Source: Acidimicrobiia bacterium
Lineage (GTDB): Bacteria; Actinomycetota; Acidimicrobiia; Spongiisociales; Spongiisociaceae
Assembly (NCBI GenBank): GCA_041576165.1
Contig: JBFGLM010000001.1
Location: 128,001 to 192,000 of the forward strand
Direction of reading: 5' to 3'
Length of the DNA stretch: 64,000 nt
Position numbers and translations under genes: made by a program. Position 1 is the stretch's first letter; each line of letters starts with the position of its first letter. The notes beneath the pieces were generated by a model, which saw only the letters and a list, made by a program, of their open reading frames with translations, searched no databases and had not been told where the DNA came from. Of the stretch, positions 1 to 64,000 are shown one piece after another.

Positions 1-765
1 GGCCTGGATGAGGACGCGCTGGTCCTGGTCGTGTCCTCGGATCTGGCGGTAGGCCCGAACCGCGTGGCGGTCGGGGCGTTGAACGCCGAAAACGAGTCGG
101 TCGTCCATCCCGATCTGGATGTCGGCTTCGAGTTCTTCCGGCCGGACGGAACACCGGCCGGAAAAGCGGAGGCCGAGTTCATTTGGGCGATCCCCGATGT
201 ACGCGGCCTGTGGGTTGCATCCTTCGATTTCGACGTGGCCGGTGCGTGGCAGGTGGGGGTTCGCAACGGAGACGGCAACCTGGCGGTGTCGCCCCCCTTC
301 AACGTGGCTCTGGAGGCAGCCGCGGTCGACGTCGGCGAGCCGGCCCCGCGGTCGGTATCCAAGACCACCGGCGACGGGAGCCTGGCCGAGATCACGACCG
401 ACACCTCTCCGGACCCGGCGCTGTACGACCAGACTGTGGCCGACGCGGTGACCTCTGGGCTTCCCTCCGTGATCGTGTTCGCCACCCCGGCGTTCTGCGT
501 GAGCGCCACCTGTGCCCCCAGCCTCGACACGGTCAAGTCGCTCACCGGCGAGTTCGAGGATGTCAACTTCGTGCACGTGGAGGTGTTCGACAATCTCGAT
601 GCGCCCTCTCGCGATCAGCTGGTGCTGGCTCCCCCGGTCGCGGAGTGGGGCCTCCAGACCGAGCCGTGGGTCTTTGTGGTAGACGAGGACGGGATCGTCC
701 GAGCCCGCTTCGAGGGAGCGATCGGCGAGCACGAATTGCGCCGGGCCCTGGACGCAGTGACCTGA
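1..765 (+). CDS. Thioredoxin-fold protein, 5'-partial, probably exported
   Basis: Frame open from base 1; C-terminal FATPAFCVSATCAP (CxxxxC) and EPWVFVVDEDG...RFEG thioredoxin-like motifs. Confidence 0.7.
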   Translation, partial: GLDEDALVLVVSSDLAVGPNRVAVGALNAENESVVHPDLDVGFEFFRPDGTPAGKAEAEFIWAIPDVRGLWVASFDFDVAGAWQVGVRNGDGNLAVSPPFNVALEAAAVDVGEPAPRSVSKTTGDGSLAEITTDTSPDPALYDQTVADAVTSGLPSVIVFATPAFCVSATCAPSLDTVKSLTGEFEDVNFVHVEVFDNLDAPSRDQLVLAPPVAEWGLQTEPWVFVVDEDGIVRARFEGAIGEHELRRALDAVT

Positions 766-935
766 ACCACACCCCGTGCCACTGTCTGCACCTGCGCTAC
801 TCAGCGTGGCCAACTACCCTTCGGGCTGATCACCCCTTGGTCTGAGGTAACGGGCGGGCCGCTTCCCCCCTTTCGGCGGAACCTGGTTGGGGGGGTGCGC
901 GCCACAACTTGAGCCAAGTATCGAGGTGATTCTCC

Positions 936-3242
936 GTGTCCGACGGTCTCACACGACGTCGCTTTCTGCGCTCCGGCAGCCTGGCCGCGTTGGCCGGGAG
1001 TGTGTTCGCGACCACGGCAAACTCTCCGGCGTCTGCAGCAGGCCGCGTCCGGTCCGGGTCGGCGGCCGCCTGGCAGGCCCCGCTCAGCGGCACGATCTCA
1101 GGGACCCAGGACTACGACGCCGGCTTTGAAGTGCCGGCGGGCACCACGTTGCGGTTCGACCCCGACGTCTCTACCACCGTCACCGTGCGGGCCAATGTGA
1201 TCGTGTACGGCACCCTCGAGATGAAGCCGGCCAACGCAAGCATCGTCCACAAGCTGGTTTTCGACGCCGTCGACGAGTCGCTGTTCGAAGGGGGCGGTAC
1301 CGACCCCGCGCCCGATGACACCGGCCTGTGGGTTATGGGGGCCGGGCGGCTCGATCTAGCGGGGGCGGAAAAGCAGGCCTGGAACCGGACTGGAGACCAC
1401 GCGAGCTGGTCGAGCTCGGACGAACTGGTCGTCACCCCCACCGCAGCTGGTGACTACACGTTCAGGAGTCATACCCGGGGGTCGGCGGTACCCACCGTTG
1501 CCAACCCGTACGGCGGCGAGGCGGCCTATCTCGAGCCGTCGAGCCTGGCGTTCTCAGACATCTTCGGCAACACGCATACCGCCAACATCGAGTCGATCGC
1601 TGCCGCCGGGATCACTCGCGGGTGCACAACCGTCCTTTACTGTCCCAACCACCCGGTAACCCGCGGCCAGATGGCTGCGTTCCTGAACCGGGCACTGGGT
1701 CTGCCCGCCGCCCCCTCCGCCGGATTCTCCGACACGATCGGGCACACATTTGCGGACGATATCGACCGGGTCGCGGCTGCTGGTATCACCCTGGGTAGGA
1801 CCCCGAGTAGTTTCGCGCCGGATGATCCGGTCACCCGGGGCCAGATGGCGGCCTTTCTCACCCGGGCCCGTAACCTGCCACCGGCACCCCCCGCCGGGTT
1901 CTCCGACACGATCGGGCACACATTTGCGGACGAGATCAACCGGGTGGCGGCCGCTGGAATCACCCTGGGCACCACTGCGACCACGTACGCTCCCGATGAG
2001 GTGGTCAGCCGGGCACAGATGGCTTCTTTTCTCGCGCGGGCATTCGACCTCCCCGTCCCGGATCTGGGCAACCTCACCGATGGGACGGCCTTTCGGGCCG
2101 AGATCCTGAACCTCACCCGCAACGTTCGGATCGAGGGCACGGCTTCCGGCAAGACGCACATCTTCATCCGGTCGTCGGCGGCTCAGAGCATCCGCTACGT
2201 GGCGATCCGGTATGTGGCGCCTGATTTCAAAAGTGGCAGCGTCGCCGATGTCGGCCCCATCGATGCCACCGGCCGCTATGGAATTCACTTTCATCACTGC
2301 GGCGACGGGTCACGCGGAACGACCGTGGAAGGCTGTGTTGTTCGCGACGCCGATGGGCACGCCTTCGTTCCCCACATGAGTCACGGGATCACGATGGTGA
2401 ACTGCATTTCGTACAACACGCGGATGGATGCGTACTGGTGGGACGAAGGCAAGGCCAACCAGACCGACGACATCATCTGGGACAAATGTGTCGCCGCCGG
2501 GGTGGGGGCGGGGCCCAATCACAATCCCCACCGGGTGGGCGGCTTCGCCCTGCAGTTCGGCGATCGCAACGTCGTCACCAACTGTGTGGCCGTCGGGGTG
2601 GGGGGCAGCAGCGACTCGGCAGGGTTCAAATGGCCGGAGTTCGCCAACAACTCGGTGTGGACTTGGGGCTCAAACGTCAGCCACAACAATCTGCGATCGG
2701 GCTTGTTCACGTGGCAAAACGACACGCGGAACCACGATGTGGGCTTCTTCACGTCGTATCACAACGGCCTCCATGGCATCAACCACGGGGCCTATTTCAA
2801 CGAGTACTTCTATCACGACGCGGTGCTCTACGGAAACGCCGGCGCCGGCGTGATCCTCAAGGCCGTCAATCATCTGGGCACGTCGGCCGCACTCAGGTTC
2901 GAGCGGCTGGTGATCGACGGCGCCGGGATCACACCCACCTTGGTGATCAACGGTCAGCACACGGGGGCCGCCGAGAACATTCCGCTCCCGACCAAGTTCA
3001 CCGACTGCACGATGCTCAACGAGACCGACGTCAAGGTGAAGGTGAAGAACGTCCGCCAGGACGGCGGCATCGGCGGCCAGGGCTTCAAGGATCGATGGGA
3101 CTTCGTGAACTGCGGGATGCAGGTAGCAGACATCTACTTCACCGCCGACGCCGATCCCGAATCGCTGGTGCGAGCACAAAACGGGTCCTCGGCGTTCGAG
3201 GTAGACGTGACCGGCAGCCGAACCATCAGCCCATTTGCCTAG
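936..3242 (+). CDS. Tat-exported G8-like / 3xSLH / right-handed beta-helix protein
   Basis: Tat motif TRRRFL; G8-like N-terminus; three SLH repeats (VTRGQMAAFL); LNLTRNVRIEG and GRYGIHFHHCGD...SHGI motifs as in CEMIP/TMEM2/fibrocystin-type beta-helices. Confidence 0.8.
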   Translation: MSDGLTRRRFLRSGSLAALAGSVFATTANSPASAAGRVRSGSAAAWQAPLSGTISGTQDYDAGFEVPAGTTLRFDPDVSTTVTVRANVIVYGTLEMKPANASIVHKLVFDAVDESLFEGGGTDPAPDDTGLWVMGAGRLDLAGAEKQAWNRTGDHASWSSSDELVVTPTAAGDYTFRSHTRGSAVPTVANPYGGEAAYLEPSSLAFSDIFGNTHTANIESIAAAGITRGCTTVLYCPNHPVTRGQMAAFLNRALGLPAAPSAGFSDTIGHTFADDIDRVAAAGITLGRTPSSFAPDDPVTRGQMAAFLTRARNLPPAPPAGFSDTIGHTFADEINRVAAAGITLGTTATTYAPDEVVSRAQMASFLARAFDLPVPDLGNLTDGTAFRAEILNLTRNVRIEGTASGKTHIFIRSSAAQSIRYVAIRYVAPDFKSGSVADVGPIDATGRYGIHFHHCGDGSRGTTVEGCVVRDADGHAFVPHMSHGITMVNCISYNTRMDAYWWDEGKANQTDDIIWDKCVAAGVGAGPNHNPHRVGGFALQFGDRNVVTNCVAVGVGGSSDSAGFKWPEFANNSVWTWGSNVSHNNLRSGLFTWQNDTRNHDVGFFTSYHNGLHGINHGAYFNEYFYHDAVLYGNAGAGVILKAVNHLGTSAALRFERLVIDGAGITPTLVINGQHTGAAENIPLPTKFTDCTMLNETDVKVKVKNVRQDGGIGGQGFKDRWDFVNCGMQVADIYFTADADPESLVRAQNGSSAFEVDVTGSRTISPFA
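1640..1970 (+). repeat. Intragenic 174-nt-period duplication encoding SLH repeats
   Basis: Identical 35-mer TTCTCCGACACGATCGGGCACACATTTGCGGACGA at 1725 and 1899, with similar flanks. Confidence 0.85.
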
Positions 3243-3279
3243 GTTCGACCCGTTCGATCGGATGCTGCCCTCGCGGCCT

Positions 3280-4356
3280 TCACTCGAGCCCGTACAGCCG
3301 GCAGAGCGCGCCCGACACCGCTGATGGTAAGTACGCGCCGGCGCGCTCACGTCCTGCTTCCCCCAGCCGGCATCGGGTAGCCGGATCTTCCGCCAAGGTC
3401 CGTACGGCGGCGTTGAGGGCTTCCTGGTCGTCGACGGGCACCAACAAGCCGCCCTCGCCGATCACCTCGCGCAGCGCCGGAATGTCGAATGCAACCAGCG
3501 GGATCGCGTTCATCATCGCTTCTGCAGCAACACGACCGAAGGACTCTTGCCGCGACGGCATCAACACCACGTCGGCCTCGTTGTAGATCTCTCGTACGTC
3601 GTGCAGCCGGCCGAGGTGGACCACCCTGTCTTCGAACTGCCGGAGCGCCTCCCAATGCGGGTCCTGCTCGGCCGGCTCCTTGCCGGCGGTCAACAGGCGC
3701 ACCGGCAGGTCGGCCAACGCCGCCATGAGGGCCGGCAACGTGTCGAACCCCTTCCTGGTCGAGTCGCCACCCAGGAACGCCAGGGTGAAGACCTGGCTGT
3801 CGGGCGCCGGTCGGTCGGCGAGCACGAGCGCGGGATCGATCGGGTTCGGCACGACCGTCATCCGGTCGGGAGTGGCGACGCCCGCTTCGAGTATCTGGTC
3901 GGCCGCGGCGTGCGAGACCGCAGCCCACCGCGTGTCCACCTCGGGTGTCCGCCACATCGGTGCGAGCGCCCGGATCTGACGGGGGACATCCACGCCGTGC
4001 GCCCATACCACGAGCGGCACGCGTGTGGCGCGGGCGGCGGGGAATGCCACGGCCATTTCAGGCATGCCATTGGCGTGGATCGCGGCCAGCCGCGTTCCGC
4101 TGGCCAGAGCCCATCGTCGGAGTGACCAGGCACTCAACAGCGCCCGAGCCGTGCGCAGTGGCCCGTGGGCCCGGACGTCCACGAGCTCGTCGAACAAACC
4201 CGTGCTGTCCAGATAACGCGCGGCTTTGCTGCCCATCGGGGCCCCGAGGATGCGATGCACACCCTCGATCACGCCGACATGCGTCTCCAGCGCGCGAATA
4301 GAGCCACCGAGCGCGGGCGGCAGCGAGACAAACAGCACCGATGCGTGAACAGCCAT
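3280..4356 (-). CDS. Glycosyltransferase family 4 (GT-B)
   Basis: RKGF, ADVVLMPSRQESFGRVAAEAM (E-x7-E), DIPALREV motifs. Confidence 0.9.
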   Translation of the reverse strand: MAVHASVLFVSLPPALGGSIRALETHVGVIEGVHRILGAPMGSKAARYLDSTGLFDELVDVRAHGPLRTARALLSAWSLRRWALASGTRLAAIHANGMPEMAVAFPAARATRVPLVVWAHGVDVPRQIRALAPMWRTPEVDTRWAAVSHAAADQILEAGVATPDRMTVVPNPIDPALVLADRPAPDSQVFTLAFLGGDSTRKGFDTLPALMAALADLPVRLLTAGKEPAEQDPHWEALRQFEDRVVHLGRLHDVREIYNEADVVLMPSRQESFGRVAAEAMMNAIPLVAFDIPALREVIGEGGLLVPVDDQEALNAAVRTLAEDPATRCRLGEAGRERAGAYLPSAVSGALCRLYGLE

Positions 4357-4364
4357 GGACCCGG

Positions 4365-4428
4365 CGAGCCTATCCCCCGGTCGCGCATATGCAGCGGGAA
4401 AGCTAGACCCCGGGTCCCGATAGGCTCG
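4365..4428. promoter_or_regulatory. Divergent mirrored -10 elements for the GT4 and sulfotransferase genes
   Basis: CGAGCCTATC (4365-4374) and GATAGGCTCG (4419-4428) form a perfect 10-bp inverted repeat, placing TAGGCT 10 and 7 nt before the two ATGs. Confidence 0.55.
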
Positions 4429-4433
4429 GCGGC

Positions 4434-5354
4434 ATGCGGATCCTCTACCTCGCCGGGCTCGGCCGCAACGGCAGCACGATCGTGAGCAACGTTCTCGGAA
4501 CGGCCCCAGGTCTGTTTCCGGTCGGCGAGGTACGATCGATTTGGAGCCACGGGTTCGGGTCCGGCGCGCTGTGTGGATGTAGCACCCCGATTCCCGAATG
4601 CCCGTTCTGGTCCCAGGTCGCGTCCGTGGGTGGGCTCGACCGCGGCGGGGCGCAACGATCGGCCGATCTCCACCGGCAACTGGTGAAACTCCGCCACCTG
4701 CGAGCGCTGGCGTCGGGGGAGGCGCCGGTGGATCTCGAGAATGACCTGGCGGAGTACCTCGACGTCCTCAGCCGCCTGTATCGCGCGATTCACGAGGTAG
4801 CCGGGTGTGATGTGATCGTCGACTCGAGCAAGGCGGCGCCCTACGCCGCCATCCTCGCCATGCTCGAAGCAGTAGATCTCAGAATCGTTCATCAGGTGCG
4901 CGACGCCAGGGCGTCGGCTCACTCGTGGACTCGGCGGCGCGAACACACCGACCTCCAGGGTGCCATGATGCCTCAATACCCTCCGTGGAAGACCGCCCTG
5001 CTGTGGAACGCATGGAACCTCGGGGCCGAGAAGCTGCGATCGAACCCGTACCACCGCCTGCGCTACGAAGACTTCGTTGGTGCGCCTCGCGCCGAGCTAC
5101 GCCGGGTGCTGGACTTCGCAGGCTTCCCCGATAGAGACGCGCAGTGGGTCGGCGAGCGGACCGCCGCCATCGGCGGGCACCACATGGTCCACGGGAATCC
5201 GTCGCGTGGCATGAGAGGCCCCGTCGAGTTGCGCCCCGACTGCGAGTGGGCCGGGTCGTTGCCCCGCACCTCAGAGGCCCTGGTGCTGGCCATGACGCTT
5301 CCGCTCCACCTGCGCTACGGATACGGCCTGGGGCGCCCACGGCCGCGCCCCTAG
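4434..5354 (+). CDS. Sulfotransferase (Sulfotransfer_3-like)
   Basis: 5'PSB-like AGLGRNGSTI, IVDSSK, 3'PB-like VRDARASAHSW, LRYEDFV. Confidence 0.85.
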   Translation: MRILYLAGLGRNGSTIVSNVLGTAPGLFPVGEVRSIWSHGFGSGALCGCSTPIPECPFWSQVASVGGLDRGGAQRSADLHRQLVKLRHLRALASGEAPVDLENDLAEYLDVLSRLYRAIHEVAGCDVIVDSSKAAPYAAILAMLEAVDLRIVHQVRDARASAHSWTRRREHTDLQGAMMPQYPPWKTALLWNAWNLGAEKLRSNPYHRLRYEDFVGAPRAELRRVLDFAGFPDRDAQWVGERTAAIGGHHMVHGNPSRGMRGPVELRPDCEWAGSLPRTSEALVLAMTLPLHLRYGYGLGRPRPRP

Positions 5355-5535
5355 AACCGGTCCACTCGGCGCTGCCAGGGCACGCTCCACCCTCCAACAA
5401 CACCCGGTCGGCAGTACACTTCGCCCCAGGCCAGGGCATCGGCCGTATTGGGCGACTGGGAGTTCCAACGGTGACGCGCGGATCGGTGTCCGTCCTGCCT
5501 GCGCATAGATGATTAGGTTTGGAGTTGGGGTTCGC

Positions 5536-6528
5536 ATGGAGCCAGTCGTCAACGTGATGGGCGTCAGCAAGACGTATGAGCCATCGCCGCCATGGCTCAG
5601 GATGATGCTGCGGTCGTCCATCAAACAGCCTGTCCATGCGCTGAAGAACGTTTCACTCAGCGTCGACGGTGGGCGCATCGTCGCCGTGGTGGGACCGAAC
5701 GGAGCGGGCAAATCGACACTCTTCCGGGTGCTGACCGGCCTTACCACCCCCAGCGGCGGCTCGGCCACGATCCTTGGTCACGATGTCACCTCCGAATCGG
5801 CCATCGTGCGTCGCCATCTCGGATTCATGCCACCCGAGGAGCGAACCCTGTGGATGCGCCATTCGTGCGCCGAGAACCTCACATTCCATGGCCGGCTGCA
5901 GGGCATGGGGGGCAACCACCTGGCGCGGCGGGTGGATGAGGTGCTGGATGTGGTCGGATTGGGTCGCGCAAAGGACCGTGTGGTTTTCGCGCTGTCCTCG
6001 GGAATGAACGCCCGCCTCCGCCTCGCCCGGTCGTTGCTGCACGAACCTTCGGTGATCATTCTCGACGAGCCCACCGGCACGCTGGACCCAGTGGGTGCCC
6101 ACGAAATGCTCACCGTCATCCAAAAGGTCACGGTCGAACGCAACATCGCCGTCCTCCTCTCCAGCCACCGGATGGAAGACATCGAGGCGCTGCACGACAA
6201 CGTGCTGATGATCTCCTCCGGCCAGGTGGCGTACTGGGGCGACCTCGATGAGCTCCGCTCGAGATGGGAGAAGCCCCAGATCGAAATCGCATTCCGTGAA
6301 CACGACCAGGCCCTCGCCGGGGCGAAGGCGCTCCGCTCGCTGCCGGGGGTAGCCGGCGTGGTTCAGGAGGACCACGTGACCTATGTTGCCACCGACCTGC
6401 CGATCGGCGACCTGCTCGGCCGCCTCAACCGCCAGGTCTCCGGGATCACAAAGGTGGAGGCGACGCGGCGACCACTGCGAGAACTCCTTGCGGACATGCT
6501 CACCAACACCGAAGGCCAGGTGGCGTAA
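5536..6528 (+). CDS. ABC exporter ATP-binding protein
   Basis: Walker A GPNGAGKST, signature LSSGM, Walker B IILDEP, H-loop SSH. Confidence 0.92.
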   Translation: MEPVVNVMGVSKTYEPSPPWLRMMLRSSIKQPVHALKNVSLSVDGGRIVAVVGPNGAGKSTLFRVLTGLTTPSGGSATILGHDVTSESAIVRRHLGFMPPEERTLWMRHSCAENLTFHGRLQGMGGNHLARRVDEVLDVVGLGRAKDRVVFALSSGMNARLRLARSLLHEPSVIILDEPTGTLDPVGAHEMLTVIQKVTVERNIAVLLSSHRMEDIEALHDNVLMISSGQVAYWGDLDELRSRWEKPQIEIAFREHDQALAGAKALRSLPGVAGVVQEDHVTYVATDLPIGDLLGRLNRQVSGITKVEATRRPLRELLADMLTNTEGQVA

Positions 6529-7394
6529 TGGCCAGCCAGTTGATCGAACGCCAGCCGGTTCGCCATGCCGCTTCCCAGTTCCACCGGGCTCGGCGCACCG
6601 CGCTCGGGTTTTTGCGGATGGGCTACCTGCGGTCGGTGGCGTACCCCCTCGGGTTCGTGCTCGAGCAGCTCAACGCCCTCGTGTTCCCGGTCGTGTTCGT
6701 CTTCATTGCCCAACTCACCGGGCCGTCCGGTGCAGCCGACCGTTTCGGCGGCGACTACTACACGTTCGTGATCATCGGGATCTTCTCGGTCCATGCCATC
6801 ACTTCGGGTATCAAGGGTTTTTCCGCCGAACTCGATCAGGCCATCGTGCACGGCAACTTCGAAATGCTGCTGGTCGAGCCGATCCGGTGGCGCATGCTCC
6901 CGTTCGCCATGTCGCTGTGGCCGATGATCCTCGGCTTGCTCACGGGCGCCTTCATCCTCCTCTCGGGCGGGGTGCTGGGCGCTGAGTACAACCTGGTGGG
7001 CTTGCTGCCCGCCCTCCCGATCGTTCTTCTCGGCCTCACGGCCGGCCTGTCGGTCTCCATCTTCTCGGCCTCGGTCAAGGTGCTCGCCAAGAAGGGCGAC
7101 CCGATCCTCACCGTCTTCCTGCTCATCGCTCACGTCTTCTCCGGCGCCTACTTTGCGCTGGAGATGATCCCGGGATGGATCCGCTGGGTGTCCTACCTGA
7201 TACCCCATACCTACGTGATCGGCGCGCTGAGGCGGGTGCTGATGCCGGCCGGCTCCACGCTCGACGCGATGACCCTGGACACGGCCCTCGTGGGGCTGGT
7301 GATCTTCAACGTCATCATGTATCCACTGGCTCTGTACCTGTTCGGACGCGGCATGGAGGTGGGTCGCAAATACGGACTGCTCGGCGGCTACTAG
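6528..7394 (+). CDS. ABC-2 type exporter permease
   Basis: About 6 hydrophobic segments; FSGAYFALEMIPGW and PHTY motifs; overlaps the ATPase stop. Confidence 0.88.
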   Translation: MASQLIERQPVRHAASQFHRARRTALGFLRMGYLRSVAYPLGFVLEQLNALVFPVVFVFIAQLTGPSGAADRFGGDYYTFVIIGIFSVHAITSGIKGFSAELDQAIVHGNFEMLLVEPIRWRMLPFAMSLWPMILGLLTGAFILLSGGVLGAEYNLVGLLPALPIVLLGLTAGLSVSIFSASVKVLAKKGDPILTVFLLIAHVFSGAYFALEMIPGWIRWVSYLIPHTYVIGALRRVLMPAGSTLDAMTLDTALVGLVIFNVIMYPLALYLFGRGMEVGRKYGLLGGY

Positions 7395-7455
7395 CCGAGC
7401 CGGTGGGCTGGCCCGACGGGCCGGCGCCTCAGCAGCTCTCGCTAGCCTGAAGCCG

Positions 7456-7752
7456 ATGCGCAAGACGCCCGAGGATCTACCCGACCTGCACGGGGTGCTC
7501 GATCTCGGCCACTCGGCGGGCGGAGACCATCTGCGCAGCATCCTCATCGCGGATCGGCGCCTCACGGCTCAGCAGATCGCCGTGAACGTCCGGGGCACCG
7601 GCCGGATCGGGGGCACCGGCGCGGAGCTGAAGGACACGGCAGCCGGTGAGGTACGCCATGGCATCCATGGGACGAGCCGGCTGGAATGGGGCAGAGGCGT
7701 CGTGTACGCCAAAATCACGCCACACCGCATGTTCACGTTCCACATGCAATGA
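7456..7752 (+). pseudogene. Internally deleted pyridoxamine-5'-phosphate-oxidase-family gene (probable remnant)
   Basis: N-terminus (TPEDL..L..LD..GDHLRSI...RRL) and C-terminus (VYAKITPHRMFTFH) resemble an actinobacterial PNPOx-like family, but the ORF is only 98 aa and lacks the central flavin-binding core. Confidence 0.5.
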
Positions 7753-8222
7753 GAACATTCACGACCACGACGGCAAGCCCGCTCGGACCCATTCAGCTCG
7801 CCGGAAGCGAGCAGTACCTGACCGGCGTGTGGTTCGCCCAACGCCGGCACGCACCGGACACGACGGGTTGGGAAAGCACGCGCACGCCGTTCGAGCGGGC
7901 GCTACTTCAGCTCGAAGCCTATTTCGCGGGCGAGCTGCGGGAGTTCGTCCTGGATCTGGCTCAGGAGGGCACCCCATTTCAACGCCAAGTCTGGGAGGAG
8001 CTGGCGACGGTTCCCTACGGATCCACGATCTCCTACGCCGAGCTGGCCGCTCGCATCGGGCGGCCGGGTGCAGCCCGGGCGGTTGGGGCGGCAAACGGAC
8101 GCAACCAGTTGTCGATCATCATCCCTTGCCACCGGGTGATCGGACACGACGGGCGGCTGGTCGACTACGGCGGCGGGCTCGCCCGCAAACAAGCACTACT
8201 GGAACTAGAAGGAGCGCGTTGA
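7749..8222 (+). CDS. ogt: Methylated-DNA--protein-cysteine methyltransferase
   Basis: GTPFQRQVW, AARAVGAA, active-site IPCHRV; ATGA overlap with the upstream ORF. Confidence 0.93.
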   Translation: MRTFTTTTASPLGPIQLAGSEQYLTGVWFAQRRHAPDTTGWESTRTPFERALLQLEAYFAGELREFVLDLAQEGTPFQRQVWEELATVPYGSTISYAELAARIGRPGAARAVGAANGRNQLSIIIPCHRVIGHDGRLVDYGGGLARKQALLELEGAR

Positions 8223-8274
8223 GCAGCCGGCCCCTTCCCGGAGCAAGTCAATCGGCCGCGCCGGTCGGGCGATC

Positions 8275-8517
8275 TCAGACCTTGGCGGCCACCAGATTCG
8301 CGATGGAGTTGATGGACTGGAAATTCTCAGGCACCAACTCGTCATCTTGGACCTCGACGTCCCACTCTTCCTCGATGAACGTGATGATCTTGAAGATGCC
8401 GAGCGAGTCCACGATGTCTTTCTCTAGCAGCTGGTAGTCGTCGGGCAGCTCATTGGCCGGCTTGTCCCAGCCCAGCTCCGTGGCGATGTAGTCCCTGATC
8501 TGATCCTTGATGCTCAT
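8275..8517 (-). CDS. Acyl/peptidyl carrier protein 1
   Basis: 80 aa, acidic, IVDSLG phosphopantetheine site, ENFQSINSI tail; overlaps the adenylation gene stop. Confidence 0.92.
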   Translation of the reverse strand: MSIKDQIRDYIATELGWDKPANELPDDYQLLEKDIVDSLGIFKIITFIEEEWDVEVQDDELVPENFQSINSIANLVAAKV

Positions 8518-10106
8518 TGACGTTCCTGTTCCCTTCCAATCTCATCTGCCAACGATCGCCGGTCAATCTTGCCCGTCGATGTTTTCGGTAAGACCTCCGA
8601 CACTCTGAAGAAGTCGGGGATCATGTAGGGAGGCAGCCGTTCCCGGCAATGGGACCGAAGCGCCCGCTCGTCGGCTGGACCGTCGAGCGCCAGCCACGCC
8701 AGGATCTTGTTGGTGACCAGCGGGTCGGTGATGGGCAGCACCGCACACTCCCTGACCCGAGGATGGGCGTACAGCGCCGTCTCGATCTCGCCGAGCTCGA
8801 TGCGGTATCCCCGGCTCTTGATCTGGTTGTCACAGCGCCCCAGAAAGCGATAGTCGCCGTTCTCATTCACGCACACCAGGTCACCGGTGCGATACACGGC
8901 GTCCGAGGATTCCGGCCGGAGCGGGTCTGGGACGAGCCGATCGCGTGTCGTTTCCTCATCACCCCAGTATCCATCCATGACGGTAGATCCTCGCACGCAC
9001 AACTCGCCGACCTCGCCCGGGTTGGCCTCGGTGCCGGCCCCAGTCAGCACGAATGTGTCGACGTCGCTGATCGGCTTGCCGATCGGGATGTCTGTGTGCG
9101 GAGGCGGCGGGGCCGGGACTTCGTAGTAGGTGCACACATTGGTCTCGGTTGGACCGTACTGATTGATGAAGCGAGCGTGCGATGCCTTCCGCATCAGCTC
9201 GCCCAAGTACTTGGAGGGAAACACCTCGCCGGCGAAGCTGATGATCCGCAAGGAGGGCAAGGACCCCGGCCCAAGATCTCCCCGGCGGACCAGCATCGAG
9301 AGGACCGAGGGCACTGAGTACCAGATCGTGATCATGTGGTCCTCGATGAACCGTTTGATCTGAATCGGAAACATCGACGTTTTGTGCGGGACCAGGACCA
9401 CCGCCGCACCGACCAAAGCCGCGCCGAAGATGTCGGCCACGGACATGTCGAAATGGAGTGGCGGCTGGTTGGAGAAGCGGTCGTGCTCGGTCGCTTCGAA
9501 GTAGTCCACGAGCCAGCGGACATACGTCAACCCATTGATATGCGAGAGCTTCACACCCTTGGGAGCGCCAGTCGAACCCGAGGTGTAGAGGATGTAGGCG
9601 AGATCCTGGCCGATACCCCTATACCCAGTGAATTCAGTCGGCTGGGCCTTGATCGCATCGCGTCCGATGACCTTGACTCCGCCAGGAGCATCGAGATCCA
9701 TCGCTTCGGCGTTGGCCACCACCAGATGGGTCAAGCGGGTATCCGCGGCAACAATCTCAGTCCACCGCTCGGCCATCTCGGCCCCGGTGATGACCACCTC
9801 GATCCCGCAGTCCCCCAGAATGTAGGTGGCTCGGGCCGCGGCCGGCGCATACGGGTCAATGGGTACGTAGGCGGCGCCGGTTTTCAGAATGCCGTACAGC
9901 CCGGTAATGGCTTCCAGTGATTTCGCGAGGTACAGACCCACGCGGTCGCCGGGCCGCACACCGAGTTCCACGAGGAGGTTGGCCACTCTGTTGGCGCTGG
10001 CGTCGAGCTCGGCATAGGTGAGCCGGCGGTTCTGATCGATCACGGCCACTCTGTCGGGGAATCGCCTGGCCGACCCCTCGAGCGCGTGGTGCAAGCGGTA
10101 CGTCAT
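8514..10106 (-). CDS. Stand-alone amino acid adenylation enzyme (prolyl-carrier ligase/DltA-like family)
   Basis: LAYILYTSGSTGAPKG, FDMS, YGPTETNVC, YRTGD, GYRIELGEIE, LPPYMIP, PKTSTGKIDR; no C or T domain. Confidence 0.92.
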   Translation of the reverse strand: MTYRLHHALEGSARRFPDRVAVIDQNRRLTYAELDASANRVANLLVELGVRPGDRVGLYLAKSLEAITGLYGILKTGAAYVPIDPYAPAAARATYILGDCGIEVVITGAEMAERWTEIVAADTRLTHLVVANAEAMDLDAPGGVKVIGRDAIKAQPTEFTGYRGIGQDLAYILYTSGSTGAPKGVKLSHINGLTYVRWLVDYFEATEHDRFSNQPPLHFDMSVADIFGAALVGAAVVLVPHKTSMFPIQIKRFIEDHMITIWYSVPSVLSMLVRRGDLGPGSLPSLRIISFAGEVFPSKYLGELMRKASHARFINQYGPTETNVCTYYEVPAPPPPHTDIPIGKPISDVDTFVLTGAGTEANPGEVGELCVRGSTVMDGYWGDEETTRDRLVPDPLRPESSDAVYRTGDLVCVNENGDYRFLGRCDNQIKSRGYRIELGEIETALYAHPRVRECAVLPITDPLVTNKILAWLALDGPADERALRSHCRERLPPYMIPDFFRVSEVLPKTSTGKIDRRSLADEIGREQERQ

Positions 10107-11056
10107 TTACCCCTACCCCTGGTATTGCGACGGTCCTCTGCCCTGGTCAGCACCCAACGGACCATCTCATCAACCATTTCATTCTGCACTGTTACGCGCG
10201 CCATGTTGTGAACTTCTCCATCGCGCAGGGAAACTTCGATCGCGGCTCCCCACGTCATGAGGCCGCCCAGGCGCCCCTCCCGGGCCTTCGAGAAGTCGAC
10301 GTAGTCGGCATCTTTGGATCCGTACGAAAACACGACCGGGACCCGGCGGCGGCCGAGCGTCTGGAGCTGGCTGATGAGCCGGGCGCTCACCCACGGAGTG
10401 GGATCCTCGTATGCCCCGGGTAGATACCGGCGCAATCGGCGCCAGCGGGCGGTGAGGAAGGTACGGGTGAGCCGGAGGTAGCGGCGGCGCCCCTCGGGCC
10501 GGCGAAGGTCGCTGAGCCGGATGGCCTTGACGGCGTGCGCGAAGTAGCCGGCCAGCGTTGCATCGTATGCCATGCGGCTGCCGGTGCCCTCCCCCCGGGC
10601 TCCGTCCCGGACCGGGCATCCGATTGCGTAGACGCCGGCCACCGCCGGGTTGGTGGCCGCGACCTCGAAACTAGCGCGTGCGCCGTAGCAATGCCCGATC
10701 AGCAAAACGTCGCCGGCTTCCGCCGCCATGGCGGCGACTGCGGTGCGGGCGTCGCCGACACTCGGCTCATCGAGCGCGAAGGTCTGCGCCACGCCACTAC
10801 TGTCGCCAGTCCCCGTGTAGTCAAACCTGAGCACCGGGAAACCTTCCGCTGCGAGAGCCCGCGCCATTCGGAAGCCCCACCGATTCGATTGCGAGTGAAC
10901 CACGTGGCCGCCGGCCGACAGAATCACTACCCCCAATCCGCCCCGGGCGCCTTCGGGCAGCGACCACATCGCGGCCAGGCTGGCGGCTCCGCTGTCCAGA
11001 AAGGCAGGGGCGTCTGTGACGTGCTGGGGAGCGTCGCTGATGGTCACTGCGCCCAC
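10103..11056 (-). CDS. Alpha/beta-hydrolase-fold protein, Cys-nucleophile class (copy C1)
   Basis: RFDYTGTGDSSG; nucleophile elbow GHCYG; YGSKD; GEVHN. Confidence 0.8.
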   Translation of the reverse strand: MGAVTISDAPQHVTDAPAFLDSGAASLAAMWSLPEGARGGLGVVILSAGGHVVHSQSNRWGFRMARALAAEGFPVLRFDYTGTGDSSGVAQTFALDEPSVGDARTAVAAMAAEAGDVLLIGHCYGARASFEVAATNPAVAGVYAIGCPVRDGARGEGTGSRMAYDATLAGYFAHAVKAIRLSDLRRPEGRRRYLRLTRTFLTARWRRLRRYLPGAYEDPTPWVSARLISQLQTLGRRRVPVVFSYGSKDADYVDFSKAREGRLGGLMTWGAAIEVSLRDGEVHNMARVTVQNEMVDEMVRWVLTRAEDRRNTRGRGK

Positions 11057-11925
11057 CCCAGCCTTCGCAGCCAGTCCCGGGCCGCAGCCAATACCTCCGA
11101 CGTCAGCATCCGCTGCTCCTCAGCCACGAAATAGTCCGCGCGGTGATTGGCCACCCACCAGGACTCGCTCTCCGACGCCAGGCTCCGTAGGGTCCGGACC
11201 CCGGCTGCCTGTAATCCGTCCAACACCTCATCCAGCGCCTTTTGGCGGCGCCCGAACTCCACGACGAGCGCATCCCCGCCGTCCGGTCCCAGCTCACCCG
11301 ACAGCGTACGTTCTGCCATCGACGCATAGAAGCCGGGATGTAGCGAGTGTCCCAGCACGTCGACGCCGACTCCGTCCACCAGCTGGTCCCGGAGCCTCTT
11401 AGCGGTCAGATCCGTCTCTCCGTCGTGCACGGCCTGGGCCATGCGGGTGCGGAACAGCTCGTTGAAGTAGCGGCTGCCAGAGATAGCCGGTTCCCACAGG
11501 CTCACCGGCGCCTTCTCCCCAGAAGCTGCGGCTGCGGCAGTGAACGCCGCCAGCCGTGTGCCATGAAATCCGAGTGAGCCTGCGCCCGACCGATGCACGA
11601 TGGCCTCTGCGACGCGGCGAACGTCCTCCAGCAGCCGTTCGAGCGTCAGGAGCGCCGGATCGCCGGTGCTGTTGCCGATCCCACGATGGTGGAAACGGGC
11701 TGCCGCAACTCCGTGCCGCGCCAGGTCACGGGCCAGCAAGACCTCACGCCGGTAGTTGCGGGCAAACTCGGCAAAGAACGGACTGCAGATCACCATGGCA
11801 CCGTCACCCATCCCCGCAGCGGGAAGATGATGAACCACATAGACCTGGTCGGCACCGATCGTCACGAACTCCGCGACCTCTCGGCATCCGGTCGCCCGGT
11901 CGACCCACGTGGCGCTGGTGTTCAT
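11044..11925 (-). CDS. Alpha/beta-hydrolase-fold protein, Arg-elbow class (copy R1)
   Basis: Likely start MNTSATW at 11925; NYRREVLLARDLA, RGIGNSTGD, elbow GTRLA, LWEP. Confidence 0.8.
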   Translation of the reverse strand: MNTSATWVDRATGCREVAEFVTIGADQVYVVHHLPAAGMGDGAMVICSPFFAEFARNYRREVLLARDLARHGVAAARFHHRGIGNSTGDPALLTLERLLEDVRRVAEAIVHRSGAGSLGFHGTRLAAFTAAAAASGEKAPVSLWEPAISGSRYFNELFRTRMAQAVHDGETDLTAKRLRDQLVDGVGVDVLGHSLHPGFYASMAERTLSGELGPDGGDALVVEFGRRQKALDEVLDGLQAAGVRTLRSLASESESWWVANHRADYFVAEEQRMLTSEVLAAARDWLRRLGWAQ

Positions 11926-11941
11926 CGCTGGCACCACCCCT

Positions 11942-13108
11942 TCAGTCGACCGGGACGCCGGCCAGTTTGGCGATGATGTTGCGCATACTCTCCGAGGTCC
12001 CAACGTAGATGGTGGACGGGATTGCATCGCGCAGATCTTGCTGAATGTCGAAGTCGTGGAGGACGCCGCGCACTCCAAACGTCTGCATGGCGTCCAGCAT
12101 GAACGGCAGATAGTTCTCGCTCACGAACAGCTTGGCCACAGCCGCATCCTGCATCCAGGGCTGGATCGACTCCCCGTACCCGAGCCGGGCAGCCATGTCG
12201 TAGATGACCATCCGGCTCAGGTTGTAGCGCACGATCATGTCGGCCACCTTCGACGACACCTGCTGATGGGCGCCGATGGGTTTGCCGTAGGCCTCGCGGG
12301 TCTTACACCACTCGATGACTTCGTCGAGCACGCGGCCCATTGGGCCGAGCGCCGAGGTCAACAGCACTGCTCGTTCCCACCCGGTCGATTCGGTCAGGGC
12401 CCGCAATCCCCCGCCGACCCGACCCAGCACGTGGGAGGCGGGGACCGCCACCTCGTCGAACACCAACTCTCCCATGTGCACGGTGCGGAGCGCAATCTTC
12501 TCGAAGGTCCGGCCGAGCGCAGCCCCCGGCCAACGCATGTCGACCAAGAAACAAGTCAACGCAAAGGGGCCGCGCCCCTCCCCGGTCTTCGCCCACACCA
12601 TGGCCACGTCGGCGTTTGGCCCGTTGGTGATGAAAGTCTTGGTGCCGGAGAGAACCCAGCCATCCCCATCGGGCCGGGCAGCCGTGGACATGCCCATCGC
12701 GTCCGAACCGCCTGTTTCTTCGGTGAATCCATGGACGAGGGTGAGCTCACCCGCAATGGTTGGCGGCAGGTAGGCCGCCCGCAGCTCAGCCGAACCCAGC
12801 AGCGCGATTGTCATCTGAATGCCGAACACCTGCGAGATGGCCGCATACACCAGCCCGGTATCGCGACAACCTTGTCCCAAGCCCTCGAATGCGGCGACCG
12901 CATGGGACACGGGCGCGCCCCGGCCGCCATATTCCGCGGGCAGGCACATACCCAGCAGTCCTCGATCTGCTACCGCCTTCCAGGCGAGGGGGTCGTACGC
13001 ATCGCCGCGGCGATCTCGCTCGAGACCCCCCGCGGGCAGCGTGTCATGCGCCCACGTTTTGATCTCGTCCCGGATCTGGTCCAGCTCGGGGTCCTGCCAT
13101 GGCTGCAT
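11942..13108 (-). CDS. Acyl-CoA dehydrogenase family, L-prolyl-carrier-protein dehydrogenase-like
   Basis: TEETGGSD, GTKTFITNGP, GWER (IVD/LCAD-position Glu), DAIPSTIYVGTSE lacking the MCAD Glu, as in PltE/RedW/AnaB-type enzymes; same operon as the A domain and carrier. Confidence 0.8.
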   Translation of the reverse strand: MQPWQDPELDQIRDEIKTWAHDTLPAGGLERDRRGDAYDPLAWKAVADRGLLGMCLPAEYGGRGAPVSHAVAAFEGLGQGCRDTGLVYAAISQVFGIQMTIALLGSAELRAAYLPPTIAGELTLVHGFTEETGGSDAMGMSTAARPDGDGWVLSGTKTFITNGPNADVAMVWAKTGEGRGPFALTCFLVDMRWPGAALGRTFEKIALRTVHMGELVFDEVAVPASHVLGRVGGGLRALTESTGWERAVLLTSALGPMGRVLDEVIEWCKTREAYGKPIGAHQQVSSKVADMIVRYNLSRMVIYDMAARLGYGESIQPWMQDAAVAKLFVSENYLPFMLDAMQTFGVRGVLHDFDIQQDLRDAIPSTIYVGTSESMRNIIAKLAGVPVD

Positions 13109-13111
13109 CGC

Positions 13112-14335
13112 CTACCAGTACGTCTGATCGGCCTTCGATGCGTCGATACCCAAAGCCATCTTGCCCAGATAGGACAGACAGTCGTCGCTCTTGGCGGGCA
13201 TCAGCCCGCCGCAGCGAGCGTCGCGGTACAGCCGCTCGAGGGGCATGTGTTTGGAGATGGTGCTGCCTCCGCAGATCCGGATGGCCTGGGAGCCGAGCAC
13301 CGGTCCGAGCTCTCCAACCATGTACTTGGCGCGGTGGATGGCGCGGTTCGCGGCTTCGGACCCGGGGGCCTCACTCACCAGCCGCGCCGCCTCATACGTC
13401 ACCGACCGGGCCGCGCTGAGCTGAACGTCGAGCTCACCAACCATGTGCTGGGTCACGGAGTCATCGGCCATGGTCTGCTCCGTACCGGCCACAGCCTTCT
13501 TCTGCAGGTAATCGGTCATGAACTCGAAGATGGCGCTGCAAATACCGAGATATACGCCGTTGTAGCCTCCCACCTGCCAGTGCGGCTCCCGGGTGAGCTT
13601 GTAGAAGGCCATCCCTTCCGAGCGCATGAACAGGTGCTCCTTCGGCACGACGACGTCTTCCAAATACACCGTATTCGACGCGGTGGCACGCATACCGAGA
13701 ACGTCCCATACATCCTCGATCCGGGTGCCCGGATTGTCGCGGTCGACGACGAAATACGACAAGGTCGGCACATCGCCCGCCGTCTGGGCCGCGGCGCGGG
13801 CGGCCACGACGTAGTAATCCGCGTAGCCGGCCATAGACACGAACGATTTGACACCGTTGAGCAGGTAACCGTCGTTCGTGCGCTCGTAGGTGGTCTTGAT
13901 CTTGGAGTATTGGGCGCCGACGCCCGGTTCGGTGGTGGCCGAAGCGAACACCTTGCGCTGGTTCACGGCTTGATCGAACAGCCACGCTGCGAATTCTCGC
14001 ATTGCGTCACCCCGCCGGCCGGGCACTTCAGACAGGTCCATCTCTGCCACCCCGCCGGTCACGATGTTGTGCATGTTGAAGGTGAGGCCAGTCGCTGCGT
14101 GGCCGATCGAGATCTGCTCCAGAGCTTTCGTGTACGTGAGGAAGTCGGCTCCCGAACCCCCATATTCCTCGGGCACCATGATCCCGAGGAATCCGGCTTC
14201 CTTCAGGTCCTCGAAGTCGTCGGCGGGGAATTCGCCCGTCCGATCGTATGCACCGGCTCGGGTTGCGAAGACCTGACCCAACTGCCGGGCCTGCTCGATC
14301 AGATGGCCGCTGTCCATGCCGCTCATGAGGCTCAA
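13112..14335 (-). CDS. Acyl-CoA dehydrogenase-fold flavoprotein (atypical; DszC/YdbM-like)
   Basis: FNMHN, ATTEPG, LNGVKSFVS, WDVLGMRATASN, PLERLYRDARCG; start could also be the ATG at 14326. Confidence 0.85.
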   Translation of the reverse strand: MSLMSGMDSGHLIEQARQLGQVFATRAGAYDRTGEFPADDFEDLKEAGFLGIMVPEEYGGSGADFLTYTKALEQISIGHAATGLTFNMHNIVTGGVAEMDLSEVPGRRGDAMREFAAWLFDQAVNQRKVFASATTEPGVGAQYSKIKTTYERTNDGYLLNGVKSFVSMAGYADYYVVAARAAAQTAGDVPTLSYFVVDRDNPGTRIEDVWDVLGMRATASNTVYLEDVVVPKEHLFMRSEGMAFYKLTREPHWQVGGYNGVYLGICSAIFEFMTDYLQKKAVAGTEQTMADDSVTQHMVGELDVQLSAARSVTYEAARLVSEAPGSEAANRAIHRAKYMVGELGPVLGSQAIRICGGSTISKHMPLERLYRDARCGGLMPAKSDDCLSYLGKMALGIDASKADQTYW

Positions 14336-15270
14336 CTTCTGTCGCCGGGCACGGTGCGTTTCATCCAGTCCGACACCAGGTCCAGGAACGCCTCCTGGAC
14401 GGGGACCGACGGGAATCCGTGCACGAGGCCCTCGATGTCGTCCACTATCTCCACCCGACCCTCAGACCGCTCGAGGATGTGGCCCAATCGTCCCTCCCGG
14501 GCTCGGCGGAACTCACCGGTCAGCGGATCCTTTGTCCCGAAGACGAACAAGACCGGAATGTCACGGCTGACCATCTCGTCCAGCGGCTCGAGCAGCATCG
14601 GGCTCACCCAGTCGAGCCCGTCACCCGATTTGAGCGCCAGCCGATGCCGGACCTGTCCGGCGACCTGCTTCAGCTTGGCCTTGCCGAGCTTGATGTAGAG
14701 CTTCCGTCGGCCCGGTTCCGTCAGCGCCGCTTTGATCTTGTTGACGCTGGCAGCTCGCTTGGCGTAATGCGCAATAGACCGGTCTCGGGCCATCCACTCC
14801 GAAACCGCATCCGGATGGTCGTACCCGGCGGAAGGGGGTGTGGCCAGAATCAGCGCCGCAGTCTCTGGTATGTCCGGTGCCGAGGACAGCGCTGTGCGCG
14901 AACCGAAGCACGCACCGATCAGCACGAGCGAGTCGATCCCCAGGCTGCGCAAATAGGCCGCGGCCCCCTGCGTGTCGTCAGTGAACGGGTTGTGCAAGTG
15001 CAGACTGCGAATGACCCCGGTGCTCTCGCCGAGGCCGTGGTAGTCGAAGCGGATGACGTCGTAGCCGTCCCGAGCCAGGCGCCGCGCCAGCCGGACCGCT
15101 AACCGGTTGCGGTGCATCGAGATGTTCACGGTGTCGCCGCCCTGGATCAGGACCACCCCTACACCGTTCGGACGCTCCGGATGTGTGTGGATTCCGAAGA
15201 GCGTGTCGTCCCCCGCTGGGAAGTACACGGGTTGTTCGTGAGCGGCGATCGCTACGTCCTGCATCGTCAT
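14332..15270 (-). CDS. Alpha/beta-hydrolase-fold protein, Cys-nucleophile class (copy C2, no adjacent Arg partner)
   Basis: Start MTMQDV after a GGGGGTG SD-like sequence; RFDYHGLGESTG, GACFG, FGTKD, GLVHGF. Confidence 0.82.
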   Translation of the reverse strand: MTMQDVAIAAHEQPVYFPAGDDTLFGIHTHPERPNGVGVVLIQGGDTVNISMHRNRLAVRLARRLARDGYDVIRFDYHGLGESTGVIRSLHLHNPFTDDTQGAAAYLRSLGIDSLVLIGACFGSRTALSSAPDIPETAALILATPPSAGYDHPDAVSEWMARDRSIAHYAKRAASVNKIKAALTEPGRRKLYIKLGKAKLKQVAGQVRHRLALKSGDGLDWVSPMLLEPLDEMVSRDIPVLFVFGTKDPLTGEFRRAREGRLGHILERSEGRVEIVDDIEGLVHGFPSVPVQEAFLDLVSDWMKRTVPGDRS

Positions 15271-15393
15271 TGCTGACACCCCCTGGCGGATCCACGCAAG
15301 GCTAGGCAACGTTTGGGGGGCGCCCCGCCAGCACCCATCCATGACAGGCCAATGTATCGACTCTTGCGCGGCAATAAAACCCACCGGCCTGGT

Positions 15394-16617
15394 TCACAGG
15401 CCGGCGTAGTACTGCCCGACCTCAGTCCCGACAACGCTGTGGTAGCCCGGCTCGAGGTGGCCAATGTTGTCGCGATATCCGCTGCAATCCGGTAGCTCCG
15501 GTGAGAAGCCGGCATTCACCCCGGGTTCGATCGCCGCCACCTGGGCAATCGCCTGGTCGATGTAGGGATGCTGGACCGAAGCCCTCACCTGCTGGCCGTT
15601 CCAGTTGCACACGGACTCGTTGGGTCCGCCGACAACCGGCTGCAGCAGGATCTCACGAGTCGTCGGGTGCTGAAGCCAAATCTGGGTCACCGCTGCGCGG
15701 ATGTTGGCGGTCCACGCGGCCACGTCGCTGCCCGAGATACCGCTGATCGTGAGCACGGCCCGATCGACGATGGGCACCTCGCAGCCCGAAAACGGATCCA
15801 ACGCCCACCCTTCCCAGTCCGAGCCGGCGATCAGGTCCACGCCGGCTCCGCTGTCCCAGCGGAGCTGCCACGAAGCGTCGTCCACACCCGATTCGAAAGC
15901 ACCTCCGTTCGGCTCATACCATTCGCTGGTCTGGGAGAACCCGATGACTTCCGTGCATACGAAGCCCACCCGAGGCGGAGGAACCATGGGAGTCAGGGCG
16001 AGCGCCCGCCCGAGGAAGGTCGCCATTTGATCCCGCCGGACGGACTGTCGAGGACAGTACCGGCTGGTATCGCTCACCGAACAACCCTGGGTCACTCCTG
16101 CCACCGCTACGCCGTCGATATTGCGCTCGTGGACCGAGCCGTCGTCGTCATCGAACACGTCCGCCGAAGAGGCAGTGAGGTTCGGGAACGCACGTACCAG
16201 AAACGTCGCCATCTGGGCCCGGCTCACGGGCTCGTCCGGGCAGTACCGGCGCGGGGCGAATGGATCGCATCCCGATGTCACGCCGATGGCTGCCATGACG
16301 TTGATCCATGCCTCATGCACCGAGCCTTCATCGTCATCGAACGCATCCAGGTGGCCGCCCGGGGGGAGCGAAAGAGCCCGGCCGATGAACGTCGCCATCT
16401 GCCCTCGGGTCACGGCCCGGCTCGGGCAGTAGAACGTGCCGGCCTCATTACACCCAGCGGTGATCGAGGCCGCGGCCACCGCCTCGATGTAGCCCTCGTG
16501 GGTGTTGCCGTCGTCGTCGTAGAACGTGCCGCCCGGTGGCGGCTCGCCGGCCCAGACCAGTCCGTATGGCCAAAAAGACGTCACCGCGAGCACGACCCCG
16601 ACCAGTGCTGTACGCAT
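15394..16617 (-). CDS. Secreted 3xSLH protein with C-terminal SGNH-like domain
   Basis: Signal peptide MRTALVGVVLAV; SLH repeats (YCP...TRGQMATF); C-domain VIGFSQT ... DNIGHL. Confidence 0.75.
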   Translation of the reverse strand: MRTALVGVVLAVTSFWPYGLVWAGEPPPGGTFYDDDGNTHEGYIEAVAAASITAGCNEAGTFYCPSRAVTRGQMATFIGRALSLPPGGHLDAFDDDEGSVHEAWINVMAAIGVTSGCDPFAPRRYCPDEPVSRAQMATFLVRAFPNLTASSADVFDDDDGSVHERNIDGVAVAGVTQGCSVSDTSRYCPRQSVRRDQMATFLGRALALTPMVPPPRVGFVCTEVIGFSQTSEWYEPNGGAFESGVDDASWQLRWDSGAGVDLIAGSDWEGWALDPFSGCEVPIVDRAVLTISGISGSDVAAWTANIRAAVTQIWLQHPTTREILLQPVVGGPNESVCNWNGQQVRASVQHPYIDQAIAQVAAIEPGVNAGFSPELPDCSGYRDNIGHLEPGYHSVVGTEVGQYYAGL

Positions 16618-16786
16618 GACCCCTATCTCCCGCAGCAAGACGGCTTGCGGAACCCAAACCCTGCTTCCAGCATACCGGGAGGCCGATCCCGACAACGACA
16701 CGGAGTAGCAGCGGCGGTGCCGGTACACTTCACCACCGGAATGACCACGAGCCGACACTCGTGATTCGCGGTCACATCATTCTCGT

Positions 16787-17686
16787 ATGGGGGCGAACAT
16801 GACAGCCAGGGGGGACATACCTCGCTCCGTCCAGATGAAATCGGAGGACGGCTCGATCAGTGAGCCTGCATTCTTCGAAGCACCGACAGGCTCGTTGTTC
16901 GGCGTGACGCACATCCCGAGCAACCCCACCGGCTTGGGCGTCGTGATCTCGTCACCGCTCAACAACGATTTCTTGAAGAACAACCGGCGAGAGGTCTTGC
17001 TGTCGCGCCGCCTGGCCGAGCGAGGAATCGCAGTGCAGCGTTACCACTACGCGGGCACCGGCAACTCCGACGGAGATGCCGCTGCGTTGACCGTACAATC
17101 GATGATCGAGGACTGTGAACAGGCCACGGACCATCTGATGGAACGGACCGGCGTCGAACGCCTTGTGTTTGTAGGCTCACGTATGGGCGGCTTCCCGGCC
17201 GCAACGGCGGCCGCCGGCCGCCACGCACCGCTCGCCATGTGGGAGCCGATCACCGAAGGCCGAAAATACTTCCGGGAGCTGTTCCGCACCGTCATGATCG
17301 TCGGTATGCAGGCCTCAGACGGTGACGGCGCTTCCATGACCGACATCAAAGAGGCATTCGAGCGCGATCGCACCGTCGACGTCGCCGGATTCTCCGTGGG
17401 ATGGGCCATGTATGAGGACGCGCAGCAGCGCCGCCTCGAAGAACAATGCGGGGAGGGAAATGCCCCCGTCTTCCTCGCCCAGTATCGGGAGAAACCCGAG
17501 CTGAAACCAGAGTACGCGAAGCTGGTGGCGGCATGGGAACAGGCCGGGCGAAAGGTCACGGTCCACCACGTCGCATTCGAGGAAGCGTGGCACTTGTTCG
17601 TGTTCGGCTTCAAGGCCGAAGAGGAGCAACAACACAGCCTGAACCTGCTCGATGCGACGGTGGATTGGATCGTGGGTCAGGTATGA
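16787..17686 (+). CDS. Alpha/beta-hydrolase-fold protein, Arg-elbow class (copy R2)
   Basis: NNRREVLLSRRLA, YAGTGNSDGD, elbow GSRMG, MWEP. Confidence 0.8.
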   Translation: MGANMTARGDIPRSVQMKSEDGSISEPAFFEAPTGSLFGVTHIPSNPTGLGVVISSPLNNDFLKNNRREVLLSRRLAERGIAVQRYHYAGTGNSDGDAAALTVQSMIEDCEQATDHLMERTGVERLVFVGSRMGGFPAATAAAGRHAPLAMWEPITEGRKYFRELFRTVMIVGMQASDGDGASMTDIKEAFERDRTVDVAGFSVGWAMYEDAQQRRLEEQCGEGNAPVFLAQYREKPELKPEYAKLVAAWEQAGRKVTVHHVAFEEAWHLFVFGFKAEEEQQHSLNLLDATVDWIVGQV

Positions 17687-18642
17687 GCGACGAGCGCCCG
17701 TTCGTCGACGAACCGGTGTTCTTCCCCGCCGAGGATGAGACGTTGTTCGGAATCCATTCCCATCCCATCGCCACGCGTCGCGGGGTTGGGGTTGTGATCA
17801 TTGCCGGCGGCGACAACGTGAATGCCGCCATGAGCCGCAACCGCGTGGGCCGGCGGCTCGCACACACTCTGGCAGCCGATGGGTATGACGTCCTCCGATT
17901 CACGTACCACGGCGTTGGTGAGAGCACCGGGGTGGTCGAGGGGTTGCACGTTCACCGGCCCTTCACCACGGACGTCGTCGGGGCCACCGAGTTTCTCGCC
18001 CGCCGCGGGCTCAGCTGTTTCGTACTCATCGGTTCGTGCTTCGGGGCGCGCACGGCCCTGTCCAGCGCCGCGCTGATCCCCGACACGGCCGGCGTGGTGC
18101 TCATCACCCCACCATCCGGCGCCTATGAGCGGGCAGAGGCCATGGCCGAGTGGATGGCCCGGACCCGCTCATTTCGTGAATATGCCCGGCGCGGGTTCAG
18201 CCTCACCAAGCTCCGCGAGATGTTCGACACGGGCAAGCGCCAGACGTACCTGCAGCTCTTCCGCAAGAAGAGCGTCGCCGTGTTCCAGAAGCTGCTCCGC
18301 CGGCTCCGGCTGGTGGAGAGCGGCGAGTATGACTGGGTCAGCCCGATGTTGCTTGAACCTCTGGACGCCATGGTCGAGCGTCAAGTCCCGGTGCTGTTCG
18401 AGTTCGGGACCCACGACGCCTGGGGATCCGAGTTTCGCGACGCCGCCAAGGGGCCGCTGGGCGCCATCCTCCGGCGGGGCGAAGGCCTGATCGAGGTGGT
18501 CGACGACTTGCCCGGGGTTGCCCACGGTTTGGTGCGGGTCCGGGTGCAGGACTCTTTCCTCGACACCACGGTCACCTGGCTGACCAATCGCGTTCCGGGC
18601 CAGCAGCCAGGGCATGAGGAGCAGAGTGCGGTGGCGGTCTGA
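17683..18642 (+). CDS. Alpha/beta-hydrolase-fold protein, Cys-nucleophile class (copy C3)
   Basis: ATGA overlap with R2; YHGVGESTG, GSCFG, FGTHD, GVAHGL; close paralogue of 14332-15270. Confidence 0.82.
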   Translation: MSDERPFVDEPVFFPAEDETLFGIHSHPIATRRGVGVVIIAGGDNVNAAMSRNRVGRRLAHTLAADGYDVLRFTYHGVGESTGVVEGLHVHRPFTTDVVGATEFLARRGLSCFVLIGSCFGARTALSSAALIPDTAGVVLITPPSGAYERAEAMAEWMARTRSFREYARRGFSLTKLREMFDTGKRQTYLQLFRKKSVAVFQKLLRRLRLVESGEYDWVSPMLLEPLDAMVERQVPVLFEFGTHDAWGSEFRDAAKGPLGAILRRGEGLIEVVDDLPGVAHGLVRVRVQDSFLDTTVTWLTNRVPGQQPGHEEQSAVAV

Positions 18643-18654
18643 GCGACCCCCGAC

Positions 18655-19521
18655 TCAGTCGATTCGACGAATCCACGCCGAGGCACGTTCCACGAACGCC
18701 TCTTGTACGGCTACCGACGGGTATCCGTGCAATCGTCCCACTACGGAGGCATCTACTTCGATAGCCGGGGACGCGGCCAGCACTCCCAGCGGCCCTGCCT
18801 GCGCCTCCCGAAACTGGGCGTAGAAATCGTCTTCGGTGCCGTACACGAGGAGCACCCGGCCGCCCCGTCCGGCCACCGCGCGCAGGCCCCCCACCACCGA
18901 GTCCGCAACCCACGGTGTCGGGTTGGCACCCGATGTACGGTACGCCGTCAATGATCGAATCTTGTTCGTGAGGATCCGCAGGTACCGATCCCGGCGGCCG
19001 GCGATCAACAACCCGGCCAGGCCCTTGCGGCCGAAACCCCGCTTGAGAAAGTCGGCGGTCGAGTTGTCCATTGCCTTGCGTTTCTCGGGATCGGCGACGG
19101 GCAAGGCGGACAGCACCAGACCCTCGACGACCGGAAGTTCGGCCGCTACCCCGACGGCCGTTCGCGCCCCGAAACACGAGCCGACCGCATAGATGCGGTG
19201 CACACCCGGTTCGGCGGCGAGCGCGTTGACGATGGCGACGCCGTCGCTCACGAACGGATCGGACAGTGCGAAGGTTTCATTGTTGCCCGTGCTCTCTCCC
19301 ACGCCGCGGAAGCCGACGCGAAGGACTGTGTATCCGTCGGTAGCGAGACCGCGGGCGAACTCAACCGTCCACCGGTTGCGGTGCGAGGGCAGGTTGTGAT
19401 CGCCGCCTCCGTGCAGCACGACCACCCCCACACCGTTGGGCTCTGCTTGCGGCCGGGTCATGATCCCGAACAGGGTTTCGGAACCGACGTCGATGAAGTG
19501 AGGGCTCTCAGCAACGATCAT
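18655..19521 (-). CDS. Alpha/beta-hydrolase-fold protein, Cys-nucleophile class (copy C4)
   Basis: FRGVGESTG, GSCFG, YGTED, GRLHGY; ATGA overlap with R3. Confidence 0.82.
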   Translation of the reverse strand: MIVAESPHFIDVGSETLFGIMTRPQAEPNGVGVVVLHGGGDHNLPSHRNRWTVEFARGLATDGYTVLRVGFRGVGESTGNNETFALSDPFVSDGVAIVNALAAEPGVHRIYAVGSCFGARTAVGVAAELPVVEGLVLSALPVADPEKRKAMDNSTADFLKRGFGRKGLAGLLIAGRRDRYLRILTNKIRSLTAYRTSGANPTPWVADSVVGGLRAVAGRGGRVLLVYGTEDDFYAQFREAQAGPLGVLAASPAIEVDASVVGRLHGYPSVAVQEAFVERASAWIRRID

Positions 19522-20396
19522 GAGCGGGCCAGCCAGTCGGCAGTCAGGTCAAGTAGCTGTTTTTCTGCCTGGCGGCTCTGAACCGGAGAGGCGTGCTCGT
19601 CGTAGTTGTGGATCCACCACCCGTCGCCGGGCGGCACGATCGCAACGGTAGCTCGACCGCCGGCGCCGGCGACGGCGTCTGCCAGCAGTTGGATCCCCGC
19701 TTTGACCTTCTCGGTCCGGCTGGCCTGAACCATCAGGACGTCGCCCCAGCCGCCGGTCGGGAACTCCGCGGCGAGCGCAGATTCAAACAGCGCCTTGTGG
19801 ATGTGATAGCCGACAACGTCGAGGCGTCCGGTGACCATGAGCTCCTCTCGCATGGCGGCCGAACTGGAAGTTCCCTCATCGCCGGCAATCACGCCGACCA
19901 TCCGCCGGGTGCGGAAGACCTCATCGAAGTAGCGGCTGACGTCCGGCACCGGTTCCCACAGGACCAAGCGAGCGTCGGGCAAGCGGGACGCGACTGCCGC
20001 TGCGACGTAGCCGGCCAGCCGGGTGCCGACAACATCGACCGTCTCCGTCCCGGTCTCTTCTCGCAGCTGGTCCGCCACCCGGAAAGCGTCGTGGATCATC
20101 GAATCCATGGTCAGGTGAACGGCCGATCCGGAGCTATCACCACATCCGAGGTAGTGGAACCGGCCGGCGGCGATGCCGGATTCGGCCAACCGGCGAGCCA
20201 GGCGCACCTCCCGCCCGTAGTTCTGCATGAATTCGGCATAGAGCGGACTGCAGATCAATGTTGCTCGCCGCGCGTCGTTCGCCTCGTGGACGACCACGAA
20301 CATCGGCGGTTCGCCGACAAACCCCGCTACCTCGCGCCCGCTCGGAGTAGAGCGGACAGCTCGCCCGGCGGCCTCGATCCCTGCATGTGAGCTCAT
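19518..20396 (-). CDS. Alpha/beta-hydrolase-fold protein, Arg-elbow class (copy R3)
   Basis: NYGREVRLARRLA, YLGCGDSSG, elbow GTRLA, LWEP. Confidence 0.8.
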   Translation of the reverse strand: MSSHAGIEAAGRAVRSTPSGREVAGFVGEPPMFVVVHEANDARRATLICSPLYAEFMQNYGREVRLARRLAESGIAAGRFHYLGCGDSSGSAVHLTMDSMIHDAFRVADQLREETGTETVDVVGTRLAGYVAAAVASRLPDARLVLWEPVPDVSRYFDEVFRTRRMVGVIAGDEGTSSSAAMREELMVTGRLDVVGYHIHKALFESALAAEFPTGGWGDVLMVQASRTEKVKAGIQLLADAVAGAGGRATVAIVPPGDGWWIHNYDEHASPVQSRQAEKQLLDLTADWLARS

Positions 20397-20526
20397 TCAG
20401 AATCCCCCGGCTTCTGAGCCGGACCAACCCTATGTCGTCCGATGCGTTATCTCAATCCCCTAGCTGGCACTAGTCCGGTTGACCGAGCGGGGACCACACC
20501 TCGCTAGCTCTGGCCGGCAGCATAAG

Positions 20527-20787
20527 ATGGATCAGATGCAGGGGATCCGGGACACCGTCCGGCAGTTCATCGCGGAAGAGCTCGCATCGGGGACGGTGGA
20601 AATCACCGACGACACACCGCTGATCGAGCAAGAGATCATGGACTCGACAGGAATTCTCACGGTGATCGGCTTTCTGGAGGACGAGTACGACATATTCATC
20701 GACGCCGATGACGTGAGTGTCGAACAGTTCCGGACCGTCAACGCTATCGCCGAGCTGGTGCTGGCCAAACAGGCAGAGGGCGAGTAG
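20527..20787 (+). CDS. Acyl/peptidyl carrier protein 2
   Basis: Acidic, about 86 aa, IMDSTG phosphopantetheine site, EQFRTVNAI tail. Confidence 0.88.
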   Translation: MDQMQGIRDTVRQFIAEELASGTVEITDDTPLIEQEIMDSTGILTVIGFLEDEYDIFIDADDVSVEQFRTVNAIAELVLAKQAEGE

Positions 20788-20790
20788 CGG

Positions 20791-21678
20791 ATGGAGCCGG
20801 TCGAATCGGGGGGACGTTGGGCGTGGGTGCCGGGACGTAGATTGATCAAGCGTCTGGCGCGCAGCGCCCGCCTCCGTCTGTACGCGAACCCGGTGCGGCA
20901 GTTGTATGAACGTGGCGTCCTGGACCGCAATCGTTTGACCTGGCCCCAGTTCCTGGGAATCGGCGCTCCCAAGGCCGGCACGACCTGGCTGCATCACAAC
21001 CTCGCGGCACACCCCAACCTCTACCTTCCCGACCGCAAAGAATTGCACTTTTTCACCGGGCATCAGTACCGGGGCGTGCGCTGGTACGCCCGCCAGTTCT
21101 CTGCGGCCGGCGACCGGATGCCGGGCGAGATCACGCCGGGATATGCAACTCTGCCGGCCGCAGAGATCGCCGGAATCCGACGCCTCTTGCCTGATGCGCG
21201 GCTCTTGTTGCTGGTGCGCAATCCGGTCGACCGGGCGTGGTCGCATGCCGTGATGAAGCTGGCGCGCGAAACCGGCCGGGCCATCGACGAGGTCCCCGAT
21301 GCCGAGTACATCGCACACTTCCGAGGCGAACATTCGATGCAACGCGGCGACTACCGCCGCATGATCAGTACGTGGACGTCAGTGTTTCCGTCCGAACGGC
21401 TCTGGGTTTGGTCCTTCGACGACATCATCAACAACCCGCAGCGGCTGTTGACATCAGCTTTTCGACATCTCGGAGTTGATGAGGTGACCGATTGGAGCGG
21501 TTTTCCCTACGCCCAGGTGATCGACCGGGGCGTCCACGGCGGCACCGACGTCTTCGACAAATCGCCGGGGCCGGACATCCCCGAGCGGCTGCGACCGGCG
21601 CTGGAGGACCTCCTGCTGCCCCAGATCGAGCAGCTAGCTGAATGCTGGCCGGAGATCGCCAAACCGTGGCTGCCCTAG
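20791..21678 (+). CDS. Sulfotransferase (Sulfotransfer_1, heparan-sulfotransferase-like motifs)
   Basis: GAPKAGTTWL, KELHFF, GEITPGY, RNPVDRAWS. Confidence 0.9.
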   Translation: MEPVESGGRWAWVPGRRLIKRLARSARLRLYANPVRQLYERGVLDRNRLTWPQFLGIGAPKAGTTWLHHNLAAHPNLYLPDRKELHFFTGHQYRGVRWYARQFSAAGDRMPGEITPGYATLPAAEIAGIRRLLPDARLLLLVRNPVDRAWSHAVMKLARETGRAIDEVPDAEYIAHFRGEHSMQRGDYRRMISTWTSVFPSERLWVWSFDDIINNPQRLLTSAFRHLGVDEVTDWSGFPYAQVIDRGVHGGTDVFDKSPGPDIPERLRPALEDLLLPQIEQLAECWPEIAKPWLP

Positions 21679-21738
21679 CCGGCCGGAGCCCCGCAGTCGG
21701 GCGGCCCACAATGTGGCGGATCACCTAGCATCGCGGGC

Positions 21739-22503
21739 ATGGACAGGGGGTTTGTCGCCGGGATTGGGTTGATTCTGGTCGTCGCCGCGTGTGGTGGCGG
21801 GACGTCCCTGCCGGGGGCTCCATCCACCGATGCCACGGCCGTCAGCACCGCTGCAACCTCCCGCGCCTCGACGACCACCGCCCCGCCCGCAACGACGCGC
21901 ACGACCGCGGCCACAACCACCACACCGGCACCAATCGCGGCGACCCCGAGCGAGCTTCCCGAGGGAACCGTCGGCTTCGTCGGATGCTCGGTGTCCCAAA
22001 ACGCAGTCGCGGGATACACCCGTTTCCTGGGCGGCACGCGAATGTGGCCACCGAGCGCCCCCTACGGCGGCGGGTCGCTTGGGCGGTGGGAGCGCGGGCT
22101 ACTTGGTGACAGGAGCCGATACTGGAGCGGGTTTGACGAGCTGCTGGCCGAACACCCAGACACCAAGACGATTTGGTTCTCGCTCTGTACCTTCCGCGGG
22201 GCACCGGTCGACAACGTCGACACGGCGTTGGCGATCCTCACAGAAGTTCGGCGCCGCCTGCCCGACGCAGTGGTCTACGTGTCCGGGCAGCCAACCTATT
22301 CCGGCGGCCACTTCTGCGAGCTGGCGGGCGACACCGGGGCTCAGAAGATGGCGGAGATTGCCGCAGAGCTGGTCAACATGGGGGTGGCCTTGGCGGGACC
22401 GGTGATGGGCCCGCTGGCGGCCGATGAAACCAGCGACGGATGTCACGCCAACGAGACCGGCATGGAGCTGATGGGACGTCAGCTGCTCGACTTCTTCGGA
22501 TGA
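21739..22503 (+). CDS. Lipoprotein with SGNH-like domain
   Basis: Lipobox VVAAC; Thr/Ala-rich linker; FVGCSVS ... SDGCHAN; TAGCAT -10 element 7 nt before ATG. Confidence 0.7.
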   Translation: MDRGFVAGIGLILVVAACGGGTSLPGAPSTDATAVSTAATSRASTTTAPPATTRTTAATTTTPAPIAATPSELPEGTVGFVGCSVSQNAVAGYTRFLGGTRMWPPSAPYGGGSLGRWERGLLGDRSRYWSGFDELLAEHPDTKTIWFSLCTFRGAPVDNVDTALAILTEVRRRLPDAVVYVSGQPTYSGGHFCELAGDTGAQKMAEIAAELVNMGVALAGPVMGPLAADETSDGCHANETGMELMGRQLLDFFG

Positions 22504-22722
22504 ACCCGCTGAGCCCGAGCCAGAAGGGCTGATGCCGTCTCGCAGCCGGGCGGCGCGGCCGGAAATATGGCACGCCGCGACCTGCTCCGGCGCCCGTTCA
22601 GATTGCTGTGAGGCTCGGCTTGGCTCTGCCTATGGTGCGTCGTAGCATGCGTCTGCCGTTCGGACACCGGCCCGCCGGCGGTAGGGAGTGAGGGCCCAGA
22701 AAGGCAGCCCAGAAAGGCAGCG

Positions 22723-23823
22723 ATGGCGAAGAGCACGCCGGAATCCACGGTGAAGCGCATGGGTTGGGTCGGCCGAGCCAGCCGCGGGCGCAACCGTTTC
22801 CTCCCGCTGCTGCTGCTGTTGCTGCTGCTGGCTGCGTGCACTACCGAGGTGCAGCCGCTCAACTCGCTGGACCCGCAGGGGCCCATTGCCGATCAGATCG
22901 ACAATCTGTTCTGGCTCGTGTTCTGGATCGCAACAGCGATCTTCGTCGTCGTCCAGGGTGCGCTGCTGGTCGCGATCTTCGTCTTCCGTGACCGCAAGGG
23001 CCGGACGGAGGTTCCGCGCCAGGTGCACGGAAACGCCAAGCTCGAGATCCTGTGGACGGCGATCCCGACGCTCATCCTCGCCGGCATCGCCGTACCTACC
23101 TTCAGGACCGTCTTCGAACTCGCGGACTGCCCGACCGAGGCGATGCCCGTCGACATCATCGGGCATCAATGGTGGTTCGAGTATCGCTACCCCTGGTATG
23201 ACATCACCACCGCCAACGTGCTCGTGATCCCCACCGACACCGAGGTCTGCGCCAGAATGACCTCGGACGACGTGCTCCACAATTTCTGGGTGCCCAAGCT
23301 GAACGGGAAGCGATATCTGGTACCCGGCCAGCAGACCGAGCTCCGGTTGCTGGCGGTCGAGCCGGGCGAGTATTGGGGACACTGCGCCGAATTCTGCGGA
23401 CTCAGCCACGCCAAGATGCGGGCACGAGTCGAAGCACTATCACAGTCTGAGTTTGAAGCCTGGGTCTCGAATCAGCAGACGCCCGGCGCGATTCTCGAGG
23501 ATGACAGCCTGGCGGCGGCCGGACAGCAAATATTCCTGAACGGCGCATGTACCGGCTGCCACAACATCGCCGGCGTGAACGAGATCAATCCCGACGAGGT
23601 AGCCGTGTACGGTCCCGACCTCACCCACTTCGCTACCCGAAACGTGTTTGCCGGCGCCGTTCTGCCCGACGGACTCAACCCGACGGAGGCCGAGTACGAA
23701 GAGGCGCTTCGGACGTGGCTGGCGAATCCACCGGCAGTCAAGCCCGGCTCCTTCATGGGGAATCAGAACCTCACGGCCGAGGACATCGACGCGTTGATCG
23801 CGTACCTGAGGACGCTGGATTGA
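22723..23823 (+). CDS. ctaC: Cytochrome c oxidase subunit II with fused cytochrome c (caa3-type)
   Basis: Lipobox LAAC; GHQWWFEY; CuA ligands HNFW...CAEFCGLSHAKM; heme c motif CTGCH. Confidence 0.95.
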   Translation: MAKSTPESTVKRMGWVGRASRGRNRFLPLLLLLLLLAACTTEVQPLNSLDPQGPIADQIDNLFWLVFWIATAIFVVVQGALLVAIFVFRDRKGRTEVPRQVHGNAKLEILWTAIPTLILAGIAVPTFRTVFELADCPTEAMPVDIIGHQWWFEYRYPWYDITTANVLVIPTDTEVCARMTSDDVLHNFWVPKLNGKRYLVPGQQTELRLLAVEPGEYWGHCAEFCGLSHAKMRARVEALSQSEFEAWVSNQQTPGAILEDDSLAAAGQQIFLNGACTGCHNIAGVNEINPDEVAVYGPDLTHFATRNVFAGAVLPDGLNPTEAEYEEALRTWLANPPAVKPGSFMGNQNLTAEDIDALIAYLRTLD

Positions 23824-23842
23824 TGATCGAAGGGGAGGATTG

Positions 23843-25882
23843 ATGGCAACCACCACGGCACCATCCGCGAACGCCACCACGACCATCTTCCGGCGGCCGA
23901 CGTCACCTTCCGGGATCTGGTCCTGGATCACCACAGCCGATCACAAGAAGATCGGGATCCTCTACGGGTACACCGCGTTTGTGTTCTTCCTCCTCGGTGG
24001 TATCGAGGCGCTCCTGCTCCGCATCCAACTCGCCGGGCCCGACGGAGCTTTTCTGACCGCGGCCGAATACAACAGCCTGTTTACCACCCACGCGCTCACG
24101 ATGATCTTCCTCTTCGTGATGCCGGCATCTGCCGCGTTCTTCAACTATTTGCTTCCCTTGATGATCGGCGCACGTGATGTGGCGTACCCGCGGATGAACG
24201 CGGTCAGCTACTGGATCTTTTTGTTCGGCGGCATCTATCTGTATTCCAGCCTCATCTTCGGAACATCCCCCGCCCCGGTTGGTGGCAATCTGGTGGGTGG
24301 AGCGACCGACGCCAGCTTCCTCGGGGGGATTCCCAACGGCGGCTGGTTCATGTACGCCCCCAACAGCGGCCTCGAATATTCTCCCGGCACCTCGCTCGAT
24401 TACGCCGCAGTCGGTCTACAGATCCTGGGGGCGGCCTCGCTGATCTCGTCGGTGAACTTCATCGTCACTATCTTCAACATGCGGGCGCGGGGCATGCGCA
24501 TGCTGCGGATGCCGGTGTTCGTGTGGATGACGCTGATCGTGGCGTTCCTGCTGCTCTTCTCGCTGCCCATAATCGCCATTGCGTTGTTCATGCTGACCTT
24601 CGACCGCCAGTTCGGCACCTTGTTCTTCGTGGCCGAGCAGGGTGGTGATCCGGTCCTCTGGCAGCACCTTTTCTGGCTGTTCGGCCACCCGGAGGTGTAC
24701 ATCCTGATCCTCCCGGCGATGGGCATCGTGTCGGAAGTGCTTCCCGTGTTCTCGCGCAAGCCCCTCTTTGGCTATCCCGCCATCGTGTTCGCCGGCGCGG
24801 CCATCGCGTTCCTCGGCTTCGGCGTGTGGGCCCACCACATGTTCTCGTCGGGTATCCCGACGGTCGCCCAGGCCGCGTTCGGGCTCTCGACCATGACGAT
24901 CGCCATCCCGACCGGAATCAAGATCTTCAACTGGTTGGGAACGATGTGGGGCGGGCGGATTCGGCTGACCACACCGATGCTGTTCGCCATCGGATTCGTC
25001 TCCCTGTTCGTCATAGGCGGCCTGTCCGGCGTGACGCACTCGATCGTTCCTTCGGACTGGCAGCAGACCGACACGTACTACATAGTTGCCCACTTCCATT
25101 ACGTGTTGTTCGGGGGCTCCATATTCGGGTTGTTCAGCGGCATGTACTACTGGTTCCCCAAACTCACCGGGCGCATGTACAACGAGGCGCTCGGCAAGAT
25201 CCATTTCTGGCTCATGTTCATCGGCATGAACCTCACCTTCGGGCCGATGCACTGGCTGGGCCTGCAGGGAATGGTGCGGCGCACATGGGTATACAGCGCC
25301 GACGCCGGGCTCGGGATCTGGAACCTCGTCGTGACGATCGGGGCTTTTATCATCGCAGTCTCGATTTTCGTGTTCATGGTCAACTGGTCGTACTCGCGCC
25401 GGCGAGGACAGACCGCTCCCCCCGATCCATGGGACGCGCGGACGCTCGAATGGTCGCTCCCCTCACCCACGCCTGCGTGGAACTTCGGCAAAGAACCCGT
25501 GGTGCACGCCCTCGATGATTTCTGGCATCTGAAATATGAGCCGGTTGAAGGCGGGCGGGTGAAGCGGCGGGAGAACGCCGACGAGATGATCGCCGAACTC
25601 ATGGACCTTCACGCCAACCCGGAGGAGGAGATCCATCTGCCGGCACCCTCCTACTTCCCGTTCTTCGTCGGGCTGGGGGTGCTCCTCATCGGATACGGCA
25701 TCATCTACCACACCCGGCCCTGGGGGATCGCGCTCATCGTCCTCGGGGGACTCATCGCTGTGGGCTCGTTCATGGCGTGGGGTACAGAGCCGCTGGAAGA
25801 AATCCACGACGACCACCACGACGGGCACGAAGGCGACGAGGCGCACCTCGACGCAGCCGACCTAGCCGGGGTGGACGACTGA
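23843..25882 (+). CDS. ctaD: Cytochrome c oxidase subunit I
   Basis: DHKKIG, GHPEVY, WAHHM, AHFHYV. Confidence 0.97.
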   Translation: MATTTAPSANATTTIFRRPTSPSGIWSWITTADHKKIGILYGYTAFVFFLLGGIEALLLRIQLAGPDGAFLTAAEYNSLFTTHALTMIFLFVMPASAAFFNYLLPLMIGARDVAYPRMNAVSYWIFLFGGIYLYSSLIFGTSPAPVGGNLVGGATDASFLGGIPNGGWFMYAPNSGLEYSPGTSLDYAAVGLQILGAASLISSVNFIVTIFNMRARGMRMLRMPVFVWMTLIVAFLLLFSLPIIAIALFMLTFDRQFGTLFFVAEQGGDPVLWQHLFWLFGHPEVYILILPAMGIVSEVLPVFSRKPLFGYPAIVFAGAAIAFLGFGVWAHHMFSSGIPTVAQAAFGLSTMTIAIPTGIKIFNWLGTMWGGRIRLTTPMLFAIGFVSLFVIGGLSGVTHSIVPSDWQQTDTYYIVAHFHYVLFGGSIFGLFSGMYYWFPKLTGRMYNEALGKIHFWLMFIGMNLTFGPMHWLGLQGMVRRTWVYSADAGLGIWNLVVTIGAFIIAVSIFVFMVNWSYSRRRGQTAPPDPWDARTLEWSLPSPTPAWNFGKEPVVHALDDFWHLKYEPVEGGRVKRRENADEMIAELMDLHANPEEEIHLPAPSYFPFFVGLGVLLIGYGIIYHTRPWGIALIVLGGLIAVGSFMAWGTEPLEEIHDDHHDGHEGDEAHLDAADLAGVDD

Positions 25883-26529
25883 TGGCCGACGTCGTCCACG
25901 ATCCGTACGCAGAGAACGCGCTGGAGATCATGTTCCCCCCATCCGAAGGGGGCCATGCGCACGAGAGCACCGGCATCGACAACCGTAAGCTCGGAATGTG
26001 GGTGTTCCTGTCCTCGGAGTTCCTCTTCTTCGGTGCCCTGATCACCAACTACCTGCTTTTCAAAGGGCGTAACTTCGGCGCGAACACCCTGTACCCGGTC
26101 GAGCTGTACGACATTCCGTTCACGTCGATCAGCTCGTTCGTCCTGTTGATGAGCTCACTCACCATGGTTTTGGCTCACAGCGCCCTGGCCAGGGGCGACC
26201 AGCAGCAGACCCGCGTGTGGCTCATGGCAACCTCCCTGTTGGGTCTCGTCTTCATTTCGGGTCAGTTCTTCGAATTCACCGAGTTCATCCTCGAGGGTCT
26301 CAAACTGAACGTGAATCCGGCTGCGTCGGCGTTCTACATGCTCACGGGATTCCACGGCGCCCATGTCGTGATCGGAGTGCTGATGCTCCTCACCCTGTGG
26401 GGATTCTCAATGCGTCGCGGCGGGCTGTCCGAAGCAGAGGGCCTGAACCTCGAACTGGTGGGCCTGTATTGGCACTTTGTCGATATTGTGTGGATTGCCA
26501 TCTTCGTGATCGTGTATCTGATTCAGTAA
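25882..26529 (+). CDS. ctaE: Cytochrome c oxidase subunit III
   Basis: WVFLSSEFLFF, TGFHGAHV, LYWHFVDIVW. Confidence 0.95.
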   Translation: MADVVHDPYAENALEIMFPPSEGGHAHESTGIDNRKLGMWVFLSSEFLFFGALITNYLLFKGRNFGANTLYPVELYDIPFTSISSFVLLMSSLTMVLAHSALARGDQQQTRVWLMATSLLGLVFISGQFFEFTEFILEGLKLNVNPAASAFYMLTGFHGAHVVIGVLMLLTLWGFSMRRGGLSEAEGLNLELVGLYWHFVDIVWIAIFVIVYLIQ

Positions 26530-26538
26530 GGACGAACG

Positions 26539-26874
26539 ATGAGCGCCGAGGCCTCAACCCATAGCGAGCACCACGTTCACCACCCGCAGCCGAGCGAATA
26601 CATCAAGATTGCGGTGGTGCTGGCTGTCCTCACGGCGATGGAAGTTGCGCTGTTCTATCTCGAGGAGGGGGTGGATGCCATCGGCCAGTCGATCACGGTG
26701 CCGCTGCTTTTGATACTCAGTGCGCTCAAGTTTGTGATCGTTGTCGGCTGGTACATGCACCTGCGGTTCGAGAAGAGCTTCCTGACCCGGTTCTTTTCGA
26801 TCGGCGCGATTCTGGCGGTCGGCCTCTACTTCATCACGCTGGCTGCGCTCGGCGCAATCAGTATCTTCGGATAG
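26539..26874 (+). CDS. Cytochrome c oxidase subunit IV family protein
   Basis: LTAMEV, KFVIVVGWYMHLRFE; position in operon. Confidence 0.85.
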   Translation: MSAEASTHSEHHVHHPQPSEYIKIAVVLAVLTAMEVALFYLEEGVDAIGQSITVPLLLILSALKFVIVVGWYMHLRFEKSFLTRFFSIGAILAVGLYFITLAALGAISIFG

Positions 26875-26880
26875 ACGGCG

Positions 26881-27771
26881 ATGGGCGTGTCCCCGGCCTC
26901 GCTCGCGGCGCCGGTGCCGACCCAAGCCCTCACCGGCCAGGCGTCATCGCTGGACGAGGCATTGACCTGGCATCCCCACGTGGACGTATGGCTGGTGCTA
27001 TTCGTCTTGGGCTTCGGCTATTGGTTTGCCGTCACCCGTCTCGCCCCGCGCAACCTCCCGAATGGTGATACCGCAGTCACCGGCGGTCAGGTGGCGTCGT
27101 TCGTCGCCGGGCTGGTGATGCTCTGGGTTGTGTCCGACTGGCCCATCCACGATCTAGCGGAGGACTCTTTGTTCCTGTTCCATATGCTGGAGCACGTGGT
27201 GTTGGTGCTGGTCGTGCCACCGCTGCTGCTGCAGGGAACACCAAAATGGCTGGCCCGGATGGTACTCGGGGGCCGGCGGGTTCTTCCGGTCGTGCGCCAG
27301 CTGGCCCGGCCCGTGCCCGCCTTCTTCATCTTCAACGTCCTCATGGTCGGTATTCACTGGCCATACGTCGTAGACCTCATGGTGCGTAATCCCCTCGCCC
27401 ATTTCGGCATCCACGCCGCCCTGTTCATCGCTGCGATCAACATGTGGCTACCGGTGTTCTCCCCACTGCCGGAGATACCCCGCATGTCCCCACCCCTGCG
27501 GATGTTGTACTTGTTCCTGTTGTCCCTCGGCCCGACCGTGCCGGCGTCCTTCCTGACGTTTGGTCGCGAGCCCATCTACGCGTGGTATCGCACGACGCCG
27601 AAACCATGGGGACTCGACGCGATCACGGATCAGACACTGGCCGGCCTGCTCATGAAGCTCGGGGGTGGGCTCATCCTGTGGGCGATCATCGTCGTCCTAT
27701 GGTTTCGCTGGTACGCCGACGAGCAACGTTGGGATGAGCTGGAAGCGGAGCTGCGCCGGACGCCGTCGTGA
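26881..27771 (+). CDS. ctaG: Cytochrome c oxidase assembly factor (Caa3_CtaG family)
   Basis: FHMLEH..L..VPPLLL.G.P, IHWP, DQTLAGLLMK. Confidence 0.85.
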   Translation: MGVSPASLAAPVPTQALTGQASSLDEALTWHPHVDVWLVLFVLGFGYWFAVTRLAPRNLPNGDTAVTGGQVASFVAGLVMLWVVSDWPIHDLAEDSLFLFHMLEHVVLVLVVPPLLLQGTPKWLARMVLGGRRVLPVVRQLARPVPAFFIFNVLMVGIHWPYVVDLMVRNPLAHFGIHAALFIAAINMWLPVFSPLPEIPRMSPPLRMLYLFLLSLGPTVPASFLTFGREPIYAWYRTTPKPWGLDAITDQTLAGLLMKLGGGLILWAIIVVLWFRWYADEQRWDELEAELRRTPS

Positions 27772-28073
27772 GACGCGCGGTAGTGGAGATATCGATCTTC
27801 GTTCTGGTGGCCGCGTGCGGCTCCGGCAACGTCGTACGCGGCGTGGTGATCGACGTCACCGGAGACCTCGAGGGTGTCACGTCGTTCACACTGCGGGCCG
27901 ACGGGGGCGAAATCATCGAACTGGTGCCGGATCCAGACGGGGCGTTCGCGTTCCCACTGACTCATTTGCAGGAACACCGCCAGTCGCTGACACCGGTGGC
28001 CGTCACCTTCGAAGAGCGGGGTGGAGTCAAAGTCGCCGTTTCGATAGCCGACGCAGACGGTGACCAGCACTGA
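27768..28073 (+). CDS. Hypothetical lipoprotein
   Basis: Lipobox LVAAC; GTGA overlap with ctaG; HLQEH motif. Confidence 0.65.
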   Translation: MRRAVVEISIFVLVAACGSGNVVRGVVIDVTGDLEGVTSFTLRADGGEIIELVPDPDGAFAFPLTHLQEHRQSLTPVAVTFEERGGVKVAVSIADADGDQH

Positions 28074-28118
28074 GACGGTGCGCAGCGCTGGAGCGGATAG
28101 GGTAGCGCCGGGGCGGAC

Positions 28119-29363
28119 TCAGCCGCCCGCTTGCTCACCCTCAGCCGGGGTTTCTCCTTCGGCGGGCGCTTCTCCTTCGGCGGGCGCTTCACCTTCGGCT
28201 GGCTGCTCTGCCACCGCCGGCTCGGTGTGCTCTTCCCCTTCTGCGTGGCCGTCGGCGCTCAACTGGGACGCTACGCCGGCGACGAGGATGAGCGCTACTC
28301 CCACGCCGGCGATGGCCAGGAGAAACTCGCCGCGAGAAATCCGCATGTTGGGCAGGCTCGCCATGAGGAAGGCAAACGTGAGAATGAGCAGCGAAACCAG
28401 CATGGCAATCAGCGGCGCGAATTCGTGGAACGTGACGAGCAAAGAGCCAAGTGGGATGACAAACCCGGCGATGGCGATGGCGGCAACCATCGGTATCATC
28501 AGCCCGGTGCTGATGCGCTGGCGAACCTCTTCCTCGTCCTCCTCGTGGTGGGCCGCCGGGATGCCGAGCACCTGCGTCATGGCCCCGGTGATCGCACCTA
28601 GCAGCGCCCCACCGAGCAGGATGACCACGAGCCCGGACCGCACGCTCAACAAGACACCCCCCGTGACGGACTCCTCGCCGGTTGCCACGAGGACGCCGCC
28701 TGCGACGAAGCCCAGCACCAAGCCGGTGATCGCACCCACGATCACCGCGCTCCGGGTCGTGCCCCGCAGGGCATAGCTGCGACTGGTATAGCTGGGAACC
28801 GCCCGGGCGGCCACAGCGATGATGGCGCCGAATATCGCCGACACAACTCCGATCGTCACCGTGGCGGCAGTTGGCGTCACGGCCACGGCTGCTTCGGGAG
28901 CCTCGCCGACGACATCGGCCCGACCGATGATCAGTGGACTGGAGAGCACCATCCCGATCAGCCCGAACACGGCGCCCAGCACCGCCCCTACCGCAGCACC
29001 GAAGCGAAGTCGCTCTCTGAGCGGGGCGGGCTCGACCTCCTCCTCGTCTTCCTCCACGACCAGCACGGCCGCCGCGGCCGGTGCAGCAGTGGCGGCCGGC
29101 ACCGATTCTTCTGCGACGGCGGGCGCCGGTTCCGCCTCGGCTGCCGGGGTCGGCTCGGCGGCTTCGGCTGGCTCAGGAGCAGGCGGCGCTTCCAATTCAG
29201 GCGACGTCGTACCGCCTCCGACCGCATCACCACCGGCCCATGCCGCCAGCACGTCGTCGACCGAGACGCCTTGCGCGCTGGCACGGGCCGCGGCTGATCG
29301 CATCACTAGTTCTTCGGGAGCGCCGGCCAGCTTTGCGGAGACGGCGGCAACCAAGTCAGACAT
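28119..29363 (-). CDS. Multi-pass membrane protein of unknown function
   Basis: Small N-terminal helical domain, Pro/Ala/Glu linker, about 7 hydrophobic segments, EGEAPA-repeat tail. Confidence 0.75.
   Translation of the reverse strand: MSDLVAAVSAKLAGAPEELVMRSAAARASAQGVSVDDVLAAWAGGDAVGGGTTSPELEAPPAPEPAEAAEPTPAAEAEPAPAVAEESVPAATAAPAAAAVLVVEEDEEEVEPAPLRERLRFGAAVGAVLGAVFGLIGMVLSSPLIIGRADVVGEAPEAAVAVTPTAATVTIGVVSAIFGAIIAVAARAVPSYTSRSYALRGTTRSAVIVGAITGLVLGFVAGGVLVATGEESVTGGVLLSVRSGLVVILLGGALLGAITGAMTQVLGIPAAHHEEDEEEVRQRISTGLMIPMVAAIAIAGFVIPLGSLLVTFHEFAPLIAMLVSLLILTFAFLMASLPNMRISRGEFLLAIAGVGVALILVAGVASQLSADGHAEGEEHTEPAVAEQPAEGEAPAEGEAPAEGETPAEGEQAGG
28136..28203 (-). repeat. 18-nt tandem repeat encoding (EGEAPA)n
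   Basis: CTTCTCCTTCGGCGGGCG-like units repeated 3-4 times. Confidence 0.7.
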
Positions 29364-29374
29364 CGGCGGCGATA

Positions 29375-29587
29375 TTAGTCCGAACCTGACCGGCGTCTGC
29401 CGTCACGGTCGCTATCCGCGTTATCCGGGTCGTCCGAGCCGGGCGGTGTGAGCTCCTGCTCATGCTCGGCCCGGCGGCGGGCGCGACGCTCTGCCCAACG
29501 AAGGGCCAGCACCGCCAGGCCGGCCGGCACGACGAACCACAAGATCTCGTCCCAACCGCCCTGATGCGCCAGCTGCCAATCAATCAT
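29375..29587 (-). CDS. Small single-TM membrane protein
   Basis: MIDWQLAHQGGWDEILWFVVPAGLAVLALRWAERRARRR: one TM helix followed by a basic patch. Confidence 0.6.
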   Translation of the reverse strand: MIDWQLAHQGGWDEILWFVVPAGLAVLALRWAERRARRRAEHEQELTPPGSDDPDNADSDRDGRRRSGSD

Positions 29588-29858
29588 GTTCCATGCTCCG
29601 ATCACGCCATTGTACGGAGGGCGACGCCGAGCAGTGCTCCCGGCGAAAGTCGGTGAACCGCGGGTCCCTTTGGTTCCGTAGAATGATCGAGATGACGGAC
29701 TGTGTGGGCCGGCGGTCGAGCCCCGGACTGTCCGGTGCGGATAATCCCGACATTGACCGGCCGGCCTGAACGTTGCCGCGGTCGCAAACTGCAACGCGTG
29801 CCTCGACGCGTACCTCAAATAGCCACGTAACATTGGGCCCGAGACTGATTGAATTGAG

Positions 29859-30506
29859 ATGGAGACCCTTATCCGTAACCGAGCGGTGCTGCCAGTCCTC
29901 TCTCTCGCTTTCGTGCTGCTCGCCGCCGCGTGCGGTTCAGGGGACAAGGGCAACGTATATGAGGACCCCGATGAACGTGTCTTGTTCGAGCTACCCGACG
30001 GATGGAACGTCTACGAGCAGGACGAGCTGATGGGGCTGAGCGACGTCCCGTTCGCAACTGATACCTCTGATCTGCCCGTCATCTCGAGTGTTGCATTTGA
30101 CGGGGCACCCGGGCGCAGCGTCGACAACCTGGTGACGTCGATCGCCAGCGCCAACTACCCGATCGGCTCTCAGGTGATCCGGTCGGTGTCGTCCGACCAG
30201 CGTGACCTCCTATCCAGGTCGCTGCTCGAGGACACCGTCTTCTCGTACAACCGGCTGGAGTCTGCCCAAGAAATCGTCAACGAGGACTTCTCGTTCGGAA
30301 GCGATTATGACGGTATTCGGCGCTTTGTCGGCTTCGTCGACGGCACCACGTCGGAACAGGGAGCGATCTATTTCGTTTCGGTCACCGATCCGACCGATTC
30401 GACGATCTACACGATGGCCGCCGGATGCTCGGTGGCGTGCTTCCAGCAGTATCAGGCCGAGATCCAAGAGGTGGTTGACTCATGGCTGGTGAACACGAAC
30501 CAGTAG
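29859..30506 (+). CDS. Hypothetical lipoprotein
   Basis: Lipobox LAAAC; C-terminal GCSVAC; overlaps the FtsH-like gene. Confidence 0.75.
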   Translation: METLIRNRAVLPVLSLAFVLLAAACGSGDKGNVYEDPDERVLFELPDGWNVYEQDELMGLSDVPFATDTSDLPVISSVAFDGAPGRSVDNLVTSIASANYPIGSQVIRSVSSDQRDLLSRSLLEDTVFSYNRLESAQEIVNEDFSFGSDYDGIRRFVGFVDGTTSEQGAIYFVSVTDPTDSTIYTMAAGCSVACFQQYQAEIQEVVDSWLVNTNQ

Positions 30507-32839
30507 AGCCCGAACCAGTAGAAGCCGAACCGGTAGAGGCCAAGACAATCCACAGGGGCACGGGCAACCAGGAGCCGCCGCCGCAACCACGCCGAAAGAG
30601 CCAGCCCTGGGATCGGTTGAAGATCCTCGTGCTGCTCGGCTTCTTCCTTGCGTTCATGCTCTCGGCGAAGATCAACGCTCCGTTCACGAGCTTCGAGGAA
30701 GCGCTGGCAGAGCTCTGGTACGAAACTATCGGCCGTGCCCTCATGATCGGCTTCGGGCTCGAGCTGTTGCGCCAGCTGCACTATCTGATCGCGGAACGTT
30801 CGGCGCGGTACTGGAAGTTCTGGCAGGAGGGCCTGTTCGGCGGCGTCGAGCGACAGGCCCAAAAGCGGCTCAGTCCCTGGACCCGCTTCAGGCTTGGCCG
30901 GTACGTGCGGATCATCATCGTCCTGTTGATCTTCGGAGCCATCGTCGACTATTTCGTCGACGGCGTGAGCGGCCCGGTAGAGGCGCTGATCCAGTCACCG
31001 CGGATCATCGCCCGCAACCTGCAGCAGTTCATCTTCTTCCTGTTTGCCCCGCTGTACCTCATCATCCAGTTCGGTGCGCTCTTCTGGTTCCTCTCCCGGG
31101 GTGGCGTCGACACGGTGATGCCCGAGGAGATCAAGACGCGCTACGGCGACGTCTGGGGCCAGGACCACGTGCTGGAGCTGGTCCGCGAGAACGTCGGCTT
31201 CCTCGAGAAACCGGACGAGATCGAAGCCAAGGGGGGCTACATCCCTGGCGGAATTCTGCTCTGGGGGCCTCCCGGCACTGGCAAGACCCTGATCGCCGAG
31301 GCCACGGCCGGCGAGGTGGGGGTGCCGTTCGTGTTCGTCGATCCGGGGGCATTCATCAACATGTTCTTCGGGGTCGGCATCCTGAAGGTCAAAGGCCTGT
31401 TCCGAAAGCTCCGCAAGATCTCATTGCGCCACGGCGGGGTGGTCGTGTTCTTCGACGAGGCCGATTCGCTCGGAAGTCGCGGCAATCTAGCCCAAGGCCA
31501 GTTCGGCCAACCCATGGACGAATTCAACACCACTATCGACGCCTGCCATGGGTTCTCCTACCTGTCGTCGAACAGCCAGCAGCTGATCATGCGCGACTTC
31601 CTCAGCAGAGCGGTGCCGGACCCCCAAGACTCCGGCGCCGGCCAGCCGCGCCGGATCATCATGGGCGGCGGCGGGGGTGGCGGCGGCATGGGCACACTCC
31701 AAGCTCTCCTCACCGAGATCTCGGGCCTCACCAAACCCCGGGGCCTATCGAACCGTCTCCGCAAGAGCCTGGGCATGAAGCCGAAGGCGCCGCCCAAGTA
31801 CCGCATCTTCATCATGATGGCGTCGAACATGCCCCAGGCTCTAGACGAGGCGCTGCTGCGGCCGGGGCGGATCGACCGGATCTACCGCGTCGGCTACCCC
31901 AGTCGGGAAGGACGCATCGCCACGCTCGAGGGCTATCTCGACAAGGTGGATCACGAGCTCACCCAGGAGCAAATCATCGATTTGGCGGTCAAGACGCCCT
32001 ACTACTCCGGAGCGAAGATCAAAGACCTCGTCAACGAAGCCTTGATCCTGGCTATGCGCGACGACCGCGAGGTCATCACCTGGGAGGACATCTGGAAAGC
32101 CAAGCTCCTCAAGGAGTTGGGTCCGTCGGAACGCACCGAGTACATCGACCGGGAACGCCACGCCATTGCGGTCCACGAGGCATGCCATGCAGTGATCGCC
32201 CACTTGATGCTGTCGGATCAGGAGATCGACATGGCCACCATCCAGCGGCATTCGAGCGCACTGGGCATGGTGAAACCGATCCAGATGGAGGATCGGGTCA
32301 CCCGCTGGAAGACCGAGTACGAAGGCGAGATCATGACCTCGATCGCCTCGCTGGTCGGTGAACGGCTCTTCTTCGACGGCGACAACTCGTCGGGCGTGAG
32401 TTCGGACCTCCAGAACGCCACCCGGCTGGCGTCGTATATGCACGGCGTCTACGGCATGGGTGAGGCGGTGTCATCGCTCGCAGTGCTGGCGGCCGGACGG
32501 TACGGGACGCCGGACCCGAGCCCCGACATCCTGAAACGGCGAGGAAAAGGCGTGGAGGAAATCCTCCAGCAGCTCTATCAAGAGACCCACGACTTGCTGG
32601 TAGAGCACCGGGAGAAAGTCCTGGCGATTGCGGCTGCTCTTGAAGACCGCAAGACGCTGTCGGGTGCGGAGATCACCGACATCATGGGCTCCGAGCCGGG
32701 CTCGCTGGCGCATGGTCGATCGGGTACCTGGCGCCGCATCGATCCCAACCGGGCGCTGCAAGCGGCCGGGCTGCTCGAGGAGCCGGCGGCGGCGGCGGCG
32801 CAGATGGTCGAGGCCAGTGACGATCCGCTCGACGAATAG
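30482..32839 (+). CDS. FtsH-like AAA+ ATPase / M41 metalloprotease
   Basis: N-terminal TMs, GPPGTGKT, FFDEAD, LDEALLRPGRIDR, HEACH zinc motif, SSDLQNAT. Confidence 0.9.
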   Translation: MAGEHEPVEPEPVEAEPVEAKTIHRGTGNQEPPPQPRRKSQPWDRLKILVLLGFFLAFMLSAKINAPFTSFEEALAELWYETIGRALMIGFGLELLRQLHYLIAERSARYWKFWQEGLFGGVERQAQKRLSPWTRFRLGRYVRIIIVLLIFGAIVDYFVDGVSGPVEALIQSPRIIARNLQQFIFFLFAPLYLIIQFGALFWFLSRGGVDTVMPEEIKTRYGDVWGQDHVLELVRENVGFLEKPDEIEAKGGYIPGGILLWGPPGTGKTLIAEATAGEVGVPFVFVDPGAFINMFFGVGILKVKGLFRKLRKISLRHGGVVVFFDEADSLGSRGNLAQGQFGQPMDEFNTTIDACHGFSYLSSNSQQLIMRDFLSRAVPDPQDSGAGQPRRIIMGGGGGGGGMGTLQALLTEISGLTKPRGLSNRLRKSLGMKPKAPPKYRIFIMMASNMPQALDEALLRPGRIDRIYRVGYPSREGRIATLEGYLDKVDHELTQEQIIDLAVKTPYYSGAKIKDLVNEALILAMRDDREVITWEDIWKAKLLKELGPSERTEYIDRERHAIAVHEACHAVIAHLMLSDQEIDMATIQRHSSALGMVKPIQMEDRVTRWKTEYEGEIMTSIASLVGERLFFDGDNSSGVSSDLQNATRLASYMHGVYGMGEAVSSLAVLAAGRYGTPDPSPDILKRRGKGVEEILQQLYQETHDLLVEHREKVLAIAAALEDRKTLSGAEITDIMGSEPGSLAHGRSGTWRRIDPNRALQAAGLLEEPAAAAAQMVEASDDPLDE

Positions 32840-32898
32840 GCGCCAGCTTCAAACTACTTGCTGAGGGCCGGACGAGTCCGGCGCTCAGCGCGTGCTGG

Positions 32899-34236
32899 TC
32901 AGGCTCCGAATCCGAAATCTCCCAGGCGGACGTCGCAGTTCTGCACAAGCGGCCTCCCTACGAGGTCACGCGCGGTGTCGATCAGCCGCAGCTCGTTCCC
33001 CACGATCGCCAGCAGATGCTGTCCGTCGCCTACGCCGAGGATGCGCGGCGGCGCCCCGTCGTTGGCACCCTGCGCGACGCCCACTTGCGAGGCGGTGCCG
33101 TCGGCCAAGGAGAACGTTGCGACTTGGAATCCGCCCTCGGCGGCGGCGGCGTAGAGAACCCGGCTGTCGTCGAAGAAGCCGGCGAGTACCACATTGTCGG
33201 GAATGAACCGCCGGTCCCGCTCGCCCCAGCCGCTCAGTTCTGACCCTTCGGTGTCCAGGAGAACGTGATACCGCTGTGCCGTCGTCTCGGTGTCCTGCGG
33301 GATCTCAGCGAGGGTGACGACGGCGAACTCGCCCGCGGGCGACCGGTAACCGACCTCCGCCAGCACCGGCAGCTCATTCGGGGAAGTGCCGGGTGCCCAC
33401 TCCCATACCACCTGTCGGGTGGCGACATCCACCGCGACTACTGCGATGTTCGTGACCGTGGTCAGGTTTTGGTCGGCCGAGACGACCGAGCTCATGAGGA
33501 TCAGTCCGCCGATGGAGGCGAGGGGGCGTAGGAATCTCCAGTCGCTCGCTCGGATCTCGGTCACCTCGCCGGTTCCCAATGCGCGGATCGTGGGTGCGGA
33601 TGCCGGCTCGTGCAGCATGTAGACCTCGTTGCCCATTGCGACGGTGGCGAAATCGGCGTCGACGTCGGCTGCGAACAGCTGCCACTCCGTACCAAGCGGG
33701 TCGAGTAGATAGAGGTCTTCCTCGACGAACACATGACGCTGGGGGCCCGCAGCCTGCTCGACCAGAGGCAGCTGCGGCGGCTCGTACACGGAGTAGTCCG
33801 ACGCCGGAACAATGCCCATGAGGCCCCGGTCGGGATCGTTGTCTGCGGCCTGCAACATCAGGTCTATCGACACCAGCTCGCCCCGGCGGTCCACCGTCAC
33901 ATCGACTGTGTCGCCCGGTGGCCGACCGGACATCACCGACAGAAGCGCCTCGGTCGAAGCCGTCCGCACGCCCTCCACCTCGACGATGAGGTCGCCGATT
34001 CGCAGGACGTCCTCGGCCGGGAAGCCATCGAGGACTTCAATGATCAGCGCGCCTTCCCCGGATGCGATCGTGCATGTTCCATCATTGGGGAACAGCGCGT
34101 TGGGGTCGGGAGCGAACACCTGGGTGGGCTGGTAGTCCGGCAGCTCCGGCAGCGGCGCCCGGTCGGGAACCGCCTGCCCCGTACAGGCGGCAAGGGCGAA
34201 CGCCAGCACCGCGATCCGCATCACCCAACCCTTCAT
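32899..34236 (-). CDS. PDZ-domain lipoprotein
   Basis: Lipobox LAAC; PDZ-like GALIIEV..GFPA..LRIGDLIVEVEG. Confidence 0.75.
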   Translation of the reverse strand: MKGWVMRIAVLAFALAACTGQAVPDRAPLPELPDYQPTQVFAPDPNALFPNDGTCTIASGEGALIIEVLDGFPAEDVLRIGDLIVEVEGVRTASTEALLSVMSGRPPGDTVDVTVDRRGELVSIDLMLQAADNDPDRGLMGIVPASDYSVYEPPQLPLVEQAAGPQRHVFVEEDLYLLDPLGTEWQLFAADVDADFATVAMGNEVYMLHEPASAPTIRALGTGEVTEIRASDWRFLRPLASIGGLILMSSVVSADQNLTTVTNIAVVAVDVATRQVVWEWAPGTSPNELPVLAEVGYRSPAGEFAVVTLAEIPQDTETTAQRYHVLLDTEGSELSGWGERDRRFIPDNVVLAGFFDDSRVLYAAAAEGGFQVATFSLADGTASQVGVAQGANDGAPPRILGVGDGQHLLAIVGNELRLIDTARDLVGRPLVQNCDVRLGDFGFGA

Positions 34237-34288
34237 GACCGACAGAGTATCGCCGGCCGCCGGCTGTGGAAGCGGCGAGTTTCCGGGA

Positions 34289-34771
34289 TCAGTGGATCGG
34301 GGCGGGCGCTACCAGGATTCCGTCGGCGTCCGCGTACAGCCATTCACCGGGGCGAAACGTCACGCCGGCGAACTGCGCCTCGACGTCGTCCTCTCCCCAG
34401 CCATTCTTGCGTGACCTGTTGGGCATTGCCGCCAGGGCTCGGATCCCGATTTCCAGGGTGTCGAGGACTGCGCTGTCGCGCACGCAACCGTAGATCACAA
34501 TCCCGCTCCAGCCGTTCTCGATTCCCAGCCCGGCGAGCACGACGCCCACCAGTGCGCATCGCAGTGATCCGCCCCCGTCGACGACCAGCACACGCCCCTC
34601 CCCCGGAGTTTCCAGGCGGGCGCGTACCTTGACGTTGTCCTCATGCGCCCTCACGGTGGCGATCGGCCCGGCGAAGCGGTCCGGCGCGCCGAACGGCATG
34701 AACAGAGGTTCGGCGATCTGCACCAAACCCTCGTGACGGTCGGAAAGATCGGTGGTTGTGAATTCGATCAT
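34289..34771 (-). CDS. rraA: RraA family protein (RNase E regulator / HMG aldolase-like)
   Basis: EDNVKVR, VLVVDGGGSLRCAL, GCVRD, LYADADG. Confidence 0.9.
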   Translation of the reverse strand: MIEFTTTDLSDRHEGLVQIAEPLFMPFGAPDRFAGPIATVRAHEDNVKVRARLETPGEGRVLVVDGGGSLRCALVGVVLAGLGIENGWSGIVIYGCVRDSAVLDTLEIGIRALAAMPNRSRKNGWGEDDVEAQFAGVTFRPGEWLYADADGILVAPAPIH

Positions 34772-34808
34772 GGCATCGGAGGGTACCGGCTCAGATCTGG
34801 CAAAAGCC

Positions 34809-34848
34809 AAAAAAAGAAGAGGGGCGGCCATGGCAGCCGCCCCTCTTC
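34809..34848 (-). terminator. Intrinsic terminator
   Basis: 13-bp stem GAAGAGGGGCGGC/GCCGCCCCTCTTC followed by 7 T on the minus strand. Confidence 0.9.
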
Positions 34849-34862
34849 ATCAAGGCCGATCG

Positions 34863-36935
34863 TCAGTCGTCGTCTCCTGCGTCCTCGTCGTCCTCGTCGT
34901 CCTCGTCGTCGTCGTCGTCCTCGTCGTCGTCGGCGTCCTCGTCGTCCTCGAGATCATCGGTTTCATCCTCGAAGATATAGAGGCCGCCATTGCGGTCGGA
35001 CGCGTAGATCTCGTCCTCGCCAGGCTCCTTGTAGACCCCCCAGAAGTCGTTGGGGAACCCGCCATTGGTCGACGCGTCGAGGAATCGGGCGATCTCGACC
35101 GGGTTGTAGGGATCGGTGATGTCAAGCACCACCATCCCGTCCCAGTACCACGAAATGTAGACCTTTTCGTCCTCCACGATCACGTTGTGGACGGAATAGG
35201 TGCCCACGGGATCACATGCTCCGGACGGGGCCGTAGTCGCGCTGCATTCCGTGTAGAACGTCGATGCCAGCGCCGGATTGGCCGGATCCGAGTAGTCCCA
35301 GATGCGCACACCGCCCCACGGCGTGCTGGTGCTGACGTTGTTGGCGATGATGACTGCCGACGCGCCCAACGAGGCCGCAGTGGCCGCTTTGTCCTCGAAG
35401 AAGCACGCACCCCTTCGCACAACCGCGATGTCGCCCGGATCGAACTCCCCTGCATTCAATATTGGGTCCGACACGGGTGGACCGCATGCCTGTCCAATCC
35501 ATACGAGCTCGCCCGTCACCGGGCCGGTGTCCGCAAAGGTCGGGGAACCTGCAGCCGTGCTGAGCTCAGCTGCAAAGTAGGTGTTGCCGGCCAGCGGCCC
35601 TGACGCCACCGTCACGGTTGACCCGTCGGTCGAGCCGACATTGCCGGTCTGGTTTGCCTCGAAGTCGTCGCCAGCAACGGTGGCGATCGCTGTGCCCGGG
35701 ATGGTCGGGTCACCGGGCAAATCGGAGTCCATAGTCAGGTTCCCCGGCGGCGCGAAGGCCTCCCATGCATCGAAGTCTTCTTCTGTCTCGACGACTACCG
35801 TTCCGTCTTCGCTGGGCCAGGCGGCATGGCTGTTGAGCTCCTCATCTAGAGAGCCGTTCGCTAGATCGACGGCCTGCGAGACGAACTCGGGATTGGTCGG
35901 ATCGCTGATGTCCAAGAGCACCAGTCCCGCGTCCCAGTTGCTCAGGTAGGACTTGGTCCCATCCTCTGAGACTGTGATGTCGTGGAGGAACCGGTTGCTG
36001 GAGCTGCCGGGGCCGTCCAGGAGCCATAACGCGGCAGCCAGCACCCTGTCGACCTGGGCAGGATCGGCCAGATCGGTCAGGTCGCCGACACCCGGGTCGA
36101 AGAGCTCTTCAGCACCCCAGGCCGAGGCCAGCACCGGATTGGTCGGATCGGTGATGTCGAAGATCATGTGATTGTCGAAAGCCGTCTCGGCCACGACCGC
36201 CACATAATCCCGTTCGGCGGCGGCGTCATCTCCGTGCTCGTCGCCGTCCTCGTCATCATCGGCACCCTCGTCGTCATCCGAGTCGCCTTCGGCCTCATCG
36301 TCGTCTTGGGTGAACAGGAACAGGTTGTGGACTCCCACGTCGGCGATGCCCCCAAATAGGAAGTCCGAGATCGGGTTGAGTTCGTCGATTCGTACCGAGG
36401 CGAGGTGCACCGGATTCTCCGGATCATCAACGTTGTAGATCTCGAAGCCCCCCGGGCCACCGCCGCATGATTCATTCGAGTGAACGAGGACGTCGCCCGA
36501 GTTCATCTCCGCGACCTTGACATCGTTAGAGCGGCTGCCAACAGGGGAAGGGATCACCCCCACGTTGACCGGCTCATCGAGGTCGTCTACATCCCAAACC
36601 CAGATACCTGCGCCTGGTTCGCCGCCACAAGGGCTGTTGAAGGTGCCAGTGTACGCATAGTCATCGTGAGCCCACACGTCCGTGGTGGCGTCTTGTGCAA
36701 TCCTCTCCCCTCTTCCTTCGAGCTGCAATCCATCACTGCTTGATCCGCTGCTGATCACCATGCCGGCTGCAGCGAACTGGACCGTGGCAGTAGGCGCCTG
36801 GGCTTCGTCCCCGTCGAGCGGTTGCTCATTACGTTCGAGGAAGCCGTCGGGATCCGCATTGGCCACGGGGGCCAGTAGCGAGATAGACAGGAAGATGCTG
36901 AGTATCACGACCCAGCGGGTTGTTCTCGAAGACAC
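34863..36935 (-). CDS. Secreted LVIVD-repeat protein with inserted PA domain and acidic tracts
   Basis: GTG start after GAAAGGAG; signal peptide; repeated D(I/V)(S/T)DP.NP motifs; PA motif IAVVRRGACFFEDKA...GA.AVII; D/E-rich insert and tail. Confidence 0.8.
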   Translation of the reverse strand: MSSRTTRWVVILSIFLSISLLAPVANADPDGFLERNEQPLDGDEAQAPTATVQFAAAGMVISSGSSSDGLQLEGRGERIAQDATTDVWAHDDYAYTGTFNSPCGGEPGAGIWVWDVDDLDEPVNVGVIPSPVGSRSNDVKVAEMNSGDVLVHSNESCGGGPGGFEIYNVDDPENPVHLASVRIDELNPISDFLFGGIADVGVHNLFLFTQDDDEAEGDSDDDEGADDDEDGDEHGDDAAAERDYVAVVAETAFDNHMIFDITDPTNPVLASAWGAEELFDPGVGDLTDLADPAQVDRVLAAALWLLDGPGSSSNRFLHDITVSEDGTKSYLSNWDAGLVLLDISDPTNPEFVSQAVDLANGSLDEELNSHAAWPSEDGTVVVETEEDFDAWEAFAPPGNLTMDSDLPGDPTIPGTAIATVAGDDFEANQTGNVGSTDGSTVTVASGPLAGNTYFAAELSTAAGSPTFADTGPVTGELVWIGQACGPPVSDPILNAGEFDPGDIAVVRRGACFFEDKAATAASLGASAVIIANNVSTSTPWGGVRIWDYSDPANPALASTFYTECSATTAPSGACDPVGTYSVHNVIVEDEKVYISWYWDGMVVLDITDPYNPVEIARFLDASTNGGFPNDFWGVYKEPGEDEIYASDRNGGLYIFEDETDDLEDDEDADDDEDDDDDEDDEDDEDAGDDD
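34866..34950. repeat. Low-complexity (GTC/CTC)n repeat encoding a poly-Asp/Glu tail
   Basis: CGTCCTCGT units in tandem. Confidence 0.8.
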
Positions 36936-37166
36936 GCAGTCTCCTTTCCACTCCCCAATACGAGAGACAGCTGTCGGTGTTCGAGGCACGGCTCGCGGCT
37001 CTACGGCTCGCGGGCAGAAGCCCTTCTCTCGAAACGCCTCACCCCCTCCGGGCTCCATCCAATCGGCTTCTGTGGCCTCCCAAGAAGATCGACCCTACCG
37101 ACGTAGGCCCAAGCGTGGGACACGAGTTGGGGAACCGATCGAGCATTCCGGCCGGACGGAAGAAAG

Positions 37167-37385
37167 TCAGCTGCGAAAGAACCGTCCGACCAGGTTCAGG
37201 ATCACACTCAGCGCAACGCTCGCGATCAGCATCGAGGTGATGGGGATGTAGACCGACGACCGCTCGCCCTCGAACCGGAGGTCGCCGGGCAAGTTGCCGA
37301 ACCACGACAGCAAACCAAATCTGGCCAACAGCCCCAGCACGATTGCGATGGCGCCGCCAACGATGAGATAGTCACCCCCGCGCAT
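37167..37385 (-). CDS. DUF2905-family small membrane protein
   Basis: GNLPGDLR...VYIPITSML motif. Confidence 0.85.
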   Translation of the reverse strand: MRGGDYLIVGGAIAIVLGLLARFGLLSWFGNLPGDLRFEGERSSVYIPITSMLIASVALSVILNLVGRFFRS

Positions 37386-37424
37386 TCACGGAGGGTACCG
37401 CCGGGCCGACCCACCAGACCCGGT

Positions 37425-38411
37425 TCACATCAACCCGAGCTCCCGCACCGCCTCCCGCTCCGCCACTAGCTCGGCCGCCGACGCATCGATCTTGGCTCGC
37501 GAATAGTCGTCGATGTCGAGTCCGCCGACGATCTCGTACGCACCCCCACCTGCGGTGCAGGGGAACGACGACATGAGTCCTTCGGGGATCCCGTAGGAAC
37601 CATCGGAGCGCACCGACATGCTCACCCAATCATCTGGGGGTGTGCCCAGCACCCAGCCTCGCATGTGGTCGATCGCGGCGTTGGCCGCAGACGCCGCCGA
37701 GCTGGCCCCTCGAGCCCGGATGATGGCACCTCCCCGCCCGGCCACCGTGGGAATGAACTCCTCGTCAACCCACTGATGGTCGTTCACCACCTCGTAGGCG
37801 TTGTCGCCCTTCACCTCACAGTGGAACAGGTCGGGATACATGGTGTTGGAGTGATTCCCCCAGATGGTCATTCTCTTGATGTCGCCAACCGGTGCGTCCA
37901 CCTTGTTGGCGAGCTGGGAGATTGCGCGGTTGTGGTCGAGCCGGGTCATGGCGTTGAACTGGGTCGGGTCCAGGTCCGGAGCGTTGTTCATCGCAATCAG
38001 CGCATTGGTGTTGGCAGGGTTGCCGACGACCAGGACCCGCACATCCCGCGCCGCGGCGTCGCTCAGGGCCTTGCCTTGGGCGGTGAAGATGGCACCGTTG
38101 GCGCTCAAGAGGTCCGCCCGGTCCATGTCGGCGGTACGAGGCCGGGCGCCGACCAGCAGTGCATAATCGGCATCACCGAAACCGGTCTCGGCGTCGTCGG
38201 TCCGCACCATTCCGGCGAGGAGCGGGAAGGCGCAGTCTTCGAGTTCCATCGCGACGCCTGCGAGCGCATCCATCGCAGGCGGAATCTCGATCATCTGGAG
38301 GATCACCGGCTGATCGGGCCCAAGCAACTGGCCCGAGGCGATCCGGAACAACAAGGCGTAGCCGATCTGGCCGGCAGCGCCGGTAACGGCGATACGTTTG
38401 GGTGAAGTCAT
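37425..38411 (-). CDS. mdh: Malate dehydrogenase
   Basis: [33 protein letters not shown]. Confidence 0.97.
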
Positions 38412-38437
38412 ACCAGCAGGCTAGTTCGGGCGACTGA

Positions 38438-39307
38438 TCAACCCCGGCCCCGGCTGACTCGGCGGGACGGCCGGCGCCGCATCGCTTCGGTGAGGGACAG
38501 CTCGGTCTTGCCCTCGAGCTTGCGGTACGCCCATTGCGCGGGTCCGATCAGCCGGTACCGCCGCGGCAGGAAGGGCCGGATGCGTTTGAGCAAGGCGAGA
38601 TTCAGTTCCAGCCACCGCCGGCGCCCCCGACTCCACTTCACGTCGTACAGCTCCTGCAGCTCGCCGGGCAGGGTGCCGAACGCGGCGAAGGAGATGAAGC
38701 CCCACATCCATTTGACGCCGCGCGGCACCGGACCCGAGCGGATTATGTCAGCGACGTCGTCCGACACGTCGGTCCGGAGGAGGCGCCCGGAAGCGACCAC
38801 GCGCTCGACGTAGGCCTCCAGCTCCTCGATCGTTGGCGGGACCTCGTCACGCGGCAGCCAGAGCAGCTCGGCAGAGAGCATGTTCTCCTCGTGGTACCGC
38901 TGCCGTTCATCCCGAGTCAGGCGCCGCACCGTTCGCTCGAAGAACCAGAGGGATGACACCTCGAGCGCGGCGTGCACCCACAGGAGCAGCTCGTGATCGA
39001 GTGCATCGTACGGCTCCCCGGTCACCTCATCGATCCCGTTCACCTTCAAGTGCAGCTTGTTGATGCGATCGGCGGCCTCGTCGGCCTCCCTCACAGTTCC
39101 AAACGTCACAGTGTTCTGCAACACGAGGGTCCGGATGAGCCGGGCCCACGGGTCGCGGGTGTACATGGCGGTCTGGCGCGCTCCGGCTGCCACCAGAGGA
39201 TGGGCTGCGTGCATCAGCAGGGCCCGCGCCCCGCCGAAGAGTACCGTCAGCTCCCGGTTGACCTCCCACGTGATGGAGGCCGGGCCGAAATAGCCGTGGT
39301 CGTCCAT
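38438..39307 (-). CDS. Oxygenase MpaB / DUF2236 family protein
   Basis: GGARALLMHAAHP, RINKLH, YDALDHELLLWVHA. Confidence 0.85.
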   Translation of the reverse strand: MDDHGYFGPASITWEVNRELTVLFGGARALLMHAAHPLVAAGARQTAMYTRDPWARLIRTLVLQNTVTFGTVREADEAADRINKLHLKVNGIDEVTGEPYDALDHELLLWVHAALEVSSLWFFERTVRRLTRDERQRYHEENMLSAELLWLPRDEVPPTIEELEAYVERVVASGRLLRTDVSDDVADIIRSGPVPRGVKWMWGFISFAAFGTLPGELQELYDVKWSRGRRRWLELNLALLKRIRPFLPRRYRLIGPAQWAYRKLEGKTELSLTEAMRRRPSRRVSRGRG

Positions 39308-39385
39308 GAGGCCCAGTATCGAATGGAATCGCCGCAAGTGGGAAGAGGCCTCGCGTTTTCCCTCCCCGGACTGTGGCTCTCGCGG

Positions 39386-39409
39386 TTTCCTCCCCTAGCG
39401 GGGAGGAAA
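39386..39409. terminator. Intergenic hairpin (possible terminator)
   Basis: TTTCCTCCCC-TAGC-GGGGAGGAAA 10-bp stem. Confidence 0.5.
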
Positions 39410-39440
39410 GCGCGTGACGCGGGGAACGCGGCATCGCCGG

Positions 39441-40169
39441 TCAACTCCCGACTGTCCAGTCGAACCACCACTCCCTCGGTCCGGAGGTCAGGCCGTGGCC
39501 AACCCCGTCAGTGCAGTGGGAGACGATGCGCAGGGTATAGGGGCCCTGCGGGCCGGCGATCGCGACCGGATAGATGGCCGGATCGTCGGCGGGCAGCTGT
39601 GGATCGTCTGGATCCCAGTTTGGGAATCGCTGCCACGGGTACGCGCCGCCCACTATCGGGAAATCAACCACCGTGCGGAAGGTGGCCCGCCCGCGCTTGT
39701 CGGTGAAGAATCCGTTCGGCTGTTCTGCATTCCCGTTGCCCGCGCCGGTCGACGCGAGCAGGTCGGGCAGCGTGTGAGTGGCCGCCAGCGGGGTGGCCTG
39801 CCCGCCAGTGACCGGATTCCCCCCAAATGGATTGCCGTTGGAGTCGGTGCCACCGAGGCGCAGCCAGACCGTGTAGTACGTGTCGGGGCGGGCGTCTCTC
39901 ATCTTGATCACAATCCGGCTGTAGCCGTCGAACTGGTTGATCTTGAGCGTCGCCGAGGCGCCCGGCCACCCCTCCGGATCCACGGGTCCAGGCGCCTGGC
40001 AATCCGCCAGAACACTGTGGCCGCTGGGCGACAACTCGTCGGGACCTCGACGCTCGAACGTATCCGAGATGGTTGGGCCTCCGGCGGCGTTGACCGGCAT
40101 GGCCAGCCCCGCCCATAGAGCGGCAATTGCGACCAGCACCGTGGCGCGGCGTTTGAAGAACGAGCTCAT
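39441..40169 (-). CDS. Secreted hypothetical protein
   Basis: Signal peptide, GGAGGGG SD; no recognisable family. Confidence 0.7.
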   Translation of the reverse strand: MSSFFKRRATVLVAIAALWAGLAMPVNAAGGPTISDTFERRGPDELSPSGHSVLADCQAPGPVDPEGWPGASATLKINQFDGYSRIVIKMRDARPDTYYTVWLRLGGTDSNGNPFGGNPVTGGQATPLAATHTLPDLLASTGAGNGNAEQPNGFFTDKRGRATFRTVVDFPIVGGAYPWQRFPNWDPDDPQLPADDPAIYPVAIAGPQGPYTLRIVSHCTDGVGHGLTSGPREWWFDWTVGS

Positions 40170-40356
40170 GGGATCCCCCTCCCGTTGCGATGCTCATCCC
40201 ACGGATGACTCCTGGAAGCCTATGGAAAGGATGGTTGGTTGGGTGTCGAAATCCAGCCTGCCCCGGCCTGGCACAGAGAAACGGCCGGCCGCCGGCTGGG
40301 CTCGCTCCGAGGGTGCGCGCACGCGCCCCGAGGCGCACCGGGTACGCTCCAACCTC

Positions 40357-40857
40357 ATGACCGACATGTATGACCGCATCCTCCGACTCAGGGCCATTCG
40401 GAACTACGCCGACCAACAGATCTCTGATGAAGACCTCGAACGCATCCTGCAAGCCGCCCGCTGGACGGGAAGTTCGAAGAACCGTCAGAGCTGGTCGTGG
40501 GTCGTCATCCAGGATCCCGAACAAAGAAGACAGCTGGCGGAGGCAGGGGACTTCACCGACCCGGTGCGCAATGCCCCGACCGTCATTGCCCTGATCCAAG
40601 AGCCGGATGGATACGAGATGGACACCGGCCGGCTCGCCCAGAACATCATGCTGGCCGCAGATGCAGTTGGCGTTGCGTCCTGTCCCATCACCCTTCACCG
40701 CGAGGATGTGGCAGCCAAGGTGCTCGGCCTGCCGGTCGGGAGCCGGTGCCGCTATGCGGTGGCCCTGGGATACCCGGGAAAGGCAGCGGGCCCAGCCAAG
40801 ATGGGCGGGCGCAAGCCACTGGTCGAGTTGACCCACCGCGAGACCTACGGCGGCTGA
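40357..40857 (+). CDS. Nitroreductase family protein
   Basis: RAIRNY, AARWTGSSKNRQSW, DTGRLAQNIMLAA. Confidence 0.9.
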   Translation: MTDMYDRILRLRAIRNYADQQISDEDLERILQAARWTGSSKNRQSWSWVVIQDPEQRRQLAEAGDFTDPVRNAPTVIALIQEPDGYEMDTGRLAQNIMLAADAVGVASCPITLHREDVAAKVLGLPVGSRCRYAVALGYPGKAAGPAKMGGRKPLVELTHRETYGG

Positions 40858-40954
40858 CAGGGCGATCCGTCGGCCAGCGGAGCAACAGGCCCGGTTATGC
40901 GGCCGCCCGGACGCTCACGGGTTGCGGCGGGAATAGGCTGGCGTTGCAAGAGGA

Positions 40955-41466
40955 ATGGACGTACAACAGCTCACGAGTTTTCGCCGGCAAAAGGATGAGT
41001 TCTTTGGTGCCGGCGACCGCTCCCCGATCCCACTCCAGGACCGGGCGCAGTGGGAAGGTTTGAGCTACTACGAACCGAAGGGAGACCTCGCGTTCACTCT
41101 GGAAGTCCAGCCGGGCGACAACAGCGAGATCACGGTTCAGACCTCCGACGGGCACACGCAGGTATCGTAGGCTCGGCATCGTCAGCTTCGAGGTGGGCGG
41201 CGCACAAGCCCAACTCACACTGTTCCGCACCGGTCATGATCATCAGATCTTTGTTCCGTTTCGCGACGCTACCCGCGGCAAAGAGACGTACGGCGCCGGC
41301 CGCTATCTGGACCTAGGAGCCAAACGGCGACGGGACGGTCACCATCGATTTCAACTACGCCTACCCGTACTGCGCGTACAACGAGGCCTACTCGTATCCG
41401 CTTCCTCCGCATGAGAACTGGCTTCGAGTCCCAATCCCGGCAGGCGAGCTCGGCTACAACCCATGA
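40955..41466 (+). pseudogene. DUF1684-family pseudogene (two frameshifts)
   Basis: FRRQKDEFF...SP.. in one frame; FVPFRDAT.GKETYGAGRYLDL in a second; IDFNYAY-PYCAYN..PLPP.ENWL...AGE in a third; shifts near 41160 and 41316. Confidence 0.85.
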
Positions 41467-41530
41467 TTGCTTCAGCCGAACTACGCAAGATGTGGCCGCT
41501 AACGTTCGTGCTGCACGAGGAGAACCAACC

Positions 41531-41947
41531 ATGAGCGCAGATTCCACAGCCATCCTGCGACAGTCACCGTTGCTCGCAAAGCTCACGGACGAGGAACTCG
41601 CCTCCTTGCTGGCTTTGACCAACGAACGCTTCTTCGACGACGGCGAACTCCTCACCAGGGCCGGCAGCAACGCCTCCCTGGGTATGTGGATCATCATCGA
41701 GGGCACTGTAAATGTGAGTCGCGACGGCAACTTGCTCACCACGCTCGGTCCGGGTGATCACGTTGGGGAGATGGCCATCATGTCCAACATGCCGCGCTCG
41801 GCCGACGTGATCGCGGTTGGCCCGGTGCGTACTCTGCAGCTGGCACGCTGGGACCTACGCGGGCTGGTCGCCGACCATCCTGATATCGCTCTGTCCATCA
41901 TGGACGCCATGGCCGCCCGGCTGGCGGCTCAGAACACTGCGTCGTAG
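41531..41947 (+). CDS. Cyclic nucleotide-binding domain protein
   Basis: LGPGDHVGEMA...PRSADV phosphate-binding cassette; GAGGAG SD. Confidence 0.88.
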   Translation: MSADSTAILRQSPLLAKLTDEELASLLALTNERFFDDGELLTRAGSNASLGMWIIIEGTVNVSRDGNLLTTLGPGDHVGEMAIMSNMPRSADVIAVGPVRTLQLARWDLRGLVADHPDIALSIMDAMAARLAAQNTAS

Positions 41948-41953
41948 CGCCCT

Positions 41954-42364
41954 TCAGACGGTGCCGTATACGTGCTCCGGCATGAAGCCGATCACTGCCC
42001 GCCGGTCATCCAACATGGCCCGGTGAAACTCGTCCCAGTCGGGGTGTTCCCCGGCTACACCCCGGTAGACATCCTCCAGTTCCATGCTGGTTGTGTCCCG
42101 TAGCGACGCCACCGGCGCGCTGACGGTCGCCACACCTTCCGCCACGACATACCGCCCGAACGATCCGTCGGTCACGTGTAGTGACACCCTCGGATCGCGA
42201 CGGGCGTTACGAGTTTTCGCCCGCCCATCGGTCACCGAGATCCGGACTGAGCGGCCGTCGAAGAAGTATGCAATGTTCGACAACTGTGGACGGCCGTTGC
42301 GTCTCAGGGTCACAAACACACCTCGCCGCTCCGATCTCAAGAAGTCGTCCTGTTCAGGCGTCAT
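41954..42364 (-). CDS. PPOX-class F420-dependent oxidoreductase
   Basis: TLRRNGRPQLS, RAKTRNARRDPRVSL, EHPDWDEF..AM. Confidence 0.88.
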   Translation of the reverse strand: MTPEQDDFLRSERRGVFVTLRRNGRPQLSNIAYFFDGRSVRISVTDGRAKTRNARRDPRVSLHVTDGSFGRYVVAEGVATVSAPVASLRDTTSMELEDVYRGVAGEHPDWDEFHRAMLDDRRAVIGFMPEHVYGTV

Positions 42365-43286
42365 CAGCCACTCCTACTCGGATGAACGAATCAATCGCCG
42401 CTGCTATCTCGCCAGCGTGCGTCAACGGTGCCTCATGGCGCGCACCCTCTAGCTCCAAGACCGTGACGTCCGCCAGCCGTAGAGCAAGATCGTACTGGTG
42501 CGTGGCGGGAATCAGCTGGTCGGACGTCGTGATGATGGCCAGCGTCGGTGCTTCGATCTCGCCGACCCACTCCCGGGAATCGAATCGCAGCGAAACGAAC
42601 CCGGTCTGCCAGTACAGCTCCGGATCTCGGGACATCTGCTCGTTCCACAGCCACTTGGCGTGGGATGGCGGGAACACACCACGCTTGAGTAGATATCGGT
42701 ACCGAGCGGCGGACAGCTCGGTGCGGCTCAACCGATCAAGGGCCCGGCTGAGCAGAAACAGCCCCCGAGATGCCCAGCGTTGCAGACCCGACATGGCGCC
42801 CGCCGACGTTCCTCCGAGGATCAGGAATCCGACCTTAGAGGGGTATCGGTGCGCCAGGCTCTGGGCCACCATCCCGCCCATGGAGTAGCCAACGACATCG
42901 ACCTTCCCTAGTCCCAGTTCGTCGATCACGCCGGCCACATCGTCGGCGGCGTCCGAGATTTCGTACCTCCCCCGCCTCCGAGCTGATCGGCCGTGGTTGC
43001 GCTGGTCGATCATCACCACATCGCGCGATTGCGCAAGCAGTGGTGCGATTCGCTGCCAAACGATCGCACTGTGGTCTCCCCACCCGTGTATCAGCACGAT
43101 AGGAGGACTCTCGGGCGTGCCGACTCGCCGGATGAAGAACTCGTGCTCGTCCACAAACAGGCTACGGCCGGGCACCGGCCACGGGTGCACCTGTGGGGCC
43201 GGCGGACGCGGCCGCGGCTCGGGGCCGAATAACCGCCAGACCAGGCAGGCCCCCGCGACCGGCATCGCCCAGTCGCGCAACCTCAC
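42354..43286 (-). CDS. Alpha/beta hydrolase (canonical Ser nucleophile)
   Basis: LIHGW, DQRNHGRS, GYSMGG, ARHE; GTGA overlap with the selD stop. Confidence 0.88.
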   Translation of the reverse strand: MRLRDWAMPVAGACLVWRLFGPEPRPRPPAPQVHPWPVPGRSLFVDEHEFFIRRVGTPESPPIVLIHGWGDHSAIVWQRIAPLLAQSRDVVMIDQRNHGRSARRRGRYEISDAADDVAGVIDELGLGKVDVVGYSMGGMVAQSLAHRYPSKVGFLILGGTSAGAMSGLQRWASRGLFLLSRALDRLSRTELSAARYRYLLKRGVFPPSHAKWLWNEQMSRDPELYWQTGFVSLRFDSREWVGEIEAPTLAIITTSDQLIPATHQYDLALRLADVTVLELEGARHEAPLTHAGEIAAAIDSFIRVGVADDA

Positions 43287-44326
43287 CCGTGGACCTCGAT
43301 CCGCCCGGCCTCGCCCTCTGCCACCTCTCCGATGATCGCAGCCGTCACATTGCGCGCGGCCATCTGTTCCAGCAGAGCTTCCGCTGCGTCGGGGGAAATC
43401 GAGAGCAGCAGGCCCCCGCTGGTTTGCGCGTCGGCCAGGATCTTGATCATGACGTCGTCCACGCCGTCGACTTTCAGATGGGGGGTCACAGACTCCAGAT
43501 TGCGACCGCTGCCACCGGGATACACGCCGGCCTCAGCAAGAGCAAGCACGCCATCGAGCAGCGGGACGGCCCCGGCGAAGACCGACGCTCGCAAGCCGGA
43601 CCCGACCAAGATCTCACGGAGATGGCCGAGCAGTCCGAACCCCGTCACGTCGGTGCCCGCGCTGACCCCTACAGTCCGTGCTGCGTCCGCCGCGCGATCG
43701 TTCAGCTCTACCATCGTCTCGATCGCGGCCGCGATCACCCCCGGCTCGGCCTTCCCTTCCTTGATGGCCGTGGCGATGATTCCCGTGCCCAGCGGCTTGG
43801 TCAGCACCAGCACATCGCCGGGTCGGGCCCCGTCGTTGGTGATGAGGTGCTCGGTCTGCACCGTGCCGGTGACGGCGAACCCGTACTTGGGCTCGGCGTC
43901 GTCGATCGAGTGGCCGCCGACAATGGTGCAGGCGGCCGCCGCCATCACATCGGCGCCACCCTCCAGCACCCGGCCCAGCACCTCGAAAGGTATCGCGTCC
44001 CGGGGCCAGCCGATCAACTGCAGTGCAGTGGCCGGAACTCCACCCATCGCATATACATCCGAGAGGGCGTTGGCCGCGGCGATGCGACCCCAGTCGTACG
44101 GGTCGTCGACGACCGGGGTGAAGAAATCGACCGTCTGTACGATCGTTTCACCGCCGGGCAGACGAAAGACGCCTGCGTCGTCCGAGGTCGTGAAACCGAC
44201 CAGCAGGTCAGGGTGGGTCGTCGAGGGATGGGATGTCAGAGGGCGCAGGACCTGCGCCAGCTCGCCGGGACCGAGCTTGCAGGCTCAACCCGCCCCGTGA
44301 GAGAACGACGTCAGTCGCACGTCCAT
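43283..44326 (-). CDS. selD: Selenide, water dikinase with in-frame UGA (selenocysteine at codon 14)
   Basis: ATG at 44326 after GAAAGGCGG reads MDVRLTSFSHGAG-UGA-ACKLGPGEL..., continuing in frame through DDAGV, QTVDFFTPVVDDP, AAANALSDVYAMG, DVTGFGLLGH, DAQTSGGLL. Confidence 0.95.
44242..44287 (-). promoter_or_regulatory. Candidate bacterial SECIS element directly 3' of the selD UGA
   Basis: Hairpins AGCTCG-GTCCCGG-CGAGCT (44277-44259) and GGCGCAG-GTC-CTGCGCC (44258-44242) follow TGA at 44287-44285. Confidence 0.6.
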
Positions 44327-44494
44327 GTTCACCGCCTTTCGCACCCGAGTTTGGCAGACCACGCCGGTATGAGCGGCGCCGCCCGTTCGAGCACCGGCCC
44401 GCAGCTTGCCTTCCGAGTCGTGGCCCATCGCTGGGGGCCTCACAGGCGGTCACAGGGTTCCCGAGTATTCCGAGTGCGCCTATCCTGGCCCGTC

Positions 44495-44971
44495 ATGACC
44501 AGCGAGACCACCTGGCTCACGCCCACCGCTCATCGGAAGTTGGTGGAGGAGCTGGAAAACCTCACAACTGAAGGACGGCGAACGATCGAGGAGCGGATCG
44601 CCGAGGCGCGCTCCCACGGGGACCTCCGCGAAAACGCCGATTACGACGCGGCCAAGAACGAACAGGGCATGATGGAGGCCCGGATACGGCAGATCAGACA
44701 TCTGCTCGACACCGCCGAGGTGCGGGAGGTGGCCGACAGCGACGTGGTGACGGTCGGCAGCGTCGTGACCGTACGCGATGACGATGGAGACGAACTCGAT
44801 TACTTCGTTGCGATGCCCGAGAACAAGGTCGACGGCTATCTGCTGGCGTCCCCATCGGGACCGCTGGGGGAGGCACTGCTCGGAGCAGCCGAAGGTGACG
44901 ACGTCACGTACCAGGCGCCGGGCGGCAGCTTCACAATCAAAGTCGTGGGCATCCGACCCTTCGACGGCTGA
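44495..44971 (+). CDS. greA: Transcription elongation factor GreA
   Basis: ARSHGDLRENADYDAAK, EARIRQ, SPSGPLGEALLG. Confidence 0.93.
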   Translation: MTSETTWLTPTAHRKLVEELENLTTEGRRTIEERIAEARSHGDLRENADYDAAKNEQGMMEARIRQIRHLLDTAEVREVADSDVVTVGSVVTVRDDDGDELDYFVAMPENKVDGYLLASPSGPLGEALLGAAEGDDVTYQAPGGSFTIKVVGIRPFDG

Positions 44972-45054
44972 TCAGCGCCTCGAGGGCGGAACCAGGACTT
45001 CCCACAAAACCGGTACTCTGGCGCTGCTTGTGACCAGCACCAGGAAGGCGTCCC

Positions 45055-46428
45055 GTGCGTTTTCGCCTCCAACACCCGCGCCAGTTTGCCCAGCGTCTGC
45101 GCCAAGAGGCGCGGAAAAGCCCGCGCGACGTCGAGGACTACCTCGACGCCAATGCGGCTCAATGGGAGGCGCTGGTAGAGGCCGATCCGCATGACGCTGC
45201 CGACATTCTCGAGGAGCTGGGTCCCGACGCCGCCTCCGACCTGATCGAGACTCTGGACCCTGACCAGGCGGGTCCCGTCATCGAAGAGATGGGGACGGAA
45301 CTGGCCGCCGAGCTGTTCGATGAGCTCGAGTCCCGTGACCAAGTGCTGTTGCTGAGCAGTGTCGACACCGACACTGCGGCCGACATTCTGGGCGTCCTCG
45401 ACGACGACGATCGCCTGGAGCTGTTGGCCCTGCTCCCGAGCCGGACGGCGGCCGAGGTGCGAAGGCTGCTGCTATATCCGCCCGATTCAGCCGGCGGTTT
45501 GATGACCACCGAAGTTGCGTCACTCCCGGTCGGCCTGACGGCCGGCGAGGCGATTGAGCGACTGCGGCGTATGAATCAGGAGCTCGACGACCTGTCATAC
45601 GTGTATGTCGTCGACGATGACTATGTGCTGGTGGGAGTCGTTTCGTTTCGGGACCTCGTTTTCGCCCGTCCCGGCACCGGGCTCGACGAGACCATGATCC
45701 CCGAGCCAATGTCAGTCACCCCCGACGCCGACCGCGAGGCCGTATCGGACCTGACCCAGCGCTACAACCTGTTCGGTTTGCCGGTCGTGGACGCCGCGGG
45801 GCGCCTGATTGGGATGGTGCGTAATGAAGCTGTGATCGAAGCGATCCGGCGCGAAGCATCCGAGGATTTCGCGGCGGCAGTCGGTGCCGGTGTTGAGGAG
45901 TCGGTGTTCAGTCCGATCCACCAGTCGGTACGGATGCGTTTGCCGTGGCTCATCATGAACCTGGTGATGGCGTTGCTCGTCGCACTGGTCATCGAACGCC
46001 AGAGCGGGATCATCGAACAGCATGGGGTGCTGGCGGCGTTGATGCCGGTAGTGGCTTTGCTCGGGGGCAACTCCGGAGCCCAATCGCTCGCAGTAGTGAT
46101 CCGGGGACTCGCTTCCGATCAACTGCCCTCGAGCCGGGTTTCGTCAATCCTGGGACGGCAGGCCACGGTCGGAGCGCTCAACAGCATCCCGATTGGTTTG
46201 CTGGCGGCTGCGATCGGAGCGACTTTCGGCGGAATCGACTTCGCGATCATCATGGCGGTGGCCATCATGGCCAACCTGACGATTGCGTCGTTCGCCGGAG
46301 CTGCTATCCCACTCGCGCTCCGGGCGCTGGGGCTGGACCCGGCGCTGGCCTCGAACATCTTCCTGACGCTTCTCACCGACATCATCGGGTTCGGCGGTTT
46401 CCTGGCGGTGGCGTCGATCCTGTTGTGA
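45055..46428 (+). CDS. mgtE: Magnesium transporter MgtE
   Basis: Acidic N-domain, YPPDSAGGLMT, CBS pair, RLPWL, GGNSGAQS, DPALAS. Confidence 0.93.
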   Translation: MRFRLQHPRQFAQRLRQEARKSPRDVEDYLDANAAQWEALVEADPHDAADILEELGPDAASDLIETLDPDQAGPVIEEMGTELAAELFDELESRDQVLLLSSVDTDTAADILGVLDDDDRLELLALLPSRTAAEVRRLLLYPPDSAGGLMTTEVASLPVGLTAGEAIERLRRMNQELDDLSYVYVVDDDYVLVGVVSFRDLVFARPGTGLDETMIPEPMSVTPDADREAVSDLTQRYNLFGLPVVDAAGRLIGMVRNEAVIEAIRREASEDFAAAVGAGVEESVFSPIHQSVRMRLPWLIMNLVMALLVALVIERQSGIIEQHGVLAALMPVVALLGGNSGAQSLAVVIRGLASDQLPSSRVSSILGRQATVGALNSIPIGLLAAAIGATFGGIDFAIIMAVAIMANLTIASFAGAAIPLALRALGLDPALASNIFLTLLTDIIGFGGFLAVASILL

Positions 46429-46435
46429 GGCGGTT

Positions 46436-48022
46436 TCAGCCGGCTCGGGCGATGGGCATCTCCACGACTGTCCCTTCACGCCGCAGCATACGGGCGAACT
46501 CATGCACCACCTCGGCGTCGAAAAGGCTTCCGGCGTTGGCCTCGAGTTCACCCAGTGCCGCCGGGCCCGACAGTGGCGCCCGGTAGGGACGGGCCGACGT
46601 CATGGCATCGAACGCATCGCAGACCAGGACGATGCGGGCCAGATCCGGGATATCAGCGGCCCCGAGGCCGTCGGGATACCCGGTGCCGTCAAGGTGCTCG
46701 TGGTGCCAGAGGACGGTTTGAGCTACCTCAGGCGCCACCGATCGCTCCAGCATCTGGTACGCCGCTCGGGGATGCAGCCGGATCAACTTCCACTCTGCCT
46801 CGCCCAATGGCCCGGCCGCGGCAAGCACGGAATCCGGCAGCGAAAGACGGCCGACGTCATGCAACAACGCGGCAGCCCGGAGATGCTCGAGCCGGCTGCC
46901 CTCGACCCCGAGTCGGGCGCCTAGCGCCACGACCAGTTCGCCGACGCGCTCCGAGTGCTCAGCGAGCGATGCGGATCGCACCCGGAGCGCCTCCAGCAAT
47001 GCTCCGGTTGCGGCCCCAGGCCCACCCGCAGGTGACCGGCGGGGAGTCATGTTGGCCGAATCCACCGCTTCCACGCGGTTCTTGCCGCTTGCTTTGGCGC
47101 GGCGCAGCGCGGCATTCGCCAGGTCAACCAGCTCATCTCGATCAGCTGCGTGGTCCGGGTAGACCGCCACGCCGATGCTGACCGTCACCGGACCGACACC
47201 CGGAATGGCAGCCTCGGCGGTCGCGCGCCGGAGCCGTTCACCGGCCTGCAGCCCACCGTGTACGTCGGTCTCTGGCATCACCACGCCAAACTCTTCGCCC
47301 CCAAGCCGGCAGGCGACATCGACTTCGCGCGTCTCGCGCCGGAAGACTTCCCCGACCGCTCGTAACACCGAGTCGCCGGTGGCGTGGCCGTGCGTGTCGT
47401 TGATCATCCGGAAGCCGTCGAGATCCGCGACGACAATCGCGAGCGACCGTTCATAGCGGCGGGAGCGTTCGAGTTCTTCGGCGAAGCGATCAAAGAAGTA
47501 GCCGTGGTTCTTCAGCCCGGTCAGCCAGTCCGTCACAGACAGAGTCTGCAGTTGTGCCACGGTGCGCTCCAGTTCGATGTTGCGGGCGCGCTCCCGCTGA
47601 TAGAGGTTCTGCACTTCCTCCAGCACGGGGCGGCTGGCCTCCGCCGAGAGCAGCCCGGTGCCGGACCGCACCGCCCGGATGGCACCGACCAGCTCGGCCG
47701 GTTTGCCCTTGACCACGTACGCGGCGGCGCCGGCCGCCACCATCTCACCCAGCCGGCCGGCCTGGCTGAAGCTGGCGAGAGCCACGATCTCGACCCGATG
47801 ATCAACGACCTGGCGGATACGGTGGGCCAGCGCGGGCGCGCCCGAACCTGGTATGTCCATGTCGAGGACGACGACATCCGGCCTCATCGCCGCTGCGGCC
47901 TCGACGGCCGCCAGCTCCGTACCCACCCGGGCAACTACGTTGAATCCAGCAGTGGCGAGAATGCTCGACGACGCGGCCAGCGCCGTCGGATCAGGATCTA
48001 CCAGCATTACACAAATGTCCAC
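46436..48022 (-). CDS. Response regulator with REC, GGDEF and HD-GYP domains
   Basis: VVLDMDIP REC; DWLTGLKN, REVD I-site, GGEEF; LLHDVG, HHEHLDGTGYP, DAFDAMT. Confidence 0.9.
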   Translation of the reverse strand: MDICVMLVDPDPTALAASSSILATAGFNVVARVGTELAAVEAAAAMRPDVVVLDMDIPGSGAPALAHRIRQVVDHRVEIVALASFSQAGRLGEMVAAGAAAYVVKGKPAELVGAIRAVRSGTGLLSAEASRPVLEEVQNLYQRERARNIELERTVAQLQTLSVTDWLTGLKNHGYFFDRFAEELERSRRYERSLAIVVADLDGFRMINDTHGHATGDSVLRAVGEVFRRETREVDVACRLGGEEFGVVMPETDVHGGLQAGERLRRATAEAAIPGVGPVTVSIGVAVYPDHAADRDELVDLANAALRRAKASGKNRVEAVDSANMTPRRSPAGGPGAATGALLEALRVRSASLAEHSERVGELVVALGARLGVEGSRLEHLRAAALLHDVGRLSLPDSVLAAAGPLGEAEWKLIRLHPRAAYQMLERSVAPEVAQTVLWHHEHLDGTGYPDGLGAADIPDLARIVLVCDAFDAMTSARPYRAPLSGPAALGELEANAGSLFDAEVVHEFARMLRREGTVVEMPIARAG

Positions 48023-48108
48023 GAATCACCTCCCCAGCCTCCCAGGAGTATCGGCCGATGGGCGCGGGACTTGAACGCGAACAGTGGTTAGATCACGGAG
48101 TGTGGTGG

Positions 48109-48645
48109 TCAGGACCCGATCACGATGCCGGTGAGATCCGAGTACGGACCGCGGAAGGTGACATCCACCCCGTCCACCAGCTCCAGAAAGGTGTGTTGCT
48201 CGAGCAGCGCTTCCTGCTCCGGCGTGAGCTCGTCGGCCAGCGCCAACGCAACCACCTCCGGGTCGTCCACTACGGTGGCGGTGAGCGGCCGGAACCGGTC
48301 GACGATATCGAACACGAGGTTCTCGAGCTCGACATTGGTATAGGTTCCCGGCTCGACCAATACGACGAGCTCTTCTCCGTCGGTCGATTCGACGCGCTCG
48401 ACCACCTCATACGAGGGCATGCCTGCGACCAGGTTGGGAGCGTCTCCCGTCTCCTCTGCTGCCGTGGTTGTCGTCGTTGGGGCGGTGCTGGCGGGAGTGG
48501 TATCGGGCGCGGCGACCGTGCTTGGAGCCGACGTCGGTTCAGGGGCCGAGGTTGTGCCGGGCGTGTCCTCGCCCCGGTCACAGGCAGCAGCCAGTAAGAC
48601 CATCGCCGTCATGGCGCCGACCACGAGTGTCCTGCGCATGTCCAT
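48109..48645 (-). CDS. Hypothetical lipoprotein
   Basis: Lipobox LAAAC; Thr/Pro linker; acidic C-domain. Confidence 0.75.
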   Translation of the reverse strand: MDMRRTLVVGAMTAMVLLAAACDRGEDTPGTTSAPEPTSAPSTVAAPDTTPASTAPTTTTTAAEETGDAPNLVAGMPSYEVVERVESTDGEELVVLVEPGTYTNVELENLVFDIVDRFRPLTATVVDDPEVVALALADELTPEQEALLEQHTFLELVDGVDVTFRGPYSDLTGIVIGS

Positions 48646-48949
48646 CACACTCCCTTCGGCCAACTAACGCCGACGGTCGGCGGCGCAGTTCCCCTCCGAA
48701 CGATAGGAGCACTTGACCAGGCCGGCCGCAAGCGTCATGGTACCGGTTCCAGGGGCGCACCAACACGGGCGGTGCACACTTGGTCACCATTTGTGTTATC
48801 GGCGGTCAACCGCCATTGCCCGACACGTGCGGATTGTCCTAAATGTGATCTATTCTGTCGATGCGCTCAAATAGTTTTCGGATTCCAGCTCATTGGCCCG
48901 CCACGCGGGCCAAACATGTGCGTAGGATGACAAGGAGGATGGGGGTCAG

Positions 48950-50365
48950 GTGAGAGTAAAGCTGGGGTTCGCCATTCTCGGCGTCCTGCTGCTTGTGCCC
49001 GCCGTCGCGCGAGGCCACAACCAGCCTGGACGTACTGGCTGCCAGCCCACGACCCTCGAGACGTTGTTCCCCCCGACGACGACCAAAACGCCAGATGCCC
49101 CGAGCGTGTCGGTCGAGAACGGTCCTTCACTCAAGCAGCGCAAGCGTTCGCTGACCCAGTGCGCGTTCGTGTATTCGATGGTCTACCCGGTCGCGGTCGA
49201 ATCGCCGCGGATCTCATCTTTCGGCGCCGACCGTGACGGCGGCACGCGCAAACACAAGGGCACCGACATCGCGGCACCAAAGATGACCCCGGTGGTCGCG
49301 GTTGCCGACGGCGAGGTGCATTGGATCCGTGACACAATGGGCGGCGATTGCTGCGCGATGGGCGTGCGCCACGACGACGGCTGGCGGTCGTACTACATCC
49401 ATCTCAACAACGACACGTACCGGAGCGACGACGGTCAAGGATTCGGGATTGCTCCGGGAATCGAGCTGGGTAGCCGGGTGGAGGCCGGGCAAGTGATCGG
49501 CTTTGTTGGCGACTCGGGCAACGCAGAGACGACCCCACCCCACCTCCATTTCGAGCTGCGGACCCCTGGCAACGTCGCGATCGATGCAGCACCGAGCCTG
49601 ACTGCTGCCGCCCGGGCAATGAACATCGCAGCCCACAACGCCAACGGTGAGGTCGCCGTTTCCCAGCCACCCGACGGCGCACTGGCCGCCGACCTCGACG
49701 TGATCGGGAGCGAGGCGACCAAGGGCAAACAGGGCGCAGCCAGCGACATCCAAGGCACATCGTCGATTCCCCTCGGCACGTTGCGGACACCATTCCGCGG
49801 TGCGTACACCGACGACGACCTCTCGCGCCACGCAACCGCCATCGACCTGCTTGCGTCGGTGGGCGTGCTCACGGGATGCGAAACCGGTCTCGAGTTCTGC
49901 CCGACTCGGCCGGCCACGGGCGAGACCGTGACGAACTGGCTCGAGCGATCGCTGAACATAACGGTCGACCCGGCCCGCATCCTCACCTACGGATCCTCGG
50001 GCATCGATCTCGAGCAGGCCCTCATGGAACAGCTGACGGCCGGAATGACGACGGAGGCGATCCGGGGATGCAGCGACCGCCGCTATTGCAGCGACGAGCC
50101 GCTCACTCGGGGCGAGTTCGCGGCGCTGGTCGTGGGAGCGCTAGACCTGGGCGGCAGCGCCCGTGATTTCTTCGTCGATGACGATGGACATCGATTCGAG
50201 CCTCATATCGACCTGCTGGTCCGGGAGGGCATCTTCGATACATGCGCCGAGCCCGGATCACCCGAGTTCTTGCCCGACCAGCCCATCAGCCGGGGCGAGG
50301 TCGCGACCTACATCTCCCGGGTGGTCGGCCTCACTAGAAGCCTCTCTTGCGCCGGCATCGACTAA
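48950..50365 (+). CDS. M23 family peptidase with C-terminal SLH domains
   Basis: HKGTDI, YIHL, GDSGNA, PHLHFE; SLH-like LTRGEFA / ISRGEVA; signal peptide. Confidence 0.88.
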   Translation: MRVKLGFAILGVLLLVPAVARGHNQPGRTGCQPTTLETLFPPTTTKTPDAPSVSVENGPSLKQRKRSLTQCAFVYSMVYPVAVESPRISSFGADRDGGTRKHKGTDIAAPKMTPVVAVADGEVHWIRDTMGGDCCAMGVRHDDGWRSYYIHLNNDTYRSDDGQGFGIAPGIELGSRVEAGQVIGFVGDSGNAETTPPHLHFELRTPGNVAIDAAPSLTAAARAMNIAAHNANGEVAVSQPPDGALAADLDVIGSEATKGKQGAASDIQGTSSIPLGTLRTPFRGAYTDDDLSRHATAIDLLASVGVLTGCETGLEFCPTRPATGETVTNWLERSLNITVDPARILTYGSSGIDLEQALMEQLTAGMTTEAIRGCSDRRYCSDEPLTRGEFAALVVGALDLGGSARDFFVDDDGHRFEPHIDLLVREGIFDTCAEPGSPEFLPDQPISRGEVATYISRVVGLTRSLSCAGID

Positions 50366-50384
50366 TCAACCGCGCACGAGGGGA

Positions 50385-51194
50385 TCAGTTGGCCCCGAGT
50401 TCCTGCTCGACCAGCACCCGCAGATCGTCGGCCAACCGAGTGGTGACCGGTCCGCAGTCGAAGCTCCCGTGGTCCACAGCTGAGACCGGGGTCACCTCCC
50501 GCACCGTTGACCACACCATCACCTCAGCAGCCTCGAAGAGCCGTTCAATGCCCCATTCTCCTTCTCGCGCCGGGATGCCGGCGCCGGCGCAAAGCTCGAG
50601 CGCCACCCGGCGGGTGATCGAGTCCAGGATGCCCAGCCGTAGCGCAGGAGTTTCGACGATGTCGTTGTGCACCCATGCGATCGAGCTGGTGGGCAGCTCC
50701 AGCACCTGACCGTCGCGACCGATCAGCAACGCATCGTCGTATCCGTCCTGTTCTGCCACACGGGTTGCCGCCATGTTGGGCGCATACGACAGCGTCTTGA
50801 CGCCCGCCAGTTCCCACGCCGCCCCGGCCGGGTGCCACGGCGCCGGTACCGATCGCAGCCGGAGTGATTCCGCCCGCTCCGGCACCGCCAGCGGCAGTAC
50901 CACCACGGTGCTCCCGGCACCATCGGGACCGCCGGAGGCGAGTACGCGCACGGCGCAGTCCCCTGCATCGGCCGCCACCCGCTCCGACCACGCCTCGAGG
51001 TCGGCCCGGGCCGGCAAGGCGATGTCCAACGCTGCCGCGCTGCGAGCCAGCCGATCCAAGTGGTCCCCCAACCGGAAAAGGCGCCCGCCATACGACCGGA
51101 TCGACTCGAAGCAGCCGTCGCCGCGCGTCACCATCGGATCGAAGACCGAGATCGAGGCATCGGCACTGGCCGCACCGTTGACCAGAACCGTCAT
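50385..51194 (-). CDS. Aminotransferase class IV (PabC / D-amino acid aminotransferase-like)
   Basis: RGDGCFES, HLDRL, KTLSYA, LDSITR, STVRE. Confidence 0.9.
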   Translation of the reverse strand: MTVLVNGAASADASISVFDPMVTRGDGCFESIRSYGGRLFRLGDHLDRLARSAAALDIALPARADLEAWSERVAADAGDCAVRVLASGGPDGAGSTVVVLPLAVPERAESLRLRSVPAPWHPAGAAWELAGVKTLSYAPNMAATRVAEQDGYDDALLIGRDGQVLELPTSSIAWVHNDIVETPALRLGILDSITRRVALELCAGAGIPAREGEWGIERLFEAAEVMVWSTVREVTPVSAVDHGSFDCGPVTTRLADDLRVLVEQELGAN

Positions 51195-52900
51195 CCGCCC
51201 CGCCAGCCGTTGGTGATGGGCAGCCGCCGATCACGCCCGAAGGCCTTGGTCGTGATCTTGACGCCCGGGGCGGCTTGCCGGCGCTTGTATTCGTTGAGGT
51301 CGACCATCCGCGCCACGCGCCGCACGGTGTCCGGGTCGAACCCGTCGGCGATGATCTGGTCTATCGAAGCATCCTGTTCGATGTAGCGAGAGAGGATTCC
51401 ATCGAGGATCTCGTATTCGGGCAGGCTGTCCGAATCCTTCTGATCGGGTCGCAACTCGGCCGATGGCGGCTTGGTGATTATGGAGGTTGGAATGACTTCG
51501 CCCTTGGTGTTTCGCCACACGGCCAGCTGGTAGACCAGGGTCTTGAACACGTCTTTGAGCACGGCATAACCACCGGCCATATCGCCATAGAGCGTCGCGT
51601 ATCCCACCGCCATCTCCGATTTGTTGCCGGTAGCCACAACCATCTCGCCGTGCTTGTTCGATATCGCCATGAGCAGCGCCCCCCGAATGCGCGCCTGGAT
51701 GTTCTCTTCTGCCACCCCGAAAGGGCTTCCTGCGAACACGGGCCGCAACGCCTGCAGATACGCGGCGAAGATGTCGTCCATGGGGATCTCGTCGAACCGG
51801 ATGCCCAACCGAGCCGCCAGGTCCTTCGAATCCAGAACCGACCCCTCAGAACTGAAACGGGACGGCATCGTAACGCCGCGCACCGAGCCCGGACCGAGCG
51901 CATCTGCCGCAATCGCGGCAGTGAGCGCCGAGTCGATGCCACCCGAGAGGCCCACAACCACCTTGGAGAAGCCATTCTTGCGCACGTAGTCGCGCAGTCC
52001 TACCACCAACGCCTGGTACACCTCTGCGAGTGGCTCGAGCAGCTCGGTGGAGGCAGGGCTCGCCAGCTCAGCTGGAGCTTGGATCGGCTCCGACCGGACT
52101 GTGACAGTCTGGTTGGAGGTGGGCGCCGCAGGCACCTCTACGTCGACGATGAAGTTCATCTCGGCAAACGACGGCGCCCGGAACGCCACGCGGCCCGAAT
52201 GGTCGAACACGATGCTCCCGCCATCGAAGACCAGCTCGTCCTGGCCGCCCACCCGATTGAGATAGACCACCGGAACCGAGGAGACAACCGCCTGGCGGCG
52301 AACGAGCTCGATCCGTTCGCTGCCTTTGCCGTAGTGGAACGGTGAGCCGTTGATGTTGAGAAGGATTTGGGCGCCTGCTCGCGCCTGCCGGGCCGGTGGG
52401 CCGTCCGCTACCCAGATGTCTTCGCAGATGGAAACGCCCACCCTGACGCCGCCCACGTTCCACACCGCGTCGGCGTCGCCGCCCGGGGTGAAGTAGCGGT
52501 CTTCGTCGAACACGCCGTAGTTCGGCAGCAGCACCTTGTGGTAGATACCCCGGATCTCACCATCGTGCAGCAGCGCGCACGCGTTGGCCACAAACCGGTT
52601 GATCGCATCGTCGGGGGCCAGGTGATTGGCAACCGCACGATCGACGAACCCGACAACCGACGTGACGCGCTGGGCCCGTTCGGCCAGCCGGCGAACGGCG
52701 GCCAGATTGGCGTCGACAAACGCTTGGCGGATGACGAGGTCCTCCGGTGGGTAGCCGGTCACGGTCAGTTCCGGGAATACGAGTACATCCACCCGGTGCG
52801 ACTCGGCCCATTCCATCAAATCGGCAACGCGCGCTTCGTTGGCGCTGATATCCCCCACCTGCAGGTCGATCTGGGCACCCGCGACCCTGATGGTTTGCAC
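51191..52900 (-). CDS. nadE: Glutamine-dependent NAD+ synthetase
   Basis: FPEL..TGYPPEDL, ICEDIW nitrilase domain; GLSGGIDS, ENIQARIRG, TGNKSE, PSAEL. Confidence 0.96.
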   Translation of the reverse strand: MQTIRVAGAQIDLQVGDISANEARVADLMEWAESHRVDVLVFPELTVTGYPPEDLVIRQAFVDANLAAVRRLAERAQRVTSVVGFVDRAVANHLAPDDAINRFVANACALLHDGEIRGIYHKVLLPNYGVFDEDRYFTPGGDADAVWNVGGVRVGVSICEDIWVADGPPARQARAGAQILLNINGSPFHYGKGSERIELVRRQAVVSSVPVVYLNRVGGQDELVFDGGSIVFDHSGRVAFRAPSFAEMNFIVDVEVPAAPTSNQTVTVRSEPIQAPAELASPASTELLEPLAEVYQALVVGLRDYVRKNGFSKVVVGLSGGIDSALTAAIAADALGPGSVRGVTMPSRFSSEGSVLDSKDLAARLGIRFDEIPMDDIFAAYLQALRPVFAGSPFGVAEENIQARIRGALLMAISNKHGEMVVATGNKSEMAVGYATLYGDMAGGYAVLKDVFKTLVYQLAVWRNTKGEVIPTSIITKPPSAELRPDQKDSDSLPEYEILDGILSRYIEQDASIDQIIADGFDPDTVRRVARMVDLNEYKRRQAAPGVKITTKAFGRDRRLPITNGWRGG

Positions 52901-52991
52901 GGGCCCACCTTAGATGGGTGGCCAACGCCAAATCCCTCAGGTGAATCGGCGTTCGATGCGACGATATGATGACCGCCCCGACGAAAGCCAC

Positions 52992-54161
52992 ATGTCCGAC
53001 CTTCTTGCCCAAATCCGCCGTCTGGCGGGCCAAACCGCCGACGAGATGGTGGAGCTGCGGCGCGAGATTCACCGCCACCCCGAACTGGGCCACGAAGAGT
53101 TCGAGACCACCAAACGGGTAGCTCACGCGCTCAACGCGGCGGGCATCCAGACTCGCAGCCGTATCACGGCTACCGGGCTCATCGCAGACGTCGGGTGTGA
53201 ACGCCCGATCGTTGGCTTTCGGGCAGATCTGGATGCTCTGCCGATCGAGGAGCGCACCAACGTTCCCTACCGCTCCCAGGTCCCGGGCGCCATGCACGCC
53301 TGTGGCCACGACGCCCACACGGCCATCGGTGTCGGCATTGCCCGGGTGCTCAACCAACTTGACCTTCCGGGGACCGTGCGGTTCGTGTTCCAGCCGGCAG
53401 AGGAGGTTTTCCCAGGAGGGGCGTATGACCTGGTGCGCGAGGGCGTAACCGACGGCATGTCGTCGATCATGGCTTTTCACGTCGACCCTTCCATGAAGGC
53501 AGGCAAGGTGGGTTTGCGGGCCGGGGCGATCACCAGCTCATCGGACCGCTTCTCGATCGAGGTTGAAGGCCCGGGCGGGCACACAGCCCGCCCGCATGAG
53601 ACGGTCGATGCGATTCACGCCGCCGCCAAGGTGGTCACCGACCTGCCGGCGTTGCTCGATCGGCTGGTCGACGCCCGGCAGCCTTTCGCGGTGGTCTTCG
53701 GCCAGATCCACGGCGGCCACGTCGACAACGTCATACCGTCGCTGGTGACATTGTCGGGAACCTGCCGGGCGCTCGACCGTGAGCTGTGGGATTCGTTGCC
53801 CCTACTGGTGGAGCGGCTGGCGCACGAAATCGTGGCGCCGTACGGCGCCAAAGCGGTAGTCCGGTACCAGCGGGGTATACCCCCCGTGGTCAACGACCCG
53901 CACGTCACGACCACCCTCGAGCGGGCGCTCACGGTCGCCCTCGGCGACCAGGCCGTCGGGCTGACGATGGCCAGCTTGGGAGCCGAAGATTTCTCGCGCT
54001 ACCTGGAGGTCGTTCCCGGCTCCCTGGTCCGCCTGGGGGTGGGATTCGGGGAGGCTGCGCGCGATCTCCATTCAGCGTCGTTCGATCTGGATGAAGCCGC
54101 CATCGAGGTCGGGATCATCGGCGGGGCCTACGGACTGATCGAATTGCTCGCCGCCGGCTGA
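52992..54161 (+). CDS. M20 family amidohydrolase
   Basis: HRHPEL, RADLDALP, MHACGHDAH, FQPAEE, GGHTARPH, AEDF. Confidence 0.92.
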   Translation: MSDLLAQIRRLAGQTADEMVELRREIHRHPELGHEEFETTKRVAHALNAAGIQTRSRITATGLIADVGCERPIVGFRADLDALPIEERTNVPYRSQVPGAMHACGHDAHTAIGVGIARVLNQLDLPGTVRFVFQPAEEVFPGGAYDLVREGVTDGMSSIMAFHVDPSMKAGKVGLRAGAITSSSDRFSIEVEGPGGHTARPHETVDAIHAAAKVVTDLPALLDRLVDARQPFAVVFGQIHGGHVDNVIPSLVTLSGTCRALDRELWDSLPLLVERLAHEIVAPYGAKAVVRYQRGIPPVVNDPHVTTTLERALTVALGDQAVGLTMASLGAEDFSRYLEVVPGSLVRLGVGFGEAARDLHSASFDLDEAAIEVGIIGGAYGLIELLAAG

Positions 54162-54174
54162 CAGGCGGATTCGG

Positions 54175-55194
54175 TTATTCGACCTCAAAGCCTTCCGCAG
54201 CCAGCGCGTCCCGCAGCGGCTCGCCTTCACCCGGCCGTACAGACAGGGTGAGCACACCACCGCCGCCGTGCGGAGCATGGCGCAACTGCAGGTCCCGCAC
54301 ATCGGCCGACGAGGTCTCGAGGGCGCGGCCCACGGCGGCAATCTCGCCCGGTTTGTCCTGGAGCACGACTCGGATGCGCACGAGCGACGGAGCCAGGTTC
54401 AACCGCCGGTCGCGGGCCAGCGCCAGCCGCTGGTGGAGGCCGTCGAGGTCGCCGCTGGCCGCCACGTCCCGGAGCAATTCCAGCTCGGCGATGACCTGAT
54501 CAATCGCCTTTCCCAGCTGATCGGCGTTGGCCACGAGCACCGCCGGCCACCAGCCTGTATCGGACGCAGCCACCCGGGTCAAATCCCGGAAGCTGCCGGC
54601 AGCGAGCACGGCAGAGGTGTCGTCCTCCGCGACTCCGGTCAGCAGGGCCGCAGCCAGCAAGTGCGGGACGTGAGAAATCTGAGCAACCGATCGATCGTGC
54701 TCGGCTGCAGTCATCTGGCGCGGGTTGGCGCCCATCGAGGCCACGACGGCGCTCACCGCTTCGACGTCGCCCGGAACTGCGCCGTCGGTCGTTATCACCC
54801 ACGCCGCTCCCCTGAACAGCGAGCCGCTCGCCGCCCTGGGACCGGCATGCTCTCGACCCGCCATCGGGTGACCACCGACGAACCGGATCGCTCGTGGCGC
54901 GGCATCGACCACCGGTTGTTTGACGCCCGCCACATCGGTGACCAGCGCGTCGGTGTCGATCCGACCCAGGGACGAGAGGATCCCGTAGAGGGGGCCAGCC
55001 AGGAACACGATCTCTGCGGTAGCAACCGCCGACTGCTCGGATTCCGCCGGCTCGCTGATTGCTCCCATCTCCGTGGCGATCACGAGCGACTCCGGGTCGG
55101 TGTCCCAGCCGACTGTCCGCCACCCCAGCCGCGACAGCTCGAGCCCGATGGACGCACCAATCAGGCCGGTACCGAGAATCGCTGCAGTCCGCAT
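54175..55194 (-). CDS. tyrA: Prephenate/arogenate dehydrogenase with C-terminal ACT domain
   Basis: GTGLIGAS, DVAGVK, GGHPMAG, HD...SHVPH, FRDLTRVA, DKPGEI. Confidence 0.9.
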   Translation of the reverse strand: MRTAAILGTGLIGASIGLELSRLGWRTVGWDTDPESLVIATEMGAISEPAESEQSAVATAEIVFLAGPLYGILSSLGRIDTDALVTDVAGVKQPVVDAAPRAIRFVGGHPMAGREHAGPRAASGSLFRGAAWVITTDGAVPGDVEAVSAVVASMGANPRQMTAAEHDRSVAQISHVPHLLAAALLTGVAEDDTSAVLAAGSFRDLTRVAASDTGWWPAVLVANADQLGKAIDQVIAELELLRDVAASGDLDGLHQRLALARDRRLNLAPSLVRIRVVLQDKPGEIAAVGRALETSSADVRDLQLRHAPHGGGGVLTLSVRPGEGEPLRDALAAEGFEVE

Positions 55195-55208
55195 TGCCAC
55201 TGCCCGAG

Positions 55209-55433
55209 CTACTCCAGGATCGTGAACCGGCGCGCTTCCCACCCCGACTTGCTCAGCCCCGTGTGCACCGCGGGTGCCATGGCATCCGGCCACACCGAAA
55301 CGACCATCGCCGTGTCGCCATCCACTGCTGGGATGACCACCTGGCACTGGGGGTCTTCCATCATCTCATCGGCCAGCTCGACCAGGGCAGCGAGGTGGGA
55401 ACGGTCTTCCGCGGTGATGACGATCAGTTGCAC
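55209..55433 (-). CDS. Small hypothetical protein
   Basis: GTG start 6 nt after a TACGAT -10 element; 74 aa; directly upstream of tyrA. Confidence 0.55.
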   Translation of the reverse strand: MQLIVITAEDRSHLAALVELADEMMEDPQCQVVIPAVDGDTAMVVSVWPDAMAPAVHTGLSKSGWEARRFTILE

Positions 55434-55536
55434 TGTCCCATCGTATCCAGCCACCGCATGGGGGCATCACATGCAGGCGTATATAGGCCTACCCAGCTGG
55501 TTCGTCCGGTCTGCTTGCAATTGTTAGCGATTTGCG

Positions 55537-55542
55537 TATAAT
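55537..55542 (+). promoter_or_regulatory. -10 element TATAAT of a probable leaderless promoter
   Basis: TATAAT + 7 nt + GTG (55550) of the HTH gene. Confidence 0.7.
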
Positions 55543-55549
55543 GGCAAGC

Positions 55550-55939
55550 GTGAACGAGCCAGGTGCATCGAGGTCCGACGAACCGTCTGACGGCTTGGAT
55601 TTGGGCGCCTTCATACGCCAGCAACGGCAACGCTCGGCCATCTCGCTTCGCAAGCTGGCTGATCTCGCGGGCATTTCGAACCCGTACCTCAGCCAGATCG
55701 AACGGGGGCTGCGCAAGCCGTCTGCCGAAATCCTGAGATCAATCGCCCGAGGATTGTCGATCTCGGCCGAGACCATGTATTCGCGAGCCGGCCTGCTCGA
55801 GGAGCGACGGCCGCGGCCGACCGTGGTGGAGGCAGTTGAGGCCGACCCCGATCTCGACGCACGACAGCGACAAGTGCTCCTGGATGTGTACCGGACCTTC
55901 GTCCGGGAATCCCAGGACCGCACAGAGGAGACGACATGA
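55550..55939 (+). CDS. XRE-family HTH transcriptional regulator (Rv0474-like)
   Basis: SLRKLADLAGISNPYLSQIERGLRKPSAE...ISAETMY. Confidence 0.9.
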   Translation: MNEPGASRSDEPSDGLDLGAFIRQQRQRSAISLRKLADLAGISNPYLSQIERGLRKPSAEILRSIARGLSISAETMYSRAGLLEERRPRPTVVEAVEADPDLDARQRQVLLDVYRTFVRESQDRTEETT

Positions 55940-56415
55940 TCGAAACGACCAAGAAAGCGTTTTACGCAGCGGTAGGCGCGCCGGTAGTGGTGACGAAGCG
56001 CGCCGGCGAGGTGTTGGAAGAGTGGACCAAGAAGGCCAAGGACCTCCGTTCGAGCGTCAGCGAGGACGTTCGGAAAGAATTCGCCTCGTGGACGGCCGAG
56101 GGCGAGCGGGTCGTGACCCGGGTTTCAGAGCAACCCGTGGTGGAAGACATCGCCTCTCGCCTTGATATCGACGGCCAAGTGGGCAAGCTGCGCGAACAGC
56201 TCGATGACATCCTCGAATCATGGCGCAAGAACTTCCGGCCGCCTGCTGAGAAGATCGAGGTGACCTCGGCGCCCAAGCATCCTGCAGCCGAGACGGCACC
56301 CGCCGCCACGCAGGCCGCAGCCAAGAAGCCGGCCGCCAAGAAGCCGGCCGCCAAGAGCACAGCCGCAAAGAAGGCAACGACCGCCGGTAAGTCGACGACC
56401 AAGACGTCCGCCTGA
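55936..56415 (+). CDS. HBHA/TadA-like protein with Lys/Ala/Pro-rich tail
   Basis: FYAAVGA N-terminus, amphipathic helices, AKKPAAKKPAAK repeats; downstream of the Rv0474-like HTH. Confidence 0.7.
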   Translation: MIETTKKAFYAAVGAPVVVTKRAGEVLEEWTKKAKDLRSSVSEDVRKEFASWTAEGERVVTRVSEQPVVEDIASRLDIDGQVGKLREQLDDILESWRKNFRPPAEKIEVTSAPKHPAAETAPAATQAAAKKPAAKKPAAKSTAAKKATTAGKSTTKTSA

Positions 56416-56428
56416 CCGAGACGATCGC

Positions 56429-56466
56429 GAAAGAGGGCGGGAGCCGATTGGCCCCCGCCCTCTTTC
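56429..56466. terminator. Probable bidirectional intrinsic terminator
   Basis: GAAAGAGGGCGGG...CCCGCCCTCTTTC stem between convergent genes. Confidence 0.8.
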
Positions 56467-56474
56467 TACTCCGC

Positions 56475-56879
56475 TCAGTACTTGACCACCGGATCCAGCG
56501 CCTGCGCGCGATCGATCCAGCCGGCGACCATTGACTCTGTCGGGAGACGGCGCACCAGCCGCTTGGAGTCATTGACCACGAGCATCTTGGCTGTGAGCGA
56601 TTTGGCGCTCCTCCGACGCAGTTCTTTGACCGTGTCGACGCCCGATGCTTCCAGCAGATCTGAGTATTCGGAACCAACGCCTTTCACTCGCATGAGATCG
56701 GCCCGGTTGACCCACTCCAGAATCTGACGCTCGGTGAGGCCGGTTGCCGATGCGATGTCCTTGCGACCACTTCGAGTTGCCCCCCGCCTCAGCAACGCCT
56801 CGGTCGTGCGGATGTTGGACTTCCGCAGCTTCGTTGCGTTCTTCGGCCCAATGCCCTCGATATAGTCGATCGACGCCAT
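56475..56879 (-). CDS. DUF4332 domain protein
   Basis: IEGIG, WVNRADLMRVKGVGSEYSDLLEASGVDTVKEL. Confidence 0.88.
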   Translation of the reverse strand: MASIDYIEGIGPKNATKLRKSNIRTTEALLRRGATRSGRKDIASATGLTERQILEWVNRADLMRVKGVGSEYSDLLEASGVDTVKELRRRSAKSLTAKMLVVNDSKRLVRRLPTESMVAGWIDRAQALDPVVKY

Positions 56880-57014
56880 CCGCCGTCCTTTCGTCCTCGT
56901 CCCTCCGCCTGCCCGCCCGCGCTTGAGCTGGTTGGAGTGCTTGAGCGGCGACAGCCTAAAGCAAGCGGCCGCTTGGTTTCCACTCCGCCCGACAGCCACC
57001 GGCGCGTCAGCAGC

Positions 57015-57608
57015 TCAGCGCGGTCGCAGCTCCTCGAGGTCGGCCACCGTGTCCACATCGCGCGGCGGTAGCTGCTCGAACCAGACTTCATGGACCCAAT
57101 CGGGGTGTGCCTGCAGCAGGTGGCGGGCTCCGGAATCTCCCTCGAGGCTCATTATCCGGGGCCAGAGCGTTCGGGAGATCACGACCGGGTTTCCCCACGT
57201 GTACCGGTATTTGGGTACCGCCGCCAGCGCTCGGCTCTGGCTGTGTTCACCGAGCAGAGTTTCGACCGTGGTTTGTTCGACACGCGGCTGGTCGCCCAAG
57301 GCAATCACTACCCGATCGATGGCGACCTCCTGCATGAGCGCGTCGAGTCCCACCCGCAGGGAGGCGGCCATCCCCTCCTCCCAGTCGGGGTTGATGACGA
57401 CCGTAGTGCCGCCGAAATCGACGGCATCGAGCACCCGCTCCGCATCACAGCCGAGCACAACGAAGACTTCGTCGACCGGCCACCGCTGGACCATCTTGAC
57501 GACATGCTCCAGGAGCGGCACTCCGCCCCAGTCGGCCAGCTGTTTGGACGAACCCATGCGACGGGAGCCACCCGCTGCGAGAATCAGCGCCGCCGTCTTC
57601 ACGGCCAC
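57015..57608 (-). CDS. mocA: Molybdenum cofactor cytidylyltransferase-like nucleotidyltransferase
   Basis: LAAGGSRRMG..K, GMAASLR.G, LGDQP, GNPV, GD.GAR, DVDT. Confidence 0.85.
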   Translation of the reverse strand: MAVKTAALILAAGGSRRMGSSKQLADWGGVPLLEHVVKMVQRWPVDEVFVVLGCDAERVLDAVDFGGTTVVINPDWEEGMAASLRVGLDALMQEVAIDRVVIALGDQPRVEQTTVETLLGEHSQSRALAAVPKYRYTWGNPVVISRTLWPRIMSLEGDSGARHLLQAHPDWVHEVWFEQLPPRDVDTVADLEELRPR

Positions 57609-57629
57609 CGGTGACTACTTCCCAGCACC

Positions 57630-58421
57630 TCAGACATCACCTTCGTCTTCAGTCCGCTGCAGGTGTACCCGACCCTGGCGTCCCTTCAGGGACTCACCCG
57701 ACCCTGATCCGTATCGAACCTGGATCATTTCGGCCAGAATCGACACGGCAACCTCCGCCGGCTGCTCGGCGCCGATGTCCAGGCCGACCGGGCCATAGAT
57801 CCGGGCGATCTGCTCGTCCGAATAGCCGGCGGCTGCCAGGCGTTCCCGGCGCATGTTGTGGGTACGCCGCGAGCCCATGGCGCCGATGTACCGGACCGGG
57901 CTGTCGAGCACCGCCGGCAAGACCGGCTCTTCGAACCTGGCGTCGTGGCTCAAGATCACCACATAGGTGCGGCGATCCATCACGAGCTGATCCATCACCT
58001 CATCTGGCCACCCAATGATCACCGAGTCGGCTTCGGGGAACCGCTCCCGGGTCGTGAAGGCGGGCCGGGCGTCGTTGACGGTCACGCGGAAGCCGAGTTC
58101 TTTGGCCATACTGGACAGCGGCTGCGCAATGTGCACCGCGCCGAAGATGAGCAAGTGCGGCTGGGGGGCGATCGTCTCGATGTACACCTCGCGCTCACCG
58201 TAGGCCAGTGTGCGACTCTGCTCCGTGGCCATGAGGGTCATGGCGTCGGCCAGGACGTCGTCCGCGATGTCGTCGGGCAGTGAGCCGGAGACGTAGCCGG
58301 CGTCGATGTCGATCACTGCCGCTTGCCCCGTGTCGGCGCCGCCGATAACCACGGCCCTGGCACCCAGCTGCTCTTTCTCGATGAGCTGGCGTACGGCCGA
58401 GAGATCCTGTTCGGTCACCAT
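57630..58421 (-). CDS. XdhC/CoxF family protein, Rossmann + C-terminal part
   Basis: [38 protein letters not shown]. Confidence 0.9.
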
Positions 58422-58723
58422 TTCTCGATGTACACCTGGATCGTGCCGCCGCAGGCAAGGCCTACCTCAAACGCGTCCTCATCGGCGATGCCGTATGTGA
58501 CGAGCCGGGGGGTGCCGGACTCGAGCACCTGCTCGGCATGCAGAAAGACGTCGTTCTCGACGCAGCCTCCGCTCACAGAGCCCTCCATGTCCCCGGCAGA
58601 CGATACGAGGAACTTGGCCCCTTCGGGGCGAGGAGCCGATCCCTGGACCCGGACGACCGTTGCGACAGCCACGTCCTTGCCCTCGGCCGCCCATGCGTCC
58701 CGTATGTGCATGGCATCGATCAT
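58415..58723 (-). CDS. XdhC/CoxI family N-terminal domain protein (split xdhC)
   Basis: [24 protein letters not shown]. Confidence 0.9.
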
Positions 58724-58730
58724 GCGAACC

Positions 58731-59855
58731 TCACCTCTTGCTTGGTACGGACTCTAGAAGCCGCACGACCTCACTGAGGTCGGACAGGCTGGCGGACGGC
58801 AGGAAATCGTCGATGTAGGGCAGCGCGATACGCATCCCCCGCGTCTCCGGCGCGTAGCCCTCCCGGCCGGCCAGAGGGTTCAACCAGACGACCCGATGCA
58901 CGCTCCGGTGGAAGCGGGCCATTTGATCCTTCAGCAGGACCGGGTCTCCGCGGTCCCAGCCGTCGCTGATGATGACCCCGACCGGCCCGCCCCGCGTCAC
59001 CCTCCGGCTCCAGCGCCGATTGAAGGTCTCCAGGGTTTCGCCGATTCGGGTGCCACCAGACCAGTCGTGCACCGATTCGGCCACCAACCGCAGGGCCGCC
59101 GCCGGGTCGCGTCGGCGCAGTTCGTGGGTCACCCGCGTCAGCCTGGTGGAGAAGACGAACGTCTCGACACGTCCCATCCGGGCGGGAGCGGCGTGAGCGA
59201 AGTAGAGGATCATCTCGGCGTACTTCTCCATCGAGCCGCTCACGTCCGCGAGGATCACGAGCGGCCGCTTCCGCGGCTTGCGAGCCGAGAACTCCATCGG
59301 AAGGAGATCCGATTCAGGTCCGACGATGTTGCGGAGTGTGCGGCGCATGTCAGGACGCCGTCCTCGTACGTCGGCCACCCAGCGTCGACTGAGCGCGTCG
59401 GCCGGGTGCCAGATCATGCGGGCGATCAGCCTGCGCACCTCTGCGATCTCCTCGGGCGTCAGCTCGCTGAAGTCACGTTTCGCCAGTCGCTCGGCATGCG
59501 AAGCACCAAGCTGTTCGGTGGTTTCGCGGATGTCATCTTCCGGCAGGTCCGGGGCGTCCGAGCCGAGGGTGGGGACCTGCACCGTGACGCGCTCGGGTGG
59601 GGTGATGAGCCTGGGTCGAGGCTGGCGCCACCCATGCCCGAAGAAGACGGCGAACGCGTCATCGAACACCGGGAGGTCCTCGCGCCGGGTGACGGTCATC
59701 GCCCGGAACGCGTGATACGCGTCGTCGCGGTTGGACAGGCCCAGCAGCTCGATGGCGTTCGCCAGCTCGGCCCCGGTGCCCGGGACCGTCTCGATGCCCC
59801 GGGCTCGCAGATAGCGAACGAAGTGGACCAGGTTGTCGGTGAAGACGGTGTTCAC
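58731..59855 (-). CDS. coxE: CoxE-like VWA domain protein
   Basis: [34 protein letters not shown]. Confidence 0.9.
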
Positions 59856-59916
59856 GCCCTGGAGAGTAGAGCGGTGCTGGAACCACGGCGATCGCCGTCC
59901 GCTCGGCCGGTCCCGG

Positions 59917-61098
59917 TCAGCTGCCGGCTAGCTCCGCCAGGGGTGGCCCGCCGGCGTCGCGGTTCCACTCGAAGTGGCCGCCATCGGTGAATGTCCAGCC
60001 GCCGCCCCAGGCGAAACCGTGCGAGCGGAATATCTCGACGATTTCCGGATGCATGTCGACCGCGCCGCCGTACGGATTCGAACTGGGATTGAAGTCGACG
60101 GCAACGCCCCACGCGTGGCGGGAGATGGCGCCTCCCTTGTCCCCGCCACGGATCACCCGCGGCACCCAGCAGCCTCCAGCGAGCTGGAAATCTGCGTAGG
60201 AGAGTTCGCCCGACAGCCCGGCTTCGATGACATCCTGGATGGCGGACCGTACGAGCGGGGCAATCGCCCGGTGGCAACGGAAGGGGCCAACTAGCGGCAG
60301 CTCGACCTCCACAATATTGGTCTCCCGCCAGCCCGGCTCAATCTGAATCAGATCACCCCGGCCGGTCTTCCGGTAGGCAAACTCACCGAAACGTTGCTTG
60401 ATGAGCACCGTCGGCACCACAGAGTCCGGGTTCCAGGGATCGTCACTGCTATCGACCCGCAGGCGCCGATCCGGGAGCGCTCGCCACAGCTCGATGATTG
60501 CCTGATCCCTCGGTTCGAAGTCCCACATGACGAGCGCGGAAGGCCGCCAGAAACCGAATCGCGCCGCATCGTCGAGGTCGAATGCCAGCTCCGCCCAGTT
60601 CACCAGCCGGTCCGGAACCACCAAGCCGATCCGGCGCGCGTGCACCTGGTTGTCCCAGCCGAGGAACTCGATCACGTCGCCGGGACGGGCGCCCCGCAGT
60701 GCAGCCGAGGTCTCCCCCATCACCGCCAGGCCCCTGGCCAGGGCGTTGGCAACTTGGCGACTGGTTATAGGGGCTGCACGACCGGCCGCGAGCGCAATCG
60801 CCGACATGGGTATTTGGAACCCCGGGGGCGGAGCCTGGACGGTTTGGTCTTTGCGAGTGACCGAGAGCAGATTGATCGTTCCGGCGTGGATCTCAGCGGC
60901 CGAGATACCGTTGCGGGCGGCAGCGGACATGGCGGCGTCCACAACGACCGCCTCGAGGCCTCCCGGCTGGTACAGCGTCACGGTGGCTGTGTCGACGTCG
61001 TCGAAGGCGACCGCCGGGGCGGCGGGAACCAGCCACATCGGCAGCAGCCACAGGCCGCCGGCTGCCAGCCAGCGTTTGCGATTGGGGGTGAGCCTCAT
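59917..61098 (-). CDS. Secreted M15 family metallopeptidase
   Basis: Signal peptide; SRHAWGVAVD (SxHxxGxAxD), GFAWGG, DGGHFE. Confidence 0.85.
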   Translation of the reverse strand: MRLTPNRKRWLAAGGLWLLPMWLVPAAPAVAFDDVDTATVTLYQPGGLEAVVVDAAMSAAARNGISAAEIHAGTINLLSVTRKDQTVQAPPPGFQIPMSAIALAAGRAAPITSRQVANALARGLAVMGETSAALRGARPGDVIEFLGWDNQVHARRIGLVVPDRLVNWAELAFDLDDAARFGFWRPSALVMWDFEPRDQAIIELWRALPDRRLRVDSSDDPWNPDSVVPTVLIKQRFGEFAYRKTGRGDLIQIEPGWRETNIVEVELPLVGPFRCHRAIAPLVRSAIQDVIEAGLSGELSYADFQLAGGCWVPRVIRGGDKGGAISRHAWGVAVDFNPSSNPYGGAVDMHPEIVEIFRSHGFAWGGGWTFTDGGHFEWNRDAGGPPLAELAGS

Positions 61099-61142
61099 GT
61101 CGGTCGCGCCATTCCAGCAGAACGGGGACGAACCGGGACTTA

Positions 61143-62027
61143 TCAGCCCGCGGCGAGCAGTTTCTCGACGCCCAGCGACCGGACGCGCTCGATGTCCTCT
61201 TGGTACTTCAGCACGACCCCCAGCGTGTCCTCCGCGACCTGCGGTTCCAGCCGGGTGCTGCCCAGCGCCTGCAGGGCCGACGCCCAGTCGAGAGTTTCGG
61301 CTACCCCCGGCGGCTTGAACAGGTCCAGCTCACGGAGCTTCTCCATCGCCGACGCCAGCTGCACCGCCAGCTGCTCGTCGACATCAGGCACCTTGCGCCG
61401 GACGATCGCCGCTTCTCGCTCGAAGGTCGGGTAGTCGATCCAGTGGTAGATGCAGCGCCGTTTGAGTGCATCATGGATCTCACGCGTGCGGTTGGACGTG
61501 ATCACAACGACGGGCGGCCGCTCGGCGCGGATGGTGCCGATCTCGGGGATCGTGATCTGGAAGTCGGACAGAAGCTCAAGCAAGTAAGCCTCGAACTCCT
61601 CGTCCGCCCGGTCGAGTTCGTCGATGAGGAGCACCGGCCGGACGCCATCCCGGGAGCGCTCGATCGCCTCGAGCAGCGGCCGGGCTACGAGGTACTCACG
61701 GCTCATGACGTCCGAGACCGTGGCGGATGACGCATCGTGTGACGCCTCCAACAGCCGGATGGCCATCATCTGGCGCGCATAGTCCCATTCGTACAGGGCG
61801 TGGCCCGCGTCCAGACCTTCGTAACACTGCAAACGTATGAGCGGTTGCCCGGCGATCGCCGCCAGCACCTTGGCCACTTCGGTTTTGCCAACGCCCGCCT
61901 CGCCTTCCAGGAACAGCGGTCTCCCGAGTTTCAGCGCAAGGAAGATCGCGACGGCCAGCGCGCGATCAGCCACGTATTTCTCGGAAGCCAAAGCATCGAC
62001 CACGTCATCGACTGATTTGATACTCAC
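61143..62027 (-). CDS. coxD: CoxD-like MoxR family AAA ATPase
   Basis: GEAGVGKTE, RLQCYEG, LIDELDRADEEFE, DALKRRC. Confidence 0.92.
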   Translation of the reverse strand: MSIKSVDDVVDALASEKYVADRALAVAIFLALKLGRPLFLEGEAGVGKTEVAKVLAAIAGQPLIRLQCYEGLDAGHALYEWDYARQMMAIRLLEASHDASSATVSDVMSREYLVARPLLEAIERSRDGVRPVLLIDELDRADEEFEAYLLELLSDFQITIPEIGTIRAERPPVVVITSNRTREIHDALKRRCIYHWIDYPTFEREAAIVRRKVPDVDEQLAVQLASAMEKLRELDLFKPPGVAETLDWASALQALGSTRLEPQVAEDTLGVVLKYQEDIERVRSLGVEKLLAAG

Positions 62028-62097
62028 GGCGGAGAGCTTAGAGCGTCGGGGCGGTTTGGCCGATCCGGGACGGCAGCAGCTTCATTAGCGTTACGCC

Positions 62098-62424
62098 ATG
62101 GAAGTGCCTGCGGCGATACCCCAGGTCACGGCTCAGGAGGCCCACGAGCGGCTGGCGGCGGGAGCGCTGCTCATCGACGTGCGTGAGCCGAAGGAATGGG
62201 CTCGGGTTCGGATCCCGGGCGCGATGTCCCGGCCGATGTCGGAGATAAACGACTGGTGGCTGGAGCTACCGGATGACCGCGAACTCATCTTCCAGTGCCG
62301 GTCCGGCGCCCGATCGGGCCGGGTAGTCGAAGCGCTCATCAGCCAGGCCGGCTTCACGAACGTCACGAATCTGGCCGGCGGTCTCGTCTCCTGGGCCGAG
62401 GCGGGTTACGAGCTGGAGCGCTGA
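62098..62424 (+). CDS. Rhodanese-like domain protein
   Basis: IDVREP.EW...IPGA, CRSGARS, NLAGG. Confidence 0.9.
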   Translation: MEVPAAIPQVTAQEAHERLAAGALLIDVREPKEWARVRIPGAMSRPMSEINDWWLELPDDRELIFQCRSGARSGRVVEALISQAGFTNVTNLAGGLVSWAEAGYELER

Positions 62425-62704
62425 ACGCATGACCGCTCCCTTGAACCTGCTCGACACGATGGGTGCGACTCCCCGCCCGCAATGTCCGACGACCCCAACG
62501 TGACTTCGGGCCGGAACGCAGGACTGGCCGCAACGGGGGAGGCCGGAATGTACGACGGGCCCCACATCAAGTGGGACCCGTCAGCAGCCTCCATCATCCC
62601 GAAGCAGGTGGTAGGGAACCTGCATCGAGCTGGACGACACAACTGTACCACAGGCGCGCCCGGATCGTGAGACCCGACGGCGTTCTGCTAGACGTCGCTC
62701 GAAA

Positions 62705-63571
62705 TCACCCGGCCGCAGCCAGCGCTTGCTCGACCGCACGGCGGGTGAAGACTTTGGCCAGGTGCGCCTTGTACTCCTCTGAGCCGTATAGGTCCTCGAT
62801 CACGGTGAGGCCTTCTGTCGCGCGCTCGGCTGCGGCGGCGATCGCCCCCGCCGACCCGTCTGTCCCCGTCAGCGCCTCCATGGCGCCCTCGAGGAGTACG
62901 GGCTTGGTCCCGACGCCGGTCACGGCGATACGGGCATCGGTCACGGACCCGTCGGCTCTCGTCACGCGGGCGGCCACGCCGGCTACCGCGTAGTCTGTGT
63001 GACCTCCTCGACGTCCTAGCTTGTCGTACGCAGACCCGGAACCGGCCGCAGGTTTGGGGATCCTGACCTCTGTGAGGATTTCCGTCGGCTCCAGCGCTGA
63101 AGTGAGGGCGTCGACGAAGAAGCCATCCGACGGGATCTCGCGCGACCCGTCCGCCGAAACGGCCACCATGGTCGCCCCGAGCGCGAGCGCCGCCGCCGGT
63201 TGATCTGCCGCCACGTCGGCATGCGCCAGCGCTCCGCAGGTCGTTCCCCGGTTACGCACCTGCCGATCACCCGTCCAAGCCGCCGCCGAGGCGAGGGCGG
63301 GCAGCTCGCTCTGAATCAGAGGACTGGCGGCAACGTCCGCATGCCGGACCAGAGCGCCGATTACGATGTGGTCGCCCCGGTCCTCGATCTGATCGAGCCC
63401 CGGGATCCGCCCGATGTCCACGACGAGCTCGGGCGAGAACAATCGGAGCTTCATCAACGGAATGAGGCTCATTCCACCGCTCATCACCTTGGCCATATCG
63501 TTCGACGCCAGCAGGCTGAGCGCCTCATCGAGTGAGGAGGGCGCGGCGTAGTCGAACTCCCTCGGGTACAT
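62705..63571 (-). CDS. Xanthine dehydrogenase / CO dehydrogenase family FAD-binding (medium) subunit
   Basis: MYPREFDY, SGGMSLIPLMKLR, GDRQVRNRGT.CG. Confidence 0.92.
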   Translation of the reverse strand: MYPREFDYAAPSSLDEALSLLASNDMAKVMSGGMSLIPLMKLRLFSPELVVDIGRIPGLDQIEDRGDHIVIGALVRHADVAASPLIQSELPALASAAAWTGDRQVRNRGTTCGALAHADVAADQPAAALALGATMVAVSADGSREIPSDGFFVDALTSALEPTEILTEVRIPKPAAGSGSAYDKLGRRGGHTDYAVAGVAARVTRADGSVTDARIAVTGVGTKPVLLEGAMEALTGTDGSAGAIAAAAERATEGLTVIEDLYGSEEYKAHLAKVFTRRAVEQALAAAG

Positions 63572-63638
63572 ACGCTATTTCCTCATTTCCGTCTCGGCTT
63601 GCTTCCTCTCAGCTCGATGGCTGCGGCCACGTGCGCCG

Positions 63639-63668
63639 GGCTCCCGGGAACCCGTGGGTCCCGGGAGC
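63639..63668. other. Intergenic hairpin between the two FAD-subunit genes
   Basis: GGCTCCCGGGA ... TCCCGGGAGCC inverted repeat. Confidence 0.55.
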
Positions 63669-63697
63669 CAAGCGATGATCCCTCCTCCGGCGTGATC

Positions 63698-64000
63698 TCA
63701 GCCGGCGCGCGCGGCTGCCGAGTTGATTGCTCGTGCCACGAACGCCGGCAACACCTGCCGTCGGTAGTCGGCGGAGGCGTGGATGTCACCCATCACATCG
63801 TCACCGACGTCGTCCACCGCAGCTCGTCCAGCCGCCGCCGCGGACTCCGCGTCGACCGCCTTGCCCACCATTGCCGCCCCGGCCGACTCCGCAACCCGGG
63901 CGGTCGGGGTGAGGCCGCCCACCGCAACCGTGCACGATGTGCAAGCGCCGTCACCATCCAGCGACAAGCTGGCACAGGCACCCACCACCGCATACCGGGA
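63698..64000 (-). CDS. Second FAD-binding (medium) subunit, C-terminal part (gene starts beyond window)
   Basis: SGYAVVG..., VAVGG, GDIHASADYRR typical of the CoxM/XdhB C-terminal domain. Confidence 0.85.
   Translation of the reverse strand, partial: SRYAVVGACASLSLDGDGACTSCTVAVGGLTPTARVAESAGAAMVGKAVDAESAAAAGRAAVDDVGDDVMGDIHASADYRRQVLPAFVARAINSAAARAG

What the first reader, a model, noticed from the sequence alone, without database searches (positions are those of the whole stretch)
936..22503. Candidate undescribed system: carrier-protein-dependent acylation locus linked to sulfation, glycosylation, export and SLH-anchored surface proteins
Seen: within about 21.5 kb lie a stand-alone A domain, two carriers, a prolyl-carrier-dehydrogenase-like enzyme, a second flavoenzyme, seven non-canonical alpha/beta-fold proteins, two sulfotransferases, a GT4, an ABC-2 exporter, two exported SGNH-like proteins and a G8/SLH beta-helix protein. 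I see no PKS, condensation domain, halogenase or MBOAT. Known: A + carrier + ACAD is the pyrrolyl-2-carboxyl-S-carrier module (PltF/L/E, RedM/O/W, CloN4/5/3). Clorobiocin uses two carriers and an alpha/beta hydrolase (CloN7) to put that unit on a sugar, and Dlt uses an A domain, carrier and SGNH-like DltD to decorate a wall polymer. Inference: this locus builds an amino-acid-derived, possibly pyrrolyl-type, acyl group and transfers it to a sulfated glycan or glycoconjugate that is exported and handled at the cell surface. I know of no characterised pathway with this composition.
Basis: partly seen in the sequence, partly recalled or inferred. Interest (0 to 1): 0.85.

Follow-up and report, generated by a model that had tools for sequence, protein, structure and literature searches.

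The report
Carrier-linked acyl, sulfation and export island
A 21.6-kb accessory gene island in a marine Acidimicrobiia genome combines a proline-type carrier-protein module, paired Cys/Arg alpha/beta-fold proteins that probably act as acyl transferases, sulfotransferases, an exporter and wall-anchored proteins, and most likely decorates a sulfated surface glycoconjugate by a route nobody has characterised.

Summary
The gene inventory is real. The block 936-22503 is a discrete island. In 4 of 5 complete genomes of the same family, its two flanking genes (a YtkA-like gene and ctaC) sit side by side.

The core is a stand-alone A domain (nearest solved relative PltF), two carriers, an AnaB/RedW-like dehydrogenase (ACAD1) and a base-less, oxygenase-like ACAD2.

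The seven alpha/beta proteins form two families. Four h1 proteins have a Cys-His-Asp triad. Three h2 proteins have Arg at the nucleophile site. h2 and h1 are adjacent in 20 of 20 neighbourhoods examined, occur naturally fused, and pass a complex prediction (0.91 against 0.00 for controls). They weakly resemble the uncharacterised hydrolase 1/2 pair associated with exosortase A.

An ACAD2-ACAD1-ACP-A cassette recurs across phyla. Most of its A domains carry PltF's exact proline code. The window's A domain differs at 4 of 10 positions.

Best reading (about 0.55): a carrier-dependent, proline-like acyl group is transferred by h1/h2 pairs onto an exported sulfated glycoconjugate. The substrate, the acceptor and the sulfation target are inferred, not shown.

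The parts
1..765 (+). Left flank, not part of the island: a YtkA-like exported protein whose gene starts upstream of the window.
   Evidence: Weak YtkA match. In 4 of 5 complete genomes of the same family its homologue lies directly next to ctaC, which marks the left edge of the island.
936..3242 (+). Tat-exported SLH protein with a C-terminal beta-helix. Candidate wall-anchored glycan-processing enzyme.
   Evidence: SLH 78.4 bits; CEMIP beta-helix 27.2 bits against a cut-off of 27.3. RRRFL twin-arginine N-terminus. Homologues sit beside ABC-2 and sulfotransferase genes in L012, L020, L026, L041, L043 and L046.
3280..4356 (-). GT4 glycosyltransferase.
   Evidence: Glyco_trans_1_4 92 bits, Glycos_transf_1 84 bits. 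36-38% homologues lie in the A/ACAD1 loci of G035 and G027.
4434..5354 (+). Sulfotransferase (Sulfotransfer_3).
   Evidence: PF13469 37.7 bits against a cut-off of 27. It is the only place of this type in the assembly.
5509..6528 (+). ABC exporter ATPase.
   Evidence: ABC_tran 111 bits. Nearest NCBIfam model is DrrA, 200.8 bits (cut-off 312). NodI models score 116-122 bits.
6528..7394 (+). ABC-2 permease.
   Evidence: ABC2_membrane 45.8 bits. DrrB-like, 43.6 bits.
7456..7752 (+). 98-codon ORF with coding-like codon composition. No family assigned.
   Evidence: GC by codon position 0.70/0.48/0.82. No Pfam or NCBIfam match.
7686..8222 (+). Ogt/MGMT DNA methyltransferase. Probably a passenger gene.
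   Evidence: DNA_binding_1 118.7 bits, Methyltransf_1N 39 bits.
8275..8517 (-). Carrier protein ACP1, with a DSL serine motif.
   Evidence: PP-binding 20.0 bits (cut-off 20.8). AmcB-like 51.5 bits. Its stop overlaps the A gene by 4 bases.
8514..10106 (-). Stand-alone adenylation domain.
   Evidence: AMP-binding 286.6 bits. TIGR01733 394 bits. TIGR03098 335 bits, under its 592 cut-off. PltF (6o6e) is the best single-domain solved match. 10-residue code DMAYSAQVCK.
10103..11056 (-). h1a: alpha/beta-fold protein with a Cys-His-Asp triad.
   Evidence: TIGR03100 64 bits (cut-off 168). GxCxG, Asp and His are invariant in the four window copies.
11044..12078 (-). h2a: alpha/beta-fold protein with Arg at the nucleophile position. 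The true start is probably later than 12078.
   Evidence: TIGR03101 79.7 bits (cut-off 203). GTRLA elbow.
11942..13108 (-). ACAD1: aminoacyl-carrier dehydrogenase of the AnaB/RedW kind.
   Evidence: RedW model 301 bits, PigA model 273 bits (both under cut-off). AnaB (4irn) is the top solved match. The AnaB/IVD-type Glu ('WER') is kept and the MCAD-type Glu is absent.
13112..14335 (-). ACAD2: ACAD-fold flavoprotein lacking both canonical catalytic Glu residues. Oxygenase-like.
   Evidence: Nearest solved chains are 5z8t/5gj7, KijD3 (3m9v) and nitrososynthases. 71-75% identical in other Acidimicrobiia and 51-63% in other phyla.
14332..15384 (-). h1b: Cys-type alpha/beta protein.
   Evidence: TIGR03100 69.7 bits. 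Alignment. Orthologues lie next to ACAD2 in L017, L020, L023 and L040-L047.
15394..16758 (-). Exported protein with three SLH-like repeats and a C-terminal domain that may be SGNH-like. The likely start is near 16620.
   Evidence: SLH 23.8 bits against a cut-off of 20.8, with no single stretch passing. Signal-like segment after an internal Met. Atlas lead 0.89-0.90 for the C-terminus. Homologues lie beside h1/h2 in L020, L021, L023, L024, L026, L038 and L039.
16787..17686 (+). h2b: Arg-type alpha/beta protein.
   Evidence: TIGR03101 103.6 bits. Used as the partner chain in the complex prediction.
17683..18642 (+). h1c: Cys-type alpha/beta protein. Its start overlaps the h2b stop by 4 bases.
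   Evidence: Codon composition favours the 17683 start. Model pLDDT 86.8. Complex prediction with h2b.
18655..19521 (-). h1d: Cys-type alpha/beta protein.
   Evidence: TIGR03100 65.8 bits. Alignment.
19518..20396 (-). h2c: Arg-type alpha/beta protein. Its stop overlaps the h1d start by 4 bases.
   Evidence: TIGR03101 72.1 bits. Alignment.
20479..20787 (+). Carrier protein ACP2, with a DST serine motif.
   Evidence: PP-binding 24.8 bits against a cut-off of 20.8. 41% identical to ACP1.
20791..21678 (+). Sulfotransferase lying 3 bases after ACP2.
   Evidence: Sulfotransfer_3 61 bits, Sulfotransfer_1 44.5 bits. An ACP-sulfotransferase neighbourhood recurs in L017, L020, L025, L040-L043 and L046.
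21739..22503 (+). Lipoprotein with a Thr/Pro-rich linker and an SGNH-fold domain.
   Evidence: Lipobox VVAAC. Model pLDDT 81.6. Foldseek finds CE2 esterase, PatB and GDSL esterases, E 2e-5 to 1e-3. G-C-S and C-H are invariant in 10 of 10 homologues.
22723..23823 (+). Right flank, not part of the island: ctaC (COX2), the first gene of a caa3 oxidase operon.
   Evidence: COX2, COX2_TM and Cytochrom_C. Followed by COX1, COX4 and CtaG.

Best explanation
The island is a carrier-protein-dependent acylation system joined to sulfation, glycosylation and export.

Proposed steps:
1. Inferred from family membership: the A domain loads an alpha-amino acid onto ACP1. The substrate is proline in most relatives. 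Here it is a proline-like substrate that fits a larger, more polar pocket.
2. Inferred: ACAD1 dehydrogenates the tethered residue, as AnaB and RedW do. ACAD2 has the acyl-CoA dehydrogenase fold but neither catalytic base, so it modifies the residue further, probably by oxygenation.
3. Supported by prediction, adjacency and natural fusions: each Cys-type h1 protein forms a heterodimer with an Arg-type, catalytically dead h2 protein.
4. Inferred: h1 takes the acyl group from the carrier thioester onto its Cys. It then passes it to a second carrier (ACP2) or to hydroxyl or amino groups of an acceptor. The three pairs plus one extra h1 serve different acceptor positions or steps.
5. Inferred from context: the acceptor is a glycoconjugate built with the GT4 enzyme and sulfated by the sulfotransferases using PAPS. 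It is exported by the DrrAB/NodIJ-like ABC-2 pump. Outside the cell it is handled by the SGNH lipoprotein, the SLH-repeat protein and the Tat-exported SLH beta-helix protein.
For: ISLAND
- In G001, G007, G003 and G018 (4 of 5 complete family genomes examined) the YtkA-like gene lies directly beside ctaC. In the window, 936-22503 lies between them.
- The minus-strand genes 16758 to 8275 are separated by overlaps or gaps of at most 13 bases, apart from the uncertain h2a start.

MODULE IDENTITY
- PltF is the best single-domain solved match of the A domain: 321.7 bits over the whole domain and 122.9 bits over the pocket segment.
- AnaB is the best solved match for ACAD1, and its catalytic Glu is conserved.
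- ACAD2 lacks both catalytic bases, and its near matches include flavin N-oxygenases.

CASSETTE CONSERVATION
- ACAD2 orthologues (51-75% identity) were kept in 46 loci from Acidimicrobiia, Bacteroidota, Calditrichia, Ignavibacteria, Rhodothermales, Gammaproteobacteria, Planctomycetota and Lentisphaeria.
- Of those 46 loci, 23 have ACAD1 at >= 40% identity, 24 have an A domain at >= 37% and 24 have an ACP. Sixteen of the loci are shorter than 13 kb.
- Most linked A domains read DLLYLALVCK, which is PltF's own code, or a close variant.

h1/h2
- Cys is present in 24 of 24 h1 sequences.
- Arg is present in 26 of 32 h2 sequences, and the position is never Ser or Cys.
- h2 and h1 are adjacent in 20 of 20 neighbourhoods, which I chose from strong h2 matches on long contigs.
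- A natural h2-h1 fusion, P0037, was verified. Further proteins of about 600 residues with two matched stretches are listed.
- C-A-T-h2 fusions with h1 next door place h2 where a releasing domain sits.
- Complex prediction: score 0.91, best of 3 controls 0.00. The mark was reached by 58 of 80 solved complexes and 2 of 110 mismatched pairs. The runs agree in at least 67% of contacts and the partner pLDDT is at least 88. My own alignments were used, so these counts hold only roughly.

LINK TO GLYCAN, SULFATE AND SURFACE
- G035 has A, ACAD1, a halogenase-like gene, sulfotransferases, polysaccharide deacetylases, a GNAT, GT4, an SLH beta-helix gene, h1/h2 and an ABC gene in 20 kb.
- G027 has WecA-like, CapD and GT4-GNAT genes beside ACP-A-ACAD1-ABC-ABC2-GT4 and three sulfotransferases.
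- G301 and G359 carry the full module plus a sulfotransferase, an ABC-2 exporter and an SLH beta-helix gene.
- Woeseiaceae locus L076 has Wzx-like, GT4, Wzy_C, sulfotransferase, heparinase II/III, A, ACP, ACAD2, GT4 and ACAD1 genes.
- Within 10 kb of h2 in the 20 neighbourhoods: a sulfotransferase in 8, an ACP in 9, and an SGNH lipoprotein homologue in 7 (tblastn with window queries, so these are lower bounds).
- The genome has an APS kinase and one phosphopantetheinyl transferase.
Against: - No step has been measured. All roles rest on homology, context and prediction.
- The window's A-domain code (DMAYSAQVCK) differs from the proline code at 4 of 10 positions, as does its closest orthologue (DMPYTAQVCK). 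The substrate here is therefore unknown.
- ACAD1 scores far below the RedW and PigA cut-offs: 301 against 650 and 273 against 500.
- h1's fold matches only generic esterases and thioesterases, so transferase rather than hydrolase activity is an inference.
- The closest relative with the module (G005) lacks the GT4/sulfotransferase/ABC/beta-helix block beside it. An unrelated Ogt gene also sits between the two halves in the window.
- The exporter's best models are DrrA/DrrB, which pump small molecules, not Wzt, TagH or KpsT.
- Only one glycosyltransferase lies in the island. The WecA/CapD/GT4-GNAT homologues of this genome are about 70 kb away.
- In two of the four loci from other phyla that I annotated (L051 Calditrichia, L058 Kangiellaceae) the cassette sits with a GNAT and without polysaccharide genes.
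- A sulfotransferase lies directly after ACP2. That fits sulfation of the tethered acyl group as well as it fits sulfation of a glycan.
- There is no MBOAT in the assembly. The usual partner of extracellular SGNH acyltransferases is therefore missing, and the outside steps are unexplained.
Confidence: 0.55

Rival explanations
1. The island makes a small diffusible or membrane-bound natural product, for example a sulfated, glycosylated pyrrole or dehydroproline ester or amide. A DrrAB-type efflux pump exports it. The wall-anchored proteins are neighbours or self-protection factors, not partners.
For: - The A, carrier and ACAD genes form a type II NRPS-like module, and PltF and AnaB are their nearest solved relatives.
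- The exporter's best models are DrrA and DrrB.
- There is a single GT in the island.
- It is an accessory island.
- A relative has a halogenase-like flavoprotein.
- In L051 and L058 the cassette is compact, has only a GNAT, and shows no polysaccharide genes.
Against: - There is no scaffold-building PKS, NRPS or terpene enzyme in the island or elsewhere in the assembly.
- The island repeatedly co-locates with WecA, CapD, Wzx, Wzy, deacetylase, SLH and SGNH genes.
- The exported SLH-repeat protein is the first gene of the same tight minus-strand gene run as the cytoplasmic enzymes.
Confidence: 0.2
2. The sulfotransferases act on the carrier-tethered acyl group, not on a glycan. ACAD2 hydroxylates the tethered residue and the sulfotransferase next to ACP2 sulfates that hydroxyl. 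The sulfate is either a final decoration or a leaving group, as in the sulfotransferase domain of curacin synthase CurM (recalled, not tested). h1/h2 pairs shuttle the intermediate between ACP1 and ACP2.
For: - The sulfotransferase gene starts 3 bases after ACP2.
- A sulfotransferase lies next to an ACP in L017, L020, L025, L040-L043 and L046.
- ACAD2 is oxygenase-like.
- There are two carriers and several Cys-type alpha/beta proteins, whose chemistry suits carrier-to-carrier shuttling. CmaE and SyrC are recalled examples.
Against: - There are three different sulfotransferase types in and beside the island. One of them sits with the GT4 and exporter genes, which fits glycan sulfation better.
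- No homology to the CurM sulfotransferase was tested.
- Several of the listed loci come from closely related genomes, so they are not independent.
Confidence: 0.15
3. Two unrelated gene sets lie side by side by chance of insertion. One is a carrier/hydrolase module (8275-22503). The other is a surface-glycan block (936-7394). There is no shared product.
For: - In G005 the module sits between ctaC and ctaB without the GT4, ABC or beta-helix genes.
- An Ogt gene separates the two blocks in the window.
- The two blocks are on opposite strands.
Against: - The same two kinds of genes are neighbours in G035, G027, G301, G359 and L046. These represent several families and different gene orders.
- The module half itself holds a sulfotransferase, an SGNH lipoprotein and an SLH-repeat protein.
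- Three of the genome's five detectable sulfotransferase places lie within 22.5 kb.
Confidence: 0.1

Closest known systems
Pyrrolyl-2-carboxyl-S-carrier modules: PltF/PltL/PltE, RedM/RedO/RedW, PigI/PigG/PigA, and the clorobiocin module CloN4/N5/N3 (pathway roles recalled)
   Same: - A free-standing A domain, carrier and ACAD.
- PltF is the nearest solved A domain.
- The RedW and PigA models are ACAD1's best NCBIfam matches.
- Relatives' A domains carry PltF's exact code.
   Different: - The window's code differs at 4 of 10 positions.
- ACAD1 is far under the equivalog cut-offs.
- There is an extra base-less ACAD2.
- No PKS, NRPS or halogenase partner exists in the island or the assembly.
- The context is sulfation, glycosylation and surface genes.
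AnaC/AnaD/AnaB, the starter module of anatoxin-a (AnaB stops at a two-electron oxidation; recalled)
   Same: AnaB (4irn) is ACAD1's best solved match, at 221 bits. The same Glu position is conserved.
   Different: There is no PKS downstream. A second flavoprotein is always adjacent. The product's fate is different.
The cassette of NCBIfam/TIGRFAMs models associated with exosortase A (XrtA/PEP-CTERM): TIGR03098 ligase, TIGR03100 hydrolase 1, TIGR03101 hydrolase 2 and TIGR03019 FemAB-like protein. All are uncharacterised.
   Same: - The A domain hits TIGR03098 at 335 bits.
- All four h1 hit TIGR03100 best, and all three h2 hit TIGR03101 best.
- The two hydrolases come as an adjacent pair.
- A homologue that JGI names 'exosortase A-associated hydrolase 2' also has Arg at the nucleophile position.
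- A FemAB-like gene resembling TIGR03019 sits in the Bacteroidota version of the cassette.
   Different: - Every score is under its cut-off.
- No exosortase was found in the assembly.
- No PLP decarboxylase is in the island.
- There are three pairs plus one extra h1.
- The host is an actinobacterium.
- ACAD1 and ACAD2 are added.
The Dlt D-alanylation system: DltA, DltC, DltB and DltD (roles recalled)
   Same: An A domain plus a small carrier feed an acyl group to a wall polymer, and an SGNH-like protein acts outside the cell. DltA models score 254-277 bits.
   Different: - No MBOAT (DltB) was found in the assembly.
- The DltA cut-offs are not reached.
- The tethered residue is oxidised.
- Alpha/beta pairs take the place of the missing transfer step.
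Alpha/beta-fold enzymes that move acyl groups from carriers: CmaE, SyrC and CloN7 (recalled, not compared here)
   Same: A hydrolase fold used with a carrier-bound aminoacyl or pyrrolyl group. CmaE and SyrC use an active-site Cys.
   Different: No sequences were held, so homology was not tested. None of these enzymes is known to need an Arg-type pseudo-hydrolase partner.
Nod factor tailoring and export: NodH sulfotransferase and the NodIJ ABC-2 exporter (roles recalled)
   Same: A sulfated, acylated oligosaccharide exported by an ABC-2 pump. NodI models score 116-122 bits.
   Different: All scores are under the cut-offs. There are no NodA, NodB or NodC homologues. The acyl donor is a dedicated carrier.

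Membership tests
Prolyl-carrier (pyrrolyl-2-carboxyl) module | A domain with the proline specificity code of PltF-type ligases | tested here: not met
   The window reads DMAYSAQVCK and PltF (6o6e) reads DLLYLALVCK, read from the same alignment. Six of 10 positions agree. The feature is met in relatives L020, L023, L041 and L043-L046.
Prolyl-carrier (pyrrolyl-2-carboxyl) module | Dehydrogenase scoring over the curated cut-off of the RedW or PigA model | tested here: not met
   301 bits against 650, and 273 bits against 500. G035's enzyme scores 451 and 427.
Prolyl-carrier (pyrrolyl-2-carboxyl) module | Catalytic Glu at the AnaB/isovaleryl-CoA dehydrogenase position | tested here: met
   'WER' is aligned with AnaB 'WER' and with IVD 'YER'. 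The role of that position is recalled.
Prolyl-carrier (pyrrolyl-2-carboxyl) module | A PKS, NRPS or halogenase that uses the pyrrolyl-S-carrier | tested here: not met
   None among the island's ORFs. In the assembly there is one condensation-like ORF on C77, and only one full ketosynthase match, plus three partial low-scoring ones.
TIGR03100/TIGR03101 (hydrolases 1 and 2, exosortase A-associated) | Score over the curated cut-off | tested here: not met
   h1 scores 58-70 bits against 168.45. h2 scores 72-104 bits against 202.75.
TIGR03100/TIGR03101 (hydrolases 1 and 2, exosortase A-associated) | The two hydrolases occur as neighbours | tested here: met
   Three overlapping pairs in the window. 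Adjacent in 20 of 20 neighbourhoods.
TIGR03100/TIGR03101 (hydrolases 1 and 2, exosortase A-associated) | Genome encodes exosortase A/EpsH | tested here: not met
   PF09721 gives 0 matches in G000, which is 96.5% complete.
Dlt-type D-alanylation | MBOAT membrane partner (DltB) | tested here: not met
   PF03062 gives 0 matches in G000. The control search rings in 3 named genomes.
Dlt-type D-alanylation | DltA equivalog score | tested here: not met
   TIGR01734 scores 254.3 bits against 559.85.
SGNH hydrolase/acyltransferase fold | SGNH fold with a block I Ser and a block V His | tested here: met
   For 21739-22503: Foldseek finds CE2, PatB and GDSL esterases. Ser84 and His236 are invariant in 10 of 10 homologues, and Asp233 is present in 7 of 10. 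No Pfam match.
SGNH hydrolase/acyltransferase fold | The same feature for the C-terminal domain of 15394-16758 | tested here: inconclusive
   Atlas feature search scores 0.89-0.90 against unnamed clusters and a cluster named 'putative SGNH'. No similarity to 21739-22503 by BLASTP. No fold was predicted.
SLH-domain wall proteins | PF00395 over its gathering score | tested here: met
   936-3242 scores 78.4 bits. 15394-16758 scores 23.8 bits with no single stretch passing. A pyruvyl transferase gene is present elsewhere in the genome.
Polysaccharide ABC-2 exporters (Wzm/Wzt, TagGH, KpsMT) | Best match to such a model | tested here: inconclusive
   The best matches are DrrA (200.8 against 312.45) and DrrB (43.6 against 223). 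None of the polysaccharide exporter models is among the 25 shown.

The most novel reading that the evidence does not exclude
The Cys-type h1 and Arg-type h2 proteins form a new class of heterodimeric alpha/beta-fold acyltransferase. It unloads carrier proteins, either as free pairs, as h2-h1 fusions, or as the terminal domain of C-A-T-h2 synthetases. The h2 family has about 2,600 cluster representatives at E <= 1e-30. Together with a cross-phylum Pro-ACP-ACAD1-ACAD2 cassette, this enzyme installs an oxidised, possibly sulfated, proline-derived acyl group on surface glycans. That would be a kind of glycan decoration not yet described chemically. It would also explain the long-unexplained hydrolase 1/2 genes of exosortase A loci.
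Probability: 0.3. Interest if true: 0.85.

Novelty: new variant of a known kind. Interest (0 to 1): 0.68.

Why it matters
Carrier-protein chemistry is well known for antibiotics and for D-alanylation of teichoic acids. It is hardly known for decorating polysaccharides with oxidised amino-acid groups. If this reading holds, three things follow.

- Abundant marine Acidimicrobiia, and many Bacteroidota and Gammaproteobacteria, would carry an undescribed proline-derived and sulfated surface modification. That bears on cell-surface charge, phage and grazer recognition, and the pool of sulfated marine polysaccharide.
- A large family pair of 'hydrolases' (2,589 representatives at E <= 1e-30) would get a function and a mechanism: a Cys enzyme plus an Arg pseudo-enzyme. 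This includes the exosortase-A-associated pair, for which six full-text searches turned up no characterisation.
- The question becomes testable, because two cultured strains hold the cassette: Agaribacillus aureus BMA12 and Splendidivirga corallicola BMA10.

Tried and rejected
- Rfam, tRNA, repeat, promoter and terminator tools were not used. The finding concerns protein genes.
- The weak ACP matches to the OlsHI ornithine-lipid carrier (44-59 bits against a cut-off of 130) led to a literature search (listing and abstracts only). That pathway uses a GH3-like enzyme and is unrelated, so I dropped it.
- Haft et al. 2006 (PMC1569441) was searched for 'hydrolase', 'acyl carrier', 'ligase' and 'decarboxylase'. 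There were 0 occurrences, so the exosortase cassette rests on the NCBIfam model names only.
- Six literature searches found no characterisation of the hydrolase pair, of the solved chains 5z8t/5gj7, or of pyrrole-carboxyl or prolyl-carrier chemistry on polysaccharides. The library lacks most subscription journals, and supplements were closed, so this is not proof of absence.
- Fold searches of h1 gave only generic esterases, thioesterases and dienelactone hydrolases, with no specific relative (Foldseek; VIA-align wide).
- BLASTP between the two exported proteins found nothing.
- The look-up of sequencing runs: no RNA holder listed.
- I considered a catabolic reading (ACADs plus hydrolases degrading a proline-like compound). 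I rejected it because of the dedicated carriers, the A domain and the presence of sulfotransferases rather than sulfatases.
- I considered protein acylation of the SLH proteins in the cytoplasm and set it aside as unsupported.
- The ACAD1 tally (27 of 41 genomes at E <= 1e-40) mostly counts ordinary ACADs. Only G010 (70%), G005 (72%, partial) and G004 (52%) are close, so I did not use the tally.
- The ORF maps are heuristic, based on codon-position GC or longest ORF.
- The co-occurrence counts use tblastn with the window's own proteins at E <= 1e-6. They miss distant family members.
- The 20 neighbourhoods were picked by me from strong matches on long contigs. They are not drawn at random, and some come from the same genus.

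Rows left out of the alignments:
- From the h1 alignment A7 (of the 28 hits listed): L023:8465-9487, both L025 pieces at 11404-12547, L027:8597-9745, L032:10483-11631 (it has an internal stop), L036:3228-4082, and both L038 pieces.
- From the h2 alignment A6: L019, L023, L029, L031, L036 and L038:872-1690.

Full report
WHAT IS THERE

The window is 65% G+C, so I chose genes by codon-position composition and then by family searches.

On the plus strand, 936-7394 holds:
- a Tat-signal SLH protein with a beta-helix (SLH 78.4 bits; CEMIP beta-helix 27.2 bits against a cut-off of 27.3);
- after a GT4 gene on the minus strand (3280-4356), a Sulfotransfer_3 enzyme, an ABC ATPase and an ABC-2 permease.

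The long ORF 7646-8437 is not coding-like. An Ogt/MGMT gene occupies 7686-8222.

From 16758 down to 8275 runs a tight minus-strand series: SLH-repeat protein, h1b, ACAD2, ACAD1, h2a, h1a, A domain, ACP1.

Divergent from it lie h2b-h1c (16787-18642). Next come h2c-h1d on the minus strand (20396-18655). Last come ACP2, a sulfotransferase and a lipoprotein on the plus strand (20479-22503).

A caa3 oxidase operon follows at 22723. Upstream of the window lie a Sulfotransfer_4 gene, heme o synthase (CtaB) and an Lgt-like gene.

Names attached to homologues place the organism in Acidimicrobiia.

THE ISLAND IS DISCRETE

In four of five complete genomes of the same family (G001, G007, G003, G018), the homologue of the gene at 1-765 lies directly beside ctaC. 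The fifth (G014) showed only ctaC in the stretch fetched.

In the whole assembly, which is 96.5% complete with 7.5% contamination, all h1 and h2 genes lie in this island. Three of the five sulfotransferase-like places also lie within 22.5 kb.

THE CARRIER MODULE

The A domain passes the amino-acid adenylation model (394 bits against 317). It also resembles TIGR03098, the 'exosortase A-associated' ligase (335 bits against 592). Its best single-domain solved relative is PltF.

I read the ten specificity positions from the PltF alignment (the positions themselves are recalled). PltF gives DLLYLALVCK and the window gives DMAYSAQVCK.

Across 50-odd A domains from related loci, those linked to ACAD2 mostly read DLLYLALVCK or close variants. 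Only the window and its nearest orthologue (DMPYTAQVCK) carry the Met/Ala-or-Pro/Ser-or-Thr/Gln set. Proline is therefore the likely substrate of the cassette in general. The window's branch has a larger, more polar pocket, so its substrate is open.

ACAD1's best matches are the RedW and PigA models (301 and 273 bits, both below cut-off) and AnaB. It keeps the Glu that AnaB and isovaleryl-CoA dehydrogenase use, and it lacks the MCAD-type Glu (residue roles recalled).

ACAD2 lacks both. Its nearest solved chains include the sugar N-oxygenases KijD3, DnmZ and ORF36. It looks like a flavin oxygenase rather than a dehydrogenase.

THE CASSETTE IS OLD AND WIDESPREAD

A pattern scan of one genome per species with four ACAD2 orthologues found 395 relatives, of which 80 loci were kept. 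Forty-six of those are orthologue-grade (51-75% identity), followed by a gap down to 34%.

The 46 come from Acidimicrobiia, Bacteroidota, Calditrichia, Ignavibacteria, Rhodothermales, several gammaproteobacterial families, Planctomycetota and Lentisphaeria. The Bacteroidota include the cultured strains Agaribacillus aureus BMA12 and Splendidivirga corallicola BMA10.

Within these 46 loci, tblastn with the window's proteins finds the following. Sixteen of the loci are under 13 kb.

| Neighbour | Loci of 46 |
|---|---|
| ACAD1 at >= 40% identity | 23 |
| A domain at >= 37% identity | 24 |
| ACP | 24 |
| h1 or h2 | 16 |
| Sulfotransferase | 8 |

THE ALPHA/BETA PROTEINS

They fall into two families.

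- h1 has GxCxG. Cys is present in 24 of 24 sequences. In the same alignment, Asp is present in 19 and His in 18 of 24. All three residues are invariant in the window's four copies.
- h2 has Arg at the nucleophile position in 26 of 32 sequences. The position is never Ser or Cys, and there is no conserved triad.

h1 hits TIGR03100 best and h2 hits TIGR03101 best, always under cut-off. A homologue that JGI names 'exosortase A-associated hydrolase 2' shares the Arg.

An h2 profile matched 96 of 401 genomes sampled from the order at E <= 1e-10. That count includes two unpublished genomes. In the 50%-identity library it matched 2,589 representatives at E <= 1e-30.

In 20 neighbourhoods that I fetched around strong matches, h2 and h1 are adjacent in all 20. 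In the window, each pair overlaps by 4 or 13 bases.

P0037 is a natural h2-h1 fusion, and its h1 half is 37% identical to h1c. P0035, a protein of similar length, is not such a fusion. Other two-stretch proteins of about 600 residues are listed.

Several genomes encode C-A-T-h2 synthetases of about 1,350 residues, with h1, an ACAD1-like gene and a second A domain next door.

The complex prediction passed. The score was 0.91, and the best of 3 controls was 0.00. The mark was reached by 58 of 80 solved complexes and 2 of 110 mismatched pairs. The runs agree in at least 67% of contacts, and the partner pLDDT is at least 88. My own alignments were used, so the counts hold only roughly.

The h1 model (pLDDT 86.8) matches only generic alpha/beta hydrolases.

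I infer a heterodimer in which h1's Cys accepts the acyl group from the carrier, and h2 is a non-catalytic partner that may bind the carrier or the acceptor. This is inference. Hydrolysis has not been excluded.

THE LINK TO SULFATE, SUGAR AND SURFACE

- G035 (another family): A, ACAD1, a halogenase-like flavoprotein, sulfotransferases, two polysaccharide deacetylases, an Acetyltransf_6 GNAT, GT4, an SLH beta-helix protein, h2-h1 and an ABC ATPase lie within 20 kb.
- G027: WecA-like, CapD and GT4-GNAT genes flank ACP-A-ACAD1-ABC-ABC2-GT4, with three sulfotransferases and an SGNH-lipoprotein homologue nearby.
- G301 and G359 (a third family): these repeat h2-h1-ACAD2-ACAD1-A-ACP, followed by a sulfotransferase, an ABC-2 exporter and an SLH beta-helix gene.
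- Small modules of SGNH lipoprotein, ACP, h2 and h1, often with the SLH-repeat protein, recur without any A domain (L024, L038, L039). In L021 and L023 the SGNH domain is fused to the SLH-like repeats.
- The SGNH assignment for 21739-22503 rests on a model (pLDDT 81.6) that matches CE2 esterases, PatB O-acetyltransferases and GDSL esterases, and on invariant Ser and His.
- In a Woeseiaceae genome the cassette sits among Wzx-like, Wzy_C, GT4, sulfotransferase and heparinase II/III genes.
- In Agaribacillus it sits with a FemAB-like GNAT (TIGR03019-like, 121 bits), DUF354, an AAC(3)-like acyltransferase and a GDSL/AlgX-like protein.

EVIDENCE THAT CUTS THE OTHER WAY

- In Calditrichia (L051) and Kangiellaceae (L058) the cassette is compact. 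It has a GNAT, and no polysaccharide genes appear in the stretch annotated.
- The nearest relative with the module, G005, has it between ctaC and ctaB without the GT4, ABC or beta-helix block.
- The exporter looks like DrrAB or NodIJ rather than Wzt or TagH.
- This genome's WecA/CapD/GT4-GNAT/deacetylase/GNAT homologues are about 70 kb upstream on the same contig.
- No MBOAT was found. How an acyl group would reach the extracellular SGNH proteins is therefore unexplained, unless it travels on the exported molecule.
- The sulfotransferase starting 3 bases after ACP2, an arrangement seen in several relatives, could mean that the tethered acyl group itself is sulfated.

SUPPORTING HOUSEKEEPING GENES

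An APS kinase, one AcpS-type phosphopantetheinyl transferase and a pyruvyl transferase are present elsewhere in the assembly. SLH-like repeats occur at about 48 places. No exosortase was found.

VERDICT

Context across families and phyla ties a proline-type carrier module and Cys/Arg alpha/beta pairs to sulfation, glycosylation, export and wall-anchored SGNH and SLH proteins. No PKS or NRPS partner exists in the assembly.

The system is best filed as a new variant of carrier-dependent surface decoration. It is related to, but not a member of, the pyrrolyl-carrier modules, the Dlt system and the uncharacterised exosortase-A cassette.

The substrate, the role of ACAD2, the acceptor and the target of sulfation remain inferred.

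Knowledge of the named pathways (Plt, Red, Pig, Ana, Clo, Cma/Syr, Dlt, Nod, CurM) and of catalytic residue positions is recalled, not tested here.

Noticed in passing
window 7686-8222 (+): An Ogt/MGMT DNA-repair methyltransferase sits in the middle of the island, between the exporter genes and ACP1. A second, partial homologue lies on contig C7.
   Followed up: partly
window 7456-7752 (+): A 98-codon ORF with strongly coding-like codon composition (0.70/0.48/0.82) and no family match. Its end overlaps the annotated start of Ogt.
   Followed up: no
G000, about 48 places (for example C65:17272-18966 and C25:929-9051): The SLH-like repeat of 936-3242 and 15394-16758 recurs at 47-49 places in the assembly. 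This Acidimicrobiia genome therefore encodes a large set of proteins with this wall-binding repeat. A pyruvyl transferase gene lies at C40:17709-18584.
   Followed up: partly
G000:C1:42431-59520 (about 70-85 kb upstream of the island): Homologues of the polysaccharide deacetylases, Acetyltransf_6 GNAT, CapD, WecA-like and GT4-GNAT genes lie together here. In G035 and G027 these genes sit beside the A/ACAD1 module. This is a candidate locus for the glycan that the island modifies.
   Followed up: no
L019, L029, L031 and L036 (G004, G258, G156, G135), plus ORFs of about 1,350 residues listed: NRPS-like C-A-T-h2 fusion proteins recur in the order, with h1, an ACAD1-like gene and a second A domain alongside. 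Their A-domain code is DLTKIGEVCK. This looks like a separate small peptide or aminoacyl pathway that uses the same h1/h2 unloading pair.
   Followed up: partly
L017:14883-15443 (G005:C1): The ACAD1 orthologue of the closest relative aligns only over residues 1-32 and 259-387. It may be a broken gene or an assembly fault.
   Followed up: no
L012:4677-5966 (G035:C5): A flavoprotein with Trp_halogenase (66.6 bits) and CmlS-like (144 bits) matches lies next to A+ACAD1 in a glycan-type locus. This hints at halogenated pyrrolyl groups on a surface polymer in that genome.
   Followed up: partly
L051:11396-13117, L058:11338-13059 and L076:13642-15366: A third, longer ACAD-like protein of 573-574 residues, with an ACOX/AcylCoA_dehyd_C tail, accompanies ACAD2 in Calditrichia, Kangiellaceae and Woeseiaceae. 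It is absent from the window.
   Followed up: no
window 30479-32839 (+): An FtsH-like protein has its AAA domain matched in two stretches and a long gap before the lid and M41 domains. It may carry an insertion.
   Followed up: no
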